DNA from: a virus
Lineage: Duplodnaviria; Caudoviricetes
IMG/VR virus record: IMGVR_UViG_3300006120_000023
Coordinates: 1 to 59,138 of that record
Length of the DNA stretch: 59,138 nucleotides
Reading direction: 5' to 3' (one strand)
Below are positions 1 to 59,138 of this stretch, piece by piece. The position numbers were made by a program, and so were the translations under genes. Position 1 is the first letter of the stretch; every line of letters begins with the position of its first letter. The notes beneath the pieces were generated by a model that saw only the letters and a list, made by a program, of their open reading frames with translations, was not told the origin of the DNA and made no database searches.

Positions 1-530
1 GCCACTTGAGCTTGCAGGTAGCTGCCCTTGAAGGAAGCACGTGCCGTCTTGACGTTGACACGAGGACCAGCGCCGCGGAGGGTCTGCAGCTGATAGAGGT
101 ACTCGGTCGTACCAACGCGGTCACCGGTGATGGCCGTGTTGCTGACAGGGAACGAGGTCGCCTGAGAGTAGGAACCGCCAACAACCGAGTTAGGGTTGGT
201 GGGGCTGTTACCCGTAGGAACGTTGGGATCGTTGCCGGCCAGACCGTTGGTCCAGACAGGAGTCGAGGAGTTACCCCAGCTCGAAGAAGCGAGGAAGCTC
301 AGGTCACTGTCGTTGACAAACGCAGGGGCTGCGAGTGAGGCACGAGGAACGGCCATTTCCTCAACGATCGAACGAACAACGTCCGAGCTGTTGGGGAGAG
401 TTCCGCCGTCGATTGAGTTGATGAACGGGCTCTTGCGAGCCAGAACACGGGCGATCTGCCCGATAATCCTATTCACATCTTTCGATGCGAAATTCTGGAC
501 TGCGTCCAGACTGACATTTGGTGTTGCCAT
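1..530 (-). CDS. major capsid protein, N-terminal part (runs off the left end of the window)
   Basis: Absent from the ORF track. My translation from ATG at 530 (MATPNVSLDAVQNFASKDVNRIIGQIARVLARKSPFINSIDGGTLPN...TTEYLYQLQTLRGAGPRVNVK...) is open to base 1. It is the last gene of the terL-portal-scaffold block and has its own promoter and long leader. Confidence 0.7.
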   Translation of the reverse strand, partial: MATPNVSLDAVQNFASKDVNRIIGQIARVLARKSPFINSIDGGTLPNSSDVVRSIVEEMAVPRASLAAPAFVNDSDLSFLASSSWGNSSTPVWTNGLAGNDPNVPTGNSPTNPNSVVGGSYSQATSFPVSNTAITGDRVGTTEYLYQLQTLRGAGPRVNVKTARASFKGSYLQAQV

Positions 531-743
531 TTTGGTGGTTGTTTTTCCTCAAGTCACCACCCGTTTTATTTGGTTAGAGTGACAACCCAAGGGTGAACGG
601 CAGCCGCGTGCGGCCACGATTCGAGATTTGGTTTTGTGTCACTCTCCGGCACGCTGAGAGTTTGTTGTTGCGGCCTGTTCAGTGAGTCTTTTTGGCTCTC
701 ACCAAGCCACCGTTATGCGGAAACGGCCTCCCGAGTTGATACG

Positions 744-772
744 CTTTTACCTTGCGTTGTCTTACCCGTCAA
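744..772 (-). promoter_or_regulatory. sigma70-like promoter for the capsid gene, with ACAACGCAA box in the spacer
   Basis: Minus strand TTGACG-17 nt-TAAAAG; the -10 element is imperfect. Confidence 0.45.
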
Positions 773-1065
773 CTCTTTTTTTCAACAATTTCTGCCTCGG
801 CCACGCAGTTGCATTTTATCATGCACTCGATGATTGCCAATTCGGCTGCCTCCACCGCATGCTCATCCACATCCGGAATTGCGGCGTGGATACATTCGTG
901 GATGATAGTTGCCGGCATCTCGGCGCCCGGGCGAATGTAGATTGTGTGGGCGTCGAAGTCACAGAGACCTACCGCGTCAGGGGCATTGGGCGGAGCCTTC
1001 CTCAATACTTTCCACCAACGCCCGCGGATCTTGACCTTGAAGTTTTTGAAAGAAGGCTTTGCCAT
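769..1065 (-). CDS. small zincin-like (HExxH) metallopeptidase-domain protein
   Basis: GLCDFDAHTIYI...TIIHECIHA...EHAVE: HExxH plus a downstream Glu, a typical phage minimal zincin. Confidence 0.7.
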   Translation of the reverse strand: MAKPSFKNFKVKIRGRWWKVLRKAPPNAPDAVGLCDFDAHTIYIRPGAEMPATIIHECIHAAIPDVDEHAVEAAELAIIECMIKCNCVAEAEIVEKKS

Positions 1066-1083
1066 ACATTGACAAAGTAGCTT

Positions 1084-1779
1084 CTACCGGCAGATTTCTT
1101 CAAGCTCTTTCCGGATCTGGTCATTCAATCCACCCCAGCTCCATTCTTGGCGGATAAAGACAGGGAAGTCTGCTTGATCTTTCCAAGTAAATAGGTCGTG
1201 GGCGTACTGCCAAGCCCAAGCCCCCATAGACTCGTACTCGATAAATTGACGGTAAGGCTGGGCTTCAACGTAGTGCGCCAGCGGAGCCCGGTGGCGTATT
1301 TCAACAAAGTTCCGGTACTCTTGATAGACTTCCCGCGGGTAGGTGAACGGGTGCCGGCGCATGAAGGAATACTCGCTTTTGAACCCAAGAATTTTTTCAA
1401 CGATGGGTGGCCAAGGGTTGTATTCTGGACCAAACGGATGGAAAAGATACACGGGTTTCCCATCCTCCATAAGATCCTCAGGGCATACATCGCGGATCCA
1501 CACGCAATCGGAATCCGTGTGGCAGATATAATCGGCGTCGGTGTAAAGATCCGCATGCAGTTTATCGCTCATCTGCTGGATGTACCCATCCCCCCAATCC
1601 CTTCCAGTGCGGTGGATAATGTACCCGGGGACGTCTCCCAAAAGGTCTGCGTCATGATCGCTTATCAGCAAATGTTTTTGGCGAAAACCTTTGAGATGTT
1701 TTTCTCCAGAACGGATACAGTATTGAAGCCAGTCAAAATCTCCTCGATAGGTCCGGATTACGATGTCGGTAGAGCTCAT
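1084..1779 (-). CDS. GT-A fold glycosyltransferase-like protein
   Basis: Likely start MSSTDIVIRTY at 1779 (ATGA overlap with the upstream stop). DIVIRTY first strand; DxD motif in ICHTDSDCVW. Confidence 0.65.
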   Translation of the reverse strand: MSSTDIVIRTYRGDFDWLQYCIRSGEKHLKGFRQKHLLISDHDADLLGDVPGYIIHRTGRDWGDGYIQQMSDKLHADLYTDADYICHTDSDCVWIRDVCPEDLMEDGKPVYLFHPFGPEYNPWPPIVEKILGFKSEYSFMRRHPFTYPREVYQEYRNFVEIRHRAPLAHYVEAQPYRQFIEYESMGAWAWQYAHDLFTWKDQADFPVFIRQEWSWGGLNDQIRKELEEICR

Positions 1780-2504
1780 AGGTTTGCGTAGTTCAGGAAA
1801 ATGTTTTTTGCCGAGGAGTCCTTTACTCCGTGAAGGATTGCGTACCCGGCATTTTTCAGGTGTAAAAATTCTTCTTCGGTACAGGTCGGATACTTGAACC
1901 AGTTCACGATACGCTTGCTGATTTCCCAACCCAGTTGTTTGAAGATAGGGGCAAGGTAGGTGTCCCAAGCTTTTGTTCCGGGGGAAAGAAAACATTGTGA
2001 GGACGCCCGGGCCATGTCGGTCCGGAACATCATGTTTCCGTTGATGTGCCCAAGCTTGGGATGATCTTGATTGAGCGGGCTCCAGTCTCCCAAGACCATG
2101 CAGGGCTGCTTTTGATCCCATTCTTCGGAGAGCATTCTCAACCAATCTTGATTGATTGGGCTGACATCTCCCTCAATGCACAGGACCGCTTTGTATTCTT
2201 GGAAATCTTTCCACAAATAAAAGCGCTCCTCGCAGAACATTACCAGACTGTGCCACAGGCCATTGCAACCCTGAGGATACCCGACCTCATGGACGCCACC
2301 TTTTTGTACAATCACTTTGTTAAAATTACGGCACAGTTTTTTTAACAGTTCCTCGTCTGGCGGAGTCGCGTCAAACCGATAGAAAACAAGCAGGTCTGCC
2401 CAAGGATTGTTTGGCTCCACCGTCTCGGAAAATAATTCCAGAAGCTCAAGGGCATCTTTTCGGTCCCCGTCCCAATACTGGAGTGCGACCAAAAATTTCT
2501 TCAC
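1776..2504 (-). CDS. putative glycosyltransferase (GT-A-like)
   Basis: VLCIEGDVSP (ExD variant of DxD), HINGNMMF, AWD and C-terminal HGVKD; coupled to neighbouring GT genes. Confidence 0.5.
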   Translation of the reverse strand: MKKFLVALQYWDGDRKDALELLELFSETVEPNNPWADLLVFYRFDATPPDEELLKKLCRNFNKVIVQKGGVHEVGYPQGCNGLWHSLVMFCEERFYLWKDFQEYKAVLCIEGDVSPINQDWLRMLSEEWDQKQPCMVLGDWSPLNQDHPKLGHINGNMMFRTDMARASSQCFLSPGTKAWDTYLAPIFKQLGWEISKRIVNWFKYPTCTEEEFLHLKNAGYAILHGVKDSSAKNIFLNYANL

Positions 2505-3157
2505 TTTGCCTTCCGATTAGATTTTTTCTTTGGGACAACGACTGGAGCCGGCTGCAGAAAATTGGAGAAAATTCTTGTCATGGCCTCCGATTTCTTTTCT
2601 CCGTCGAGCGGATTGTTGACATGCAGCAGGGGGACATCGGTAAAATAATCCTTGTTGATTTTCAAGATGTCACATTCGTCGAGGGTGCTGGTCCAATCAG
2701 GAGGGACAAACATTTCACCAAAGGTAAAGTCCCTGCAGGCAGCGATTGCCGCTGCTGGGTTGGCGTAGATAATCCACGCCTTCTCTCCTTTGGGAACGGC
2801 GATGTCGGCTTCCTTTTCAATCTCCTCGGCCATAGCCGGGGTGAATCCAAGGTTGAGCACATCGTAATCTGTAACCCACCCGCCGTTGCCCACGTGAAGA
2901 CCTCCCCAGCGTACAAACCGGGCAATCATTCTCTCCAGAACTTCGTTGGTGATCCCGGGGTTGAACTGGCGCAGCCCCATGATTCGAGCCATAATGCTGT
3001 TTGCCCAAGGAGAGATGGACACATGGCTTGTGTTGAGCATCACGCATTCCCAGCCGTGAAGCTCCCAGCTTTTCTTCCAGAGATTGGCCTGAGCGAACTC
3101 TTCCTCCTGAGGGATCGAGAGGATGGAACGATAGAAGGCGTAGACTTTTTTTCTCAT
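2501..3157 (-). CDS. putative glycosyltransferase (DxD sugar-nucleotide-binding type)
   Basis: Likely start MRKKVYAFY at 3157. LWKKSW..HGW, RFVRW and GGWVTDYDVLN resemble the GGxYxDxD motif of GT32-like proteins. Confidence 0.55.
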   Translation of the reverse strand: MRKKVYAFYRSILSIPQEEEFAQANLWKKSWELHGWECVMLNTSHVSISPWANSIMARIMGLRQFNPGITNEVLERMIARFVRWGGLHVGNGGWVTDYDVLNLGFTPAMAEEIEKEADIAVPKGEKAWIIYANPAAAIAACRDFTFGEMFVPPDWTSTLDECDILKINKDYFTDVPLLHVNNPLDGEKKSEAMTRIFSNFLQPAPVVVPKKKSNRKAK

Positions 3158-3158
3158 A

Positions 3159-4202
3159 TCAATAGATTCCGTAGCCGACGTGGAACACTGGGAGCCCCAA
3201 GTCAATGTGTGGTTGGTGTCCGGATCCCTTTGCCCTGAGGCAGAAGGAAACGTCTTCTCCGCTGCCGTCGTCTTTGGGCTGGAAGAAATTGAAGGCTCCG
3301 TCGGATTTGACTGACGCAAGCTCCGGGTGCTTCTTTTGGATGTCCTCAAATACCGTGCGGTGGACAAGCATGCAGCCGGTCGCCACCCAATCCACGGGAA
3401 TGATTGCGTCCTCGTAAGCTTTCGCCCGCGGAGCCAGCGACAGGTCACTGCACATCAGGGCGCCGTTCTCTTGACGCCCGAAGTAAGCCCCTCCAATGAG
3501 TGTCTTACCTGATCCGATAAGTCGATGCAATACATGCCGTTGCAACGGAACATCCGTCATCGTTCTGGTCTTTGACGGAACCCATGCCCGCATCCACCCC
3601 GGGCGACCGATCGAGGGGATGATGTCGTCATCCACCATCAGTAGCCACTTGGCGTCGGTCTCGAGGAATTGCTTTGCCAGCCTGTTCCTTGAATGATAGA
3701 TCATCGCGTCGCCGATCGACATTTCGTACCGGATTTTTTCCCGGCCAAAGTCAAGAGCCATAGCAATCAAAGCAAACGCCGTGACTGGGTTGGTGGTCTT
3801 GTAGCAGGGGAACCCAATCATGATGTCGCGTCCCTCGAACTCGCAGCGATAGGATGGAAGTCCCTCGGGGCTGCGGTATTCGATCACAGGGTTTGCCGAC
3901 TTCTCTTCCTTTTTGGCCTTGGGCGGCTTCAAAGTCTTGAGATTTCGTGCAGGCTTGGGTTCTTCTAAATCGACTGTGGAACGCTGTGGAACATCACTTT
4001 TTGGCTCAAAATCGACATTTTCCGGAATTAACGGGGGTGTTTCAGCCGGTTTCGCGGGGGTTTCGTTCCATTTTGGGTCAAATTGTCTTACCTCGGGAAC
4101 GACGGGCACGCCGTTACGCAGCATCTGGGTTGCGGGACCCTGAGCGGCAAACGGATTCGTGGACGCGGTGTATCTGACGGTGTTGACTTCGTCTCGGTTC
4201 AT
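3159..4202 (-). CDS. GT2-like glycosyltransferase with Pro-rich N-terminal extension
   Basis: SRNRLAKQFLETDAKWLLMVDDDI, VATGCMLVHRTVFE and GEDVSFCLRAK...HVG are typical phage GT2 motifs. Confidence 0.8.
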   Translation of the reverse strand: MNRDEVNTVRYTASTNPFAAQGPATQMLRNGVPVVPEVRQFDPKWNETPAKPAETPPLIPENVDFEPKSDVPQRSTVDLEEPKPARNLKTLKPPKAKKEEKSANPVIEYRSPEGLPSYRCEFEGRDIMIGFPCYKTTNPVTAFALIAMALDFGREKIRYEMSIGDAMIYHSRNRLAKQFLETDAKWLLMVDDDIIPSIGRPGWMRAWVPSKTRTMTDVPLQRHVLHRLIGSGKTLIGGAYFGRQENGALMCSDLSLAPRAKAYEDAIIPVDWVATGCMLVHRTVFEDIQKKHPELASVKSDGAFNFFQPKDDGSGEDVSFCLRAKGSGHQPHIDLGLPVFHVGYGIY

Positions 4203-4234
4203 TTAGGGTATAGGCTAAATTTATTTTTGAATGA

Positions 4235-5545
4235 TTAGACCCCAGCCTCATCGAGGCCCATGTCGATCGCGTCGCCGGCGTTCATCTTCCAACGATCGTT
4301 TGTGCTAGCATTAGTTTTTGAGGATGTGGCATTTGCAGAAGCTTTAGGCGTGCGACCGGCCATCTTGAGCTGGCTGTTCTCCTGCTCAAGTTGCTTGAGG
4401 CGGGTCTCCATCTCAGCCTTTGCCGTCTGCTCGATCTTGAGCTGGTTGGCAAGGACGTGGGAGAAAGTTGCCGCGGCTGCGATCTCAGTGCGGGCCTTGT
4501 AGTCGGTAGGCCACAGCGAAGCGTTGAACCGCTGCTGCAGCTCCGCAACCCTCGTGTTGTGCGTCTGCACCTTCTGGGCTTCCTCCGGGGAGGCGTTGGC
4601 AGGGACTTCCTTGAACCGAGCCCAAGGCACATCCTTGGTCAAGTTTTCAAGCTCCTTGGCAATGTTCTGAGTCTCGGTCTGGTACCACTGAGCTCTCTCG
4701 TTCTTTTTGGCCTCGAGGATCTCTTCGCCTTTGGTGGCGAGGTCATTGTATTCCTTCTCCTGCTGCTCGCGCAGGTCAGCTACCTTGAGGAGGTTCTGTT
4801 CAAGTTTCTTGGAGTCAAGCAGCTCGAGCTTGTCGAGCACGTTCTGCTTCCACCAAGCACCGGAGACCTTGTCAGGACCGCCGGCTTTTTCAATCGACGA
4901 GATGGTTTCCTCGGAGGCGCCGTTCTTCTTGAGGATGGAATAGATGCTTTCCTTTGCCTCGGAGATTGGGGTCTCGTACTTGCTCTTGAGCTCGGGATCG
5001 TTCTTGAGATCAAAGATCTGCTTGAACTTGCGGAGCTCCTCGTAATCCTCAGGCGTCTGGCGCGGGCTCTGCTCAAGCTCAGTCAGCCTTTGGCGGAGCT
5101 GTGCCGCCTCAACCGCTTCCTTTTTGTAGCGGGAAGCTGTCTCTTGAAGTTTTTTCCAGTTGCTTTGATTCGACTCGCTGAGGTTGCGTGGCTGTTCAAT
5201 CGCCGCGATCTCGGGGTCGATTTCTTCTGACTGCTGAACGGGTTGCTCAGGCTCAGGAGTCTTATCCCCCGGGGCAGTAGGATCTTCAGGAGGTGTTGCA
5301 GGAATGTCATTTTCAGGTGTCTGGTTGAGGTCCTCGTTGAGGAAATTTTCATCCTCGGTAGGGTTTGCGGCAGGTGCGGACTCTTCAGGCTCGGAGGGCT
5401 TGAGAGCTTCTTCGGCAAGCGCGGCGTCGTCGATCTTGTCGAACTCGTCCAAGAAGCTCGGATCCACTGGGTCGGGGTCAAGGCGCGGGGCAGAGAATCC
5501 TGTCACGCCGTTGTCTGGTACTATGTTTTCAATGTCGTCACTCAT
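4235..5545 (-). CDS. putative capsid scaffolding protein
   Basis: Acidic Pro-rich disordered N-terminus and long coiled coils; lies between portal and capsid genes. Confidence 0.6.
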   Translation of the reverse strand: MSDDIENIVPDNGVTGFSAPRLDPDPVDPSFLDEFDKIDDAALAEEALKPSEPEESAPAANPTEDENFLNEDLNQTPENDIPATPPEDPTAPGDKTPEPEQPVQQSEEIDPEIAAIEQPRNLSESNQSNWKKLQETASRYKKEAVEAAQLRQRLTELEQSPRQTPEDYEELRKFKQIFDLKNDPELKSKYETPISEAKESIYSILKKNGASEETISSIEKAGGPDKVSGAWWKQNVLDKLELLDSKKLEQNLLKVADLREQQEKEYNDLATKGEEILEAKKNERAQWYQTETQNIAKELENLTKDVPWARFKEVPANASPEEAQKVQTHNTRVAELQQRFNASLWPTDYKARTEIAAAATFSHVLANQLKIEQTAKAEMETRLKQLEQENSQLKMAGRTPKASANATSSKTNASTNDRWKMNAGDAIDMGLDEAGV

Positions 5546-5548
5546 ATT

Positions 5549-5788
5549 TTACATGGTTGTGAATCCGGTTCCGGATCCGTCTGTTTGTGTTTTTTGTTCC
5601 GTCAAAAGTTCGTCAATGACGTTAAGGATGTATTCTGCGCCGGACTTTTCCTTGGAGGATAGTGCCACGGCCTCGATCGTGTCTCCCCGGAGTTGGGGGA
5701 CACGTGTTCTCAGGTAGGCGCGGAGCCTGCTGCTTGTTGACTGGTCGTACTTCCTGAGATGTACGGAGTCCGTTGATGTCCATTCCAT
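5549..5788 (-). CDS. hypothetical protein (head module)
   Basis: 79-aa ORF filling the gap between neighbours, with an A/T-rich leader. Confidence 0.65.
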   Translation of the reverse strand: MEWTSTDSVHLRKYDQSTSSRLRAYLRTRVPQLRGDTIEAVALSSKEKSGAEYILNVIDELLTEQKTQTDGSGTGFTTM

Positions 5789-5812
5789 AAATTATTTTAT
5801 CCCGACGATTTT

Positions 5813-6094
5813 TTATTTTTGTTTTTCGGCGTCTCTGAGTCCTTGTTCGATTGCGTCTTCGGCCTTCAGGTTTTGGGCCTTTGCGTCACGTCCGTAGGCA
5901 TTCGGAGAATCCGCGGAGGGCTTCTCAAGCTTGGACGCGGCTTCGTCCTCAGCCCTCTGGGCCGGCGTCAGGATAGCGTTTCCCTTGGTGTCAACCCTTC
6001 CGACGGGAAGGCTTGCGGCTGCTCCCGCGGGCTTTGCAGCTTCGCCGGAGTAGTCAACGAGGTTTTGGTCTTTTGTGGGGTTGAATCCGCCCAT
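5813..6094 (-). CDS. small Ala-rich protein with scaffold-like C-terminal motif
   Basis: 93 aa, ending AEDAIEQGLRDAEKQK. Confidence 0.65.
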   Translation of the reverse strand: MGGFNPTKDQNLVDYSGEAAKPAGAAASLPVGRVDTKGNAILTPAQRAEDEAASKLEKPSADSPNAYGRDAKAQNLKAEDAIEQGLRDAEKQK

Positions 6095-6109
6095 AGTTTT
6101 GGTTGGTTG

Positions 6110-8527
6110 TTAAGCTGCCGTTGGAGGCTTAGGTGGGTTTGCGATGTTGGAGATTGCGTTGTCCTGACCGGGCTCCGGGGTGGCCAGTGCTGCTGCCTGT
6201 GCCGTGGGGGCGTGGGGCGCACGTCCGTGACCGCGGGGAGCTCCGTGAGTCATAGCCGCGGCGGGTGCCACATTGTCGGGAACCTTCGGCACCATGCCGC
6301 CGGAGAGATGGTTGACTGCTTGGTGCATGGCGTCGTAGTACGGGGCGAGTGCCTTGTGCGGTGTGCCCTTGGCCTCGGCCTGCTTCAAGTGCCCGGCAAA
6401 ATGCTTGATGGCCTCGGTCAGGGGCTGCACCAGCTCCGGAGTCAAGGCGCCGGCTGGGGCCTTGGAAATGACGGGGAACAGCTTCTGCGCCATCGTCTGG
6501 ATGTGTACCATGTCGTTGTCGCGTGGGCTGACGGGGACTTCCTGCCCGGCCATGATCGACTGGAGCTCGATGACCTGCTGGCGGGTGGCCTCGATCGCAA
6601 TCGCTTCGACTTGGTCCTTGGGAAGGATCAGTGTGTTGGCGATCTCCTCACCGAGCTTGCGGCTGATGTCGAGCTTCATGAGCTCGTCTTGGTTGACGTT
6701 CGGGTTGCCGGCGTAGCGTTCAATCGTCAGGTCAAGCAGCTGTGCATCCTGAGCCGTGGTGTCCGGCATGAGCTCGACCGCCGAACTGTAGGCAAGCAGC
6801 AGGATGTCCGAGGGAGGGACATTGCGCTCCAGCATGTTTAGGCAGCAAGCGATGGCGTCCTCGTCCAAGTGAGGAGGCACCTCGAAAGGAATCAGGAACT
6901 GCGGGGTCTCTAGGAAGCTCCGGTCAAAGGCGTCAACCACCTCGCGGCGTGCCCAGACAGCCTCGGCAATTCCATTCTGCCGGGCCATGTCCAGAAGAGC
7001 TTTGACGTCGGCAGCGGCCTTTACGTGCTCAGGATGGCAGATACCGCGCTGGATCCTCTCGACCCCGCGGGAAACCTGCTTGCTCCAGCGCATGAGCACT
7101 CCCTCGCGCAGCTGATTCTCGATTGCTGCAACGCGGTTGACTTCACTCGCCGTGCGCTTGCCCTGCTTTTCTCCAAGCGGTTCGCCGGGAAGGAAGGTGC
7201 CAATCTGGATCTCAGCCAGCCCGCTGATGAATTGGTCGAGCCTCAGGAAATCGTCAACGTCCGCCGGCAGCTGGGTCGGGATCACTTCGTAGCCTTCCGA
7301 CACGTAGGCCACCGGATGGGTGACCGTCAGGGGAGGCACGCCGGGCTTTGCGTTCGGCCCTTTCTTGAGGAGCAGCATCCCCTTGAGATAGACGTTGTCC
7401 ACAACCAAGTTGCGGGCCTTGTCAATCGCCACATGTGTGTTGTATAGATCACGGCCTGCACCGCGGCTGGACATCAGCCCACCGCTCCCGATCTCAACGG
7501 CGAACAGGGCCAAGCATTCATTCATCCCGTTAAACCGGTCAAGCTGGGTGCAGATCTCATCACCCGACTTGTCGTCGAACAGGAAGCGGGAAACCTTGCC
7601 GTTGGGCTCGCGCACAAACAATTCACCGAGCTCCACATATTTTGCGTCGTTCTCGTAGGAGGCGCCGTAGCTGCCCTCGCGGAACCAATCCTCGTACCTT
7701 CTGGCATCGTCATCCGCGTCAAGCGTGCGTCCCGCGGGGATCGCGTTGTTGATTGACTTGATCAGGTTGTTGATGTGCCAGCCGGCGGCTGCCGAAAGTC
7801 TGGGGGTCTCAAGCACCGGAAGGAGATCGGCAATCTGGTAGCGCCTCTTGCGGCCAAAGATCTGGGTCTGGCTCGTCTCCTGCGGGGTCTCGATTGAAAA
7901 GAAAGTGTAGTCCTGCCGCATGAACTCGGGCTTCCAATCCCGGAGGTCATCCCACACCCAGCCACAATATCCGAAGCAGGTGTTCTCGTGGGTCGTCTGT
8001 GCAACAAGGTCATCCCAACCGCGCCAAGAACGGATGGTCTTCGTGATCTCTTCGCGGAAAACTTTTGTCTTGTGATCCGCATCGACCGACTCAATCGGGT
8101 AGGCGGAGTAGGTCAGATAGGTTGCCTGCTCTACGACCTGACGGAACGGGGGCTGGATCCTCGACACCATCGTCGAAAGGAATCCGGTCGGGCGGTTGCT
8201 GCGCCAGTCCTGACCCATCGACTCGAGCACCTTGGGCTTGTACGGGGTCTCGTTGTTGAGTTTGCGCTGGATGAGCTGATTCTTTTTATTGCGCTCAACG
8301 TTCTGCTGCTTGAGCCTGCGATAGGCAGACCACGCACCGGCTGCGTCCTTGAAGGTGCGCCGTACCTGCAGGGTGTCCTTGTCAACGGTGTCAACGTCCG
8401 CGTTGGTGGGGTTGACGATCTCAAGCTGCAGAGTCTGGGGACGGGAATGGGCGTCCTTGATCTTCGGCGCCCGGTGAGCATAGGCGTCGCTGATTTTTGG
8501 ATCTAGGGGCTTGAGTACGTCGGCCAT
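6110..8527 (-). CDS. portal protein
   Basis: 805 aa, downstream of terL. RTASEV motif common in podoviral portals; largely helical with a Pro/Ala-rich tail. Confidence 0.75.
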   Translation of the reverse strand: MADVLKPLDPKISDAYAHRAPKIKDAHSRPQTLQLEIVNPTNADVDTVDKDTLQVRRTFKDAAGAWSAYRRLKQQNVERNKKNQLIQRKLNNETPYKPKVLESMGQDWRSNRPTGFLSTMVSRIQPPFRQVVEQATYLTYSAYPIESVDADHKTKVFREEITKTIRSWRGWDDLVAQTTHENTCFGYCGWVWDDLRDWKPEFMRQDYTFFSIETPQETSQTQIFGRKRRYQIADLLPVLETPRLSAAAGWHINNLIKSINNAIPAGRTLDADDDARRYEDWFREGSYGASYENDAKYVELGELFVREPNGKVSRFLFDDKSGDEICTQLDRFNGMNECLALFAVEIGSGGLMSSRGAGRDLYNTHVAIDKARNLVVDNVYLKGMLLLKKGPNAKPGVPPLTVTHPVAYVSEGYEVIPTQLPADVDDFLRLDQFISGLAEIQIGTFLPGEPLGEKQGKRTASEVNRVAAIENQLREGVLMRWSKQVSRGVERIQRGICHPEHVKAAADVKALLDMARQNGIAEAVWARREVVDAFDRSFLETPQFLIPFEVPPHLDEDAIACCLNMLERNVPPSDILLLAYSSAVELMPDTTAQDAQLLDLTIERYAGNPNVNQDELMKLDISRKLGEEIANTLILPKDQVEAIAIEATRQQVIELQSIMAGQEVPVSPRDNDMVHIQTMAQKLFPVISKAPAGALTPELVQPLTEAIKHFAGHLKQAEAKGTPHKALAPYYDAMHQAVNHLSGGMVPKVPDNVAPAAAMTHGAPRGHGRAPHAPTAQAAALATPEPGQDNAISNIANPPKPPTAA

Positions 8528-8531
8528 AGGA

Positions 8532-9140
8532 TTATTTGTTTAACCAGCAGAAATCGGGAATGTTGGAGGATTGTGCGAGGTCTTCTGGGTTCAGGAAAAC
8601 TGCGGCGCGGTTGTCGTGCCGGAGTATCGAGCATCCACCAAGAACTGCTGTTGAAGCTGTTTCTCTAGCTTGTCTTACGCTCGCTGACAAGCGATCAGTT
8701 GCAACAATGCAGGATCCGCACCCTCCGCGCCAGTTGACATTGTACGGACAGCGCCCGCAAATCTTTGCCCTAGCCTCGGCCAACTCGTCTCCAACAAGCG
8801 GGTGCTCACGTTGCGCGGAGAGAAGATTTTTGGCCCAAGTCTGGATGTCGCTGAGCAGTTCCTGAATGTTCCAGTTGGCCGGCTTGCGGGTGACAACGAC
8901 GTCCTCAACGTGGTGGCAGAAGTCCGGCCACTGGCCGCAAATGTAGTCGGCGACATCTTCCTTGGTCCGGTTGTTGGGTATGGCGTTCTCGGCACGGAAG
9001 CTCTCGACCTTCTTGTAGAGATCGTCAATCGTGTCTGCATGTATTCGGACGTCGCCTTGGTAGTAGTGGAAACCACTAGGCGGAACCATCCCTCTGATAG
9101 GTTTAGCCACGGAGGGGGAATACTGCATTTGTAATGCCAT
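8532..9140 (-). CDS. Cys-rich hypothetical protein (metal-binding or disulfide-bonded)
   Basis: ARAKICGRCPYN, GCGSC, GGCSIL and PDFCWL motifs. Confidence 0.7.
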   Translation of the reverse strand: MALQMQYSPSVAKPIRGMVPPSGFHYYQGDVRIHADTIDDLYKKVESFRAENAIPNNRTKEDVADYICGQWPDFCHHVEDVVVTRKPANWNIQELLSDIQTWAKNLLSAQREHPLVGDELAEARAKICGRCPYNVNWRGGCGSCIVATDRLSASVRQARETASTAVLGGCSILRHDNRAAVFLNPEDLAQSSNIPDFCWLNK

Positions 9141-9154
9141 GTCAATAATTTGTT

Positions 9155-9228
9155 TGGCTACCCCTCATGGACTCGAACCATGACAAACAGAGTCAAAGTC
9201 TGTTGTGCTACCATTACACCAAAGGGTA
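9155..9228 (-). tRNA. trnQ: tRNA-Gln (anticodon UUG)
   Basis: TACCCTT/AGGGGTA acceptor stem, GGTGTAATGGTAGCAC D arm, ACAGA-CTTTGAC-TCTGT anticodon arm, GGTTCGAGTCC T loop, encoded CCA. Confidence 0.95.
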
Positions 9229-9231
9229 AAG

Positions 9232-9327
9232 TCTCCCGCCCCGGCTCGTCAGCCGGTTGTATGGCACGCGGGGTGGCCACTCCTTGAGCTTGCACGAACC
9301 CATTGGGTCCGAAGAGGCATGGGGAGA
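9232..9327 (-). ncRNA. candidate structured RNA between terL and tRNA-Gln
   Basis: Closing stem TCTCCC/GGGAGA; inner hairpins CGGACCC-AAT-GGGTTCG and CCGGCT-GACG-AGCCGG. Confidence 0.4.
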
Positions 9328-9333
9328 AGATTG

Positions 9334-11205
9334 TCATTCGCTGAAATCTACGAAGTCCATTTTCTCGATGCCGCGCATTGGGATCTCGCGCTGCTGACGC
9401 TGCGGCTTGGGTGTCGTCATGGTGGGCACCGTCCCGCTGCGTTGGCGGAACAGGAACACCAAAAGGCTCAGGGAGTCAAGTGCGTCCGGTGACTTCTGCC
9501 GGGTGCGCTTGCAGTATTCGGCCTTCGCCTCCACCCGCACCATGCCGCGCCCCTTCTGCTTGTACCGGCGACCGGTCGCCTGCTTCACCAGCTCCTCGTG
9601 GCGGAAGCCCGGGCTGATTTTTAGGTAGCCGAACTCAAGGTATTTGCCGAGGCCGAAGATCAGCTCGGTCACCACGCCGTTGTACATCTCGTTGGCCTTC
9701 TGGGTGTCGTCCCCGAGGATGTGCGTGTCGGTGGCAGCTTCCGAGTAGTTGACGCCCATCACCTCGGGGCCGAAGAGGTTTTTCAAGTTGTCATGCACGC
9801 CCGATCCGTTGCCGGTGCGGTCAACGCACACCCAGCCCGGTCCGATCCTCATCTGGTTGCAGAACCGCATGATGGCCTGCGTCTGCTTCACGGTGTCGCC
9901 CTTCGGGAACGGCATCTGGCTGTCGATCTGCAGCACGGTCCGCGGCTTGTCAAACTGCTCAAACTTGCCGGACATCGGCGTCCATCCGTCGCTCAGGCCG
10001 AAGCGTCCGTAGGTGCACATCAGCTGGTCGTTGCCCTCGAGCGCAAGATCGAAGCTGGCAAGCGGCACGACGTTGCCAATGAACCGCACGATGCCGACCG
10101 CGTTGTCCATCATGGCCGGCGTGATGATCGCCATGCTCACGCCCTCCTGAGGGAACCACCCGCGGGCCATCGTGAAATACTCGCCGGTGCGCCCGCGGCT
10201 CTCGTAGTTCATGAAGCCCTCGTAGGTCTGCAGGCCGGCGTAGACGACCCGCTTCTGGGTCACGTTCTCGCTGCGTGCGGCGTCGAGTCGCAGGACGTGC
10301 CAGCCGTCCCGGCTCTTCCAGCTGTAGTCCTCCTCGCAGTCGATCGAGCCCCATCCCCGCTTCGGCTCGCACAGCCGGCCAAAGTGGCTGGTGCGGTCCT
10401 TCGGGTTGCTGGCGGCAAAGACCTTGATGTGGCCGGCGTTGTCCGGCGTGATCGTCGAGCACAGGTTGTTCACGCCCTCCCAGACGCCCGCCGGGATCTC
10501 CTCGGCCTCGTCAAGGATGACGAAGTTGCGGGTCAGCTTGCCGAACCGCGGGTGTGCCTTGCCGTTGCGTGGCGACGGGTGGAATCCGCGGAGCACACCG
10601 AAGCCGCTCTCACCCTTCGGGATGGCGACGAGGTGGATGCCCTGCTTGCTGTCCTTGTTCACCTGAATGCTCTTGACCAGATCCTCGCCACCGGTGAACT
10701 CGGGTTTCACCAGCGCGGTGCGATGGAAGTTCTTGATCGAGGCAAAGATGTTCCGCTCGGCATGCTCGGCGGTGAGCGAGATGACCTTGATCGACGTGTT
10801 GGCTGGATCCTGCAGCCAGCTCAGGTAGAACCACGCCGCGGCACCAAAGCTCTTACCCATTGCGCCGGCGCCCTGCACCAGCAGCCGGTCCTCTTGGAAC
10901 AGGCTGCCCCAGACCTCCCGGGAGCTCTGTGGACGCCAGTCGTACACGTCAGGACCCCACAGGATCGTCGCAGCGGCCTCAAAATGGTCGCCATCGAGCA
11001 GGGAGCCCACATACCCCCAGACCACGTTGCGGGCTATTTCTGGGTCAAGCTGGAGCGATGCCGGCGGGTTCTGGGTCAGGTTGCTGAGGATCCAGTGGGC
11101 AGCGTACAAGATGCCGCGGTCCTCGTCTCGGTCGGCTTCAGCGCGAATCTTGGCGGCTACGTCCAGAAGCTTCTGTACGAGCGGGGTGGCTGCTACAGGG
11201 TTCAT
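9334..11205 (-). CDS. terL: terminase large subunit
   Basis: Likely start MNPVAAT at 11205. Walker A QGAGAMGKS, Walker B FVILDEAEE, ASNP coupling motif, RNase H-fold acidic residues SFDLA, CVDRTGNG and SPDALDS. Confidence 0.92.
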   Translation of the reverse strand: MNPVAATPLVQKLLDVAAKIRAEADRDEDRGILYAAHWILSNLTQNPPASLQLDPEIARNVVWGYVGSLLDGDHFEAAATILWGPDVYDWRPQSSREVWGSLFQEDRLLVQGAGAMGKSFGAAAWFYLSWLQDPANTSIKVISLTAEHAERNIFASIKNFHRTALVKPEFTGGEDLVKSIQVNKDSKQGIHLVAIPKGESGFGVLRGFHPSPRNGKAHPRFGKLTRNFVILDEAEEIPAGVWEGVNNLCSTITPDNAGHIKVFAASNPKDRTSHFGRLCEPKRGWGSIDCEEDYSWKSRDGWHVLRLDAARSENVTQKRVVYAGLQTYEGFMNYESRGRTGEYFTMARGWFPQEGVSMAIITPAMMDNAVGIVRFIGNVVPLASFDLALEGNDQLMCTYGRFGLSDGWTPMSGKFEQFDKPRTVLQIDSQMPFPKGDTVKQTQAIMRFCNQMRIGPGWVCVDRTGNGSGVHDNLKNLFGPEVMGVNYSEAATDTHILGDDTQKANEMYNGVVTELIFGLGKYLEFGYLKISPGFRHEELVKQATGRRYKQKGRGMVRVEAKAEYCKRTRQKSPDALDSLSLLVFLFRQRSGTVPTMTTPKPQRQQREIPMRGIEKMDFVDFSE

Positions 11206-11417
11206 CGGCGTATCGGACCTTTCTTGGGAATCCGACCAAGGTCCCACGTGCCGTTCTTCTCGACGGTGAGCTGGTCGGTCCTGAAATGCCGGACGGTCTG
11301 GTCGTGCAGCACAACGGTCCACACGTCGTTGGCAAAGGTGCCGCTGTTGGCGGCATAGATGGCCATGCCCTTGCCGAGCTCGGTCACCACCGGAATGGGG
11401 TCTGGGAAGAATAACAT
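11202..11417 (-). CDS. hypothetical phage protein
   Basis: 71 aa (PIPVVTELGKGMAI...NDVWTV), ATGA-coupled to terL. Confidence 0.65.
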   Translation of the reverse strand: MLFFPDPIPVVTELGKGMAIYAANSGTFANDVWTVVLHDQTVRHFRTDQLTVEKNGTWDLGRIPKKGPIRR

Positions 11418-11505
11418 CAGATAACCTTTGGAGTGAATAATTGCTATTGTTGATAATCAACAAGTTACGCAAATGTAAGATAATGCGGGCAAAATTTTAC
11501 ACATT

Positions 11506-12039
11506 CTATTCTGTCGGTGGGGCGCTGTCCCATTTTTCCGATTCCTCGCCGTGAGGCAGGGTTTCGGACTCTTGGGGCTCCCCCGCGGTCAGCGCCTCTT
11601 GCGGTAGCTGCACCACCTCGGCGTCAATCACGTCCCGGTGAGGCACGTTGAACAGCAGCTTCAAATCGGAGGCCGAGTTGATCTGCACCTTCTCAGGCGC
11701 GAACTCGCCGGCAATCCTCGCGTCAGCCAACAACGCGGCCAGTGCGTCGTAGGTCTCGCCGGTGTCCTTGTTGTAGGTCTTGGTCGGGATCATGCCCTCG
11801 GCCATTTGCCGAAGTACCTCGCGCTTCCGAGACAAGTCCATGACTGCGCGAAGCGCGACCTCTTCCCGGAACTCCTCGATCCGTTCCCGCACGCCCGGCG
11901 TCTTGTTCAGCAGGTTGTAGCCTGACTGGTTGGGGGCAGAGTTGTTCGGGTACAGGATGCGATAGGCTTCGGTGTACGTTTTGCCGGATGCGATCAGGTG
12001 GCAAAATTTTTCGTGGCGAGCGTTGGCGAGAGCGGGCAT
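11506..12039 (-). CDS. terS: terminase small subunit
   Basis: N-terminal LANARHEKFCHLIASGKTYTEAYR helix-turn-helix typical of TerS; upstream of terL. Confidence 0.85.
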   Translation of the reverse strand: MPALANARHEKFCHLIASGKTYTEAYRILYPNNSAPNQSGYNLLNKTPGVRERIEEFREEVALRAVMDLSRKREVLRQMAEGMIPTKTYNKDTGETYDALAALLADARIAGEFAPEKVQINSASDLKLLFNVPHRDVIDAEVVQLPQEALTAGEPQESETLPHGEESEKWDSAPPTE

Positions 12040-12263
12040 GAATGTGTGGTTGCTTTACAGAGTAGACTAAGATTTGTGAGACAAATAGTCGCAACAGAGT
12101 AACGTTGTCAACATCAAATCTGTTCAATTTAGAATCATTCTAAATAAGAGCTATCGCTGAGAATTTTCTTATGACACACGAAGCCCTTGCACACTACAGC
12201 CGGCCATTGTAGCGTTCACCTGTCGCCCGCGGTTTCTCGCCGTTGCTTGGCGGTGTTCTCTGC

Positions 12264-12314
12264 AAAGCCCTCGACCAGCAACCTGATGCCGCTGGTCGGG
12301 GGTTTTGTGTTTTT
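12264..12314 (+). terminator. intrinsic terminator-like hairpin
   Basis: AAAGCCCTCGACCAGC...GCTGGTCGGGGGTTTT followed by GTGTTTTT. Confidence 0.55.
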
Positions 12315-12485
12315 GTCAGAAAAAGTACCCATTTTTTCTGACAAGAGTTACCATTCAAATGTAGTACAACGCATTTACCATCAGCAAGTAGTAATGACCT
12401 AAACCTATTCACAAGTCACCGACCCTGTTTCCGCTTGAATTTACAAAACCTTGCCCTTTATGCAAAGGTATGTAGGGTTTGTTTT

Positions 12486-12562
12486 GCAGTCCAATGTTCC
12501 AAGGATAGGCGAGCGAGACTCCAAATCTTGCTGGGTTGGTTCGATTCCAACGGGCTGTGCCA
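12486..12562 (+). tRNA. trnW: tRNA-Trp (anticodon CCA) with atypical D arm
   Basis: GCAGTCC/GGGCTGT acceptor plus G-CCA; GCGAGA-CTCCAAA-TCTTGC anticodon arm; GTTGG-TTCGATT-CCAAC T arm. The D region is non-canonical. Confidence 0.85.
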
Positions 12563-12620
12563 ATTTCCCGGGGATCTTCGGTGAACCGGTGCGCTGATCG
12601 AAAGGTTGGCCGCGATAAAT

Positions 12621-12695
12621 CGGGGGAGGCAGTGAGGGGTCACGAATCCGACTTGAAATCGGAATGGTGATAGCGACCTGACCCTCCCCCGACCA
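12621..12695 (+). ncRNA. tRNA-like RNA with UGA (Ser) anticodon loop and CCA end, no canonical T loop
   Basis: CGGGGGAGG/CCTCCCCCG stem plus A-CCA; TCCGA-CTTGAAA-TCGGA; GTGA-GGGG-TCAC. Confidence 0.55.
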
Positions 12696-12836
12696 TGTAG
12701 CGTTTACGTGACATATCCCCGTTCACAGTAGCGTGAACACTACAAAAACAGGAACCCCGAAGTTTTCACCGATAGATGAAGTCAGACTTTATAAAAGGAC
12801 GCATTTTCAATAACCTAGCCTTCCGAAAAGGACAGA

Positions 12837-12943
12837 GTTACCGATCGGTAACATTTTAACCAAGTCAACGCTCGCAGTCCCAATTTATACCCGCTCGGTA
12901 ATAACCGCAGAGAATTACCCGTGGGCAATACCCGATCGGGTTT
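12837..12943. repeat. four related palindromic boxes (TACC[C]GATCGG-like)
   Basis: GTTACCGATCGGTAAC, TATACCCGCTCGGTAAT, ATTACCCGTGGGCAAT, ATACCCGATCGGGTTT. Confidence 0.7.
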
Positions 12944-13229
12944 ATCCCGGTGCCCCCAAATGAAGCGTAGCTTGATTAGCAGACGCTGGAATAATCACCC
13001 ATGAGGGGAATAACTACTCAACATCCAAACATCCAACCCCCAACCCCTCGCCATTTAACTCTCGACATCCAGCCCCCAACCCCCTACCCTCTCACTCGTA
13101 GCAGCCGACCCCCAACCCATCACAAATTGACCGGGTACCAACGCTACCTCGAGCCCCGTGCCTAACCGCCGGGGCTCGACCGTTTCAGGACCCAAAACAC
13201 CCAAATACATGGAGATTTACTAGAAACTC

Positions 13230-13458
13230 ACACTTTTTTCTATTTGCCATTACAAGGTATCCTAGAAAGTATAAAATTACAAATTGATATAATGATTTTA
13301 AGAAGTTCTTGTTATGGTTAAAAATATAGGGTCTATATGCTTGATGTACCAAAAACACGCGAATATCGTCCAGTTGCAAACTTTTCCCAAAATCGTTATA
13401 TCAATTTGTAATCCCGAACTTTTCTCTTGACTCCGCAATGGCAAATAGAAAAAAGTGT
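13230..13458. repeat. long AT-rich imperfect inverted repeat
   Basis: 22-bp perfect arms at 13230-13251/13437-13458 and 24-bp arms with 1 mismatch at 13276-13299/13389-13412. Confidence 0.9.
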
Positions 13459-13477
13459 AAATGTCCTCAATATGTCT

Positions 13478-14380
13478 ATGTCAAACAAAACACCACCGAA
13501 CCCACCAATCAGCCTCACCGACGTCTGGCTCCCGAGCTTCCCGCCGGCCATAAAACCCACCCTCGTGACCCGCACCCGCGACGCCATGATTGCCAAAATC
13601 CACGCCGGATCCAACCCCTCGCCGGCGACCATTCGGCAGCTCACCGGCGCCCTTGAGAGCTTCCACCCGGCGTCAGCTTCGGCCTCCGAATTGACCCACC
13701 GCGAGATATATAGTAACCCAAAAACAGGCACAGTTTTGCTCATTTTCTGGATTCCCGAGTCCGCCCCCGAGGTCACGCCCTATGCAGTCCGTACCAAGGG
13801 CCTTCGTATCCGCACCCGAGAGCTCCAGCCCATTGGTTTCCCGCTGATCTCCAATGACTACGTCAAACTTGAGATCGAGACGGCACGCGAAGCGCCTCCG
13901 GCAAACGGGCTCAAGAAGAGGCACGGCCACCGGCTCGAGCTCAGGAAGGCACGCCAGTCGATCAGCCACATCTTCCCGGGCCTGATCAAGATCGTCGTTG
14001 ACTGGCACGAGGGCACGCTCAAGACCAGCTTCGAGGGCGCCACCGTCCACAAGATCCTCAAGCACCGTGAGCTCTACGCCGCGGCACTCGCCAAGTTTGG
14101 CTTTGCCACGCACAGCCCCGACACCAATTTCAAGCTGGGCACGTGGCGTGTAAAGACCGGAGGACCCAAGAAGAAGTTCTACCACGTCCTGACCCTCTAC
14201 GTTGACCCCAATCCGAAGGCAAAGCCGGCGCGGTTGCGTGTTGACTTTACGCCGACGTGGGCTAGAAAGATCGTCCAGAAGACGGACGACGAGATCGACG
14301 AAGAACTCAGCCGCCTCCTGACAAACCGCGACGCCCTGATAAAGCGCCTCAAGATAAAAACAATCAACCGCAGATCCTGA
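13478..14380 (+). CDS. hypothetical protein
   Basis: About 300-aa ORF with coding-like codon use; start at ATG 13472 or 13478. Confidence 0.7.
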   Translation: MSNKTPPNPPISLTDVWLPSFPPAIKPTLVTRTRDAMIAKIHAGSNPSPATIRQLTGALESFHPASASASELTHREIYSNPKTGTVLLIFWIPESAPEVTPYAVRTKGLRIRTRELQPIGFPLISNDYVKLEIETAREAPPANGLKKRHGHRLELRKARQSISHIFPGLIKIVVDWHEGTLKTSFEGATVHKILKHRELYAAALAKFGFATHSPDTNFKLGTWRVKTGGPKKKFYHVLTLYVDPNPKAKPARLRVDFTPTWARKIVQKTDDEIDEELSRLLTNRDALIKRLKIKTINRRS

Positions 14381-14385
14381 ACCCC

Positions 14386-14586
14386 ATGAAAAAGAAAAGC
14401 ACAACCAAGAAATCCAACAAGCCCGGGCTGTATGCCAACATCGCAGCCAAGAAAAACCGGATCAAACACGGCTCTGGCGAGCGCATGCGTAAGCCCGGAG
14501 CCAAAGGAGCCCCGACGGCCAAAGCGTTCAAAGAGAGCGCCAAGACCGCCAAGAAACCCCTGAGCAAACTCAAACCCGTAAAATAA
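14386..14586 (+). CDS. small Lys-rich phage protein
   Basis: GLYANIAAKKNRI..GSGERMRKPG.KGAPTAKAFK pattern, which I recognise from aquatic phages. Confidence 0.75.
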   Translation: MKKKSTTKKSNKPGLYANIAAKKNRIKHGSGERMRKPGAKGAPTAKAFKESAKTAKKPLSKLKPVK

Positions 14587-14822
14587 TGGAAAAGAAATTT
14601 ACCAAGACGATAAAGAATCCCAAGACCGGCAAGACCAACACGGTACGCTACGGCCAGAAGGGATCGAGCATCAAACCCGGCACTGCCAAAGGTGACGCCT
14701 ACTGCGCCCGCAGCGCCGGACAAATGCGTGACCACAAATCCGCGGCGAATGACCCCAACAGCCCCCTGCGTCTTAGCCGCAAGAAATGGGCTTGTATTGG
14801 AAGCAGGTCAGCACGCAAGTGA
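14586..14822 (+). CDS. small basic phage protein (DUF6321-like)
   Basis: YCARSAGQ...DPNSPLRLSRKKWAC; TAATG-coupled. Confidence 0.7.
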   Translation: MEKKFTKTIKNPKTGKTNTVRYGQKGSSIKPGTAKGDAYCARSAGQMRDHKSAANDPNSPLRLSRKKWACIGSRSARK

Positions 14823-14867
14823 CATGAGCTGCAAGCCACACATAGACCCAGACGAAGACGAAGACGT

Positions 14868-15083
14868 ATGAAGACCAAGATCAAAGTATCCAAGCGCCCG
14901 TATTATTACGAGTGCGGCGACGGCTGCTGTCAAGAGTGGGGTGAGACATGGTACGTCAACGGCGAGGAAGTCTGCTCCGGACCGTGTGAAGACAACCGGC
15001 TGCAGCAACTTCTTAACCACCTCGGATTAGAGGCCACGATCGTGAACGAGAACGAAGAGGGAGAGGAGGTCTGCGAGATATGA
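14868..15083 (+). CDS. hypothetical Cys-cluster protein
   Basis: ECGDGCC motif; ATGA-coupled to the next gene. Confidence 0.65.
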   Translation: MKTKIKVSKRPYYYECGDGCCQEWGETWYVNGEEVCSGPCEDNRLQQLLNHLGLEATIVNENEEGEEVCEI

Positions 15084-15424
15084 ACCCCGACACACCAACA
15101 CCGAGGACGGAGGCCGTTCATAATTTAGTATCAAAAATCAGCCGTTGTGAGTCTGATCTACGTCATGAGAGGAGGCTAACAAACCTCTCTATGGAGCTAG
15201 AGCGCGAACTCGCCGATAAAACCAACGAGGTCGCAAGGCTCCGTGCGTCCTTAGAACTATACGAGAACATGATTAACCAGCGAGATGATGAACTGATAAG
15301 ACTCCGTGAGGAGAACGCCGAGCTAAAACAAGGAAAAGTCTTTGTCGATCCCAAGTGGATCTACAACCTAGAAACCCAACTAGCGACACCCCCTTGGGGT
15401 CCCGACGGAGACCCTGACCTATGA
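15080..15424 (+). CDS. hypothetical coiled-coil protein
   Basis: TPRTEA...LERELAD...VARLR heptad pattern. Confidence 0.6.
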   Translation: MNPDTPTPRTEAVHNLVSKISRCESDLRHERRLTNLSMELERELADKTNEVARLRASLELYENMINQRDDELIRLREENAELKQGKVFVDPKWIYNLETQLATPPWGPDGDPDL

Positions 15425-16038
15425 TCGCCCTCGTAACCGGCGCCACAAAGTTTTTCCGCCCCGTGCTCGAGGCCACGCTGCCCAGTAAAATTGCTTACTG
15501 CGACCGGCACGGCTACGACCTGCACGTGATCAACTTCGCACCCGACCCGTTGCTTGGCTTTGCCCGCATGGAGCGGACCTTTGACATCAGCCACGGATAC
15601 GACGCGACACTCTGGATTGACGGTGACTCAGTCATCACCAACCCAGACATCAAGGTCGAAGACATCGCCGGCGATACTCCGTTCACTGCGAGCCTTGATT
15701 GGTGGACTTCCGCGGGATACTTCTCGACCGGCAACTTCATCATCCGCCCGGACTATGCGTACCTCGAGATGGAATACTACGACGAGAAGGAATTTTTCCT
15801 CGGCCACGAGTGCCAAGAGCAACACGTGATGAACGAAATGCAGAAAAAATGGCCTGACCTGTTTACAATCCGACCGCAGGAAATCTTGAACGCTGTCCCA
15901 CAACGTGTGCGTGAAGATGTCAGCTGGAACGGACGGGATCCAATCATCCGCCCTTGGCAGCCCGGGGACTTCCTCGCACACCTCACCGGATGTGGGAACG
16001 ACACCCGCTTAAAGATCATACGTGAGCTGACGGCGTAA
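15421..16038 (+). CDS. GT34-like (GMA12/MNN10 type) glycosyltransferase
   Basis: KIAYCDRHGYDL, LWIDGDSVITNP, STGNFII, EQ and WQPGDFLAHLTG motifs. Confidence 0.8.
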   Translation: MIALVTGATKFFRPVLEATLPSKIAYCDRHGYDLHVINFAPDPLLGFARMERTFDISHGYDATLWIDGDSVITNPDIKVEDIAGDTPFTASLDWWTSAGYFSTGNFIIRPDYAYLEMEYYDEKEFFLGHECQEQHVMNEMQKKWPDLFTIRPQEILNAVPQRVREDVSWNGRDPIIRPWQPGDFLAHLTGCGNDTRLKIIRELTA

Positions 16039-16084
16039 TACAAACCGCCCGCGGAGCCAGTATTTATGCGGCTAAAAAATAATT

Positions 16085-16140
16085 AAAAAAGTTGTTGATC
16101 TCCCAAGCAACTTGGTACATTATGTCTCCAGACAGTCGAA
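16085..16140 (+). promoter_or_regulatory. early promoter/operator module 1
   Basis: A-tract UP element, TTGATC-17-CATTAT, spacer palindrome CCAAG-CAA-CTTGG, downstream CCAGACAGTCGAA. Confidence 0.75.
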
Positions 16141-16171
16141 ACCACACCCACACATCAAACCCATAAATACA

Positions 16172-16468
16172 ATGAGCATCCAATTCAAAAAAGGTCAGTT
16201 AGTCACAATTTTTGACAAGAAGACAAATTCCCCTCAAAAAATCAAAGGAAAGGATTTTTTCTACGGGTACAGAAATTCTCTCGGTGAGAACCTTCGTGTG
16301 CCGGCCAAGTTCCTTGTCTATTACTTTGAAGGGATCTGCGATAAAGACCCCTCCAAAGCATGGGTCCGCCAAAAAGGAGTCACATACTCCTCAGGTCGCC
16401 TTGTTGAGTTCCGCCCTAGTTTCCCACTGCTTGTTCCTGTAAGTGATCTTGCAGAGGCAGTTCTTTAA
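16172..16468 (+). CDS. hypothetical early protein
   Basis: Start MSIQFKKGQ after a CCATAAATACA leader. Confidence 0.65.
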   Translation: MSIQFKKGQLVTIFDKKTNSPQKIKGKDFFYGYRNSLGENLRVPAKFLVYYFEGICDKDPSKAWVRQKGVTYSSGRLVEFRPSFPLLVPVSDLAEAVL

Positions 16469-16493
16469 TCAACCCCAACCAATCCATACATCC

Positions 16494-16817
16494 ATGAGCA
16501 CCAAAAACAACATCATCAACGGAGCCCGCATCCTCAAGAAAGGCGTGCGTGACATCAACACCGGAACCTACACCCCCTGCTGGTACAGCTTCGGCCAGCG
16601 CATCCGACCAGACGGCAGCACCTACGAGGCCGTCGTCATCTACGCCCGCGACTACAAGCCACTGCCCGCCGGCCTGAGCCCCATCAACGACAGCGACCTC
16701 CGCACCGACTACTTCGAGCAGGACCGGGCTGTCTTCCCCAAAGGCACCGCGGAATACGACGTGATCGCCGAGGTCACCGGAACCCGCGTTGACTTCATCA
16801 AAGCGATTGCCGCATAA
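16494..16817 (+). CDS. hypothetical early protein
   Basis: Start MSTKNNIING; IND SDLRTDYFE-type motif; strong C-ending codon bias. Confidence 0.7.
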   Translation: MSTKNNIINGARILKKGVRDINTGTYTPCWYSFGQRIRPDGSTYEAVVIYARDYKPLPAGLSPINDSDLRTDYFEQDRAVFPKGTAEYDVIAEVTGTRVDFIKAIAA

Positions 16818-16861
16818 TGAGAACCTTCAACCTACACAAACATCAACCCATACACACACGC

Positions 16862-17095
16862 ATGAACGCACTTGAATACTCCACCTTTGACAACCCGAAA
16901 GAGTTTGACATCTCCGACGTGGTCGAAGCTTTCAAACACGATTGGAACAGCCGGTTCCAAAACTTTGCTTATTCCGCACCCGCCCTTGACGGCCTGAGCG
17001 ATCAAGAGATTGTCCTCACACTGGCCCGCGGCGTCATCAATCTCGCCTCTGACTACAAGCGAGTCGCCACCATCCTTCACACCCAAACCAACTGA
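16862..17095 (+). CDS. hypothetical early protein
   Basis: Start MNALEYST after a CCATACACAC leader. Confidence 0.6.
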   Translation: MNALEYSTFDNPKEFDISDVVEAFKHDWNSRFQNFAYSAPALDGLSDQEIVLTLARGVINLASDYKRVATILHTQTN

Positions 17096-17099
17096 ACAC

Positions 17100-17345
17100 A
17101 TGAAGCTCAAAACCGCTCAATTCCTCACCGTCACCGCCTTCATCCTTGGACTCGGAGTCCTTGATTGCTGCGTCACCAGCCTCTACTGGCAGCACCTCGC
17201 AACCCAGCACCACGCAGCCCACTTCGAGGCCGACAGCTGGGGTCTGGTCAGCTTCCACTGGCACGATGAGTACGCCCAGACCCCGCTTGCCGATCCCGTC
17301 AACGATTCGCTCACACCTCCAACCTCAAAAAATAAACAGCCATGA
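17100..17345 (+). CDS. hypothetical membrane protein
   Basis: MKLKTAQFLTVTAFILGLGVL hydrophobic N-terminus. Confidence 0.55.
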   Translation: MKLKTAQFLTVTAFILGLGVLDCCVTSLYWQHLATQHHAAHFEADSWGLVSFHWHDEYAQTPLADPVNDSLTPPTSKNKQP

Positions 17346-17809
17346 GCCGCTCCGTATCCACACACCGCCACGCCATCGCCACCGTCTATCTCTCAGCACC
17401 TGAGACAGACGACCACACGTCTTTTGCAGACTACCTGTGGGACGAGTTTATCGACGACCTCCGCAACGTCCTCACCGGCGCTGCCGGCGTAGACTCAGGG
17501 CTCCTCGTCAACAACAAACCCTTCACTGGGTTCGACGGCTACCAAGAAACCAGCCGCTGGTCCGGTCGTGAAGATCACGTCATCCTCGAGGGCGAGCTCA
17601 CCGAGATCAGCGTCAGCCAATACGGTTGCATTGTTGCCGTATGTCTTGCACCGCTTGACCCCGACGAGCCCAGCCACCGCCACGCCTGCGAACACGCAGC
17701 GCCCTACTTCAACGAGCTGCTGCGCCGGGCGTTTCCAAACTCGTTCCTTCGCAAAGTCGGAACATTCAGCAACGGAGAATCCGTCTACGAACGCATACAA
17801 GCAGCCTAA
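17342..17809 (+). CDS. hypothetical early protein
   Basis: 155-aa ORF, ATGA-coupled, coding-like bias. Confidence 0.7.
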   Translation: MSRSVSTHRHAIATVYLSAPETDDHTSFADYLWDEFIDDLRNVLTGAAGVDSGLLVNNKPFTGFDGYQETSRWSGREDHVILEGELTEISVSQYGCIVAVCLAPLDPDEPSHRHACEHAAPYFNELLRRAFPNSFLRKVGTFSNGESVYERIQAA

Positions 17810-17833
17810 CCCAAACCCAACATAAACACACCC

Positions 17834-18058
17834 ATGAGCACAACACGCACCCAACTCCAACACATCCTCGACAACGTCGAACCGTTATTCAACGTCTGCG
17901 TCAAGCAAGCACAGCGTCACGGCCTTGACGAAATCCGCATCAGCACGACCCGCGCCCGGGAGATCCTGACCACCCTGCAGATCGCCAAAAAAGCGCTTGA
18001 AGTCCCAAGCAAGGTAAGCAACACTCAGTCCTATCGGGAACCAAACTGGCTCCGGTAA
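17834..18058 (+). CDS. hypothetical protein
   Basis: 74 aa with a C/A-rich leader. Confidence 0.6.
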   Translation: MSTTRTQLQHILDNVEPLFNVCVKQAQRHGLDEIRISTTRAREILTTLQIAKKALEVPSKVSNTQSYREPNWLR

Positions 18059-18079
18059 ACATCCAACCCAATAAATACA

Positions 18080-18466
18080 ATGAGCAACAATAAACACATC
18101 GGAATCCCCTTCCACAACATCCGCAGTTGGTATTTCAAACGTACCTTCCACGGGCCTGAGCACTGGGACGTCATCACGTCAAGCCTGCGTACCTTGATCA
18201 ACAAAGAGCTCGAATACTTCGAGCCCGCGGACTACTGGTTCGAGATCAGCAACGACCAAGTCGCCAACGTCATCAGCGTCGTCCGCACCTCGCAGGTGCC
18301 ATCACTCGAGCTCAGCCTCCACCGGCAGGACAACCTCTTCTGCCTCAGCCTGAGCGTGGTTGACTTCTACGACAACGAGCAGCACGAGTTGGCAGACCAT
18401 TCCGCGGATCACCTTGACCCGTATATCCGGGAGATCCTCGACGACGTCTACGCCAACCCATTTTAA
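18080..18466 (+). CDS. hypothetical protein
   Basis: 128 aa with a CCAATAAATACA leader. Confidence 0.65.
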   Translation: MSNNKHIGIPFHNIRSWYFKRTFHGPEHWDVITSSLRTLINKELEYFEPADYWFEISNDQVANVISVVRTSQVPSLELSLHRQDNLFCLSLSVVDFYDNEQHELADHSADHLDPYIREILDDVYANPF

Positions 18467-18485
18467 CCTCCAACCCAAACAACCC

Positions 18486-18821
18486 ATGAAGACCAAAACC
18501 AAAGCCACCAAAACCAAATCCAAGCCCGTGGACACCAAACCGAAGCCTCCCATCCGGAAGCCGGCCAAGCAACGCATGAACCAGAGGGACGAGCTGAAGC
18601 TCGAGGAAACCCGGAAAGACCTTGTGCGTAGCGCCGTCAATGGTCTTCGCAAGGTTTGCTTCAATGTGTTATCCGCGCAAATCGGAGCACGCTTACTAAA
18701 GCTTGAAAAGGTTGAGCTCGACCACCAGACCGTTGACGACATCTTGGAGATCTTCTCCCAGTTGGAGCTTGACATAGTCAAGCAGTGCGGTCTCGAGGAT
18801 GAATTTATTCTCTGCGAATAG
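18486..18821 (+). CDS. hypothetical protein
   Basis: Start MKTKTK; basic N-terminus and helical acidic C-terminus. Confidence 0.6.
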   Translation: MKTKTKATKTKSKPVDTKPKPPIRKPAKQRMNQRDELKLEETRKDLVRSAVNGLRKVCFNVLSAQIGARLLKLEKVELDHQTVDDILEIFSQLELDIVKQCGLEDEFILCE

Positions 18822-18919
18822 AATGCTCTGCCTGACCTTTGTATTCCTGACCGTAGTGGCGGCCCTTGGGATCCTCTACTACTCCGCAAACACACCCAAG
18901 CTATAACACACAATACACC

Positions 18920-19159
18920 ATGACACATAAATACAGAATCGAAACCCACCGATTGTTCCGCGGGCACCCTATCTCGACACACAAACCCGTTGAGATTGAA
19001 ATCGGCGACCGCGCCACCCTACGCACCCTGATCTCCCACGCCAAAAGGGCGCTCGGGTGGACCAACGTGAAGACCCGCAAGCAGGATCTCGGCAACGTGA
19101 TCGTGCTTAAACCCGACACCAATCCCCACCTGCAGCTGTCAATCACCTTCTGTAGCTAA
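18920..19159 (+). CDS. hypothetical protein
   Basis: Start MTHKYRIETH after a C/A-rich leader. Confidence 0.6.
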   Translation: MTHKYRIETHRLFRGHPISTHKPVEIEIGDRATLRTLISHAKRALGWTNVKTRKQDLGNVIVLKPDTNPHLQLSITFCS

Positions 19160-19166
19160 AACACTT

Positions 19167-19252
19167 TGTCCTTGGCCCGGGGCCTCGTGTGAGGCAGCCC
19201 TGCGTCGGTTACAACGACTGGGGAAAAACGTAGGGCAACCCGGGCTGGGGCA
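19167..19252 (+). ncRNA. candidate three-way-junction structured RNA
   Basis: Outer stem TGTCCTTGGCCCGGG/CCCGGGCTGGGGCA; hairpin GCCTC-GTGT-GAGGC; stem GCCCTGCGT/ACGTAGGGC. Confidence 0.5.
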
Positions 19253-19270
19253 TCATCTCAACCATACACC

Positions 19271-19435
19271 ATGAAACACGACTTACTTGACCTCATCGAC
19301 TACCACGAACGCAAAGCCAAAAGCCTCATGTGCATTAGCAACGACTGGCCGCACGGGCAGAAAGACCTGTACCGGTTCCACATCCGGTCGGTGGAACTTT
19401 TGACCAAATTCAAGGAAGAACTATACGGAAAATGA
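19271..19435 (+). CDS. hypothetical protein (54 aa, below the ORF-track cutoff)
   Basis: MKHDLLDLIDYHERKAK...YGK after a CCATACACC leader; ATGA-coupled to the next gene. Confidence 0.55.
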   Translation: MKHDLLDLIDYHERKAKSLMCISNDWPHGQKDLYRFHIRSVELLTKFKEELYGK

Positions 19436-19746
19436 ATCCAAACATATCAGAACCAACCGAGTGGACTCCCCACAAGTCCAACCAACGGCTGCTGGCCCAC
19501 AACCCCGCCGTCTGTGCCGGAGAACCATGCCCCGTTCACAACCTAAGCGATCACCACATGCGCGACTGGCCGCAGCATTACCGCAACGACCGCGGGATCA
19601 CCGAGCGCATCTGCCCGCACGGTATCGGCCATCCGGATCCAGACGACAGGGCCTGCAGGACGCCATACGGCGGGGTACACGGCTGCGACGGCTGCTGCAC
19701 GCCCCCGGCGCCCGATCTGGTTGTCCCTGAAGAAAACACTCAGTGA
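19432..19746 (+). CDS. Cys/His-rich metal-binding phage protein
   Basis: CAGEPCPVHNLSDHHM...ERICPHGIGHPDPD...HGCDGCC. Confidence 0.75.
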   Translation: MNPNISEPTEWTPHKSNQRLLAHNPAVCAGEPCPVHNLSDHHMRDWPQHYRNDRGITERICPHGIGHPDPDDRACRTPYGGVHGCDGCCTPPAPDLVVPEENTQ

Positions 19747-19988
19747 GCGATGAACCAAATTTTGTTCCAGAGCCAAACGCTGTCTGGGTATCGTCCGACA
19801 TTGACGTTGAGATACACATCAAGCCCGGATCCGTGCCGAAGACACTTGAAGACCTAGAACATTTTGCTTCCGCCATGAATGAATATCTCATACCGCGAGG
19901 TGCCGCTTGGTCCAAGTTTGTCTTATTTGACGAAACCTGCAGCCCAGTTGTCTCGCTAGAGTTTGAGCTGATCGAAAAAAAATCTTGA
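19743..19988 (+). CDS. hypothetical protein
   Basis: 81 aa, GTGA-coupled. Confidence 0.5.
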   Translation: MSDEPNFVPEPNAVWVSSDIDVEIHIKPGSVPKTLEDLEHFASAMNEYLIPRGAAWSKFVLFDETCSPVVSLEFELIEKKS

Positions 19989-20013
19989 CCCCCAAGGCAC
20001 TAGGGATTATCTA
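19985..20013 (+). promoter_or_regulatory. promoter/operator module (degenerate copy)
   Basis: A-tract, then TTGACC-CCCAAGGCACTAGGG-ATTATCT. Confidence 0.5.
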
Positions 20014-20068
20014 TCGCACCGTCCATATAGGACATAAATACAACAACCAACCCACCATACCCACACCC

Positions 20069-20197
20069 ATGAAAGACCTACACGGAATCGTTATCGGAAA
20101 CTACACCAACAAGAAGCTTGCAACGAAGGCTGCCACCAAGACACCCCAGCAGGTGATCAATGAGCGCATCGCTGCCACCCGCGGAGCCTCCAAATGA
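20069..20197 (+). CDS. hypothetical small protein
   Basis: Start MKDLHGIV after a CCATACCCACACCC leader. Confidence 0.5.
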   Translation: MKDLHGIVIGNYTNKKLATKAATKTPQQVINERIAATRGASK

Positions 20198-20403
20198 AAC
20201 GCGTAAATATCATGTCTGATCATTTCAATCAGACAGTCCAGCATCTTTATGGCAAGGGAAAGACTGTGAGCCCACAGCCTACCTACCAGAAAAAGACCAA
20301 CGTTAAGCCGGCTCAAGCCAAGCCAGCTGAAAAAGTCCAGAAGCCAACCGATCACAAAAAGCCAACCAAGAAAGCGTTGGCACCTGAAAAAGATTGTCAG
20401 TAA
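20194..20403 (+). CDS. hypothetical basic protein
   Basis: 69 aa, ATGA-coupled. Confidence 0.5.
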   Translation: MKRVNIMSDHFNQTVQHLYGKGKTVSPQPTYQKKTNVKPAQAKPAEKVQKPTDHKKPTKKALAPEKDCQ

Positions 20404-20412
20404 ATGGGTGAA

Positions 20413-20444
20413 GCGGGGGTCGGGAGCTCATGCCCGGCCTCCGC
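20413..20444 (+). other. GC-rich intergenic hairpin
   Basis: GCGGGGGTCGGG-8 nt-CCCGGCCTCCGC; no U tract. Confidence 0.5.
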
Positions 20445-20467
20445 ACATCCGAAACATTTATACACGC

Positions 20468-20581
20468 ATGGAAACCGATAATTTGACCCTCCGGGGGGTA
20501 CTCGAATTTTTGTTAAAAATAGCCCCAATAGTGCTTGCCTTCGGGTTTGCCTATATCATTTATACAGCCCCAAAACGATGA
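20468..20581 (+). CDS. small membrane peptide (37 aa)
   Basis: METDNLTLRGVLEFLLKIAPIVLAFGFAYIIYTAPKR. Confidence 0.4.
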   Translation: METDNLTLRGVLEFLLKIAPIVLAFGFAYIIYTAPKR

Positions 20582-20719
20582 GCGCATACGTAAAACCTCC
20601 GCTGGTTTGGTGGCCTTTATTTTTGACAAAATTGTTTCCTGACAATTATTTCATCGACAAGGCGCCGAAGTTCCGAAGCACCGTCTACCCCCGTGCACCT
20701 CTTTCTAAACCATCTAAAA

Positions 20720-20959
20720 ATGCCCGCAAATAAACAAATCAAAGACCACCCGGCGTTTCCGGTAACCCCGCATGCCGGCGACCAAGTCAACAAGCCCGTC
20801 CGCGGTAACTCAGGGATGTCCATGCTCGATTTCTTTGCCTCGGTGGCAGCTATCGGCCTGTGCCAGACCGAAATACCTTGCCGGCAAGTTGCTGAGGAAG
20901 CCTACGACATCGCCGAGGAGCTCATGCAGGAACGCCAGACTCGCTATTCAGGTAAATGA
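20720..20959 (+). CDS. conserved small phage protein
   Basis: PAFP...GMSMLDFFA...AYDIAEELMQER matches the widespread PAFP...GMTLRDYFA...AY..ADAML pattern. Confidence 0.75.
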   Translation: MPANKQIKDHPAFPVTPHAGDQVNKPVRGNSGMSMLDFFASVAAIGLCQTEIPCRQVAEEAYDIAEELMQERQTRYSGK

Positions 20960-21510
20960 AAACACCCTCGGTGCAGCCAAAGTTTAAACTGAAGGAAGCG
21001 CCCGGGAAACCCAAAACATCAAACGTCATGTATGTATACGGAATAGACCCCGGCAAAAGCGGGGCAATCGTGTTGATCGACTCAAAGGCCAAGCTCAAAG
21101 AGGTAGACAGAATGCCCCTTGACGATCACGAGCTAGGCCAGCACCTTGACATGATCGTTGACAACAAAACTCGCAGCGAGGTCTGGATCGAGCGGATCCC
21201 GAAGTTTGCCGGCAAGAACCAATCAGGAGCCTCCGTGGCTACTTTGTTTGCCAACTACCGGTACATCGTCGGATACCTCGAAGGCCGCGGTGTCACGGTA
21301 CATCAGGTAGTACCTCAGGTCTGGATGAAGCCCTACCGGCTGATGATCAACAACTGGCAGGTCATGACCTACAACATGCGTAAGAAATATCTTCATGAGA
21401 TGGCTATGGCCGAGTTTTTTGTGGGCGCAAAAACTTTGCCGCGCTGGGCTGCCGACGCAGCCTTGATCGCGCTGCACGGAGCCGTAACCGACAACATCAT
21501 CCTCAAATGA
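20956..21510 (+). CDS. RuvC-like Holliday junction resolvase
   Basis: YGIDPGKSGAIV, VWIE, VVPQVW and ADAALIA. Confidence 0.85.
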   Translation: MKTPSVQPKFKLKEAPGKPKTSNVMYVYGIDPGKSGAIVLIDSKAKLKEVDRMPLDDHELGQHLDMIVDNKTRSEVWIERIPKFAGKNQSGASVATLFANYRYIVGYLEGRGVTVHQVVPQVWMKPYRLMINNWQVMTYNMRKKYLHEMAMAEFFVGAKTLPRWAADAALIALHGAVTDNIILK

Positions 21511-21707
21511 AACCCCTGCTGCAGCTGTTCTTTTTTGTGAATTTGTTCTTCTCGCTCCGGGAGTTCTTTGCGGTATCCGAGTACATCGAAAAAACAAAGC
21601 AGAAAGGAAAAACTCCCGCGGCAGAAGATTACTTTGAGTTCTGGTTTGCTCTGACCCTTTCCGTTGCAACCTTTCTAGTCTTCGTAATTTTTTGCTTCCG
21701 CCAGTAA
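21507..21707 (+). CDS. small two-TM membrane protein
   Basis: Two hydrophobic stretches; ATGA-coupled. Confidence 0.5.
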   Translation: MKPLLQLFFFVNLFFSLREFFAVSEYIEKTKQKGKTPAAEDYFEFWFALTLSVATFLVFVIFCFRQ

Positions 21708-21727
21708 ACAACAAACACCAACACACC

Positions 21728-22228
21728 ATGTCAGACGATACAACAGCACCAGAAACAACGACCGAGACCACAGCCCCCGCACCGGAGAACGTGGTCCCTT
21801 TTACCCCAGCGGCAGAGGCATCTTCAGCCGCAGAGCCAAGCCAACCGGCTGCTTCTACGGATGCGTCAGCGACCCCTGCTGCAGAACCAACCGGCCTGCC
21901 CACGATCAACAACATTCAGGATGCGGTGAATCACGTGATTAACAATGTTGACATTAACACCGTCAGCCATCACGACATCGTCCACGAACTCTTCCAGAAC
22001 ACGCAGGAGTACGCTTTCAAGCTGCTCCTCTCGGCCAAGCTGTTCGAGCAAATGATCATCCGGGATTCCTTCGGGCTCAAGGGAGAGGCCTTTGATCTCC
22101 TGCGCCACGCCGACGAGGCCGTGACCAATGAGATTCACACGATCCTCAAGGAAAAGGTCACCGTGCCCGCGGCTCCTGTTGCTGAAACCCCCGTTGCGCC
22201 TGCCTCTGAGGTCCCTTCCGCCAGCTAA
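21728..22228 (+). CDS. hypothetical protein with Ala/Pro/Thr-rich termini
   Basis: Start MSDDTTAP. Confidence 0.65.
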   Translation: MSDDTTAPETTTETTAPAPENVVPFTPAAEASSAAEPSQPAASTDASATPAAEPTGLPTINNIQDAVNHVINNVDINTVSHHDIVHELFQNTQEYAFKLLLSAKLFEQMIIRDSFGLKGEAFDLLRHADEAVTNEIHTILKEKVTVPAAPVAETPVAPASEVPSAS

Positions 22229-22334
22229 TTGGTCCCAAACCTATTGCCAAAGAAAACATACGCCCCTAAAAACCTGCCCCCGGTGGAGGAGACCTTAAAC
22301 CTCCGCCGGGGACCCGGGAAAACCCTGAAGAGAA

Positions 22335-22520
22335 ATGAAAATTCCAGTACACCTCAAAAGCATGATCAAAGCGAACCCGCACGCACACCACGTGAAAGGT
22401 CCGCGAAAGCACGCCGGTAAAAAAGCCGCCAAGGGCGCCAGTGAGGAGACCGGGGGAATCGAGAAGCGTATCAAGAAGTGGCTGCCTAAACGGGACACCT
22501 TGGCAAAACCAAACGTCTGA
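22335..22520 (+). CDS. hypothetical basic protein
   Basis: 61 aa, TGATG-coupled to the kinase gene. Confidence 0.5.
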   Translation: MKIPVHLKSMIKANPHAHHVKGPRKHAGKKAAKGASEETGGIEKRIKKWLPKRDTLAKPNV

Positions 22521-23041
22521 TGAAGCTGATCGCATTTGCAGGCAAGGCCGGCTCCGGCAAAAGCACGCTGTCAAAGTATCTTGTGGACAGCCACGGATTC
22601 ACGCTTGTGAAGTTTGCGGACGTGATAAAAGACATGCTCCGCGTGCTGGGGTTGACCGATTACGAGATCGAGGGCGCGGGGAAGGAAAAGCCCTGCTACG
22701 TGCTCGGCGGAAAGACCCCGCGCTACGCCATGCAGACCCTCGGCACCGAGTGGGGCAGGAACACGCTCTACAACACGATCTGGGTCGATGCTTGGTACCG
22801 CAGGGTCAACGGAATCCTGCAGTCCGGCGGTAAAGTCGTGTGCGATGATGCCCGCTTTGGCAATGAAGTAGAGGCTGTCTGGAGACTCAAGGGTTTGATC
22901 TTTGAGGTAATCCGTCCCGACCAAAACGAGATTCCGCAAAATACTCACAGCTCTGAGATAATTGATTTCAGCTGCGACGCAGCGTTGCTGAACAACCAAA
23001 CCGTCACCGAACTCTGCGAGAAACTTGAAGCTTTACTATGA
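22520..23041 (+). CDS. deoxynucleoside monophosphate kinase (T4 gp1-like)
   Basis: GKAGSGKST P-loop, KFADVIK, TPRYAMQTLGTEWGR, DARFGNE and HSSE. Confidence 0.9.
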   Translation: MKLIAFAGKAGSGKSTLSKYLVDSHGFTLVKFADVIKDMLRVLGLTDYEIEGAGKEKPCYVLGGKTPRYAMQTLGTEWGRNTLYNTIWVDAWYRRVNGILQSGGKVVCDDARFGNEVEAVWRLKGLIFEVIRPDQNEIPQNTHSSEIIDFSCDAALLNNQTVTELCEKLEALL

Positions 23042-23235
23042 GCACAAAACACACCCCTGAATCCCGGGCCGCTAGGCTCAAAGAAATCACCAAGAAGATG
23101 AAGTCAAAGGATCTCCACCCCACGGAGCGCCGCAGCCTAGCCAGTGAGCTAGGGGGGCTGCGTGGGGCTGGATCCCTCGCCCGCCGCATGGCCGGCATCA
23201 AGGCCAACAACATCCGCCACGGGAGGAATTGGTAA
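23038..23235 (+). CDS. hypothetical basic protein
   Basis: 65 aa, coupled on both sides. Confidence 0.55.
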   Translation: MSTKHTPESRAARLKEITKKMKSKDLHPTERRSLASELGGLRGAGSLARRMAGIKANNIRHGRNW

Positions 23236-23357
23236 TGCTCTGGACGCTACTCAAATTCATCGTCGGTATCTTTGCCCTCTGCAGCATAGCAGCCACCGCT
23301 TTTTTTCTTATCTGCCTAATACCCGAAAGCGATGCAAAAAAAGATCGACTCAAATAA
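23235..23357 (+). CDS. small membrane peptide (40 aa)
   Basis: MLWTLLKFIVGIFALCSIAATAFFLICLIPESDAKKDRLK; TAATG-coupled. Confidence 0.45.
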   Translation: MLWTLLKFIVGIFALCSIAATAFFLICLIPESDAKKDRLK

Positions 23358-23532
23358 ATGGAAGGGCTCTTGGAACGGGGGCAAAGGCTCCGATCCTCGC
23401 CCTATCAACAAATCAAAATATGACCGAAATTTCGACGCCATCGACTGGTCAGCTCATCGAGCTGAGGCCGTACCAAACGGAGGCCGCGGCAAAACTGTCC
23501 GACGCCCTAGCAAACCACGGGGTGGCCGTTGA
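23332..23532 (+). CDS. small phage protein (GKGSxPRP family)
   Basis: GGKGSDPRPINKSKYDRNFDAIDW, a recurrent small phage protein motif. Confidence 0.55.
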   Translation: MQKKIDSNKWKGSWNGGKGSDPRPINKSKYDRNFDAIDWSAHRAEAVPNGGRGKTVRRPSKPRGGR

Positions 23533-24787
23533 CCTGAGCGACACCGGACTAGGAAAAACGTTCCATGCCCTTGCTGCTGTTAAGAGTTTTGACGCACCCT
23601 TCGCGGTCGTCTGCCGTGCGTCGTCGCGTAATAAGTGGCAACAAGCGGTCCGTGATTTCGGCCTTGACCGCAACTGCTTGGCCGTGGATTCGTGGCAGCG
23701 GTTTACCAATGGACGTAATCACCGGGAGCTCGTCGTCAGGCAGGCCCAAGGTCGCTCGACATCGTACTCTTGGAACCCGAAGGAGCCCACGGTGGTTATC
23801 TTCGATGAGGTTCAGGACGCTGGCGGGCAGACTTCGCTCAATAGCCAGCTTTTGGTAGGCATCGGACGTTCAAACAAGACATACGCGATATGTTTATCCG
23901 CCACGGTTGCCGACAGCCCTTTGAAGCTCAAGGCCCTTGGCTTCTTGTGCGGCCTCCACAACATTACCAACTTTTACGGGTGGGCGATGGACCACGGCTG
24001 CGGCAAGTCTCCGTTCGGGTACAATCAGCTGTACTTCAAGCCCCGGGAGAGCAGGTGGGTGATACCCAAGCTGCGCGATGCTCTGGCGCCCTTTGGCGTC
24101 AGGGTGAGCCGGGACACGGTGAGCGAATACTTGCCGCAGGAAACGGTTGAGATTGAATTGTGGGACGTTGGAAGTCCGACCAAGTTTGTGCAGGATGCGC
24201 TCGACCGGCTCGAACAGACACGCGACGAGGACCTGCATCGTCACGAGGATGGCACGCCCGGGGCCGTCGAGCAAATGCGTGACCGGCAGGAGGCCGAGCT
24301 TCGCCGGCTGGTACCGCTTGTCGCTGAAATCAAAGCCGCGGTCGAGGGTGGGATGTACTGCCCGGTGTTCCTAAATTTCACCGCGTCGGTTGATACGCTC
24401 AAAATCATGCTGCAGTCGGAAAAAATTTCCGTTGGAGTTTTTGACGGACGCAATCACGCACAGCGCGAGATCGACCGGAAAGATTTCATAAACGGAAAAT
24501 TGCAGGCGCTGATTTTGCAATCCGCTGCCGGCAGCGCAAGTATTGATTTGCATGACACCGTGGGCGGTCGTCCAAGGATGACTTTTATCAGTCCGACGTA
24601 TCACGCGGAGACCATGATTCAAATGCTCGGCCGCGCCGTTCGCTTTGGGGCCAAGACGCCGGTCATCCAGCGCATTATTTTTGCCGAGGGAACGATCGAG
24701 CAGAAGGTCTACAAAACCGTCGAGGGGAAGGCAAAAAATATCCGGGCGCTCAACGACGGGGAATGGGTGTCGGCCTTCGGAGGCTGA
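23420..24787 (+). CDS. SF2 (SNF2-like) DNA helicase
   Basis: LRPYQ Q-motif, DTGLGKT, IFDEVQ, LSAT and QMLGRAVRFG; probable start ATG 23420. Confidence 0.88.
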   Translation: MTEISTPSTGQLIELRPYQTEAAAKLSDALANHGVAVDLSDTGLGKTFHALAAVKSFDAPFAVVCRASSRNKWQQAVRDFGLDRNCLAVDSWQRFTNGRNHRELVVRQAQGRSTSYSWNPKEPTVVIFDEVQDAGGQTSLNSQLLVGIGRSNKTYAICLSATVADSPLKLKALGFLCGLHNITNFYGWAMDHGCGKSPFGYNQLYFKPRESRWVIPKLRDALAPFGVRVSRDTVSEYLPQETVEIELWDVGSPTKFVQDALDRLEQTRDEDLHRHEDGTPGAVEQMRDRQEAELRRLVPLVAEIKAAVEGGMYCPVFLNFTASVDTLKIMLQSEKISVGVFDGRNHAQREIDRKDFINGKLQALILQSAAGSASIDLHDTVGGRPRMTFISPTYHAETMIQMLGRAVRFGAKTPVIQRIIFAEGTIEQKVYKTVEGKAKNIRALNDGEWVSAFGG

Positions 24788-24821
24788 TAGATACAGGGCC
24801 GGCGGGCCATAAAAGTTTTTT

Positions 24822-24880
24822 GAAAAAAGTGCTTGTGCTCCCTAGCGGCTTGGGTAAATATATCCCCAGACAGTCAAACA
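24822..24880 (+). promoter_or_regulatory. early promoter/operator module 2
   Basis: A-tract, TTGTGC, CCTAGCGGCTTGGG, AT-rich -10 and CCAGACAGTCAAAC. Confidence 0.7.
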
Positions 24881-24892
24881 CACATACACACC

Positions 24893-25321
24893 ATGAGCAA
24901 CTACATCACCTCCGAAATCCTCGACCTGCTGAAGAGCCCCAACTGGGTTATCTTCTCCGCCCAAAATCCTGACGCCAAAAAACTCAGCGACGTCAACAAC
25001 GCCTCGCTGCACCGCCAGCTCGTTGAGCTTTACCGAAATGCCGGCATACCGTTTGAGACCGTGGTAGGCCGCTATAATGGCAACTACGAGGATGGGGTAA
25101 TCGTTTTTACACCTTGTGCAGTGGCCCGTAAGGAAGCTGCTGATCTTGCCAAGAGCTACGGCCAAGAAAGCGTACTGACCCACGAGGGCCTAGTCTATCA
25201 GGACGGCTCCTGCCACCCCGTGATCGACTGGAGCTTCCCCTGCAGCGAGCCCGAGGACAACTACACCCTGTTCCGGAGCACCTACTTCCGGGCCAACATC
25301 AACTTCGAGGAGAAAATCTAA
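24893..25321 (+). CDS. DUF3293-like protein
   Basis: WVIFSAQNP...N...G.Y...E...LAKSYGQESVL. Confidence 0.65.
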   Translation: MSNYITSEILDLLKSPNWVIFSAQNPDAKKLSDVNNASLHRQLVELYRNAGIPFETVVGRYNGNYEDGVIVFTPCAVARKEAADLAKSYGQESVLTHEGLVYQDGSCHPVIDWSFPCSEPEDNYTLFRSTYFRANINFEEKI

Positions 25322-25512
25322 TGTCCTACAAGACCAACGACAGAATCGAGCAGCTCGAACTGCTGCGCTCGGTGGCCAGCGCCAACAACGTCCCCGTCGG
25401 CCTCATCGAGGTTGACGAGGACGGCTTCTTCACCGTCCACTACGAGATCGGCTACGGCTACTACACCAACTTTGAGGCCGCGGTATCCGGGATAAAAAAA
25501 CGTAGCAAATAA
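25321..25512 (+). CDS. hypothetical protein
   Basis: 63 aa, TAATG-coupled. Confidence 0.6.
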   Translation: MSYKTNDRIEQLELLRSVASANNVPVGLIEVDEDGFFTVHYEIGYGYYTNFEAAVSGIKKRSK

Positions 25513-25515
25513 TCC

Positions 25516-25562
25516 TTGACGTCCCAAGCTGCTTGGTATAGACTCGGTCCCGACAGTCAAAC
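25516..25562 (+). promoter_or_regulatory. early promoter/operator module 3
   Basis: TTGACG-17-TAGACT, spacer CCAAG-CTG-CTTGG, downstream CCCGACAGTCAAAC. Confidence 0.8.
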
Positions 25563-25592
25563 AATACACACATTCAAACATCCATAAATACT

Positions 25593-26093
25593 ATGTACGA
25601 AAACGAAATCCTCATACCGGCAGCCTTCTACGACCTGTGCCTCGAACACGATATTGCGGTCCCTCAGGACCTCGAAATCCGCAGCAAAGGCAAGGGCCGC
25701 CAATACGTCATCAGCAAGAAAGACCCTAATCTTTCCGAGCTCATTCACCGCGCCGAGATCGCGGTCAACGACAAGACCCACGCCTACTCCCACGCCCGCA
25801 GCCTGCTGCTGGCCCTAAGGAAGCAGGGGGTCAAGACCGAGGTGGCTCCTACCAGCACGGCCAAGCCGGTGACCCGCAAAGTGGCCGCTAAGGCCACAGG
25901 GCGCGATTACAACCGCGAGCTGGTCGTCACCATCACGCCCCGCGGCGACTTGATCCTGCGCCCCGCTGGACGTCGCCAAAGCGAGACCGTTGCCCTCAGC
26001 GACGTGTACGCTTGGGCACAGCGCAATCGCTGCCTCCGGATTGCCCGGGAGAAAGCTGCAACCAAAGCTTCCAAGCGCAAGACCCGCCGATAA
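25593..26093 (+). CDS. hypothetical protein
   Basis: 166 aa after a CCATAAATACT leader. Confidence 0.7.
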   Translation: MYENEILIPAAFYDLCLEHDIAVPQDLEIRSKGKGRQYVISKKDPNLSELIHRAEIAVNDKTHAYSHARSLLLALRKQGVKTEVAPTSTAKPVTRKVAAKATGRDYNRELVVTITPRGDLILRPAGRRQSETVALSDVYAWAQRNRCLRIAREKAATKASKRKTRR

Positions 26094-26095
26094 TC

Positions 26096-27295
26096 ATGGA
26101 AACAGCACACGCAAAATACGGTCCGTCGGGAGCCAAGTCTCGGGACATCTGCCCCGCACACAAAGGCAACCCCGGCAGCTCCGAGGCCAGCGAGCAAGGC
26201 GACCGCCTGCACGCGGTCTGCGAGCACAACGGCGACGAGGACGCCGCGGCAAAATCCTACGAAAAGGCCAAGGGGAAGAACTGGATCCCACTGACCGAGG
26301 AGGAGTGGGAGTGGGTGAACTCCGCCCTCAGCTACGTCCGGGGCATCTTGTCCAACGCGGAAATCACCGAGCACAAGATTAACCTGACCTCGCTTGGGTT
26401 TGCCGGCATGGACTTTGGTACCGCTGACCGAATCAGCCTGCGGGGCACCAACCTTGACATGGTCGATTACAAGTTCGGCTGGGGTGCCATCGACGACGTC
26501 GAGAAAAATTTCCAGTTCATCATCTACGCCCTTGGGCTCTTCAGCGAGTTTAACGAGGTGGAGGCTATCACGGTCCACATGGTGCAACCGAAGCTCAACG
26601 TGGTTGATTGTCACACGTGGACCCGGGACGAGGTTCCCCGGCTGCACGCCATCATCAAAGCCAGCCACGACCGCGTCATCCAGTGGGAACAGACCAAGGA
26701 CGTCAGCCTGCTCAGCGTTGACCCCATCAACTGCGAACGCTGCCGGCACCAAGGCAACTGCCCCAAGTGGCACGAGCTAGGCATTGCAACCGCTAAGTCC
26801 GTCAACGAGCACAGCCTTACCAAGTACGAGGATCCCAAGAACCAACTGGTGCCGGGAATGATCCCCGACATCATCAATCAGACGTGGGACGTCGCCACCG
26901 CCGACCCCGTCCGCGTTGCCCAGTTCCTCGGCTGCATTCCGGCCTTCGAGGCATTCCTTTCCAAGTTTAAGAAGTTCGCCCTCGAGGTTAATAACCAAGT
27001 CGGCGAGTTACCCGGATTTTCAGTCGTATCAACGGCTGGGAAAAGTGAGCTGATCAGCCCCGTCGATGTCGTCAAGCTGGTGTCGGATAGATTCGACGTC
27101 ACGCCCAACGAGATCATCGGGACGATGAAGCCCTCATTGACTGAGCTCAAGACGCTGGTGTCCTCCAAGGCGCCGCGGGGAGACAAGGCAAAGCACGCGG
27201 AGGCGGTCGTAGAGGCCCTCTCCGACAGCGGCCTGATCCTCCGGCAGGAAGGCGGCAGCTATCTCAAGCGAAAGTCAGTACCAAAAGCAAAGTAG
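26096..27295 (+). CDS. Cas4-like PD-(D/E)xK exonuclease (DUF2800-like)
   Basis: HAKYGPS...CP, GDRLHAVCE, FGTAD, DYKFG, QFIIYALG and CERC..Q.NCP Fe-S-type cysteines; start ATG 26096. Confidence 0.85.
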   Translation: METAHAKYGPSGAKSRDICPAHKGNPGSSEASEQGDRLHAVCEHNGDEDAAAKSYEKAKGKNWIPLTEEEWEWVNSALSYVRGILSNAEITEHKINLTSLGFAGMDFGTADRISLRGTNLDMVDYKFGWGAIDDVEKNFQFIIYALGLFSEFNEVEAITVHMVQPKLNVVDCHTWTRDEVPRLHAIIKASHDRVIQWEQTKDVSLLSVDPINCERCRHQGNCPKWHELGIATAKSVNEHSLTKYEDPKNQLVPGMIPDIINQTWDVATADPVRVAQFLGCIPAFEAFLSKFKKFALEVNNQVGELPGFSVVSTAGKSELISPVDVVKLVSDRFDVTPNEIIGTMKPSLTELKTLVSSKAPRGDKAKHAEAVVEALSDSGLILRQEGGSYLKRKSVPKAK

Positions 27296-27329
27296 CAACA
27301 ACCAAACAACCAAACACGTAATTAGCAAT

Positions 27330-28268
27330 ATGGCACGTACAGAACTGAAACCGCTCGGCAAGCCGAGCACCGTCGCAGCCTCCACTGAGGCCGCTCCCGC
27401 ACCCCGCAAGTTGGGGGAAAACAAGCCCGTGGCGAAGGTCGGCCTTCAGCCCTTGGGATCACCCCTGAAGAAAGCTCCCGAGCCCCTTGTGGAAGCTGAG
27501 ATCATTGTCAATGACATCGAGGCCGTTACCGAAGCCGGTGAAACGATTCAGGTAGCCGAGGCAATTATTCCTGCCGGCACTGAGCTCGTCATCCGTGAGG
27601 AAGCCCCTCTGGCCGTCGTTTCGGCAGCTGCACCCGCTTTCGTGCTGGGTCAGGTGACGGGACCCATCGACCAGTCCGACATCTACCGCCCACGCCTCGA
27701 GCTCTCACAGTCCGTGGGACCACTCATGGACGCCGGCTTTGCCCCCGGTCAGATCGTTCTGGCCAAGGAGCACGCCATCTGGGCTGACGGGTACGACCCC
27801 CTCAAGATCACCCTGCTGGCCTCGCGCAAGCAGTTCATCGAGGACGTGCCATACGGCAGCGGTCAGGAGCAGCGCATCTTCAACTCCCCAGTTGAAGTCA
27901 AGGCCGCGGGTCTTTGGACCGAGTGGCACGACCAGACCCCGCCTCCGGTCTTCCCACGTCTGACGTGTGTGGCTCTCATCGAGAAGCCCGACTTCGTCGA
28001 GGCCACGGAAGCCTTCGGCATCGAGCTGCTTGGCAACCTCTACGCGATCGCTGAGATCCGCTGGGACGGTGCCGCCTACAGCCGCGCTGCCAAGACGGTC
28101 CTGACGGCTGCCTCAGGGATCCTCGGAAAGGGTCTCCACCGCGGCGTCTGGAACTACTCCTGCGAGCGTGCCAAGCTCAAGGTCAACACCGTGACGGTTC
28201 CCGTCATCAAGTTCGCCGGCTTCCACACCGACGAGTTTGTGAAGGCCGTGAGCGACCTCGCTTGGTAA
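27330..28268 (+). CDS. putative ssDNA-binding/annealing protein
   Basis: Sits between the Cas4-like nuclease and PolA; DIYRPRLELSQ motif; strongly biased codons. Function inferred from synteny. Confidence 0.45.
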   Translation: MARTELKPLGKPSTVAASTEAAPAPRKLGENKPVAKVGLQPLGSPLKKAPEPLVEAEIIVNDIEAVTEAGETIQVAEAIIPAGTELVIREEAPLAVVSAAAPAFVLGQVTGPIDQSDIYRPRLELSQSVGPLMDAGFAPGQIVLAKEHAIWADGYDPLKITLLASRKQFIEDVPYGSGQEQRIFNSPVEVKAAGLWTEWHDQTPPPVFPRLTCVALIEKPDFVEATEAFGIELLGNLYAIAEIRWDGAAYSRAAKTVLTAASGILGKGLHRGVWNYSCERAKLKVNTVTVPVIKFAGFHTDEFVKAVSDLAW

Positions 28269-28269
28269 C

Positions 28270-28812
28270 ATGAACGTCACCCTCACACACCTGACTGCGG
28301 TGCGTGGAGAGGTGAGAGGCTATTGGGAGTGCCGGGTCCTATCCCCGGCGCTCCTCTGGGCCTTTCCCGCCCTTACGCGAGCCCGCTGCCAGATCGACTA
28401 TACCCACGAGTCCCTTGAGATCAACAGGCCCTCATTTTGGCCCGCTGCCGTCAAGGACGCTCCCCTCGACATCGAGATGCCCACGCATTCCGACCACCCG
28501 GGGCTGCGTAGCCTACGAGACGAGGCCGACCGGTGCTGGGACATGGCCTTCGAGCAAATGCAGGATCGGGGTGAATGGCTCCGTCTCATGGGCGCGGCTC
28601 CCTGCATGGCAAGTACCCTTCTCCTGCCCTTTCAGGAGATTGAATTTGTTCTCCGATTCGAGAACACCGAACAGAAATTTGAAGAACTATTGAACGAACT
28701 TTGTAACCAAAACGGATACCCGGAAACTCGACTACTAGGCTACTCGCTATGCAATCAGACAATCTATCAACCCAAAAACCCTGCGCCCGAGTGGGTGCTC
28801 AAACTTCTGTAA
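28270..28812 (+). CDS. hypothetical protein, possibly a degenerate ThyX-fold homologue
   Basis: W..A....G..P.MASTLLLPFQ and YPETRLLG echo phage ThyX KQ..NRLLEPF and AQPEI..LA; the catalytic RHRx7S motif is absent. Confidence 0.4.
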   Translation: MNVTLTHLTAVRGEVRGYWECRVLSPALLWAFPALTRARCQIDYTHESLEINRPSFWPAAVKDAPLDIEMPTHSDHPGLRSLRDEADRCWDMAFEQMQDRGEWLRLMGAAPCMASTLLLPFQEIEFVLRFENTEQKFEELLNELCNQNGYPETRLLGYSLCNQTIYQPKNPAPEWVLKLL

Positions 28813-30575
28813 AATATGCTGCCATTGATTTTGAAACTACTTACCACAAGGGCCAAGTTGACATTGGTTCGCTTGGCGTATGGCATTACCTACGCCATCC
28901 TCGCTGCACCATTTACATGGTCTCTGTTTTTACGGAAGACGGAACTTTTGTGGGTCACCCTGCAGATTTCGATTTTGAAAGCATTCGTGATTGCGAGTGG
29001 ATTTCCCACAATGCAGCTTTCGATCAAGAAGTCTACATCCGGCTTCAAGAACTTGGGCTAGCCCCAGACTGGATTCCGCGCAGGTGGCATTGCAGCGCCA
29101 ACATGACGGCGTTCTTCGGCGCCAGCGACCGTAATCTCGCTGACGCTGCCCGCGTCCACTTGGGTCTTGACCTGAGCAAGGATGTGCGCGACGCCATGAA
29201 CAAGAAGACGTGGGACGACATCCGCAAGGACGAAAATTTCCACGAGGAGGTCAAGCAGTATGCCCTCCGGGATGCCGAGGTTTGCTACCAGCTTTGGATG
29301 GCCAAGAAAGACGAGTGGCCGGCCCGGGAGCAGGAACTAAGTGCCCTCACCATGCACCAAGTCCGCCGCGGCCTCCCGTGTGATCAGGAGTACCTCGACG
29401 CCTCGATCAAGAACCTGTCCGTCGCTGCGTTTATGGCCGTGCACCGGCTGCCTTGGGCGGAGGGGGACGAAGAGAAGGCACTGTCTGACATCCTGTTTGC
29501 CGCCGAATGTCGCAAGCTGGGTATTCAGCCCCCACGGAGCAAGGCCAAGGGGAGCGTTGAGGCATTGGACTGGGAGGAACAGCACCCGCACATCAACTGG
29601 ATTGCCGACCGCCGCACCTACCTGCGGGCAAATCTGCTGAGGACGAAGCTCATGACCATGAAGGACAGGATCCGTGACGACGGCAGGATTCACTTTGGGG
29701 TCAAGTATTTTGGTGCCCACACGGGCCGCTGGAGCGGGGACACCAAGCTCAACGTGCAGGGCCTCACCAAGGAGACCCTCCACGGAGCCAATCAGCGCCG
29801 GGTAATCTGCGTGCAGGATCCCTCCAAGAAGCTGATCATCGCTGACCTGAGCCAGATCGAGCCGCGGGTGCTCGCTTGGGTCGTCGGTAATTGGTCGTTT
29901 CTTGAAGAGTGCCGCAGGTATTCCATCTACGAGGTCCATGCCCGGGAGACCCTTGGCTGGACTGGAGGAAAACTAAAGACCGAGGATCCTGCCCTCTACG
30001 CCCTCGCCAAGGCCCGCATTCTGGGGCTTGGGTATGGTGCTGGGGCCACGACTTTTAGGGAATACGCCAAGACAGCCCACGGGGTTATCCTGACGCCGCA
30101 GGAGTCCAAGAAAGCGGTGAACGATTTTCGGTCGAAGGAATCCGGAATTGTTGATCTTTGGAACACGCTCGATGACGATCTCAAGCTTTCAGCTCGTCGT
30201 GAAGAGGACTATGTGGTCAATCTTCCGTCAGGGCGGGATCTTGTCTACCGGGAGTGCCACTACGCCAAGACCTCGACCGGCAAAACCAACGTAAAAGCCC
30301 GCATGGGAGGCGGACGCTGGGGCTTCACGTGGGGCTCCAAGATTGCCGAGAACGTCATTCAGGCGATTGCCCGGGACGTCTTCTGCGAGTGCCTTTTAAG
30401 ACTTGAAGCCGCCGGCCTAACGAGTATCTTCACCGTCCACGACGAGGTCATCCTCGAAGTAGATAAATCTGTTACCACACAAGAAGTTCAAGACATCATA
30501 AAAATAAATCCTGATTGGATGCCCGACGTACCGCTTGATAGCGAGGCAGAAGAGTCCGATTACTATAAAAAATAA
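28749..30575 (+). CDS. polA: family A DNA polymerase with 3'-5' exonuclease
   Basis: ExoI IDFET, ExoII HNAAFD, ExoIII YALRD; HTGRWSG; motif A ADLSQIEPR, motif B KARILGLGYG, motif C VHDEV. Confidence 0.95.
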   Translation: MQSDNLSTQKPCARVGAQTSVKYAAIDFETTYHKGQVDIGSLGVWHYLRHPRCTIYMVSVFTEDGTFVGHPADFDFESIRDCEWISHNAAFDQEVYIRLQELGLAPDWIPRRWHCSANMTAFFGASDRNLADAARVHLGLDLSKDVRDAMNKKTWDDIRKDENFHEEVKQYALRDAEVCYQLWMAKKDEWPAREQELSALTMHQVRRGLPCDQEYLDASIKNLSVAAFMAVHRLPWAEGDEEKALSDILFAAECRKLGIQPPRSKAKGSVEALDWEEQHPHINWIADRRTYLRANLLRTKLMTMKDRIRDDGRIHFGVKYFGAHTGRWSGDTKLNVQGLTKETLHGANQRRVICVQDPSKKLIIADLSQIEPRVLAWVVGNWSFLEECRRYSIYEVHARETLGWTGGKLKTEDPALYALAKARILGLGYGAGATTFREYAKTAHGVILTPQESKKAVNDFRSKESGIVDLWNTLDDDLKLSARREEDYVVNLPSGRDLVYRECHYAKTSTGKTNVKARMGGGRWGFTWGSKIAENVIQAIARDVFCECLLRLEAAGLTSIFTVHDEVILEVDKSVTTQEVQDIIKINPDWMPDVPLDSEAEESDYYKK

Positions 30576-30579
30576 ACAA

Positions 30580-30750
30580 ATGAAATTTGAGATAGACGGC
30601 TACAAAATATCTTACGGGGATACTCTTGATACCCTGAATATATCAACTCCTGACGGAAAAACCGTATACATGATGGCTCCTGAGATTTGGGTAAGAGCGA
30701 TGGAGAAATATATGTCCACGCAGCCCACTCAAATTTTCCACGATAAATAA
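30580..30750 (+). CDS. hypothetical small protein
   Basis: Start MKFEIDGYK; AT-rich; shares the TAAACAAATG leader with the next gene. Confidence 0.5.
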   Translation: MKFEIDGYKISYGDTLDTLNISTPDGKTVYMMAPEIWVRAMEKYMSTQPTQIFHDK

Positions 30751-30754
30751 ACAA

Positions 30755-32866
30755 ATGAACGCAGTATTTTTCCCCTGCCTAAAAAATCTAGCCCAGACCG
30801 ACACCCATGAAGCATGCCCTTGGGAGTTCCAAGCAAACCCCTTCCCGACCGACAACGCCAACGCCTACAAGTCTTGGAGAAAACAGCCGACTACCGAGCA
30901 TTTGTTCTACAGCGGAATCGTCGGGCAGGCGTCCACTATTAGGGTCTCTGAGAATAATCCACCCTTTGAAATTCGTGCCCTCATCGCCGACTACGACTCG
31001 CAGGTCCTAGACGAAGAAATCGACACCGGGCTGGCAAGGATAGAAAAATACTACCCTCCGACGTTCATCCACAGGACGCCTCTGTCAGGGGGCGTGCGCC
31101 TGATCTGGATGCTAGAGCGCCCGCTGCTGGTCCCCAGCTACGACGTCGCCAAGCGATTCCTGAAGGCCGCGATGAAGTATACCCACGCCAAGGTTGCCTA
31201 CCCCAATCTTGACGAGCCGGCCTTTGAGAACCCCAACCTTTATTACGACGTGGGCCATAGCTGGCAGAAGGCCGGCGGGGATTTTATTCCGTGGGTCGAG
31301 GCCTGCGGCTGGCTGGTCAAGGTCTCCGAGAAGGCCAAGTGGACTGGAGACGTCATACCCCTTGAAACGCTCGCTGCAGAGGTAGCCGACCGATTCCCGG
31401 GACGCTGGCAGGGGGAGTTTGTCGAGGGTGCCCGCGGGTGCCGGTTCTGGGACCCAACAGGCGACAATCCGACCGCTGCGATTGTGCGCCCGACCGGCAT
31501 GCAGTGCTTCACCGGCCTCGAGCCCTTCGTCCCTTGGTCCGCAATCTTTGGCCGCGGGTTTGTCGAGAAACTCAGTGCACGCAAGCTAGGCGAGATGCTG
31601 GACGGCATCTATTACGACGGCGACAACTACTGGATCCAGACCCCGTCCGGTAAATGGGAGCCGCACGCCGAGCGGGAAATCTCACGGCACCTGAAGGTCC
31701 ACAACGGCCTGTCTGCAGACCGCATAGAAGGCAAGACCTTCAGCGAAGTGGACGAGGCCCTGCACATCATTGGCCAAACCTGCAGGGTCGGGGGAGCCGC
31801 ACCCTTCATCTTTCAGCCCACCGGCCCCATTGACTTCATGGGGGAGCGGATCCTCAATATCTGCAACGTCAAGGTGACGCAGGCCGCGGAAGAGGCCGGC
31901 GAGTGGGGAGAGAATTTCCCTTGGCTGGGCAAGTTTTTGACTGAGCTGTTTGACCCGGGAGACCAGCTCCAGTACATGCTTGCTTGGCTCAAGCGATTCT
32001 ATTGCAGTGCCCGTGAAGGCAAGCTGCTGCAGGGTCAGGCCGTGTTCCTTGCCGGAGATACCGGAAGAGGCAAGACCTTTTTCTCCAACCGGATTGTGGG
32101 CGCCCTTGTCGGAGGCCACGCCGACGCCTCGCAGTACCTGATGGGCAAAACCACGTTCAACAAGGACCTGTTCCACAAGCCATTCTGGACCGTTGACGAT
32201 GCCTTGCCGGGAGACAACAACCAAGACCACAAGGCGTTTGGGACCATGATCAAGCGGGTCACCGCAAACAACATGTTCGAGTTCCACGCCAAGTTCCGTG
32301 ACGCATGTCAGGTGGCTTGGAGTGGCCGCGTGATGGTGACCGGCAACCTTGACGCCGACTCGCTGCGTATCATTCCGGACCTCGACACCTCGATCCTCGA
32401 CAAGCTGCTCCTATTTAAGGCAGCCCCGCGGGTCTCACATTTCCCGGAAAAGCACGAGCTGGAAGGAATAGTCCGTCAGGAGCTGCCACATTTTGCCGCT
32501 TGGCTGATCTCCTACACGCCCCCTGATTACGTGATTGACAAGGATCCGCGGTACGGCGTCGCCCGCTATCACCACCCGTTCCTGAAGCAGGCTGCCGGCG
32601 ATTCCAACGATGCTTCCACCGTCCGTGAGCTCATTCAAATCTTCATGAAGGACCACCCCAAGGATTTCGAGGGCACCTCGGTCGAGCTCCTTCAGGTAAT
32701 GCTTGTGGACGACGGCATCAAGGCGGTTCTGGGCAATTCCAGCAACAACCGGGCTAGGTGGATGAGTATCCAGCTAGGAAAACTTGAGGCAAAGGGGGAC
32801 GGATTTGTCGAGACCGTCGGCTACCGCAACCGGAACAAGATCTGGAAAATCAGGAAATCCGTTTAG
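30755..32866 (+). CDS. primase-helicase (AEP-like N-terminus plus SF3/DUF5906-type NTPase)
   Basis: LIADYDS and RTPLSGGVRLIW primase-like motifs; FLAGDTGRGKT Walker A, TVDD Walker B, VTGN motif C. Confidence 0.8.
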   Translation: MNAVFFPCLKNLAQTDTHEACPWEFQANPFPTDNANAYKSWRKQPTTEHLFYSGIVGQASTIRVSENNPPFEIRALIADYDSQVLDEEIDTGLARIEKYYPPTFIHRTPLSGGVRLIWMLERPLLVPSYDVAKRFLKAAMKYTHAKVAYPNLDEPAFENPNLYYDVGHSWQKAGGDFIPWVEACGWLVKVSEKAKWTGDVIPLETLAAEVADRFPGRWQGEFVEGARGCRFWDPTGDNPTAAIVRPTGMQCFTGLEPFVPWSAIFGRGFVEKLSARKLGEMLDGIYYDGDNYWIQTPSGKWEPHAEREISRHLKVHNGLSADRIEGKTFSEVDEALHIIGQTCRVGGAAPFIFQPTGPIDFMGERILNICNVKVTQAAEEAGEWGENFPWLGKFLTELFDPGDQLQYMLAWLKRFYCSAREGKLLQGQAVFLAGDTGRGKTFFSNRIVGALVGGHADASQYLMGKTTFNKDLFHKPFWTVDDALPGDNNQDHKAFGTMIKRVTANNMFEFHAKFRDACQVAWSGRVMVTGNLDADSLRIIPDLDTSILDKLLLFKAAPRVSHFPEKHELEGIVRQELPHFAAWLISYTPPDYVIDKDPRYGVARYHHPFLKQAAGDSNDASTVRELIQIFMKDHPKDFEGTSVELLQVMLVDDGIKAVLGNSSNNRARWMSIQLGKLEAKGDGFVETVGYRNRNKIWKIRKSV

Positions 32867-33183
32867 GACGCACTTGACCCAGCGTGATCAAGATTCAAGT
32901 AATTAACCCCTGCAGGGTAATGGTTAGCGGCCCTTGACAGATAGGAGGCAAGGTCAACCAAAAGCCGGGCGTACTTGGCATAGCCACGTTCAATACGCCC
33001 AAGCTCGTCAGTATAAAAACAATACTTCTTGGCAAGCGTGTCCTTGTAAATCTGGTATCCACTGACAACTGAGTAGGGTTGCAAAATTTGTTTTTGCAAG
33101 CGGTACTGGGTGTCAGGAGAGAAAAAAGAATCGTGGCGATAACGCATGGCCCAAATGTAGGACAACCGGTGAGGATACGTCAA
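32863..33183 (-). CDS. possible hypothetical protein
   Basis: Fills the convergence gap exactly and starts right after the upstream stop; no recognisable motifs. Confidence 0.3.
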   Translation of the reverse strand: MTYPHRLSYIWAMRYRHDSFFSPDTQYRLQKQILQPYSVVSGYQIYKDTLAKKYCFYTDELGRIERGYAKYARLLVDLASYLSRAANHYPAGVNYLNLDHAGSSAS

Positions 33184-33876
33184 CTAGAAAAGTCGGGCTG
33201 ACCAAAGTTCCCGGGCATTCTCAATGTCCAGCGTGGGCTTTCCAATCCTCAGGTTGACCGCATTGTGCAGCTCGATACCCCACTCGAAGAAACGGTCCCA
33301 CTCGGGCGGGTTGTCGTTCAGGTACTCCTTTAGGTGCTGCTTGCAGGGGCAGTCGCCAAAGGGGATGGAGGCCAGCCAGTCATTCAACCACCCGGAAGAG
33401 TTCTTGTTTGTATGACGAAGTCCAAACAAGTGAAGTTCTGCCCAGTATCTGGGGCCGGCGGTCAGAATCTCGGGGGTCTCGGGCAAATCTGCATGGGACC
33501 GGTCAACCTCATTTGCCGCATTCTGTACCCACTCCTCATGGTCGTCCCAGTGCAACCTCATGGCCTCGGCAACCATCTTTTCAACCGACGTGGCCACCCG
33601 GTGCTGTTTGTAGTAGGGGGCCTTGGGATGGTCCCCGGGCTCTTCCAGCTCAGGATGTTCAATGTCCCACTTTGAAACCTCGGCTTCCAAGATTCCGTCT
33701 TTTTTGCAAAGCCAAGCTTCAACCATCTCGTGCAGAGCGACAAGAAAAGCGCTGTCGTTGCGGTTCCCATAATCAGGGACCGTGATCTTCAGGCTGCCGT
33801 CCGCCAACCACTCCCAGTCCCCACAGGTGCTATACCTTATGGCGTTAGGGTCGATCGCTTTTAGCTCAATCTGCAT
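33184..33876 (-). CDS. fusion of an HExxE metallo-domain and an Erv1/Alr-like sulfhydryl oxidase domain
   Basis: Start MQIELK at 33876. N-half: RYSTCGDW, VALHEMVE, EPGDHPKAPY..QHRVATSVE. C-half: GPRYWAELH...DCPCKQH...FFEWGIELHNAVNLRIGKP (Erv W/H and HNxVN signature). Confidence 0.75.
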   Translation of the reverse strand: MQIELKAIDPNAIRYSTCGDWEWLADGSLKITVPDYGNRNDSAFLVALHEMVEAWLCKKDGILEAEVSKWDIEHPELEEPGDHPKAPYYKQHRVATSVEKMVAEAMRLHWDDHEEWVQNAANEVDRSHADLPETPEILTAGPRYWAELHLFGLRHTNKNSSGWLNDWLASIPFGDCPCKQHLKEYLNDNPPEWDRFFEWGIELHNAVNLRIGKPTLDIENARELWSARLF

Positions 33877-35182
33877 CCTCTTCGTCAAACATATTGAGCC
33901 CGAGCTCTTCGAGTCGCTCGCACTCTTCTTTGATCGAGTCAATCGCAGACATTTTTGCTTCGAGGTAGTACCCAGTGACCTGCTCGGCATTCTCGACGGC
34001 GTCGTCAAGAGCTTCCTGCAAGGTATCTCCGAGGCCAATGACTGCCCCGACCTCGGGGAGACCGCAGGCCTGAGGGATGGCGTAGTAGATGCCGTCGATA
34101 CAGGTGGCGTTACGGAGCTTGACGCGGTCACGCAACTCTTCGGGGAAGCTTACAGGCTGCCAGCCCTTGTCTGCCCAGCTTGAGTGTAACATGATTTCCG
34201 CGCCGTACTTGGCGGTGGCCTCGGGCTCGACAACGATGCCGTTGGCCCCTGCCCAGACACACTCTGCAAGATTGCTGTACTGCTCTTGGTAGAGCTCGTT
34301 GGGAGGCGACGGGGCGCGGGCGCATAGGTCAATCATGTAGGGCTGCATATCTTTACCAACCCTGACCTCCGTGCTCATGAACCCGCGCCAGTTGTATGCG
34401 GCAAAAACCGGCTTCATCTTGGTGTTGAAGCGGGTGACAACTTCGGGGATCTCCTCGTACTTTTTGAAGATGGAGGCAAATCCGACGTCCTTGATCTCGA
34501 TCCCGGAAATCGTGTGCTCTGGGTAGTGTGCTTCGCCGGCGTCATCGGTGATGACCCAGCAATCGGTACCAACTTCCGCACAATCCGGTAGAGATTCCTC
34601 GACTGTAAATTCGATCACGTTTTTGAAGGCGCCGAGGTTGAACTCAACCTCATCTAGTTTGGGCTCAACTTCTTTGTAGTTGGCGCTGTGGAAGGTCTCG
34701 AAGGTGCCGCGGAACTTGTCGATCTTGACGTAGACGTCTTCGTTTTCCTTGAGGAAGGCCCTGAGGTTGGCCATTCCCTTAACGTGGGTGAACTTACCGA
34801 CAGGCATTTCCAGTGCCGTCAGAATTTCCTTCATTCCCTCACGCTTGAGTTCCAAGCACTCACCCGTGCGGGATCCCCAGACCTTCTTTCCCATCTTCTC
34901 GAGCATTTCCTGCTCGTGGCCAAAATAGATGTCGGGGAAAACAAAGAGATCGACCTCGTCAAAATGCGGCCCATAGATAGAATCCACGACCTCGATGCCC
35001 TCTAGGCCAGTGCCGATCATCCCAAGGTTCATCTTGGCAAAGGCGCTCTCCCAAGGAACGTAGTAGTACACTTTTTTGTACGTCTTCGCTAGCTTGATGG
35101 CGATCTCGACAAAGAGACCGTTGTCTACGACCAGAGCGACTACGTCGGACGGATCCTTAATTTGTGAAAGTTCTGTTGCCAT
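33866..35182 (-). CDS. PurD-like ATP-grasp ligase
   Basis: VWGS...LELKR...K, VYVK, FTVEE, EVGTD, WRGFMSTE, YMIDLCARAPSPP and C-terminal VGAVIGLGDTLQEA follow the GAR-synthetase-type layout. Confidence 0.8.
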   Translation of the reverse strand: MATELSQIKDPSDVVALVVDNGLFVEIAIKLAKTYKKVYYYVPWESAFAKMNLGMIGTGLEGIEVVDSIYGPHFDEVDLFVFPDIYFGHEQEMLEKMGKKVWGSRTGECLELKREGMKEILTALEMPVGKFTHVKGMANLRAFLKENEDVYVKIDKFRGTFETFHSANYKEVEPKLDEVEFNLGAFKNVIEFTVEESLPDCAEVGTDCWVITDDAGEAHYPEHTISGIEIKDVGFASIFKKYEEIPEVVTRFNTKMKPVFAAYNWRGFMSTEVRVGKDMQPYMIDLCARAPSPPNELYQEQYSNLAECVWAGANGIVVEPEATAKYGAEIMLHSSWADKGWQPVSFPEELRDRVKLRNATCIDGIYYAIPQACGLPEVGAVIGLGDTLQEALDDAVENAEQVTGYYLEAKMSAIDSIKEECERLEELGLNMFDEEDAD

Positions 35183-35334
35183 TATTTTTTCTTCCTCATT
35201 CCGTGCAGCATGCCGGCCTTGCGCTTCTGGGCATACGCAATGGCGACCGCTTGTTTCGGGGGTTTACCGGCAGCGATCTCAGTCTTTATGTTTGACTTGA
35301 AAGCTTCCTTCGACGTCGATGTTTTGAGAGGCAT
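35182..35334 (-). CDS. small basic phage protein (50 aa, below the ORF-track cutoff)
   Basis: [50 protein letters not shown], the widespread KQAVAIA family; TAATG-coupled to the ATP-grasp gene. Confidence 0.8.
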
Positions 35335-35341
35335 GGGCGGA

Positions 35342-35370
35342 AATGTAGGTTATTTTGCGTTGTGTGACAA
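35342..35370 (-). promoter_or_regulatory. sigma70-like promoter (probably leaderless) with ACAACGCAA box
   Basis: TTGTCA-17-TACATT ending 7 nt before ATG 35334. Confidence 0.6.
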
Positions 35371-35375
35371 GTGAT

Positions 35376-38300
35376 TTAGCGGTATGTGACTACCGGTTTG
35401 AGATCTGCCAGAGCTTTCTTCAGATTGTCCAGTTCCGGCAGAGCTCTTTGGAGAGGCCATGCTAGGCTGGTAGATTTTAGGATCCCCGGGTGCGTGGTGA
35501 GCCCCTTGATGTGATAAATGTCCTTCAAGAATCCGATCGGTTTGCCGGCAACGCTCCAAGGATAGGAATAATGGGTGTTGTCCTGAAGAGGACGTGTACC
35601 CTTCTTGACCTCAAACAATCCGACGACGGTATCGTTGGGGAGGTCAAAAATCCAATCTGTCGAGAGGTCACGGGCTATGTCGTGGGGAAGAAGCCCCAGA
35701 CCCTGCAGCTCCTTTGCGCTGATCGGCAGGCTTGCCCTCTGCATCTGTTTAAGGAAGGGCTCCATGTCACCAAAGTTGAGCTTTTTGCCGCGGACAGCGT
35801 CAGCAAATTTGCCAAACGAGGTGATTTGCTTCCACTTAGAGCGAATGCCTTCGTCCATTTTTTTATCTTTGCTGGCAACGATAGAGGCAGACATTTCCTT
35901 GATCTGGGCGTCAAGCTGTTTCTGGGTCAAATGCTTGGTGTCCCGGGCCTGCTCCATAGCCTCTACGTATCCGAGCTGACCCGTGGGGTTCCTCAGGTGG
36001 TTGATAGGGCTCTGCAAAGTCACGGCGACCAGAACGCTGTCGGTACCATGCTTTTCGGCCAGCTTGTCTACGCGGTTGGCAAAGGTGGAGGCAGGGCCCT
36101 CGTTGGAAAAGGCCCATACGCCGTGATTCAGGAGGGTCATGTGCTCAGGCCCGCCCTGTGCCTCAACGCTTAGCTTTTTCTTGTCGCCGGTCGGCCCGAC
36201 ATACTTGGTGCCAATGCCCATGCGATCGGCGGGCAAAGCAAACATAGGTGTGTCCTCGTAGTCCTCAAGGTTAATGCGTTGCGAGGCGGGAAGGAAATTG
36301 ACAAGGATTTTGGGTTTGGCGACGAAATCGGCTTCGGGGTTGTTGACAATCACATGGCCCTGAAGATCTACACGAGGCTGCTCTTCCTTGGTCTTGGTTG
36401 GCACAATCGTCGAGTCGATCACGTAGGGGAACTCCTTGCCGTTCTCATCCTCGAGCATCACGGCGTTCATGCCGTGCAGGTCCTTGATCTTGATACCGAG
36501 GTCGTCGTTGACGTATTCCATCGGCAGGGTGCGGCGGAACCCGATTTCCTTCATCAGGGCATCGGTCTCAGGGACCGTCAGGCCGCGCTTGATCTTCAGG
36601 AACGGCTGCGAAACCTCGGAGTAAAGGCCGGCGGGCCACTTGTTGCCGTCAATGTCCACGCCACCGCTGCCCTCGACGTTCTGGAACCCGCGGAAGGTCA
36701 GGGCAGCCTTGGGGAATAGGGTATTGTGGATCTGCAGCGAGTCAAAATAGTCCGCCCACGTTGGGTAGTACGGGTTCGGGGTGCGCTTGACAACATCAGG
36801 CCCGGGAGGGAAGGAGACTTGGTGCTCACCGCCGGCTTCGCTTCCATCGTTTTGCCACTGCCGGAAGAACTCGTCGGGGTCCCTCATCATGCCGTTCTCT
36901 TCCGCATGCTTGCGGAGAGCGGCCTCTTCTACCTCTTTCCGAGGAGCTGTTCCCGAGGCTCCCTGTACACCTTCTGCACCTGAGCTTTGCGCTCCTCTGG
37001 CGACAGACGCGAGCCCGCCGAGAAGTCGATTCCGGTCGTCTTCGCTTTGGCCTCCAGCTTGGAGCCCAGCGCCTTGAGCTTGGGTGTAACTTTCAGGTTG
37101 TCGTTCATCAGTGGGGATAGTCTCCTCGGTTTCGGTTACCCCGTCAACGCCTTTTTTGGCGGGTAGGTAACGAACGTCCGGAGACTCCGGGTTAAACCGC
37201 TGGGAAAGAGGGATCAGATTGCCTTGGTCGTCGTAGGTTGCAGGGTCTGCTGATTTTATTTGTTCAGGTTCAAACGCAATGACATGGTATGTGTCATCAC
37301 CTACTCCCTTCATCTTAAACCTTTTAACAGTTTTATCAATTACGCCATCAAATCCTGCATTCTGGAGTGCTTGCCTAATAATTTCAGATGACGCAAGGTT
37401 TTCTTCATTATCAGTAGCGTAATTTATGCCTGTTTCTCTGCCTTTTAGGAAATTAATGGCATCTGATAGATTGATACTCTCATAGTTGGCTTGTTCCATC
37501 AACATGGCTGCTGCTTTGTCGGCATCAGCATCTTCAAAATTTTGAGATGCTTCTTTTAAGCCATCAATAAAATCAATTAGCGTTCCCGTAGGCTCTTCAT
37601 CTAATGGTTCACCCTCCTCGTCATAGGGATGCTCCATTTCCAGACGGGTTTCAGCTTTTCCACCTAGAATTGCTGGATTTTTAAGATGGACATAGGTTTT
37701 AAGCATTTTCTGCTCACCGCCACTTAATTCTTTTCTGGCTATTTCTTTTGCTGCTGCCGCTTTTTCTGCATCAGAAGCATAACCAACTGAATCTTCAATA
37801 ATACTTTCGTCTGCCCCATGCTGTTTCAGGAAATCACGCAGGGATGAAACTGTTTTTATATCATAAATATCGTTTTCAATCTGCTCTTTCCTTCTTTCAA
37901 TTCTATTCGTCAGATCTGGCCCCTCACCTGCATAGTTGGCTTGTGCATCTTCAGGAGATGATGAAAAGTAGAATCCAGCACCAAGATCATTTTCTATGTT
38001 TGCGCGGTCTTTCTTAAATACGGTGAAGTTATGAGTTGTTCCATGATGAAGCAGGTTTGTTGAATACCCAGCCTTCTTTGCCGCCTCGTCAACCAGCCGC
38101 TGCGCCTCTTCGGTGTTGCCTGACTCGATAGCCTTAGCGTGTGCCTCGTCCATCTTTTTGGCGGGTAAATACTGGATACCAAACTCCTTCGACTTCTTTG
38201 GTGTCTTGAAGATCTCACGACCCTGCTGCACCTCGGTAAGCTTGGTCTTCTTGAACATTGCGATTGCATCGAAGGCACCGTTGTACGATTTCGGGCTAAA

Positions 38301-41300
38301 GTAGCCCGCGTACCCGGCGTCCTCGATCATGTTGTCCATTTTCTCCCGGTTCATCATGCCGGCGACACCGAGCGGATCCTTGCTCAGGTCGTAGATGCTG
38401 TTTCCGTCAACCTTGGCAACATACGGCATGCGACCCTTCATCAGGCCCTCGTAGTTGCGGTCGTTGTTCAAATAGAAATAGGTCTTCGGGGCACCGCGGA
38501 GATCCATCGGGGTCGCGGCACCTTTGCCGAACTTCTTGGGGTCGGCAACTTTGAGCCCGGAGGCGCCAAAGTGGACTAGATCGAGCTCGCCACCGACGCT
38601 GCCTTCCTTCTCTTCGGAGGAGTGCTGGACGGTGAGCTTTTTGGCGGGGAGATAGCTGATGAAGGGAGAGACTTTGCTTTCGGCAGCGTTTCCATATTCG
38701 GCACGAGGTCCGAACTCTGTCTCGAAGAGTTTGTTACGCACCTTCAAGGCATTCTCACTAACGGGGGACCCGAGCAGAACATCCGCCCCTTCTTCTTGTG
38801 CATATTTTGCGATTTCTCGGTACAAGGCTTCCCCGTAGCCTTTACCCCGCAGCCCTTCTGAGACGATAGTGTGAACGATCTCAAGAGCGTTCCCATATTC
38901 GTGGAGTTTTACCTCCGCCGATCCGATATTTTTACCCTTATCGTCGAACAGGTAAATGTGGTGCGTTCCGAACTCACTATTGTCCGAAGAGGTAACGCTA
39001 TACTTTGGCAACCTAGCCTTCATCTTGTCGAGCTCTTCCTGAGTCGGCACTGGCTTGGTCTCGCCTTTGGCAGGCAAAAAGCTCACGTTTGCCCGGTCTC
39101 CGTACACGGGATTCTTTACAAAAACTGTGTTGCCGACACTCACGGCTTCGTCGCCTCCAGTAACAGGCTCGTCGGTCGCCTTGTCGTAAAAATAGGAATG
39201 CTCCTTGGGGTCAAACCCTACCGGGGTCCAGTCGTTAATATCCTTGGGGATCTCTCGGGAGGGATTGAAGTCTCCGGTGACCGTTGCGATTGGGAATTTC
39301 TTGCTTTCCCCACGATAGATCTTACCCGCCCCGGTCTCGTTGGAAACGAACGTCGGATTGTCAACGCGGGCCACGGTGTCGTAGCCAATAACCTCACCGA
39401 CTTTGCTAGGCGTCCCCTTTTCGTGGACGGTGACAACGTAGTTGCCGGTGCGGTTAAATGCTGGGATGTCAATACGGAGGGCCACCGGATAACCTTTTTT
39501 GAGGCCCCGGGCTGCCCCAAACTTGGGCTGTTTGCTGGAATCAAGAGCTGCCTTGGCTTCTTCTTCCTTAGGCTGATTGAGGAATTTTTCGTTTTCCCCA
39601 ATCTCGCGGGTAATCTTGGCAGGCAAGAAACTTGGTCCCTGCTTGGTCCCAGCTTGGGCCTCTTTCTCGGCTGCGTCAATGAACTCCTGAGGCAGTGCGA
39701 TGTTTTTCTGCTCAGCAAACGGACGCTCGGTGACAGGCACGTAGCCTTTCTCGCCCTTCTTGGCGATGTTGCCCTCCTCATCCCGAAGATGTGGTCCGTA
39801 GTTGACCCAGCTATTTTGGGCCAACGTCTCCGCGGCCAGTGCAGGTTTGGCAGCGTCAGAGAACATGCGGCTGTGCTCCAGATAGGCGTTGAACTCACCC
39901 TTCGGACCAAACTCGTACCCATGTGCCCCGTGACCCACAATGTCGTGCACAACGCGGAACACGTCGTTGACCGGTACGTTCTCGGCACCATTGAAGTTGA
40001 CCCCAGAGTCCTGCAGCATCGGGTTTTCTGCACGCATCTTTGGCGTGATACCGGATTCCCCATACCCTTCTTTAGTCTGGAAGTAGTACAAGTGCTTATT
40101 GTCACGCACGTCCTTCATCATCTCAGCCGAATTGGAGTATGGCTGGCCTTCACCAGTCCAAGGAGTGGCGGTATACCCAGCTTTTTGGAAAGCTTTCCAC
40201 TGGTCAACAACCTCGTTGGCAAGTGCCGTGTACGCCTTCTTGACCTCGGGGTTCGTGGGTTCGTTTTTGGCCTCTTCGTAGTGGTCGGCGATGCGTTTTG
40301 CAAGCTCTTCATTGACCGGAACTGCCTGCCCGTGGGGGTTATACGGCATGCTAGCACCCTCAACATAATCCTTGGAAACCCGCTGCACGTCTTGATTTGC
40401 TGCCCTTGTAGGCTGGGCGTAGGGGGTGCGCTGGTCTGGCTGAACGTAGGTTGCTTTGGCTGCACCAAGCCCCTTCAAGATCGGATTGGGCTTCTCCTCT
40501 TCCTGAGGTCTGATAGCCGGCTGCTCTCCGTCCCGGGAGGGCAGGAAGTTCAGTTTTTGCAATTCGTAGTTGACAGGAATCGGGTGCGCCGAGCTCTCAA
40601 GCATGTCGGCCACAGCGTCCGCACGCACCGACATGATGGTGCGATTGGCGTCCTTGCCGCGGGGATCCCCCTTGCGGCGGGGGATGACGGTCCGGTCGGG
40701 GTTATTGCCACGGAACTCGTTGCTGGTGAGGTTGAGGAAATCGTTGAAGATGTCTTTCTTTTGTTTCGCAACCTTGGGGTCCGGATCGAGCCCGGTCTCA
40801 CCCTTGCGGGCAACCAGATTCTCTTCCTTCTCCCTTTCCTCGGGAGGAAGGGTCGGGTCCACCCACTGTTTGAGGTGGTTGGGCAGATAGTCGGTGATGA
40901 ACTGTTGGAAGAACGCCTCGCGGCTCCCTCCCCAAAGTGCCAAGCGACCGGAAAGTCGATCTGCCCACAGGTTCATCTTGTCAAAAATACGAGAGACCGA
41001 GATGCAGGTGATCAGGAAATTTCCTTCCTTGCTGAAGTGCATGCCGATCGGCACCAAATCGTAAATTTTCGGAGCAAACGACACCGCACGACCGCGGTCA
41101 TCTATGCGGGCAGCGTAGTCAATTATCATGCGCCGGCCCTCTCCCGACTGGAGCAGGTCGTTGAACCGCAAAATCACATCCTTGATCTTTGCCGGCACAA
41201 TCTGCTCGGGGAGAGCCCGGAGGGCAGCAATTTGCTCGGGAGTAAAGTTTCCGCGGTAGGTGAGACCGTCCTCAGACACAGGGCGGAAGCCCTCAGGCTC

Positions 41301-44300
41301 TCCCTTGTAGGCGTTGTCAAGGGCGTCGCGGATGAGCTGGGCACGGGTCTTGACAATCTGCTTGATCTCACGCTGCGATAGCATTTCCGGCGTCTCGCCG
41401 TCAGCCTTCATCACAATTTCACGGGAAACCTTGATTGTCCCGCCCTCAGGGACCTGCATTCCCGCCACCTCGGCGGGTGCGTTTCCATACCCGCTGCGCT
41501 GGTTCAGGGCGCCGTTTTCTTTGCCCCACAGCCCCTCGGAAGCCATCGGATCGGAGACCACCCCGTGGCTGACCACGTTTCCGTCCTTGTCGTAGACAGT
41601 CGCACGGAACTCGGTCTTGAACAGCCCGGAATCCTTGCCGTATTTTTCACGGAGATCTTTGCGTGCAGCGAGCTTGGCACGAGTAATCATCGGCATCACC
41701 GACTCACTGGCCGTGGGGGACGATACCATACCGTTGAGCTTGCGGAACTCACGGAGGGCATTCCGGTATGCAGCGAGCACCTCGGGGGAGAACTTGGCAC
41801 CGGTCGCCACCGATAGGGTGTTGGAATAGGGATCCTTACCCCCTGCCCCAAGGAAATCTTGGATTGCCCGGTACCCCTTGCTGTTTTGGGCTTTGAGGGA
41901 TAGCCAATCCATCATGTGCTGGCCAAAGGAGTCCAAAGAATCAAGGTTCCGGTTTGTGTACGCTTGGCTGTTGAGGTCGGCCCGGACCTCGCGCTTCATG
42001 TAGTCCGCCACCTTGCCCTCATCGAGACGATCGTGTAGCTCGTCCCAGTGGCCGCGGTTGATCGCCCACTGCTTCGGATCCTTGACCTCTTTGAGGTACT
42101 TGTTGGTGTACATCTCCACCAGAGCCTTGTTGCTGAATTGGCCGGTCCTGCCCGTGAGCGGGTCATCGAAGAGTCCCTCCTCGGCATCGGCATTCAATTC
42201 ACGCCACTCGGGGACAACATCCAGCAGGTGGCCGAACTCGTGGCGCATGGCTTCGTACAGGGACTGCCGCTTCTGGTGGGCTTCCTCCATCAGGTGGTCA
42301 ACATTTATGACCGCGGTGGGGTTCAGGGGGTCAAACACCACCTTGCTGCCGTCAGGGCGCAGGGCTGCGGGGAGATCTTTTCCGGGGATGAATCCCTGCC
42401 TGCTAATCCCGGCAGTGAAATGCCCGCCCTCTACGATCGCGTCAATCTGATCGGGGGTGAGGTTGGGATTATTTTTCTTGAGCTGTTCACGAATCTGGTC
42501 GCTGTTTAGAATCTCGATCTTGGCATTCTTTGGCCCGACCCGCATGGACCCGTTGATGTCATTGTGGAACGCGGTCAGAAGGTTCAGGAGCTGCCGCTCG
42601 TAAGCCTGCCGTGTGGCAACGTTGGCCTGAGAGACTGCGTCGAGCTGTTTCTGGGCCTGATCAAGTCGATCTGCGGAAAGTTTTGCCTGCTTCTGGTCCC
42701 CTGAACTTACTGCCGAGGCATAGGCAGCCTTTGCCACGTCCACATCGGATTGGGCCTTTGCGATCACGTTGTCGAAGGAAACAAATCCCTTGACGTGATC
42801 CACTGTCTCGGGGCTCATCTCGGACATCGTCTTGAAATTATCGACATCCTGCTGGCGGAGTTTCCGAGTTATCGTAGCGGGGTCTTGGCGCAGTATTTTG
42901 TGATACGTCTTGCCGAGGGCGGCAAACAGGAGACCGCTCTTGGCGCCCTCCATGATGTCGTCGTAGTTTTGGGAATTGAGGACTCCGGTAGCCGCCCCAA
43001 GGGCAGCCATGTTGACTCCCTCCTTGCCGTAATCCAGCAAGAGATTTCCAAGTGCATCAATCGTCCTCCCGTGCTTCTCAAACAGGTTCTGGGTGAGCTT
43101 GGATACCTCGGGGGTCTCCCCGGCAGTCTGGAACATCCCCTTCTTGCCACCCGCGGAGATTGATCGGGCAAGCGACAGCTCCTCGAGGGTGCGGGGCACC
43201 GCGGCAGCCAGCTTGATTCCTTTCAGTCCGGCAGCCTCCGTAACAATACCACCAAGGGCTCCAAGGACGGGATTCTCTTTGTCCTCGTGCGCTCCGATAA
43301 TTGCACCCGGGCTGTATTTCACGATCGGCGCACCTAGCTTGGCCAGCCGCGGATAGTTTTCCGCAAAATTGCTTGCCGCCTCCTGCAGATTGTCAATCAG
43401 GTCGGCTGTCTTTCCGGCGATCTTACCGAACCCCGAGAGCTTGCTGCGGTCTACGACTCTCTTGGCGAGCTCTGAGGCCTCCAGTGCCTGCTGGGCTTCC
43501 TTGGACATCGTCATTGCACGGAACAGCGGCTTGGCGTTCCTTGCGACGGTCAAAAGATCGCCGGCAAATCCGATCTCCCCAAAACCTCCGACGGGGTTTG
43601 TCCAAGTGCCAAACTCACGGATGTCCTTGTCCACGGAGCCCTGCTCTTTCTCAACCTGCCCGGCAACTTCTTGGGCTGCGCGGGTCACTTCCTCGTCATT
43701 CAACCCCGGAGCCGTGGAATGAATCAGGGACTTGAGCCCCTCCTGCACCCAAGGGTGAAACACCATCTGGCCGTAGACCGTAGGGTGTGCGCGGTTAAGG
43801 GTTGCGTTGGCGGTGTCTACAAGTTCACGGGCCTGCCACCTACGGAAGCGATCCTCGTCAGTCGTCCCGGTGAGGGCGCTTGCTTTTTTGAGAGCCCAGT
43901 CCGTGACCCCCAGTCCGCCAGCGGCCATCTTTTCACCAGTCCACGCCAGAGCCCCCGGGAGCTCGAGAGTTGGGGCGATATAGGAACGGATTGCGACCTC
44001 GGGGGCAACTGGGGCTCCGGTGGCTGCGGCGGATTGCCTCCCGGCTTCAATCGCATCCGTGTACGAGGCACCATTCAGCTTGGCCTTCAGCGCCCCGTGG
44101 ATAAAGTTCCCCGCGGCCTCGGACCTATCTTGAGACGCCTCGAGAGCGAGCCGGTTGGCTTCCTCTTGCGGGGTGCCGGCACCTGCGGCAAATAATTTGC
44201 TTGCCGCTAGGTTGGACAACGTCCGGACAGGGCTAGACCAGACCGAGAGTGCGTCATTGAATTTCAGGGCTCCCTTGGTAAAATTTTTCGCAGTCTCCGC

Positions 44301-44777
44301 AAGACCTTCAGAAACACTTGGGTGCTTTAGTTCACCGGCCTCGTCGGCTTCCCAGACCTTCCTCTGCTGGTCGGTGGGCATTGCATAGTCCGGACGGAGC
44401 TGCTTCAGCTCATAGAGGTCTTGGGGCTCCCAAGTGCCCATCAGCTTCTGATGGCCGGGGTCAAGCTGGTTGATGTCTTTATTTTGATACTCCGCGGCAA
44501 GCTGCTGCGCTTTTGAATAGTCCGGAACTTCTACTCGGGACTTTGCGTAGATTTCGTTTTGCTGCGTCTGCTGCTCAGGGGGAAGGAACTGCACGTTGCT
44601 GCCTTCCAAGGCAACCGATTGATACAGCTGTTCGGGCGTCAAGAACGGCGTGGCCTTTGGCGTGGCGTCCGGAAGCTTTTTTGAGGATTCCACCTCAGCA
44701 TTGTCCTCATGCAGCTTGACAAGCTGATCAGGAGGTAAAAATGTCTGGGGCTTTGTTGTATCAGCGTTGTCCGACAT
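35376..44777 (-). CDS. giant polyvalent internal virion (ejection) protein, 3133 aa
   Basis: Last of the ejection-protein block. Contains HEFGH zincin, VHDIVGH metallo-domain, GNAT (LRGKGYGEALY), two ART-like modules (HHGT...GFYFS...GFDGV) and a kinase-like module (GGEH..VVK..DLHGMN..VID). Confidence 0.85.
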   Translation of the reverse strand: MSDNADTTKPQTFLPPDQLVKLHEDNAEVESSKKLPDATPKATPFLTPEQLYQSVALEGSNVQFLPPEQQTQQNEIYAKSRVEVPDYSKAQQLAAEYQNKDINQLDPGHQKLMGTWEPQDLYELKQLRPDYAMPTDQQRKVWEADEAGELKHPSVSEGLAETAKNFTKGALKFNDALSVWSSPVRTLSNLAASKLFAAGAGTPQEEANRLALEASQDRSEAAGNFIHGALKAKLNGASYTDAIEAGRQSAAATGAPVAPEVAIRSYIAPTLELPGALAWTGEKMAAGGLGVTDWALKKASALTGTTDEDRFRRWQARELVDTANATLNRAHPTVYGQMVFHPWVQEGLKSLIHSTAPGLNDEEVTRAAQEVAGQVEKEQGSVDKDIREFGTWTNPVGGFGEIGFAGDLLTVARNAKPLFRAMTMSKEAQQALEASELAKRVVDRSKLSGFGKIAGKTADLIDNLQEAASNFAENYPRLAKLGAPIVKYSPGAIIGAHEDKENPVLGALGGIVTEAAGLKGIKLAAAVPRTLEELSLARSISAGGKKGMFQTAGETPEVSKLTQNLFEKHGRTIDALGNLLLDYGKEGVNMAALGAATGVLNSQNYDDIMEGAKSGLLFAALGKTYHKILRQDPATITRKLRQQDVDNFKTMSEMSPETVDHVKGFVSFDNVIAKAQSDVDVAKAAYASAVSSGDQKQAKLSADRLDQAQKQLDAVSQANVATRQAYERQLLNLLTAFHNDINGSMRVGPKNAKIEILNSDQIREQLKKNNPNLTPDQIDAIVEGGHFTAGISRQGFIPGKDLPAALRPDGSKVVFDPLNPTAVINVDHLMEEAHQKRQSLYEAMRHEFGHLLDVVPEWRELNADAEEGLFDDPLTGRTGQFSNKALVEMYTNKYLKEVKDPKQWAINRGHWDELHDRLDEGKVADYMKREVRADLNSQAYTNRNLDSLDSFGQHMMDWLSLKAQNSKGYRAIQDFLGAGGKDPYSNTLSVATGAKFSPEVLAAYRNALREFRKLNGMVSSPTASESVMPMITRAKLAARKDLREKYGKDSGLFKTEFRATVYDKDGNVVSHGVVSDPMASEGLWGKENGALNQRSGYGNAPAEVAGMQVPEGGTIKVSREIVMKADGETPEMLSQREIKQIVKTRAQLIRDALDNAYKGEPEGFRPVSEDGLTYRGNFTPEQIAALRALPEQIVPAKIKDVILRFNDLLQSGEGRRMIIDYAARIDDRGRAVSFAPKIYDLVPIGMHFSKEGNFLITCISVSRIFDKMNLWADRLSGRLALWGGSREAFFQQFITDYLPNHLKQWVDPTLPPEEREKEENLVARKGETGLDPDPKVAKQKKDIFNDFLNLTSNEFRGNNPDRTVIPRRKGDPRGKDANRTIMSVRADAVADMLESSAHPIPVNYELQKLNFLPSRDGEQPAIRPQEEEKPNPILKGLGAAKATYVQPDQRTPYAQPTRAANQDVQRVSKDYVEGASMPYNPHGQAVPVNEELAKRIADHYEEAKNEPTNPEVKKAYTALANEVVDQWKAFQKAGYTATPWTGEGQPYSNSAEMMKDVRDNKHLYYFQTKEGYGESGITPKMRAENPMLQDSGVNFNGAENVPVNDVFRVVHDIVGHGAHGYEFGPKGEFNAYLEHSRMFSDAAKPALAAETLAQNSWVNYGPHLRDEEGNIAKKGEKGYVPVTERPFAEQKNIALPQEFIDAAEKEAQAGTKQGPSFLPAKITREIGENEKFLNQPKEEEAKAALDSSKQPKFGAARGLKKGYPVALRIDIPAFNRTGNYVVTVHEKGTPSKVGEVIGYDTVARVDNPTFVSNETGAGKIYRGESKKFPIATVTGDFNPSREIPKDINDWTPVGFDPKEHSYFYDKATDEPVTGGDEAVSVGNTVFVKNPVYGDRANVSFLPAKGETKPVPTQEELDKMKARLPKYSVTSSDNSEFGTHHIYLFDDKGKNIGSAEVKLHEYGNALEIVHTIVSEGLRGKGYGEALYREIAKYAQEEGADVLLGSPVSENALKVRNKLFETEFGPRAEYGNAAESKVSPFISYLPAKKLTVQHSSEEKEGSVGGELDLVHFGASGLKVADPKKFGKGAATPMDLRGAPKTYFYLNNDRNYEGLMKGRMPYVAKVDGNSIYDLSKDPLGVAGMMNREKMDNMIEDAGYAGYFSPKSYNGAFDAIAMFKKTKLTEVQQGREIFKTPKKSKEFGIQYLPAKKMDEAHAKAIESGNTEEAQRLVDEAAKKAGYSTNLLHHGTTHNFTVFKKDRANIENDLGAGFYFSSSPEDAQANYAGEGPDLTNRIERRKEQIENDIYDIKTVSSLRDFLKQHGADESIIEDSVGYASDAEKAAAAKEIARKELSGGEQKMLKTYVHLKNPAILGGKAETRLEMEHPYDEEGEPLDEEPTGTLIDFIDGLKEASQNFEDADADKAAAMLMEQANYESINLSDAINFLKGRETGINYATDNEENLASSEIIRQALQNAGFDGVIDKTVKRFKMKGVGDDTYHVIAFEPEQIKSADPATYDDQGNLIPLSQRFNPESPDVRYLPAKKGVDGVTETEETIPTDERQPESYTQAQGAGLQAGGQSEDDRNRLLGGLASVARGAQSSGAEGVQGASGTAPRKEVEEAALRKHAEENGMMRDPDEFFRQWQNDGSEAGGEHQVSFPPGPDVVKRTPNPYYPTWADYFDSLQIHNTLFPKAALTFRGFQNVEGSGGVDIDGNKWPAGLYSEVSQPFLKIKRGLTVPETDALMKEIGFRRTLPMEYVNDDLGIKIKDLHGMNAVMLEDENGKEFPYVIDSTIVPTKTKEEQPRVDLQGHVIVNNPEADFVAKPKILVNFLPASQRINLEDYEDTPMFALPADRMGIGTKYVGPTGDKKKLSVEAQGGPEHMTLLNHGVWAFSNEGPASTFANRVDKLAEKHGTDSVLVAVTLQSPINHLRNPTGQLGYVEAMEQARDTKHLTQKQLDAQIKEMSASIVASKDKKMDEGIRSKWKQITSFGKFADAVRGKKLNFGDMEPFLKQMQRASLPISAKELQGLGLLPHDIARDLSTDWIFDLPNDTVVGLFEVKKGTRPLQDNTHYSYPWSVAGKPIGFLKDIYHIKGLTTHPGILKSTSLAWPLQRALPELDNLKKALADLKPVVTYR

Positions 44778-46824
44778 CAGATTGGCCTTGGTTTTGGAAA
44801 CTGGAAGGAACGATGTCGGGGATCAACCTTCCGCGCCAGCCTGATGGGTAATACTTACCGTTCACCATTTCACCGAGTCTGCGGAAGTCTTCAAAATTGA
44901 CGGGCATGCCGTTGGATTTTTGTGCCATCTTCATGTTGAGCTTTGCCTCTGCATTGCGTTTGGAAGCTTCAGCATAGGCCACAGGGTCATCAGGCTGCGT
45001 ATTTTTTGAGCTTCCCCAAGCCTTCTGCATGTCGGAATAAGACTGGTCGTCTTCCTTCTTGTAGTCATCTTCAAACTTCAAAGTAGGGTAGCGGTGGGGC
45101 TTGTTGTGCTCTGTAACGGCATCCTTCAAGGTCTTCAGCCCTTCGACATACGATTTGTTGTCGTCAATCTTCGTATTGAGTTCGTCATGGGCAAGATTCA
45201 TGGCCTTGCCGTAGGTTTTAGCCATTTCCTTGAAATCTTCCAAGCTCAGCATCGGGGTGTCGTTGGTTCCGGTCGTCCTAGCGGCCTGAGTCTTAATGCG
45301 ATCCCAGAGAGAACGATTGCTGGTTAGCTGTTCGTACTGGGCATGGGTCGGAACCCCTCCCGTGGCAAATCTGACGTACTGGTCGGCAAGATTTTGGGCG
45401 AGAGGTCCCGTGTGCTCAAATTGCTTGGGGTCCTTGATCTGCGCCAGCTGGGCATAGTCCCCGAAAAACCTCACCGCGGCGGGGTGCATCTTGTCCTCCA
45501 CATCTTTGACCAACGGATCCTTTTCAAAGTCTGAAATTGCTGAGTTAAATCCTCCCACCGAGGTGTTGTACTCCCGAAGGTTCAGGCGCTCTTTCCCAAG
45601 ATCTGCGAGCTCCCCTTGGTGCTGCTTCCTAGCTGCGGCAGCGGCCTGCTGGGTCATAACGCTTTCGGGGGAAGCCCACGTCAGGGGAACGTTTCCGTTC
45701 TTGTCTTTCTTGCCGAGAATTGGCACCGGATAGCCGCCAGCAATAGCGTAGTCACGGATGGCGACGGCTTGGTTTTGATTGAAAGGTCCTGTCACACCCA
45801 TCAGTTCCTCAAATGCCGGCTCGGGCTGGAAACCTTGGGCTGAGGGACGGACTTTGTACCCTTCGTTAGCCCCTGTGGCAGCTTCCGTTTCTGTCTGCGC
45901 GGGCTGGGTGGCAGGTCCGGGTTCTGATTTTTGATATGCCCCGCCTTCAACTGCGTTCTGCAATTCAAGGCCGGCCTTCACCGCATCGGAATTGAGTTGA
46001 TAGAGCGCCGGCAGGTTCCGCTTTTCGTAATAGCTGGTCAGATTAGGCATCGGCACAGGGGCGGTATTGACCAAGGGCTGATGGACCGCTGAGGGGACGT
46101 CGGCAACCTGCCCGGGGCCTCCAGTTCCGGAAGCAGAGACATACTGGATCGTGGTGGGGGCGAAAAGATTCGTGGTGTCGAGCGAATTTATCGCGGCCAG
46201 ATTGGGCTGCGGGGAAGCAGCACTGCCCACGTCTTTTTTGATCTCAATCGGGGCGGCATTCCGAAGATAGAAGGAGCTGCTGGCGGGGTTGTATTCCTCC
46301 GGTACCGGCTTGCTTGGCGGAGTCTGCTGTGTCGGGGCTTCGGGGGTCTGAGATTCTTGGGATCCGCGGGACTTGACCCTGTCAAGCACCGACTGGACGT
46401 CAAAAGCTGCGTTGTCATCATCACCCGAGGTTGCTTTGTCAATACGATCTCGGGCAGCCTGCTCAATTTCTTTGTTGTGGCGGGCCGTCTCCGCAAGACG
46501 GAGGTCCTGCTCGCGGATCGTGCTTTGCAGACGGAGCTTCTGCTCGTCCCGGGTTGCCTGCTTTTCCTCTTTAGCCTGTTCTTGCTGGGCCTTGAAACGG
46601 TCGGTCTGCTGCTTGTTCTGGTAAATGGCGGCAATTCCCTTTCCAATCGCGCCAACCGCGGAGGCAACGCCTGCGGAGGCTGCCGTGCTCGGGGTCTGGT
46701 AATTCAGGGGCTGCATTCCCATGCCCGGCATGTTCATCTGCAGCGGGGCTACGTTGGCAAGCACCGGCGACACAAGCGGAGCTTGTGGTACCGCCAATCC
46801 GAATCCTGAAGTTTCAAGGGCCAT
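44761..46824 (-). CDS. internal virion/ejection protein
   Basis: 687 aa, Pro/Gln/Ala-rich with coiled coils; synteny. Confidence 0.6.
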   Translation of the reverse strand: MALETSGFGLAVPQAPLVSPVLANVAPLQMNMPGMGMQPLNYQTPSTAASAGVASAVGAIGKGIAAIYQNKQQTDRFKAQQEQAKEEKQATRDEQKLRLQSTIREQDLRLAETARHNKEIEQAARDRIDKATSGDDDNAAFDVQSVLDRVKSRGSQESQTPEAPTQQTPPSKPVPEEYNPASSSFYLRNAAPIEIKKDVGSAASPQPNLAAINSLDTTNLFAPTTIQYVSASGTGGPGQVADVPSAVHQPLVNTAPVPMPNLTSYYEKRNLPALYQLNSDAVKAGLELQNAVEGGAYQKSEPGPATQPAQTETEAATGANEGYKVRPSAQGFQPEPAFEELMGVTGPFNQNQAVAIRDYAIAGGYPVPILGKKDKNGNVPLTWASPESVMTQQAAAAARKQHQGELADLGKERLNLREYNTSVGGFNSAISDFEKDPLVKDVEDKMHPAAVRFFGDYAQLAQIKDPKQFEHTGPLAQNLADQYVRFATGGVPTHAQYEQLTSNRSLWDRIKTQAARTTGTNDTPMLSLEDFKEMAKTYGKAMNLAHDELNTKIDDNKSYVEGLKTLKDAVTEHNKPHRYPTLKFEDDYKKEDDQSYSDMQKAWGSSKNTQPDDPVAYAEASKRNAEAKLNMKMAQKSNGMPVNFEDFRRLGEMVNGKYYPSGWRGRLIPDIVPSSFQNQGQSDVGQR

Positions 46825-46839
46825 CAGATTTTGGGGGAA

Positions 46840-47349
46840 TTACTGCCCTCCAAAAGTGATTCCTTGGAGAGAAGGCATCAGGGCGTTTGACCCCGAAGAG
46901 GTTTTGTTGGCGGCAGTTGTCAAGGCCGGGTTTACAGCGGGGGCTCCGGAAGCGGATTGGTTGGCGGCAGTAGTCGGAAGGTATCCCGAAGCGGCTCCAA
47001 GATTTGAGGCTGCCTGAGTCTTGGCGTTGCCGAGGTTGAACCCCCCGCCGGTGACTGCATTGCCGGCACCACTTGCGGCGGCAGCGGCTGCCTGCTGCGC
47101 GGCTGCATCTTTGGCGGCTTGGACTTGATTCTGCTGGCCAAGATATTGCTGGGCGGCATTGGCTCCAGTTGCGGCCTGCTGCTGTGCGGCGTTGACTTGT
47201 GCATTCCCGGCTGCCTGCCGTTCTGCTTGGAGGGCAGCTGCCTGCTGAGCAGCCTGCTGGGCCTGCTCTTGCTGCATGAAGGCCATCAGCATCATGTCGT
47301 TATTCTGTTGGACGGTTTGTCCACCGCCTCCGCCTCCGTGTCCACCCAT
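46840..47349 (-). CDS. internal virion protein (Gln/Ala-rich)
   Basis: MGG... start, low-complexity helical sequence; synteny. Confidence 0.6.
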   Translation of the reverse strand: MGGHGGGGGGQTVQQNNDMMLMAFMQQEQAQQAAQQAAALQAERQAAGNAQVNAAQQQAATGANAAQQYLGQQNQVQAAKDAAAQQAAAAAASGAGNAVTGGGFNLGNAKTQAASNLGAASGYLPTTAANQSASGAPAVNPALTTAANKTSSGSNALMPSLQGITFGGQ

Positions 47350-47387
47350 GATCGTAGTTGGTTAAGTTGTTTTGGTTGAAATCTGAA

Positions 47388-47420
47388 TTGCGTTGTAAGT
47401 CAAAATACGAAAATCGGCAA
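47388..47420 (-). promoter_or_regulatory. sigma70-like promoter with ACAACGCAA box
   Basis: TTGCCG-17-TACAAC; the box overlaps the -10 element. Confidence 0.45.
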
Positions 47421-47428
47421 GGCTAAAG

Positions 47429-48292
47429 TTAGGCAAGATACCCTCCCACCCCACCGATCAAGGCCCCCGCGGCGGTTCCATACGGACCAAAAGCCGAGCC
47501 AGCTAAAGCGCCTGTTCCAGCACCTGCGCCGGCAGCGGCAAGTTTGTTGCCCTGAGCCTGTGCGCTGGATGCTTGATTTGCCTGAGCGATTCCAAGTTGA
47601 TTGGCCATCTGGGACTGGACGGTCTGGCCAAGGTTGCTGTACAGGCTGTTCTGACCCTGCTCGAGGGATTGCTCAAGCGAACCGCCACCACCAAGGATGC
47701 CCTGCAGGAAGGCGTTCCCTTGAGCTGCCGTCTGGGCGTTCTGCTGGATGGGGATTGAGGCCGCAACCGAGGGGTCAAGGCCAGTCTGGGGCGTCTGCAT
47801 GTATGGTTGACCAAGCTGGGCGAGGGATTGCTGCAGCTGCAGGCCGGCAAGGGTGCTGCGGTCAAACAATCCGCTGCCGTAAATTGTGCTCTTGTTTTCA
47901 AGACCGGTTCCGTACATGCCCGGGAGGGTCTCTTGGGCAAACTGCTTCTTGGCTGCAGCCTGAACGGCGGCAGGATCAGTCAGCTGGGCAATGGAGGACT
48001 CGGTGTTCTGGCGAATCTTTGCTCCGATCGGATCAACGGCCTGCTGGAGGGCACGAGAGTTGACGGCATTGAGATAGGCGGTGTCCTTTGACGTTCCGTA
48101 TGCGCCAGATTGTCCCCAAATGTCGGCAAAAGACTGCTGCGGCTTAATCTGGGAAGCTGTCAGGAGCATCTGCGCCCGATTGGTCAGGTCTCCCTGCAGG
48201 GCGTTGGACTGAAGGCCGAGCGCGGCCAGTTGTGGAGCAATGCTCTGCTGTTGAACTCGTGGTGCGGATGATCCTCCCATAATGCCTCCCAT
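47429..48292 (-). CDS. internal virion/DNA ejection protein
   Basis: Gln/Gly/Ala-rich with a C-terminal glycine zipper GAGTGALAGSAFGPYGTAAGALIGGVGG. Confidence 0.65.
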   Translation of the reverse strand: MGGIMGGSSAPRVQQQSIAPQLAALGLQSNALQGDLTNRAQMLLTASQIKPQQSFADIWGQSGAYGTSKDTAYLNAVNSRALQQAVDPIGAKIRQNTESSIAQLTDPAAVQAAAKKQFAQETLPGMYGTGLENKSTIYGSGLFDRSTLAGLQLQQSLAQLGQPYMQTPQTGLDPSVAASIPIQQNAQTAAQGNAFLQGILGGGGSLEQSLEQGQNSLYSNLGQTVQSQMANQLGIAQANQASSAQAQGNKLAAAGAGAGTGALAGSAFGPYGTAAGALIGGVGGYLA

Positions 48293-48296
48293 ACCT

Positions 48297-48686
48297 TTAG
48301 CCGTTTAAGCTGAAGACTTCGCGTTCCATGCGCTGAAGCCCCAGCTTGTTCATGATCTTCTCAGGGAAATTCGCCCTGCCTTCAGCAATCGCCAAGGGAA
48401 CGCCAATGTATCCGGTCCTTCCGGAGAGCTGTGTGTGGACACGCCAATCGTTCATAACTTGGATCACATCCTGCGGCCTTGTGAGACCGGGATGGAAGGC
48501 AGGGTAGACTGTGGGGATGAAAACATGGTCGGAATAGCCGAAACATATATCATCCCGGTAGTGTCCGTAAACATTTATTTGCGGATGTGGGACAATCTCA
48601 TGGTCAAAAGATGCAGCAAAGGTCTGCATCTGCTGCATCTCCTGCGTGTTGGGGGCGATGTATTTGTAGGTTATTTGGGGTCTCAT
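48297..48686 (-). CDS. hypothetical protein (slot of T7 gp13-like GNAT-fold proteins)
   Basis: 129 aa between tail and ejection genes; C-terminal MNKLGLQR recalls the GNAT xxKLGF motif. Confidence 0.5.
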   Translation of the reverse strand: MRPQITYKYIAPNTQEMQQMQTFAASFDHEIVPHPQINVYGHYRDDICFGYSDHVFIPTVYPAFHPGLTRPQDVIQVMNDWRVHTQLSGRTGYIGVPLAIAEGRANFPEKIMNKLGLQRMEREVFSLNG

Positions 48687-49720
48687 GTGGCAAAAACGTT
48701 GGTGCTGTCTATGGGCAAATGATAGTTGCTGATGATCGGAGCCGAAGGTTTGGTAGAAGACTTGCTTACATAAACCGAGAAGGATCCGTTATTGTAATCA
48801 ACCCAAGCGTAGGTTGGGTTTCCGTCTGCCAAAAGAAGGTTGTTGTATGGATATACTCGTTTGTAAGAATCTTCTCGATGAGATATATCGCCATTTTCGA
48901 CCAATCCGATATAGTTAGAAGTCATCACCTGCGGCGTCGGAGGGACCCCTATAGAATACCCGGGAATTTCTAGCAAGGGGTTTTCTGGAATGTCTGTGCC
49001 ATATTCACGGTTGTAAAAAGTATCAAACTTGACCCCGATACTTTTTGAGATTCCTTGATACCCAATTCCTCCACCAGTACCCCCTACGGAATCTGAAACA
49101 GCCTGTATTACAAAAACAATACCGTCGGCTACTTCAACGGTATCCCCCGGAGTTATCGTGAAATTGAATTGTACCCCGAAATTTGCCGTAGGTGAGGCAG
49201 CGTCGGCCCTGAAATTGACGGGCGAACTTAGGAACATAGATCCTGCTTGACCCTGCTGCACCGGAGTTAAAACAGCGCCACCATTAGGTCCTAAAACGGC
49301 GCTTCCGTTATACGTGAAGGAATAATCAAAACCCGAGCCGTAATCAATTACCTTGCCGTTAGCAAAAGTGAACTTCAGACCGTTTACTACGTGGGTTGCA
49401 TCAAACAATCCGGTGGCCGAGGTAAACCCAATGTAAGCCGAAGTGACCCCCACAGTAATTCCCTTGGGTGAGATTTGAACCGTGGGGGATCCTCCGACTC
49501 CTCCGGACCCAGAAAAACCAAACAAGCTATTGCTTGAGTCGGTGACGACTTGGCTACGCACAATCGAATTGCCACACACCACGCAGGGGAGGCAGCCCGT
49601 CACGGGGCTTTTGAGCGGCACGGATGAATAGAGCGGCACAACGATGTCGTTTCCATACGGAGAAGAAAATTGGTTAGGGAACGAAGTGACCGGTACGGAG
49701 GCTGTTTGTATCGAGGGCAT
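48683..49720 (-). CDS. virion protein with legume (L-type) lectin domain
   Basis: VLTP...GQAGSMF, FNFTI, ADGIVFVIQ, GGGIGY, SIGVKFDTFYN and AWVDYN. Confidence 0.8.
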   Translation of the reverse strand: MPSIQTASVPVTSFPNQFSSPYGNDIVVPLYSSVPLKSPVTGCLPCVVCGNSIVRSQVVTDSSNSLFGFSGSGGVGGSPTVQISPKGITVGVTSAYIGFTSATGLFDATHVVNGLKFTFANGKVIDYGSGFDYSFTYNGSAVLGPNGGAVLTPVQQGQAGSMFLSSPVNFRADAASPTANFGVQFNFTITPGDTVEVADGIVFVIQAVSDSVGGTGGGIGYQGISKSIGVKFDTFYNREYGTDIPENPLLEIPGYSIGVPPTPQVMTSNYIGLVENGDISHREDSYKRVYPYNNLLLADGNPTYAWVDYNNGSFSVYVSKSSTKPSAPIISNYHLPIDSTNVFAT

Positions 49721-49722
49721 GG

Positions 49723-51858
49723 TTAACAGGGGTTTTGTTGCCGGTAACTCTGAATGGCAGCATTGGCTGCTTGGGTAGCTATAATCTGGGCCTGCTTTTG
49801 GGCGTCGGCATAGGAAACAAAAGATTGCGCGGAGGCAGTCGCTGTAGCGGTTATGCTAAAACTAGTACCACCAACCCCACAATCATTTGAGATTGTTTCC
49901 GACTGCGTTGCGTACCAAGATTGCTGTGAGGTCTGGGCAATCTCGTAGGGTGACTCAACAATGTCAAAGGTTTCGCTTGAGCCATCCTCATTGACCACGC
50001 AAGAAAGGGTCTCGTTGCCCTGAGGAAGACCGACCGAAATTTCTTGGAACGGATCTGTGAAAATACGGACAGCCTCCACGCCCAGCTCACCGCACCATTC
50101 GACAAGAAAACCAAAAGCTTTGTCTATGTCGGAGGCGTATTTTGATTCGCACGAAACATCGGCAGAGGTGCGCTGCACGGATTCCGTGATGAGCCGGCGG
50201 TACTGGGTCCTGAGAAAACCTTCGCTTGCAATCTGGGAGTTGTACGGGCTGTTGCTGTATTGATAGCTGTCGGTGATCGCCAACAATCTTGTGTTCAGGA
50301 TCTGCTGATAGATTCCTTTGCTGCCGCGGTAGGATACCCGAACATCGACCGTGCCGCCGAGCTGAGAACATTCAACTTCGCCGTACTTGAGCTGCTTGTG
50401 GTCCAACCCATCCCCCAAGAGTCCGGTCTCGATCTGGCAATAGATACGGCTGTACTTGGTGGTGGAAGTCCCGTCCGGATTTATCTGCAGGTAGGTATCG
50501 ACCCGCTCCGGCATGAAGGATTCCCAGAGATGGTTGAAGGATCCATCGTTGGTGGCGACGTAATCAACGGAGAGATGGAACAGACGGTTTTGTTTTCCGA
50601 CGGTTCCGGCCATCCACTCAATCGGCCTCGTGCCATTCCACACGCCCGCCCAAGCAGGATTCTGCCCCTGACTCAGTTCGCTTGCCGGCGCATAGTCAAG
50701 GACCATCGTCGTGCTGGGAAGGGGTTCGAGATAGGGGATCGAGTAGAGAAGAAAGTTTTCAAACGAGGCCGCACACACGCTGCTAAGATCCGCGGGCGTG
50801 AATTGCTTTACCCGGGCCATCTCGACGTCTTTGTACAGAACCTGAGAGGACAGATATGAAGTTGCGGCCACGTTGGCATTTACAAGACCGCCTTGGGCGT
50901 ACCACCAGACCAGACCTGCTTGGAAGGTTATGGATTTTCCCGCAATGCACCCCACCGTTGGGAATAGTGTGTTCTGAAAATTGGGTGTGGCTGCCCACTG
51001 GGCTCGATCAAGGATTCCGCTGGCAAGCGAATAGGTGGATTTGTCTGTCCACACGAGCAACCGGGTGTCCGTGTTTTGGCCTACATAATCGACCATTGCC
51101 GTAATTTTTCTCGGGAAGGTGAAGTCTCCCCTGCCGGCGCCCTGCGTGCGTTCAACCCAGCTGAGAGGATTACCCAAGTCCGAGGCCAAGACAACATTCC
51201 CGCTGGCGACCCACAGCCGGTTTCCCGAGAAGGCCATCCAGTATCCGATCGGCATTGTTGAGGACTGTCCGCCAAGCGAATCGCTGCCGTCCCAATACCC
51301 GGGGGAGCTGACGCCGTCCTGAACGACCAAAAGATTGTGTGCGGGGACGATCGTGGTGTCACCTGACGGGAGCACTGAGGTGGTCTGAGAGGCAACTGTG
51401 AACACCACTTCCTGAGCGTTGGGGTCCAGCGCAATGTTGGACAGCTTGTAGTCATTCCAGTTGGAGGGCTGGGTCAAAGGGAACGGTGCAAAATATACAG
51501 AACCGCCCACGGCGAATACGATGTAGTCAAGCTCCGTAGCAAGTGAAGCAGTGCCGTCGTAATTATAGATCGTGGCGTTTACCGTTGAGGTTCCGCCGGC
51601 GGTCACCGTGGTTGAGGCCGCGGTGAGCTGTTTATTGGACGAAAAAAAGCAGCCGCCTTGAAGATTCCCGGGAGGCAAGGACAGCCGCATGGATTGGCCG
51701 GGACGTGTCTGGGCAATCCCACCGCGCACGGAAACATTCACGCCCCATTTGATCTGGTCGGCGGGAAGGTTCCAAGGGTTGCGTACTGAATTGACTCCGT
51801 GAAGCCAACCCGCCGTGATTTTCTCAACCCTGCCGGCGGTTATGTTTGGGGACTTCAT
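49723..51858 (-). CDS. tail tubular B / nozzle-like protein
   Basis: Start MKSPNIT at 51858; beta-rich, with MAFSGNRLWVA...ASDLGNP; follows the adaptor gene. Confidence 0.65.
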   Translation of the reverse strand: MKSPNITAGRVEKITAGWLHGVNSVRNPWNLPADQIKWGVNVSVRGGIAQTRPGQSMRLSLPPGNLQGGCFFSSNKQLTAASTTVTAGGTSTVNATIYNYDGTASLATELDYIVFAVGGSVYFAPFPLTQPSNWNDYKLSNIALDPNAQEVVFTVASQTTSVLPSGDTTIVPAHNLLVVQDGVSSPGYWDGSDSLGGQSSTMPIGYWMAFSGNRLWVASGNVVLASDLGNPLSWVERTQGAGRGDFTFPRKITAMVDYVGQNTDTRLLVWTDKSTYSLASGILDRAQWAATPNFQNTLFPTVGCIAGKSITFQAGLVWWYAQGGLVNANVAATSYLSSQVLYKDVEMARVKQFTPADLSSVCAASFENFLLYSIPYLEPLPSTTMVLDYAPASELSQGQNPAWAGVWNGTRPIEWMAGTVGKQNRLFHLSVDYVATNDGSFNHLWESFMPERVDTYLQINPDGTSTTKYSRIYCQIETGLLGDGLDHKQLKYGEVECSQLGGTVDVRVSYRGSKGIYQQILNTRLLAITDSYQYSNSPYNSQIASEGFLRTQYRRLITESVQRTSADVSCESKYASDIDKAFGFLVEWCGELGVEAVRIFTDPFQEISVGLPQGNETLSCVVNEDGSSETFDIVESPYEIAQTSQQSWYATQSETISNDCGVGGTSFSITATATASAQSFVSYADAQKQAQIIATQAANAAIQSYRQQNPC

Positions 51859-51860
51859 GT

Positions 51861-54800
51861 TTAATAGGAGCCGTCGTAATAATCGTAGCCTCCCCAACCG
51901 GAATCAATCACGGGATCCGTCTTGTCGCCGTAGGTCAGGCCGTTGACTTGGATGGGCTCGATTGCGTGTCCGTCCATGCTGGTCTGTTGGCTCCTCAGGT
52001 AACCAAATGCTACCTGCCAATACTTTTGGGATTGCTCAATGAAATCTTTTTCTTCCAAGTCAATCGCATGCACCGCGGCAAGGATTGCACGCTCCTGCTC
52101 AATGGGAATGTAATCGTAGACGCTGGTGATGTACGGGTGCTGCACCCTGTAAAGAATGCGTGCCCACGCTGCCGGCTTGCCGATACGGATCCTGCGATAC
52201 TTAGGATTGACCTCGGTGGGGTGGTATTGCCCGATCAGCGTCATGTCGTTGCTGCGACCGTAATCGTAGGCGTACAGGCTGATGTAGCCTTGCGTAATCG
52301 GCTTCTCGATGTGATAGATTGCCTTGACGAAGGTCGGATCTTCAACGGCATCAAGGAAGAACGTGCTGGTGGAGGTGTTGCCCGTCGTAGTGTACGAGAT
52401 AAGTCCAGCTGTGCTTGTGGTGTTAATTGCCTGCTGCTGGGTGGGGTAGAGTTGAATATCGGCGGAGTCGATCAAGCGTACATAGTACGTAGTTCCGGCC
52501 ACAAGATTGGGGTCAAGAATATCTCCGGTGCTTGCACGAGGTATCACTGCCGTGCCGGTCTCAAAGATTGCGTTAGTCAGGACTACGGTATTGGAAGCTT
52601 TTGGAGTAACCCCACGCTGCACCAAAAGATTCATCTGCCCAACCGGAAGGCTGGTAAGAGAGACCAAAGAACCTCCCGAATAGACCTGAATGTAGCTTCC
52701 GACAATTTGAATTGTGTAGTCGGTATTGGGTGCAAGCCCCGTCGGGAGGGATCCCCCCGAAGCCGTTGAAAACTGCACGGTCTCTCCATTCTGGAGATAT
52801 TGGAGCGAATTGAGGGCGATGTAGTTTTTGTAGATCGAGGGGTTGACCGATTGCTGCAAGGCAAAATAACCTTGCCCGGTGCCCAACGAGGTTACCGTAA
52901 CAAGGCTGGTCAGTCCGGAGTCGGAATAGACCTGAGCCGTGGTATTGGTGAGTTTCTTGAGGTAAAATTGTGTGACCCCGTTGTCGATCGCAGGGGACGT
53001 AATGGGCAGCAAATAATCGGTGCCGAAATAAATCCCCGTGCCAGAGGGAACGCTTGCAAAATTACCGGACCAAGTGTTGGTAAAGGCAACCGAGAACGCC
53101 CGTGTGATGTCTAGGTACAGCTGCCCGCTGCCAACACTGGTCAGGGTCAAAGGGCTGTAGTCATCGTTGAAAAGAGTGAACCTGCCACCCGAAGCGGGAA
53201 CCTCTGCGCGATAGGTTGCCCCCTCCTGAAGCGGGGCAGGCAGGGTCCCAGTAGAAGAGAATGAGACAAACACTCCAGTAGAAGGCGTGACCGTTACCGC
53301 GGGCGCCGTGCCATAATTAGTTCCCGTAGAAACAACGGTGACTTGGCTTAGTACGCCATTTGCAATCGTGCAGCTGGCGGTTGCTGTGGTTCCGGAAGCT
53401 GGAGGGGATAGCGCAATTATCGGGGGCGCCGTGTACGCCGTGCCTGCGTTTGTGATAAAGATTCCGGTAACAATTCCACTCGAGTTGATTGCAGCCACCG
53501 CAGTAGCTCCAGTTCCAGTGGTGTCACCGCTGGCATTTGTGAACGTTACCGTGGGTGCAATCGTGTATCCCGTGCCGGCATTTGTTATGGAGATCAAATT
53601 TACGGCTCCGTTAGAAATGCTGGCCGTTGCAACAGGGGCTGTTTGAGCTCCGGTCGGGGTTGCAAAAGTAATGGCGGGAGGGACCGTGTATCCACTGCCA
53701 CCATTTACAATTTGGTATTGCGTAACGAAAGAGTAGGACACGACCGCCGTTGCTGCCGCTCCTGATCCCCCACCGCCAGTGATTGAAATTGTTGGTGCCG
53801 AGATATAGCCGCTTCCGGGTTGGTCAAGGACGATTGAAATTACTTTGCCTGCGTCAACCCCAGTTACCGTTCCAATCACGGCGTGTGCTGTTGCCCCATA
53901 CCCACCGCCTCCGCTGATGGTGACAGTAGGAGCTGACGTGTAGCTGCTGCCCTGCGCGGTTTGAGTAATGCTGGTTACTGAACCGGAAACCACAGCCTGC
54001 ACGCTTGCCCCAGATCCGGCTGCGGTTGGCAAGTTTGTGAATCCGGGAGCCGTAATTTGACTTGTGGATCCAGTAATAGCGGTGGCGGGTATTAGTTTGG
54101 TTAGGATGTTCTGCCCTGACCCTGCCGTGGTGAGGAGGATTGGATTGTTTCCCGTCGCGGTATCTGCCGCGGACGTGTGGAGAATAATTGTGGTCGAATC
54201 TACAACCTGAACATAATAGTTCTGAGCGGCAATCAAGGGCTGTGGAAGCGTTCCCCCATTGGTCGATGCCTGCACAACGTCTCCGGTCTGGAAAAGATGG
54301 GGTGCATTAAAAGCAAGTTTGGTGATCGGAGCGATCGGGTAGCGGATCTGGATGGTGAATCCAGAACTCGACCCATTCAAGTAGATTGGGTTGATTCCGT
54401 TGAGGGCGTCGGACAGCGAAGCAAAAATTTGGAGGTTTGTGGAGTCAAGGGCGTTTGCAAAGTAAGTGACCCCAGACGTGAGAGGCGCCGGCAGCGTTCC
54501 AGAGAAAACAACTTCGTTTCCTTTGGATACCGTGATCAAAGGGGCGGAAGAAAGCAGAACCGACGTGACGGGGTTAGCGGTCCGCGTGTCGGTAAGAGTC
54601 AACGTGCCTGCATTAGCAATGCTGCTCAGGTTGATTGGGTATTCTCCCTGCTGTGCGTACAGCGGGTCGTTGTAGAGCTGAATCGTGGTAGGATTGACGA
54701 CCCCAACGTAGTATTGGTTGGAAAGCGTAAGGCCCGTAGGAACGGTTCCCGTTGAGGAAGTCAAGACAACTGGCTCTCCGGAGCTGAGCTGGTGGGCAGA

Positions 54801-55385
54801 GGTCGAAGTAAACTTGTTGAAGGGAGCAATGGCAGCCGATCGGGTGACGATTGTGTTGCCATCGGGGGTAATGGTCCCGAGGTTGAAATCCGACAGACTG
54901 TGAACCTGCACAATCAAACCGTCTACTCCGGTTCCATCAACCGTCTGAGATCTGAGGGGTCGATTGTTGTTGTCGGTGCCCACCAAACGAATCGTGGACC
55001 CAATGTCGGCATCGGTCTCGGCCACGGCAATGACCTGTGAGGGCTGCTTGATGTCCATCTGGGTGGCAACAAACCCCCGGTCATCCCAACACCACCCAAC
55101 GGTGTTGTACATTCCACCCTTGTTGACGTTGTATTGGAAGAAACGCCCGCGGAAATAGAGCGGGGATCCGTCTATGTTGACGGCAAGCGGTACTTCAATG
55201 CCCCGGGGAAGGGTGACGGTGCAGCCATCCCACCCCGTGCAGACATCGACTTCAGCTTGGGTATGGAACCAGTGACCAGACTCCATAAGAGCCTGCACGG
55301 CCTGCGTCAGCTTACGAAAAACCTTGCTCTGGTCAGTCGTCCCAAGGATTTCAGAAGCCTCGTCAAATATCTGCGAGACGAACAT
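51861..55385 (-). CDS. tail tubular A / adaptor-like protein with a large repetitive beta insertion
   Basis: Helical N- and C-termini (VTLPRGIE; YRRIRI...DYIPI) flank repeats of H.L..G..V...GTLP.PL....YYV and G.GY..APTVTI.GGGG.GA.A.A. Confidence 0.6.
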   Translation of the reverse strand: MFVSQIFDEASEILGTTDQSKVFRKLTQAVQALMESGHWFHTQAEVDVCTGWDGCTVTLPRGIEVPLAVNIDGSPLYFRGRFFQYNVNKGGMYNTVGWCWDDRGFVATQMDIKQPSQVIAVAETDADIGSTIRLVGTDNNNRPLRSQTVDGTGVDGLIVQVHSLSDFNLGTITPDGNTIVTRSAAIAPFNKFTSTSAHQLSSGEPVVLTSSTGTVPTGLTLSNQYYVGVVNPTTIQLYNDPLYAQQGEYPINLSSIANAGTLTLTDTRTANPVTSVLLSSAPLITVSKGNEVVFSGTLPAPLTSGVTYFANALDSTNLQIFASLSDALNGINPIYLNGSSSGFTIQIRYPIAPITKLAFNAPHLFQTGDVVQASTNGGTLPQPLIAAQNYYVQVVDSTTIILHTSAADTATGNNPILLTTAGSGQNILTKLIPATAITGSTSQITAPGFTNLPTAAGSGASVQAVVSGSVTSITQTAQGSSYTSAPTVTISGGGGYGATAHAVIGTVTGVDAGKVISIVLDQPGSGYISAPTISITGGGGSGAAATAVVSYSFVTQYQIVNGGSGYTVPPAITFATPTGAQTAPVATASISNGAVNLISITNAGTGYTIAPTVTFTNASGDTTGTGATAVAAINSSGIVTGIFITNAGTAYTAPPIIALSPPASGTTATASCTIANGVLSQVTVVSTGTNYGTAPAVTVTPSTGVFVSFSSTGTLPAPLQEGATYRAEVPASGGRFTLFNDDYSPLTLTSVGSGQLYLDITRAFSVAFTNTWSGNFASVPSGTGIYFGTDYLLPITSPAIDNGVTQFYLKKLTNTTAQVYSDSGLTSLVTVTSLGTGQGYFALQQSVNPSIYKNYIALNSLQYLQNGETVQFSTASGGSLPTGLAPNTDYTIQIVGSYIQVYSGGSLVSLTSLPVGQMNLLVQRGVTPKASNTVVLTNAIFETGTAVIPRASTGDILDPNLVAGTTYYVRLIDSADIQLYPTQQQAINTTSTAGLISYTTTGNTSTSTFFLDAVEDPTFVKAIYHIEKPITQGYISLYAYDYGRSNDMTLIGQYHPTEVNPKYRRIRIGKPAAWARILYRVQHPYITSVYDYIPIEQERAILAAVHAIDLEEKDFIEQSQKYWQVAFGYLRSQQTSMDGHAIEPIQVNGLTYGDKTDPVIDSGWGGYDYYDGSY

Positions 55386-55394
55386 GAGGTTGTT

Positions 55395-55751
55395 TTACCT
55401 CTTATTACCTTCCTCGGCAAGTCCTTTCAGGAAATCATCGTCACTCATCTCGCCCTTGCCGCCGGCAGCGGGAGGCTCGGGGGCCGTAGGGGCTGCAGCA
55501 GGTGCTGAAGCGGCTCCGCCTTGAGCTTGAGAATCGACGCCCTGCTTGAGTTGATCAAGTCCTTGGGACAGCTGGGTCACAAGGGCGTGGATTGCGTCAA
55601 AGGCGGCCTTGGGCATGTTGATCATGACGGATCCGTCCTGTCCGCCGGCAGGGGCGGGAGCTCCGGCCATGTCGGCAGACATTGCGGGGCTGTTATCGGT
55701 CGGAGTGGTTGCAGCCTGCTCGGAAGGAGGCATGGAAGGGTCGTTTGCCAT
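55395..55751 (-). CDS. hypothetical acidic Ala/Pro-rich protein
   Basis: Likely start MANDPSM at 55751. Confidence 0.65.
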   Translation of the reverse strand: MANDPSMPPSEQAATTPTDNSPAMSADMAGAPAPAGGQDGSVMINMPKAAFDAIHALVTQLSQGLDQLKQGVDSQAQGGAASAPAAAPTAPEPPAAGGKGEMSDDDFLKGLAEEGNKR

Positions 55752-55755
55752 ATAA

Positions 55756-56190
55756 TTATGCTTTTGGTTCGGTGTTTTCTGATTCAGCTGCGAGGAGTCC
55801 TTTTTCAATGGAATCTTCGGGATTTTCTTTGGCGACATCGCGGCTCATTTTGCCTTCACTCTGGGCTTCCGTGACGGGTTTGATTCCGTGAATTTGAATA
55901 CCGACCTTGTGGCGGGTTTCATGCTTTCCGTGGCGGGTCTCATGATGGGTGCTTTCGGAGACCTTCTTGTAGTGAATGTGGGCCGTGCCGTGCTTGGCGA
56001 GATGGTCGATCAAGTGCTTGGCATGCTCGCCCTCAAAATGAAGCTCAGGATAGTACACCTTGGGCTCCTCGTGGTTTTTAGCGGCAGCGGAGGCAGCGTC
56101 AACGGCGTGCATCCCGTGCATGTGGTTCATGTCTTCTCCGAGGTGCGTGAAGCCCTCGGGGATTTCTTGGTTTTCGGTTTCGTATCCCAT
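55756..56190 (-). CDS. His-rich protein with scaffold-like C-terminal motif
   Basis: 18 His in 144 aa; ends PEDSIEKGLLAAESENTEPKA. Confidence 0.7.
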   Translation of the reverse strand: MGYETENQEIPEGFTHLGEDMNHMHGMHAVDAASAAAKNHEEPKVYYPELHFEGEHAKHLIDHLAKHGTAHIHYKKVSESTHHETRHGKHETRHKVGIQIHGIKPVTEAQSEGKMSRDVAKENPEDSIEKGLLAAESENTEPKA

Positions 56191-56208
56191 AGTGTTGGTT
56201 TAGTAAAT

Positions 56209-57711
56209 TTAGCGGAGTCTTCTTGCTTCGATGTTTCCGTAAGCGGTGGGTGCAGTTCCCGTAAAGGCAGAGTAGGCAACCAAGTAAATGGTAGTCGTTG
56301 CGGAAAGACTGACTCGCATGGATTTTGTTGCAAGATTGATGTCCGTAGTGCCAAGCGTTGTGGATAAACTGGCCGGGGCGGACGTGGAAAACAAACTGTT
56401 GCTGCCGTCGTAGGACCCTGTCGGAATTGTGATGGCGCTGCTTGCCGTGCTGACAGCAACCCTCACGTAGTTCAAAATAGTAGTGCTCAAGTGGATTGCT
56501 CCCATTCCTCGAACTTCCCAATCCCCGGCGGTAAGCGAAATTGACGTGATGGAATAGGTGGTCGCTGTGGTAGTAAGGGTGATGGCGCTGCCTGATGCAA
56601 CCGATGCGGCGACCCATTCCCCTACATACCCCGCGGAAGCAGAATCGTTGGTGGTAGATCCTAGATGGTCGGTTGCCCATTGTGGGGCTGAGGCACCCGC
56701 AGTGAGTATTTTACCGGTAGTTCCAAGAGGTAGCGTTGTGGTAGCTCCTGAACCGGTTTGGTAGGGTAGACTACCGGCAGCTCCACCAGAAAGATTGGTG
56801 GCATAGGTGGCGGTTCCCGTTGTGCTGTTTGCTAAAGTGGCCGAGGAAGCGTCAACGATCTGTCCGCTAGAATTGGTACCAACAATCGTTTTGCTGGCAG
56901 GAACAGAGGCTCCATTGACCTTGACAACAGACGTGGAAGACTGAGTTCCGGTAACGTCACCAGCTAAGGATCCTGAAAAATTGGTAGCTGTCGTAGCTGT
57001 CGTAGCTGTCGTAGCTGTCGTAGCTGTCGTAGCGTTACCACTCAAGCTTCCGGTAATCGTACCCGCCGAAAAATTGCCGGATCCGTCTCGGAGAACAATC
57101 GTGCTTGCCGTGTTAAGATTTGTGGGAGCTCCGGCAAGCTTGCTGTTAGCGATTGCAGCACTGGCGTTAATGTCCGCGTCTACGATAGCTCCGTTTGCAA
57201 TGGAGCTGGAGGTAACCACACCCGCTCCCAAAGTACCCAAGAATGAGCAGGAGGCGTCCAACGTTTTGTTGGACAGGGTTTGAACTCCGGTAGTGGTAAC
57301 CACATCCGGTCCCAAGGTGCCCAAGAATGAGCAGGTGGAATCCAGCGTTTTGTTGGACAGGGTCTGAACTCCGGTAGCGGTAACAAACCCAAGAGTTCCG
57401 CCCGAAAGATTCATAGCCCGCAGCAGATAGCACAGAAGCCCTTCCCCACTATTCCGAGGAATGTTGTTCAGGGTTGAGGTATTGTTCGGATCGCAAGGAA
57501 TGTTCCAACGAATCCGACCGTTTACCACGCTCTTTGTGATGAAGCCCGTCTGGGTAGAGGGGTTGTAGAAGCCCCCGTACAGGGCTGTGGTAAGATTGTC
57601 AATCAGCGAAGGGACCGACTCGTGTGATACCTGAGGATACGGCACATCCAAACAGCAAGCGCCGTTGTAAGGATAAGAACTAGAGGAAGAGTCGTTACAT
57701 CCGCAGGACAT
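56209..57711 (-). CDS. tail fibre-like protein
   Basis: Ser/Thr/Gly-rich; QTLSNKTL repeats, IVDADINASAAIA and IVLRDGSGNFSAGTI fibre motifs; Cys-rich N-terminus. Confidence 0.75.
   Translation of the reverse strand: MSCGCNDSSSSSYPYNGACCLDVPYPQVSHESVPSLIDNLTTALYGGFYNPSTQTGFITKSVVNGRIRWNIPCDPNNTSTLNNIPRNSGEGLLCYLLRAMNLSGGTLGFVTATGVQTLSNKTLDSTCSFLGTLGPDVVTTTGVQTLSNKTLDASCSFLGTLGAGVVTSSSIANGAIVDADINASAAIANSKLAGAPTNLNTASTIVLRDGSGNFSAGTITGSLSGNATTATTATTATTATTATNFSGSLAGDVTGTQSSTSVVKVNGASVPASKTIVGTNSSGQIVDASSATLANSTTGTATYATNLSGGAAGSLPYQTGSGATTTLPLGTTGKILTAGASAPQWATDHLGSTTNDSASAGYVGEWVAASVASGSAITLTTTATTYSITSISLTAGDWEVRGMGAIHLSTTILNYVRVAVSTASSAITIPTGSYDGSNSLFSTSAPASLSTTLGTTDINLATKSMRVSLSATTTIYLVAYSAFTGTAPTAYGNIEARRLR
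56984..57033. repeat. perfect 9-bp tandem repeat (GTAGCTGTC) x5.5
   Basis: Read directly; encodes (TAT)n in the fibre. Confidence 0.95.
57227..57384. repeat. 84-bp-period direct repeat, 2 copies
   Basis: Encodes VT.TGVQTLSNKTLD..CSFLGTLG twice. Confidence 0.9.
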
Positions 57712-57772
57712 AGGTAGTTAGGGTAAAGTTTTCGACACTGTGTGGCGTTTGATAGAACTTGTAAAGCAATTT

Positions 57773-58756
57773 CTACAGAACCTTTCCGTGCAGAATGCGT
57801 TTGTTGGTGACTTCGTAGTTGCCTTCCTTGTCAAGCTCCACAAGGGCTCCTCCGTGGGACCACTTGTTGATCGGGGCATAGGCTGGGTGGAGCTCGCAGA
57901 GACACCCAAGGGACCAGCACGTTATCATCTCTCCCTTGATTGTGCTTTCGGTGTGCTCACTCACCTGATGGTGATGGTTCACCAGTGCGCTGTCCTTTGC
58001 CCTCAAGAAGAGCCCGCGGGCAGCGTTGACGGGACCGATCACCGGGGTTGGGTACTCGTGGCCGTGCAGGATTGAGAGCCCGCCGGCTCGGATGATCCGC
58101 TTCTGTCCGACCAGTTCAATGCCGTACTTGTCCAGCTTGAACAAGCTTTCAAACCCAAGCTCTGCCAGATCAAGTAGCTCGGGCGCCTTCACGTTCAGAT
58201 ATTTCTCGAGTCGCTCGTCGTGATTACCCAGCTTCAAAATAATTCGAGCTTTGGGGAACATTCGGCGAAGAACGTCAAAGAATTGAAGAGTTGCCTGACG
58301 TTCGCCGGCAAGATTACGAGCCTTAGGGTTTTTTTCAAACCTCGATAGGCCGTGGAAATCGCAGAGGTCCCCGTTGATTAGCAGGGTGTCGGGGTCGGTT
58401 TTTTTCAGCCACTGCAGATAGGCCGTAACCGAAGGAATGTTGTGATAGGGAATGTGAATGTCTCCAAACACTCCGATAGTTTGCTCTCCCTCGATGATAA
58501 AGGGCTCCCAGATTGTCTCATCGCTTTCGGGAAGTCCGAGCGGGTTGTGGGGTTTCTGGTGCTCCCGGGGAATCGTGGCCTTGTGGAGATCAGCTTTCCC
58601 GTTAGCCCCGCGGACAAGTCGGATGGAAGATCTAGCCGCCCCAAGCGTGGGGATTCGCTCAGGGTTTTCTGCAAACAATCGTCTGGCAAGTGTCAGCGAT
58701 GGGGCGTTGGGGAATTTACGGATGAGATCCTCGGCAAGATTTTTTATGGTTTTCAG
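57773..58756 (-). CDS. calcineurin-like metallophosphoesterase
   Basis: GDIHIP, NGDLCD, LGNHD, LHGHE and NHHH; start uncertain (CTG 58756 or TTG 58678). Confidence 0.88.
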   Translation of the reverse strand: MKTIKNLAEDLIRKFPNAPSLTLARRLFAENPERIPTLGAARSSIRLVRGANGKADLHKATIPREHQKPHNPLGLPESDETIWEPFIIEGEQTIGVFGDIHIPYHNIPSVTAYLQWLKKTDPDTLLINGDLCDFHGLSRFEKNPKARNLAGERQATLQFFDVLRRMFPKARIILKLGNHDERLEKYLNVKAPELLDLAELGFESLFKLDKYGIELVGQKRIIRAGGLSILHGHEYPTPVIGPVNAARGLFLRAKDSALVNHHHQVSEHTESTIKGEMITCWSLGCLCELHPAYAPINKWSHGGALVELDKEGNYEVTNKRILHGKVL

Positions 58757-58760
58757 GGGA

Positions 58761-59138
58761 TTATGTGGTGATGGTGACTCGGAAAAGTCGGGCTTCGTCT
58801 ACGATACGGGATACCCACCCGTCAAGATATATTTTTGACGCGGGCCGATGCTCCACGATTTTGTAAAAGACATGGATCTCGTCTTCCATGAACGCTTTTG
58901 GCCCGTTTGTGCGGTGGAGAATCAGATCAGCTTGGCCTCGGCCACTCATCGTGGCGCAGTTAAAATAGCACTCTCCCACGACCGCAGGGAGTTTCTCGAT
59001 TCCGTCTAATTGCCAGTGGCGCCAATAGAGCTCGATAGCTTTATCTCGGGTCAACGTATCGACATCGTGATCGGTCAAGTTCCAAGGTTTGTGCTGGTGC
59101 TCACCTAGATCAATTCCGTAACGGGTCGTACCGCCCGG
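58761..59138 (-). CDS. GH108-family endolysin, 5'-truncated by the window end
   Basis: Frame open to 59138: PGGTTRYGI...DVDTLTRDKAIELYW...YFNCATMSG...YLDGWVSR. Confidence 0.85.
   Translation of the reverse strand, partial: PGGTTRYGIDLGEHQHKPWNLTDHDVDTLTRDKAIELYWRHWQLDGIEKLPAVVGECYFNCATMSGRGQADLILHRTNGPKAFMEDEIHVFYKIVEHRPASKIYLDGWVSRIVDEARLFRVTITT

Follow-up and report, generated by a model that had tools for sequence, protein, structure and literature searches.

A conserved C-terminal motif on a scaffold-like protein and unrelated small proteins of a phage: a candidate docking peptide of head assembly

A short C-terminal motif, D[AS]I[DE]xGLxxA, is carried by three otherwise unrelated proteins encoded in the window (the whole stretch of virus DNA that was analysed, 59,138 nucleotides), and it is conserved across related phage loci. 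The three are a scaffold-like protein of 436 aa, a 93-aa protein and a 144-aa protein (Table 1). With moderate confidence, we propose that the tag is a shared docking motif of head assembly by which the three classes bind one procapsid site, most likely on the HK97-fold coat. To our knowledge, very few systems show in detail how non-structural proteins are loaded into the heads of tailed phages, and for N4-like capsids in particular little is understood; a tag of about 10 residues found both on a scaffold-like protein and on unrelated small proteins provides a directly testable handle.

Table 1. Features of the window discussed in the text
Feature	Coordinates	Strand	Remarks
Major capsid protein, first 176 residues	3..530	-	Gene cut by contig start
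98-aa protein with invariant HExxH	769-1065		Structural block; conserved, in 14/80 capsid loci
Scaffold-like protein, 436 aa	4235..5545	-	Between putative portal and capsid genes
Tag core DAIDMGLDEA, scaffold-like protein residues 425-434	4244..4273	-	Motif scan
79-aa protein	5549..5788	-	Between MGG slot and scaffold-like gene; matched in 57/80 portal loci
93-aa protein, starts MGGFNP	5813..6094	-	MGG-slot member, just after putative portal gene
Tag core DAIEQGLRDA, 93-aa protein	5828..5857	-	Motif scan
Putative portal protein, 805 aa	6110..8527	-	By size and position only
118-aa Ala/Pro-rich protein	55395..55751	-	Directly after 144-aa gene
144-aa protein	55756..56190	-	Family core, linker, tag, acidic tail
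Tag core DSIEKGLLAA, 144-aa protein	55786..55815	-	Motif scan

Occurrence and conservation of the tag

A six-frame scan of all 59138 bases found three matches to the pattern and no others, each on the coding strand and separated from the stop codon by 2, 4 and 9 residues in the 436-, 93- and 144-aa proteins, respectively. The three C-termini (...NAGDAIDMGLDEAGV, ...KAEDAIEQGLRDAEKQK and ...NPEDSIEKGLLAAESENTEPKA, in the same order) read exactly as the initial annotation had given them. When the 71 proteins of the window (18564 residues) were subjected to 2000 residue shuffles, the pattern occurred 0.0005 times on average versus 3 observed, while the looser core [AS]I[DE]xGL had a shuffle mean of 0.085 in the same proteins and, within the last 25 residues, 0.0075 occurrences expected versus 3 observed. 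As the pattern was defined post hoc, independent evidence has to come from relatives, in which the motif is indeed conserved. The first four codons of the tag are GAC GCG ATC GAC, GAC GCA ATC GAA and GAT TCC ATT GAA, and these synonymous differences indicate that conservation acts at the level of protein rather than DNA; a DNA-level element was ruled out on the same variation. A basic or 'RD' element often lies ~8-12 residues upstream of the tag core. The statement in the initial annotation that the proteins share nothing else is borne out by pairwise BLASTP, in which similarity was found at the tails only: the 93-aa and 144-aa proteins match over about 30 residues (E=5e-4), the match between the scaffold-like and 93-aa proteins is likewise confined to the tails, and for the scaffold-like and 144-aa proteins the tail was absent from the best matches. 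A database-wide search with a tail profile recovered only three protein classes, namely the scaffold-like, MGG (see below) and 144-aa types.

Among related loci, the tag of the scaffold-like protein is present in all that hold the 3' end of its gene (51/51). Six-frame translation of 88 related loci (1.17 Mb) gave 59 matches to the full pattern, all of them on the gene strand and at most 20 residues before a stop codon, which is the C-terminal enrichment that the initial annotation had suggested looking for; of the outcomes it had named as refuting its idea, non-conservation and chance frequency were not seen. A further 80 capsid-centred loci, collected with one capsid protein, contain 97 tag cores. 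On the gene strand, 91 of them have a stop no more than 20 residues away; the other six comprise two in proteins of the 144-aa type whose acidic tails are longer, and four on the opposite strand. As these loci share ancestry, the counts are not independent events. The form DAIExGLxxAEG is kept in a more distant clade with a capsid protein 55% identical, and no pattern match was found in related loci collected with the 687-aa protein. The tagged genes are syntenic in the phage structural block across related contigs, with no satellite origin.

The scaffold-like protein

Judging by its position, size, composition and predicted all-helical shape with a linker and terminal helix, the 436-aa protein appears to be scaffold-like. 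The initial annotation called it a putative scaffold, a name that its position, composition and predicted shape favour but that finds no family or PDB-sequence counterpart, with no match in Pfam, PHROG, NCBIfam or PDB sequences. Its nearest named cluster in the Atlas is PF09306 Phage-scaffold (37% of members, score 0.90), which we treat as a lead only. The all-alpha AlphaFold2 model has long helices at residues 242-302 and 349-397, and residues 48-105 are predicted to form a disordered acidic N-terminal part. The tail is modelled as a disordered linker (401-414) and then a terminal helix (423-435) corresponding to the tag, at modest confidence (block pLDDT 53-65). Helical arithmetic on this predicted helix places A426, G430 and A434 (i, i+4, i+8) together with I427 and L431 on one face and the acidic residues opposite. 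The tag is modelled as a putative acidic amphipathic C-terminal helix with the core D-A-I-(D/E)-x-G-L-x-x-A. The small-xxx-small face of the scaffold-like tag would suit helix-helix self-association and coat binding equally. In 40 aligned orthologues with a mean column identity of 57%, residues D425, A426, I427, D428, G430, L431, E433 and A434 are invariant, and the tails end in ...GLDEAG(V/A/L); no RIIK-like hook was found in 46 distinct scaffold-like tails.

The small tagged proteins

Hydrophobic residues make up only 16% of the 93-aa protein, in which Pfam, PHROGs, NCBIfam and PDB-sequence searches recognised no domain. It belongs to a hypervariable post-portal slot, which holds 0-3 genes encoding proteins of 74-321 aa and is empty in 7/55 loci. 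MGG proteins of this slot carry a separate N-terminal signature, MGG(A/S/T)N, that is missing from the scaffold-like protein. The tag, in strict or variant form, is found on 30/44 MGG proteins and is absent from 14/44, with none among the other, non-MGG proteins of the slot (0/24); in the closest relatives of this genome (L001 and L080) it is weakened to EDQIEQAL. The distribution is patchy, and any role of the tag on MGG proteins is dispensable. Ten larger MGG proteins have no Pfam domain. A DNA word upstream of the MGG genes, TAACCAACTAC, has 11 matches in the window at up to 2 mismatches versus 6.9 expected, which is not significant.

Members of the 144-aa family share a conserved core (GTAxIH(F/Y)KKV and IHGIKP) followed by the linker, tag and acidic tail, and within the family only the protein of this genome is His-rich. 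Its orthologues were gathered with an HMM lacking the last 32 residues, and in the complete ones (n=32) the tag is strict in 25, a close variant in 6 and degenerate in 1, persisting down to about 35% overall identity while the flanks diverge. The initial annotation had placed this gene 50 kb away from the others, a distance that proved to be an artefact of contig linearisation: in relatives it belongs to one structural block with the capsid gene, about 8 kb downstream of the latter. Searches of Pfam, PHROGs, NCBIfam and PDB sequences returned nothing meaningful for the 144-aa protein, and an Atlas assignment to PF21628 Gp10-like (27% of members) was unsupported by Pfam scans of 10 orthologues. 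The adjacent 118-aa protein has a conserved acidic C-terminus, DDDFLKGLAEEGNKR, that is tag-like and fails the tag pattern, leaving its membership uncertain.

Capsid, portal and neighbouring genes

A full-length capsid orthologue (L088:1069-2436, 455 aa) was modelled with an HK97 fold (pLDDT 83.9, pTM 0.80), and the top Foldseek matches of the model were the N4 capsid 9e99_A (E 7.6e-11) and HK97 1ohg_A (E 4.7e-7), with nothing meaningful from Pfam, PHROGs, NCBIfam or PDB-sequence searches. The capsid N-arm has a basic helix (about residues 19-33, VNRIIGQIARVLARK) whose conservation ranks among the highest in the protein, making this helix a candidate docking site. Complex prediction of the capsid with the C-terminal 45 residues of the scaffold-like protein gave 0.02, 0.31 and 0.49 in three runs (median 0.31 versus a mark of 0.32, controls 0.00) and is counted neither for nor against binding.

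The 805-aa protein is a putative portal, encoded between terminase-like and scaffold-like genes in the same order as in N4; the adjoining 712-aa ORF has a weak large-terminase PHROG match (E 0.0014). Family, PDB-sequence and N4 gp59 comparisons gave no sequence match between this protein and portals, and tblastn against 50,697 phage records gave none at all. Orthologues of the 79-aa protein mostly end in a short conserved C-terminus of the F(T/V/A)(S/T/A)M type, and the protein itself had nothing meaningful in Pfam, PHROGs, NCBIfam or PDB-sequence searches. The prohead-protease family was not detected by family and PDB-sequence searches. The window also contains a tail-fibre PHROG match, a GH108 endolysin orthologue and a family A DNA polymerase.

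Proposed role and alternative explanations

On the proposed reading the tag would most likely bind coat, and the small proteins would be loaded as cargo. The scaffold-like protein would present its tag at the end of a flexible linker, and the MGG proteins and the ~130-145-aa domain protein would dock by theirs at the scaffold's own procapsid site, so that the small tagged proteins would either co-assemble with the scaffold or compete with it. If docking holds, one phage would be using the docking helix of its scaffold a second time, as an address label of general use; the hypervariable payload locus would be worth screening for anti-defence functions, and the tag would be a natural loading signal for HK97-type protein cages. 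A broader version, possible but decidedly more tentative, is a portable address system in which the coat-docking helix has been copied to a hypervariable portal-side cassette and to a conserved small domain protein, whose products would enter procapsids and be delivered along with the DNA, serving as arms-race payloads beside a packaged polyvalent protein, in a widespread clade of uncultured phages. If true, it would parallel the T4 capsid targeting sequence, but as a C-terminal signal derived from the scaffold, and would be the phage equivalent of encapsulin loading peptides, with a natural tag for loading foreign proteins.

The scaffolds of P22 and herpesviruses bind coat through their C-terminal end, which counts against a partner other than coat, as does the coat-binding C-terminal end of the 80alpha scaffold (PMC5644958). 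Such a partner, be it a second tag copy, the scaffold core body, the putative portal or the 79-aa protein, with the small proteins riding in on the scaffold core in the manner of T4 internal proteins instead of competing for a coat site, is in our judgement unlikely but a serious contender: the modelled A426-x3-G430-x3-A434 spacing would be typical of close helix-helix packing, the MGG genes lie directly after the putative portal gene, and T4 capsid targeting sequences work through the scaffolding core rather than the shell (PMC9026906). We give a rather smaller chance to the small tagged proteins being assembly modulators instead of cargo, which would take up scaffold sites on the coat, thereby adjust nucleation, the size of the capsid or the release of the scaffold, and leave together with the latter. 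CpmB acts in this way with a copied scaffold tail (PMC5644958), and both the composition of the 93-aa protein, with no recognisable domain, and the lack of Pfam domains in the larger MGG proteins fit such a role. However, the variability of the slot in protein size and gene number is more in keeping with arms-race payloads than with a structural regulator, and the genes are phage-borne and syntenic rather than satellite genes.

It seems very improbable that the tag serves a protease as a site of recognition or cleavage, either in head maturation or as a host C-terminal degron, for removal of the scaffold and small proteins. The conserved HExxH protein of the structural block might supply such an activity, and T4 targeting peptides also serve as cleavage sites (PMC9026906), but no prohead-protease family was detected and the invariant residues make up a face of the modelled helix rather than an extended cleavage site. 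A carboxyl-terminal degron was rejected on the distance from motif to C-terminus, which varies from 0 to >20 residues in relatives. Least credible of all, and barely worth entertaining, is that the similarity is left over from 3'-end exchange between genes and reflects no common function: the tails of the 93-aa and 144-aa proteins are alike over a length expected after module transfer, whereas the tag is invariant in the scaffold-like protein against its much lower mean column identity, survives in the divergent 144-aa family, and keeps its residues as flanks diverge and codons vary.

Comparison with known systems

Docking of cargo or scaffold by C-terminal peptides is known for HK97-fold shells, and for the preferred reading, coat docking of three classes, possible precedents by analogy are the 80alpha scaffold with CpmB, the T4 capsid targeting sequence and encapsulin loading peptides. 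Encapsulin cargo is addressed to the inside of an HK97-fold shell by short C-terminal peptides on flexible linkers. The tag resembles these in being a C-terminal peptide after a linker in a system with an HK97-fold shell, its binding being putative; in contrast to an encapsulin, the phage is tailed and has terminase-like, tail and lysis genes; its tag has another sequence, and no cargo enzyme was recognised. Herpesviruses and lambda-like phages have nested protease/scaffold genes, from which a second protein reaches the procapsid by way of the C-terminal coat-binding end of the scaffold, but those are in-frame overlapping genes, whereas here three separate non-homologous genes encode independent copies.

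The 80alpha scaffold and SaPI1 CpmB have a common C-terminal helix-and-hook with an RIIK motif, an amphipathic helix some 16-21 residues long that in 80alpha binds the N-arm of the HK97-fold coat (PMC5644958). The likeness lies in a scaffold and an otherwise unrelated small protein sharing one C-terminal element, here a predicted helix, and, as in the 80alpha and P22 scaffold elements, the tag (425-434 of 436) sits at the extreme C-terminus after a disordered stretch. There, however, the copy is on a hijacking satellite, while here all the genes are the phage's own and syntenic in dozens of relatives, and three protein classes carry an unrelated acidic DAI(D/E)xGL without RIIK, with coat binding inferred. 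The scaffold-helix address tag proposed in the initial annotation is partly supported, in that a real, conserved C-terminal element on unrelated proteins stands. The tag is acidic and shows no sequence likeness to the 80alpha RIIK hook or the P22 helix-turn-helix.

The T4 capsid targeting sequence on IPI-III and Alt is regarded as a means of loading varied proteins into the capsid (PMC9026906). Both it and the tag are short terminal peptides that stay conserved on small head proteins which otherwise diverge, and the hypervariable MGG slot is comparable in spirit. The T4 signal is an N-terminal propeptide of about 10 residues, cleaved by the gp21 protease and directed at the scaffolding core; the tag here is C-terminal and common to the scaffold-like protein, and a prohead protease was not found.

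For N4 itself, a scaffold is reported not to have been identified (PMC11445570). Neither hhalign nor BLASTP found homology to N4 gp57, gp56, gp59 or gp50 for the scaffold-like, capsid, portal and giant proteins. In this phage the giant protein is a polyvalent protein, not an RNA polymerase like the vRNAP of N4. The likeness to N4 and the Schitoviridae is in capsid fold, for which N4 is closest, and in gene order, with portal, small gene, ~400-aa gene and coat followed later by a small gene, a ~650-aa gene and a giant protein.

A C-terminal tag shared by three protein classes

The initial annotation had correctly read the C-termini of the 436-aa scaffold-like protein, the 93-aa protein and the 144-aa protein as sharing D[AS]I[DE]xGLxxA. 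In the six-frame translation of the window, this motif has three matches and none elsewhere, all on the coding strand and lying 2, 4 and 9 residues ahead of the stop. Shuffling the residues of the 71 window proteins yielded a mean of 0.0005 matches to the full motif, and of 0.085 to the loose core [AS]I[DE]xGL (0.0075 within the last 25 residues), and with its retention in relatives this makes the shared tag strongly non-random. As the motif was picked post hoc, we rely on the independent data from those relatives. The three copies show synonymous codon differences. By BLASTP, the scaffold-like/93-aa pair and the 93-aa/144-aa pair are alike at their tails only, the latter over ~30 residues (E 5e-4) that include an upstream 'GRDAKA / SRDVAKE' element; the tail is absent from the best BLASTP matches between the scaffold-like and 144-aa proteins.

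Conservation of the tag in related loci

Related IMG/VR loci, covering ±10 kb around each gene used as query, were collected with the putative portal (80 loci, 62-95% identity), the 1174-aa protein (8 loci) and the capsid protein (80 more). A tblastn search with the putative portal against 50,697 phage records returned no match among cultured phages. In the first 88 loci, a six-frame search of 1.17 Mb gave 59 matches to the strict motif and 74 to a looser form, all on the gene strand and at most 20 residues from a stop, and the bare core has 78 gene-strand, near-stop occurrences versus 2 elsewhere. Among the 80 capsid-centred loci the core was found 97 times: 91 copies have the orientation of the genes and lie close to a stop, four are on the opposite strand, and two belong to proteins of the 144-aa type whose acidic tails are longer. 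In six-frame space, 44% of ORF residues are no more than 25 residues away from a stop; what tells in all these counts is the strand, that real genes are involved, and where the match sits in proteins longer than 400 aa.

The tag proved to be conserved in orthologues of both larger proteins. All 51 loci holding the 3' end of the scaffold-like gene encode it (six further loci are cut), and D425, A426, I427, D428, G430, L431, E433 and A434 are invariant in 40 aligned orthologues, where mean column identity is 57%. A more distant clade, with capsid proteins 55% identical, retains DAIE(A/E/Q)GL..AEG. Members of the 144-aa family were collected with an HMM built without the last 32 residues, and were therefore not picked by the tag; of 35 matches, 32 have a complete end, with 25 strict tags, six (D/E)(D/E)IE(K/A)GLS variants and one degenerate copy (locus L107). 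Both the tag and the core of this family (GTAxIH(F/Y)KKV, IHGIKP) are conserved; its histidines are not.

We also searched the whole database with a profile of 24 tails, limiting it to proteins of 78-2000 aa. The best 120 matches included 87 of the 144-aa type, 8 scaffold-like and 21 MGG proteins, with three resembling the 144-aa type and one carrying EDLIEKGL, and none of the 120 has a Pfam domain. Scoring was confined to the 8000 candidates with the most shared words, so the absence of other tagged classes is weak evidence.

A few other C-termini look tag-like, possibly by chance: the protein of 118 aa encoded next to the 144-aa gene has the C-terminus DDDFLKGLAEEGNKR, kept in relatives as ...DLA(M/N)FAQEL(N/S)NRG, and in phage N4 gp58 ends ...SDIENALDVARGEPEEV and gp57 ends ...SDEDFMKLPRLNGL. 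Two different portal loci (L017 and L054, 71% and 66% identical to the query) lie on one 71,431-base IMG/VR contig, in which two related phages may have been joined by chimeric or concatenated assembly.

The hypervariable MGG slot

Both flanks of the slot following the putative portal gene are present in 55 loci, 7 of which have no slot ORF of at least 60 aa; in the remaining 48 there are 68 such ORFs (74-321 aa), with as many as three arranged in tandem. A start of MGG, usually MGG(A/S/T)N, was seen in 44 of these 68, comprising 15 with a strict tag, 15 with a variant and 14 with none, and the tag occurs in 0 of the 24 with other starts. The 93-aa protein is a member of the MGG set, and its closest relatives (L001 and L080) have a weakened EDQIEQAL. 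Ten larger MGG proteins contain no Pfam domain. Across the 168 related loci there are 94 distinct MGG ORFs, with Gly2 encoded by GGC (42), GGT (30), GGA (19) or GGG (3) and Gly3 mostly by GGA (71/94); since the Gly2 codon varies, selection is on the protein. Many MGG genes, in the window and the loci, have a TAA CCAACTAC-like leader lacking a Shine-Dalgarno sequence, and words of this leader type are not enriched in the window (11 matches at ≤2 mismatches vs 6.9 expected).

An N-terminal MGG(A/S/T)(N/P) is also found on two Gly-rich proteins of 169 and 287 aa, located at the position of N4's small ejection-protein gene. The former and its orthologues end ...GITFGG(Q/S/Y), and the latter has a Gly-rich end. 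The MGG signature may mark internal or ejected virion proteins.

Genome layout

The window is the complete record of a tailed-phage genome, a single contig of 59138 bases whose two ends each cut a gene (see table). Comparison with L088, a relative with a full-length capsid gene, suggests that the contig lacks several kb encoding six or seven genes. The 144-aa gene of L088 is found ~8 kb downstream from where the capsid gene starts, so the 50 kb originally said to separate it is an artefact of the point at which the contig was opened, and all three tagged genes are part of one structural block. The genes with weak glycosyltransferase and DUF6492 matches, between the scaffold-like and capsid genes, are in an unusual location.

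Features of the phage contig
Feature	Coordinates	Strand	Remarks
Terminase-like ORF, 712 aa		-	First in listed order; weak large-terminase PHROG match, E 0.0014
ORF, 202 aa		-	After terminase-like ORF
Putative portal, 805-aa ORF		-	After 202-aa ORF; named from size and position only
93-aa ORF	5813-6094	-	After putative portal; tagged
79-aa ORF		-	Between 93-aa and scaffold-like ORFs
Scaffold-like ORF, 436 aa		-	After 79-aa ORF; tagged
Four ORFs, 242-353 aa	1084-4202	-	Between scaffold-like and capsid genes; weak or no matches (one weak glycosyltransferase PHROG and phrog_1574, one weak DUF6492)
HExxH ORF, 98 aa	769-1065	-	Just upstream of capsid gene
Capsid gene, first 176 codons	1-530	-	Runs off contig start; 3' part missing
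GH108-type endolysin gene	58761-59138		Cut at other contig end, 5' part missing; orthologue checked
118-aa ORF	55395-55751	-	Neighbour of 144-aa gene
345-aa ORF	48683-49720	-	Structural block
287-aa MGG ORF	47429-48292	-	Gly-rich
MGG leader	47354-47364	-	
169-aa MGG ORF	46840-47349	-	Gly-rich
3133-aa ORF	35376-44777	-	
Glycosyltransferase-like ORF	15421-16038		Further to that at 1084-4202

A candidate partner and the possible function of the tag

Folding the full-length capsid orthologue (L088:1069-2436, 455 aa) together with 79 homologues gave a model (pLDDT 83.9, pTM 0.80) that matches HK97-fold capsids, the best being that of phage N4 (9e99_A, E 7.6e-11) and HK97 itself also being found. 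In the prediction for the scaffold-like protein, which is all-helical, two helices span 61 and 49 residues, the stretches 48-105 and 401-414 are disordered, and the tag forms the last helix (423-435, pLDDT 53-65). Helical arithmetic would place A426, G430 and A434 with I427 and L431 on one face of this helix and D425, D428, D432 and E433 on the opposite one. The capsid protein is conserved along its whole length (mean 0.86), and its basic N-arm helix (VNRIIGQIARVLARK), among the best-conserved parts in 57 orthologues, would fit as the partner of the acidic tag helix.

The underlying principle is already known, with encapsulin loading peptides and the nested protease/scaffold genes of herpesviruses and lambda as instances beside 80alpha/CpmB and the T4 capsid targeting sequence. 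The C-terminal end of the 80alpha scaffold is described as its coat-binding end, and SaPI1 CpmB as having a near-identical helix-and-hook that binds the same N-arm site (PMC5644958), while divergent internal proteins of T4 are described as loaded via a short conserved terminal peptide (PMC9026906). By analogy, the tag would be a procapsid docking peptide that two small-protein classes have in common with the scaffold-like protein, and we hold docking to coat to be slightly better than an even bet. Another partner might instead be bound, such as a second tag, the scaffold core, the portal or the 79-aa protein, and the tagged small proteins might be assembly modulators rather than cargo. The tag could also be a protease or degron signal, or its likeness among the three classes a functionless relic. 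Of the original proposal that a scaffold helix is reused to load capsids, the shared, conserved C-terminal tag stands, its motif, statistics, position, conservation, class restriction and predicted folds having been observed or computed; the loading itself is plausible, and we infer the binding partner and the packaging and function of the tagged proteins.

Several features set this tag apart from the known systems: it occurs in three classes of the phage's own genes, which are encoded separately and are not homologous; it is acidic, lies at the C-terminus and is unrelated in sequence to known elements; and it is linked to a hypervariable locus. The parts of the literature searched hold no account of such a system, which is not proof of absence. 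Gene order in N4 is similar to that of the window despite a lack of sequence homology, and for N4 itself a scaffold is stated not to have been identified (PMC11445570).

Other proteins of the genome

Where N4 has its virion RNA polymerase, the window encodes a polyvalent protein of 3133 aa with Kinase-PolyVal (E 7e-21), ART-PolyVal (E 8e-10) and GNAT acetyltransferase domains and no similarity to that polymerase. Pfam and NCBIfam gave no match for the 98-aa HExxH protein, possibly a small metallopeptidase. Homologues are encoded by 14 of the 80 capsid loci, always with HExxH and at differing points of the structural block. A legume-lectin-type beta-barrel domain is present in the 345-aa protein of the structural block (Lectin_legB, E 7e-14, exceeding the Pfam cut-off; Lectin_L-type_dom, E 1e-19, at 71.5 bits just under its 78.3-bit cut-off), and this protein may be a receptor-binding part.

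Follow-up and report, generated by a model that had tools for sequence, protein, structure and literature searches.

A stretch of 75 nucleotides in the DNA of an uncultured tailed phage can be drawn as a tRNA-like molecule that ends in CCA and carries a perfect anticodon arm of tRNA-Ser(UGA). The question raised by this locus is whether it encodes a tRNA mimic that decoys anticodon nucleases, as the original prediction held, or an RNA of some other kind. The window, meaning the whole stretch of DNA analyzed, is a 59,138-bp IMG/VR virus record of a tailed phage with an estimated completeness of 94%. Its plus-strand genes include a family A DNA polymerase, a helicase, a primase-like protein, an exonuclease and a dNMP kinase, and a polyvalent protein of 3,133 aa is also encoded. 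The element under study is present once in the window, within a 1.4-kb divergent region that separates the packaging genes from the early and replication genes, with the small terminase adjoining. Palindromic repeats occur around it. Among the contigs from four DNA runs, those over the element (one in X2 and one in X4) contain no differing letters and no joints. The only ORFs that overlap it are of 44 aa and 61 aa; a coding role was considered and rejected in view of these short ORFs and of interiors of 30–54 nt among relatives that are often not multiples of three. The features of the surrounding region, in which a promoter-like site, tRNA-Trp, module B, the element and module D follow one another, are given below.

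11506-12039, minus strand: small terminase
12451-12478, plus strand: promoter-like TTGCCC-N16-TAGGGT, ending 7 nt 5' of tRNA-Trp
12486-12562, plus strand: tRNA-Trp (anticodon CCA), CCA end encoded, opening the RNA operon, called by ARAGORN
12563-12620, plus strand: module B, made up of a hairpin whose loop GGGAUCUUCGGUGAAC is conserved, a second hairpin capped by GAAA, and an AU-rich linker with U(-1) as its last letter
12621-12695, plus strand: the element
12696-12745, plus strand: module D, a hairpin with GTTTAC/GTTCAC/GTGAAC repeats (fold z -4.16)

Only two tRNAs were found in the window by ARAGORN, tRNA-Gln (9155-9228, minus strand) and the tRNA-Trp listed above. The latter has no Rfam tRNA match at the gathering score; it scores best with the tRNA-Sec model, reaching 28.7 bits where 47 are required. 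The distance of 58 nt from tRNA-Trp to the element, reported in the original prediction, is recovered when counted from the ARAGORN end of the tRNA. The promoter-like site is weak by consensus and absent from the list of the consensus scanner, and relatives carry TTGACA-N16-TAGGAT at the matching place. Across the 65 distinct relatives described below, a similar Trp-like tRNA lies 5' of the element in 11, and the core motif of module B occurs 46–62 nt 5' of it in 30, with a stem triplet that covaries as CCG/CGG, GUG/CAC, GCG/CGC or GGG/CCC. Module D is present in the close relatives of the window, and a T-run follows it in two of them (L015 and L017). The flanking hairpins that had been proposed are real: 12696-12745 folds well, and 12563-12620, though unremarkable in energy (z of 0.07), holds a motif conserved in relatives. 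The element itself comprises the following parts, to which the three hairpins of the cloverleaf drawing are added.

12621-12629, plus strand: 5' strand of helix P1, CGGGGGAGG, pairing with 12683-12691
12630-12639, plus strand: 5' core, comprising a CA bulge, P2 (GU), G, P3 (AGG) and loop GG; invariant alignment columns
12640-12671, plus strand: variable apical domain, comprising P4 (UCAC/GUGA), an internal loop, the anticodon-like hairpin UCCGA-CUUGAAA-UCGGA and a U
12672-12682, plus strand: 3' core, comprising AGCGA, P3' (CCU), G and P2' (AC); invariant columns and covariation
12683-12691, plus strand: 3' strand of P1, CCTCCCCCG, also given as CCUCCCCCG; from sequence and covariation
12692-12695, plus strand: 3' tail ACCA, compared with tail counts in relatives
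12632-12643: D-like hairpin GTGA-GGGG-TCAC, read from the sequence
12647-12663: anticodon-like arm TCCGA-CTTGAAA-TCGGA, read from the sequence
12666-12678: T-like hairpin GGT-GATAGCG-ACC, read from the sequence

All the literal features that had been claimed for 12621-12695 are present when the sequence is read. The minimum free energy of the stretch is -37.1 kcal/mol, where shuffles average -24.0 kcal/mol (z -4.40), and none of 200 shuffles was as good. It can be seen from the fold that the minimum-free-energy structure is a rod, which had been mentioned earlier as an alternative; the cloverleaf, at -30.2 kcal/mol, is worse by 6.9 kcal/mol. In the ensemble, the pairs of the D-like and T-like hairpins have a probability of 0.0 and those of the anticodon-like stem 0.91–1.0. 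Unlike in a tRNA, four nucleotides (TGAC) stand between the T-like hairpin and the 3' strand of the terminal helix.

Comparison with relatives separates the parts of the element that are kept from those that are not. Relatives were reached first by way of the small terminase, at 11 loci. In two of these (L002 and L006) the 5' 19 nt and the 3' 22–26 nt are identical to the window, and the 32-nt interior is replaced by an unrelated one of about 51 nt. A further locus (L009) has a third interior and carries the whole unit elsewhere, after tRNA-Gln and on the terminase strand. It follows from these comparisons that the unit, with its own upstream promoter-like sequence, moves as a block, and that the anticodon-like arm is not the conserved part. 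Diverged copies were found in three (L007, L040 and L054) of 39 loci anchored on the large terminase. Their P1 strands read CGGGCGGGG/CCCCGUCCG or CGGAGGAGG/CCUCCUCCG, the changes being compensatory; P2 is UU/AA or AU/AU, and the letters of the bulge and of the loop are the same.

A search pattern for the core, GGCANTGAGGGG and AGCGACCTGA separated by a gap of 28–58 nt, matched 97 IMG/VR stretches, from which 65 distinct element sequences were obtained. For most of the 65, the invariance of the core letters is partly built in, since the pattern demanded them; the core is also exact in the fuzzy-matched copies and in those that covariance model R1 detected across the 349,955 bases of 48 terminase-anchored loci. 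The terminase proteins of the carrier phages are 59–91% identical, and the loop nucleotides are unchanged. Five relatives of 58.6–69.2 kb, estimated to be 93–100% complete, hold one copy each, and one locus (L076) holds two tandem copies with different cassettes.

Searches beyond these loci delimit the family. The exact 32-nt interior pattern had no match in viral contigs. A metagenome pattern scan returned 11 stretches, of which four are the element and seven are devoid of the basal helix. Among genome contigs the exact pattern gave only four stretches, all in actinobacterial DNA and without the helix, hence matches of chance, and model R1 found nothing in those three actinobacterial genomes nor in 151 Actinomycetota genomes. 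Among cultured phages, blastn of window positions 12100-13400 gave no match, and the 18 records obtained with the L086 operon match no more than 13% of it apiece, with E values around 1–3, which is chance level. No Rfam family matched the element or most of its neighboring modules over four loci at E <= 10, and the literature searched held no description of the motif. The element family is one of uncultured, mostly freshwater phages and is absent from Rfam.

The 65 distinct sequences were assembled in alignment A1, and pair counts were taken over 64 rows (960 cells). The consensus begins with U(-1) and P1 of 9 bp, continues through the CA bulge, P2 of 2 bp, a G opposite a G and P3 (AGG/CCU), and leads beyond P3 into the internal loop GG/UAGCGA and then P4 with the apical domain; the 3' strands are followed by ACC and usually by a U-run. 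In the basal helix of 15 pairs, 97.6% of the 960 cells are paired and double changes occur at seven pairs, five of the nine P1 pairs showing compensatory changes in the alignment of relatives. None of 500 shuffles of the basal helix reached the observed values, and sliding the 3' partner by 1–3 columns lowers pairing to 37–63%. The pair between alignment columns 13 and 96 is AU in 29 rows, UA in 27, GC in 6 and CG in 2 and is never unpaired, with column 96 left free in the search pattern. The first P4 pair is likewise paired in all 64 rows and occurs as five pair types; as this pair covaries, the conserved internal loop is delimited to GG in the 5' strand and UAGCGA in the 3' strand.

G-U pairs occur in 28 of the 64 rows at columns 5-102 and in 7 at columns 9-98. 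These would be A-C mismatches on the opposite strand, which places the RNA on the plus strand. Taken together, the element represents a real, strand-specific structured small-RNA gene family with an invariant core and a cassette-like apical domain. The one-sided G-U pairs also bear on the proposal of a DNA-level site, such as a packaging site, an origin or an operator, in place of an RNA. The 1.4-kb divergent intergenic region beside the small terminase, with palindromic repeats around, would suit such a site. Its position relative to the terminase is not kept, however, since in two loci (L009 and L040) the element follows tRNA-Gln and lies on the other strand relative to the small terminase, and the element comes with its own promoter and U-run in fixed orientation; a DNA site is therefore hardly credible.

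Several known motifs were compared with the core and set aside. A kink-turn has a 3-nt bulge followed by tandem G.A and A.G pairs; by sequence, GG/UAGCGA would place G and not A at position 1n and has a bulge of 4 nt. Readings of the core as loop E, 11-nt receptor or T-loop miss the defining nucleotides when inspected by eye. A minus-strand reading as a tRNA-Sec-like molecule (anticodon UCA) was discarded on account of the G-U pairs on the plus strand and the absence of an Rfam match.

With the conserved structure in hand, the tRNA-based reading can be weighed. It holds that the element imitates tRNA-Ser(UGA), CCA end included, and so decoys anticodon nucleases, or, in a wider form, that it is a scaffold displaying varied mimics of host hairpins. 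tRNAs that read codons starting with U have U at position 2 of the anticodon loop and AAA at positions 5–7. The cassette of the window, a 5-bp stem with loop CUUGAAA, and that of L134, GCCGA-CUUAAAA-UCGGC, both show these letters at these places, and the acceptor-like ends and the tRNAs in the operons point the same way. Against this, when an anticodon-like hairpin is required to have a stem of at least 4 bp and a loop of 7 nt, the second being U and the sixth a purine, only these two of the 65 cassettes qualify. Homologous short cassettes differ, three (L072, L076 and L120) having the loop UGAAAUU and one (L094) GGCAA. The sole other sequence with the window cassette (L153) has its closing A-U pair broken and ends without CCA in the 3' tail AUCCC.

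The cloverleaf fares no better. The covarying pairs (columns 13-96 and AGG/CCU) are incompatible with the D-like and T-like hairpins, whose partners UCAC and GGU are missing in relatives. The T-like loop is GAUAGCG, not a TTCRA-type loop, and does not adjoin P1. There is no T-loop and no variable arm, and the cloverleaf has an ensemble probability of 0. ARAGORN, the tRNA model and the tRNA-Sec model were all without a match, the last of these recognizing only the neighboring tRNA-Trp. The absence of a long variable arm had been pointed out before and is borne out by the sequence. tRNA-Ser identity is assigned to the long variable arm and a G73 or U73 discriminator (PMC5389517); the discriminator-like base of the window copy is A, and the features of tRNA-Ser are absent. 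Loss of the loop and the CCA among homologs had been named beforehand as an outcome that would refute the reading. These are indeed not kept, the anticodon-like hairpin being found in 2 of 65 sequences and ACCA in 14 of 65, with interiors of 19 types, so that the reading as a tRNA-Ser decoy is not supported; we regard the mimic, wider form included, as very improbable. Two other parts of the original prediction came out differently. ARAGORN and Rfam, which reports nothing for 12621-12695 under either threshold (gathering score, E <= 10), are indeed silent on the element, so that this RNA class is missed by tRNA scanners as had been suggested. The description as a tRNA-like RNA survives for the acceptor-like ends, namely U(-1), a GC-rich helix and A-C-C, and is lost for the cloverleaf.

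The nearest tRNA relatives for comparison are the 9/3 allo-tRNAs (Mukai et al. 2017, PMC5389517). The element shares with them the 9-bp GC-rich terminal helix and, with them and with tRNAs, the discriminator-like A, the CC(A), the U at -1 and the setting in phage tRNA operons; the window copy can, moreover, be drawn with an anticodon-like arm. Unlike allo-tRNAs, the element has no T-loop, no long variable arm and no long D stem with a tetraloop, and its 3-bp hairpin is not contiguous with the 9-bp P1. Unlike in a tRNA, covariation continues the helix as a rod, and what looks like an anticodon arm is a non-conserved cassette.

The apical domain is the most changeable part of the family. Clustered at 75% similarity, the interiors of the 65 sequences fall into 19 unrelated types of 30–54 nt, which usually fold as one hairpin and in 9 of 65 as two. 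The identical interior type occurs on different basal helices, which indicates exchange by recombination. The anticodon-like hairpin of the window is therefore one swappable cassette, a local insert.

Phage antisense RNAs such as C4 of P1 and P7 and CI of P4 are cut out of longer transcripts by RNase P. An antisense regulator of this kind, acting in trans or in cis, would have the scaffold excised from a longer transcript and the variable apical loops paired with phage or host mRNAs, the cassettes setting the specificity of target or immunity. Such a role would account for the architecture of a conserved scaffold with variable apical loops, for a putative U-run terminator of the kind typical of base-pairing small RNAs, for the RNase P-like end features of the family and for the L076 tandem copies with different cassettes. 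Complementarity does not speak for it. The longest perfect complementarity between a cassette and its own flanks of 3 kb on either side is 7–11 nt, and non-cognate cassettes do no worse on the same flanks (means 7.2–8.9, maxima 9–14). Over the whole window, the cognate cassette reaches 10–11 nt of Watson-Crick pairing against 9–14 nt for 18 foreign cassettes. Furthermore, no Rfam family matches at E <= 10, although the library should include the c4 antisense RNA, and antisense action does not require invariant internal loops. An antisense role is thus considered unlikely. The element resembles C4 and CI RNAs, and pre-4.5S RNA (PMC11143913), in having a terminal helix with an RCC-type tail, and resembles the former in its predicted release from a longer transcript and a constant scaffold with variable apical loops; it differs from C4 and CI RNAs in having no sequence or model similarity to them and no cognate target complementarity nearby or genome-wide, and in its internal-loop motifs, which are different and invariant.

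The ends of the element are nearly as regular as its core. Position -1 before P1 is U in 60 of the 65 sequences. After P1, the first position is A in 57, the second C in 53 and the third C in 49; the fourth is T in 45 and A in 14, the latter being the sequences with a full encoded ACCA. Each of the four columns after the tail is T in 58–61 of the 65. The family 3' end thus has 2–3 nt (ACC) between the GC-rich stem and the U-run. The close relatives of the window have no U-run after ACC and keep the element; the window tail is ACCAUGUA, likewise without a U-run, and the terminator scanner lists none at the element. The missing U-run leaves the 3' end of the window copy undefined by sequence. 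Five loci (L084, L089, L120, L103 and L093) show a sigma-70-like promoter, TTGACA-N16-TAGGAT being one example, that stops 6 nt short of P1. In these promoter-adjacent copies the element alone, of about 85–95 nt, is, as judged from its signals, a complete small-RNA gene from putative promoter to putative terminator. Elsewhere it is the last module of a predicted operon of tRNAs and other small structured RNAs, and in operon-type loci 57–300 nt of other modules, of several kinds, lie between promoter and element.

This arrangement could also be explained by a processing or stability element only, that is, an intricate terminator or 3' cap closing tRNA and small-RNA operons and shielding them from exonucleases, without a role as a free RNA. 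The element is the last operon module in all loci read, its GC-rich helix is followed by a U-run, and its interior varies as a stuffer would. The stand-alone units with a promoter 6 nt upstream, however, have nothing to protect, and a terminator does not need the invariant CA, G/G and GG/UAGCGA. The conserved CC between helix and U-run should weaken intrinsic termination, and the close relatives of the window lost the U-run while the element was kept. A function restricted to processing or stability is accordingly not likely.

Invariant nucleotides in internal loops flanked by covarying helices are also what would be expected of a ribozyme or a ligand-sensing RNA, the loops forming an active site or a binding pocket. 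No Rfam ribozyme or riboswitch matches over four loci at E <= 10. The stand-alone units end in a putative terminator, and there is no conserved downstream gene to regulate: over the 65 loci no constant protein neighbor was found, the commonest being the terminase large subunit upstream in 26. ORF clusters of 74–89 aa (21 and 13 loci) were noted and dismissed as probably spurious, as they overlap RNA modules. A catalytic or ligand-sensing function appears quite improbable.

The content of the operons offers another line of evidence. Immediately 5' of the element, L133 carries an abiF RNA motif (41.9 bits, cutoff 37), and so does L009 (33.0 bits, E 3.4e-4, under the cutoff); by motif search, 3 of the 65 operons have it, with only one match above the Rfam cutoff. 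abiF-motif RNA is reported to neutralize the AbiF toxin by direct binding, in the manner of a type III antitoxin (PMC12373285). No Abi_2 protein was found in the five records searched, three of them abiF-bearing; two of the latter three are estimated to be 12–16% complete, so that an AbiF gene elsewhere in those phages is possible. With no Abi_2 protein encoded in the records searched, the element seems to share its operon in these phages with an antitoxin-type RNA that is an orphan.

Our best guess on function, offered tentatively, is that the element is a stable protein-binding decoy RNA matured by enzymes of tRNA processing. RNase P, with the A-C-C tail as an aid, would cleave 3' of U(-1), and exonucleases would shorten the 3' end from the U-run to ACC; trimming by RNase T is stopped by C residues. 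The product would be a very stable RNA of about 75–100 nt, whose invariant loops may be recognized by a single specific protein, most likely a toxin or nuclease of the host that binds or targets RNA. By titrating this protein the RNA would act as a decoy or antitoxin mimic, and the apical cassettes may vary under an arms race or tune specificity. RNase P is described as reading U-1 and the pairing of RCCA with GGU of the RNase P RNA, and as also accepting hairpins such as pre-4.5S RNA (PMC11143913); the element has the helix, the U(-1) and the 3' RCC(A) by sequence, and cleavage is a prediction only. The 63 ORFs of the window contain no RNA-binding or RNA-processing family by Pfam, which points to the host as the source of the partner. 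No cellular counterpart for the decoy to imitate was found with the genome-contig pattern or in the 151 Actinomycetota genomes.

Two groups of known RNAs resemble the proposed decoy. The abiF RNA (Rfam RF03085) is likewise a small structured RNA with conserved loop nucleotides and covarying stems, its motif occurs in the same phage operons, and the neutralization of a protein proposed here is identical (PMC12373285). In contrast to it, the element has no RF03085 match, the matches in L133 and L009 lying in a separate upstream module; it is not tandem-repeated like abiF and type III antitoxin RNAs, except for the two unlike copies of L076, and no toxin gene stands beside it as in those systems. 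Y RNAs, which bind Ro60 (PMC4201824), share with the element a length of about 100 nt, a bulged conserved basal helix read by protein, a variable apical part and a U tail. Their motifs differ from those of the element, no Rfam Y RNA model matches it, and no TROVE/Ro domain was found by Pfam among the 63 ORFs of the window.

A bolder version extends the decoy proposal to a modular platform, in which an invariant scaffold matured by tRNA enzymes would carry swappable cassettes, each imitating a host RNA hairpin. Examples would be the anticodon arms of tRNA-Ser(UGA) in the window and of tRNA-Leu(UAA) in L134. By trading cassettes, phages would weaken different RNA-targeting defenses and, with orphan abiF antitoxin RNAs and spare tRNAs alongside, would possess dedicated anti-defense RNA operons. 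We consider this platform decidedly unlikely. The family as described together with the protein-binding decoy function is the best explanation as a whole, and one whose standing we place somewhat short of probable.

Overall, we present a family of small RNAs from phages, in which small RNAs are far less charted than proteins. It is abundant, the exact core pattern alone having matched 97 IMG/VR stretches, and its covariation is unusually clean. Three features are joined in it, namely an acceptor-like end, an invariant recognition core of the type read by proteins and a hypervariable cassette domain. The window copy also cautions annotators that an anticodon arm may look perfect and yet be an incidental cassette. 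The operons that the element shares with tRNAs and an antitoxin-RNA motif make it a concrete candidate for RNA-based counter-defense, and the family offers a test case for phages borrowing the tRNA maturation machinery to make stable RNAs that are not tRNAs.

The structured element (12621–12695, plus strand), like many of the 65 distinct sequences of its family from IMG/VR, is accompanied by other structured RNA units, and in the window the order is tRNA-Trp, module B, element and module D. The units beside the element, in the window and at relatives' loci (L numbers), are as follows.

Window 12563–12620, plus strand: module B, a hairpin with the conserved 16-nt loop GGGAUCUUCGGUGAAC
Window 12696–12745: module D, repeated GTTCAC/GTGAAC half-sites
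L002 about 3497–3458, minus strand, and also L006, L015 and L017: module A, in which a covarying stem (loop GGCCAAUGGA) is preceded by GCCUGACC and followed by AGCGAGGGC
L086, L111, L114, L137, L082 and L133: a module of roughly 80 nt that recurs upstream of the element, GGAAUCAUUGCUGG...CCAGCAGUUAUUCC
L133 6150–6186, L009 6692–6728, and L106 about 103 nt upstream of its element: abiF antitoxin-RNA motif (RF03085)

Module B was found 46–62 nt upstream of the element in 30 of the 65 loci, with a stem triplet that covaries among relatives (CCG/CGG, GUG/CAC, GCG/CGC, GGG/CCC) and with CUUCGGNGAA units repeated in tandem at some loci. The module of about 80 nt was found in 10 of the 65 operons, and an Rfam match was found neither for it nor for module B. 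One phage contig (L076) carries the element twice in tandem (3683–3762 and 3819–3909), the two copies differing both in the apical cassette and in the sequence of P1, the terminal helix.

The window tRNA-Trp (CCA anticodon; 12486–12562, plus strand) is an atypical tRNA. When the whole window was scanned with Rfam, it did not reach the gathering score of the tRNA family; its top match was the tRNA-Sec model, at 28.7 bits where the cutoff is 47, and alignment to that model gives it an anticodon stem of 6 bp. In 11 of the 65 relatives, a similar tRNA lies ahead of the element. At the four loci listed for module A, that module occupies the place of the window's tRNA-Trp; the short motifs CCUGACC and AGCGA are common to module A and the element.

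Past module D, palindromes of two kinds, ACCGATCGGT and ACCCGCTCGGTAATA, recur as far as about 12960, and the repeats from 12696 onwards are possibly operator sites upstream of early genes. Two proteins of the window were also annotated.

24833–25321, plus strand: 162-aa protein matching DUF3293 and the S-adenosylmethionine lyase family, with a possible anti-restriction function
35376–44777, minus strand: polyvalent protein of 3,133 aa with kinase, ADP-ribosyltransferase and GNAT acetyltransferase domains

The abiF motif, known as the antitoxin RNA of the AbiF toxin, is contained in the phage RNA operons of three relatives. No Abi_2 protein, the family of that toxin, was found in the records searched, and in these phage operons the motif may represent an orphan antitoxin serving counter-defence.
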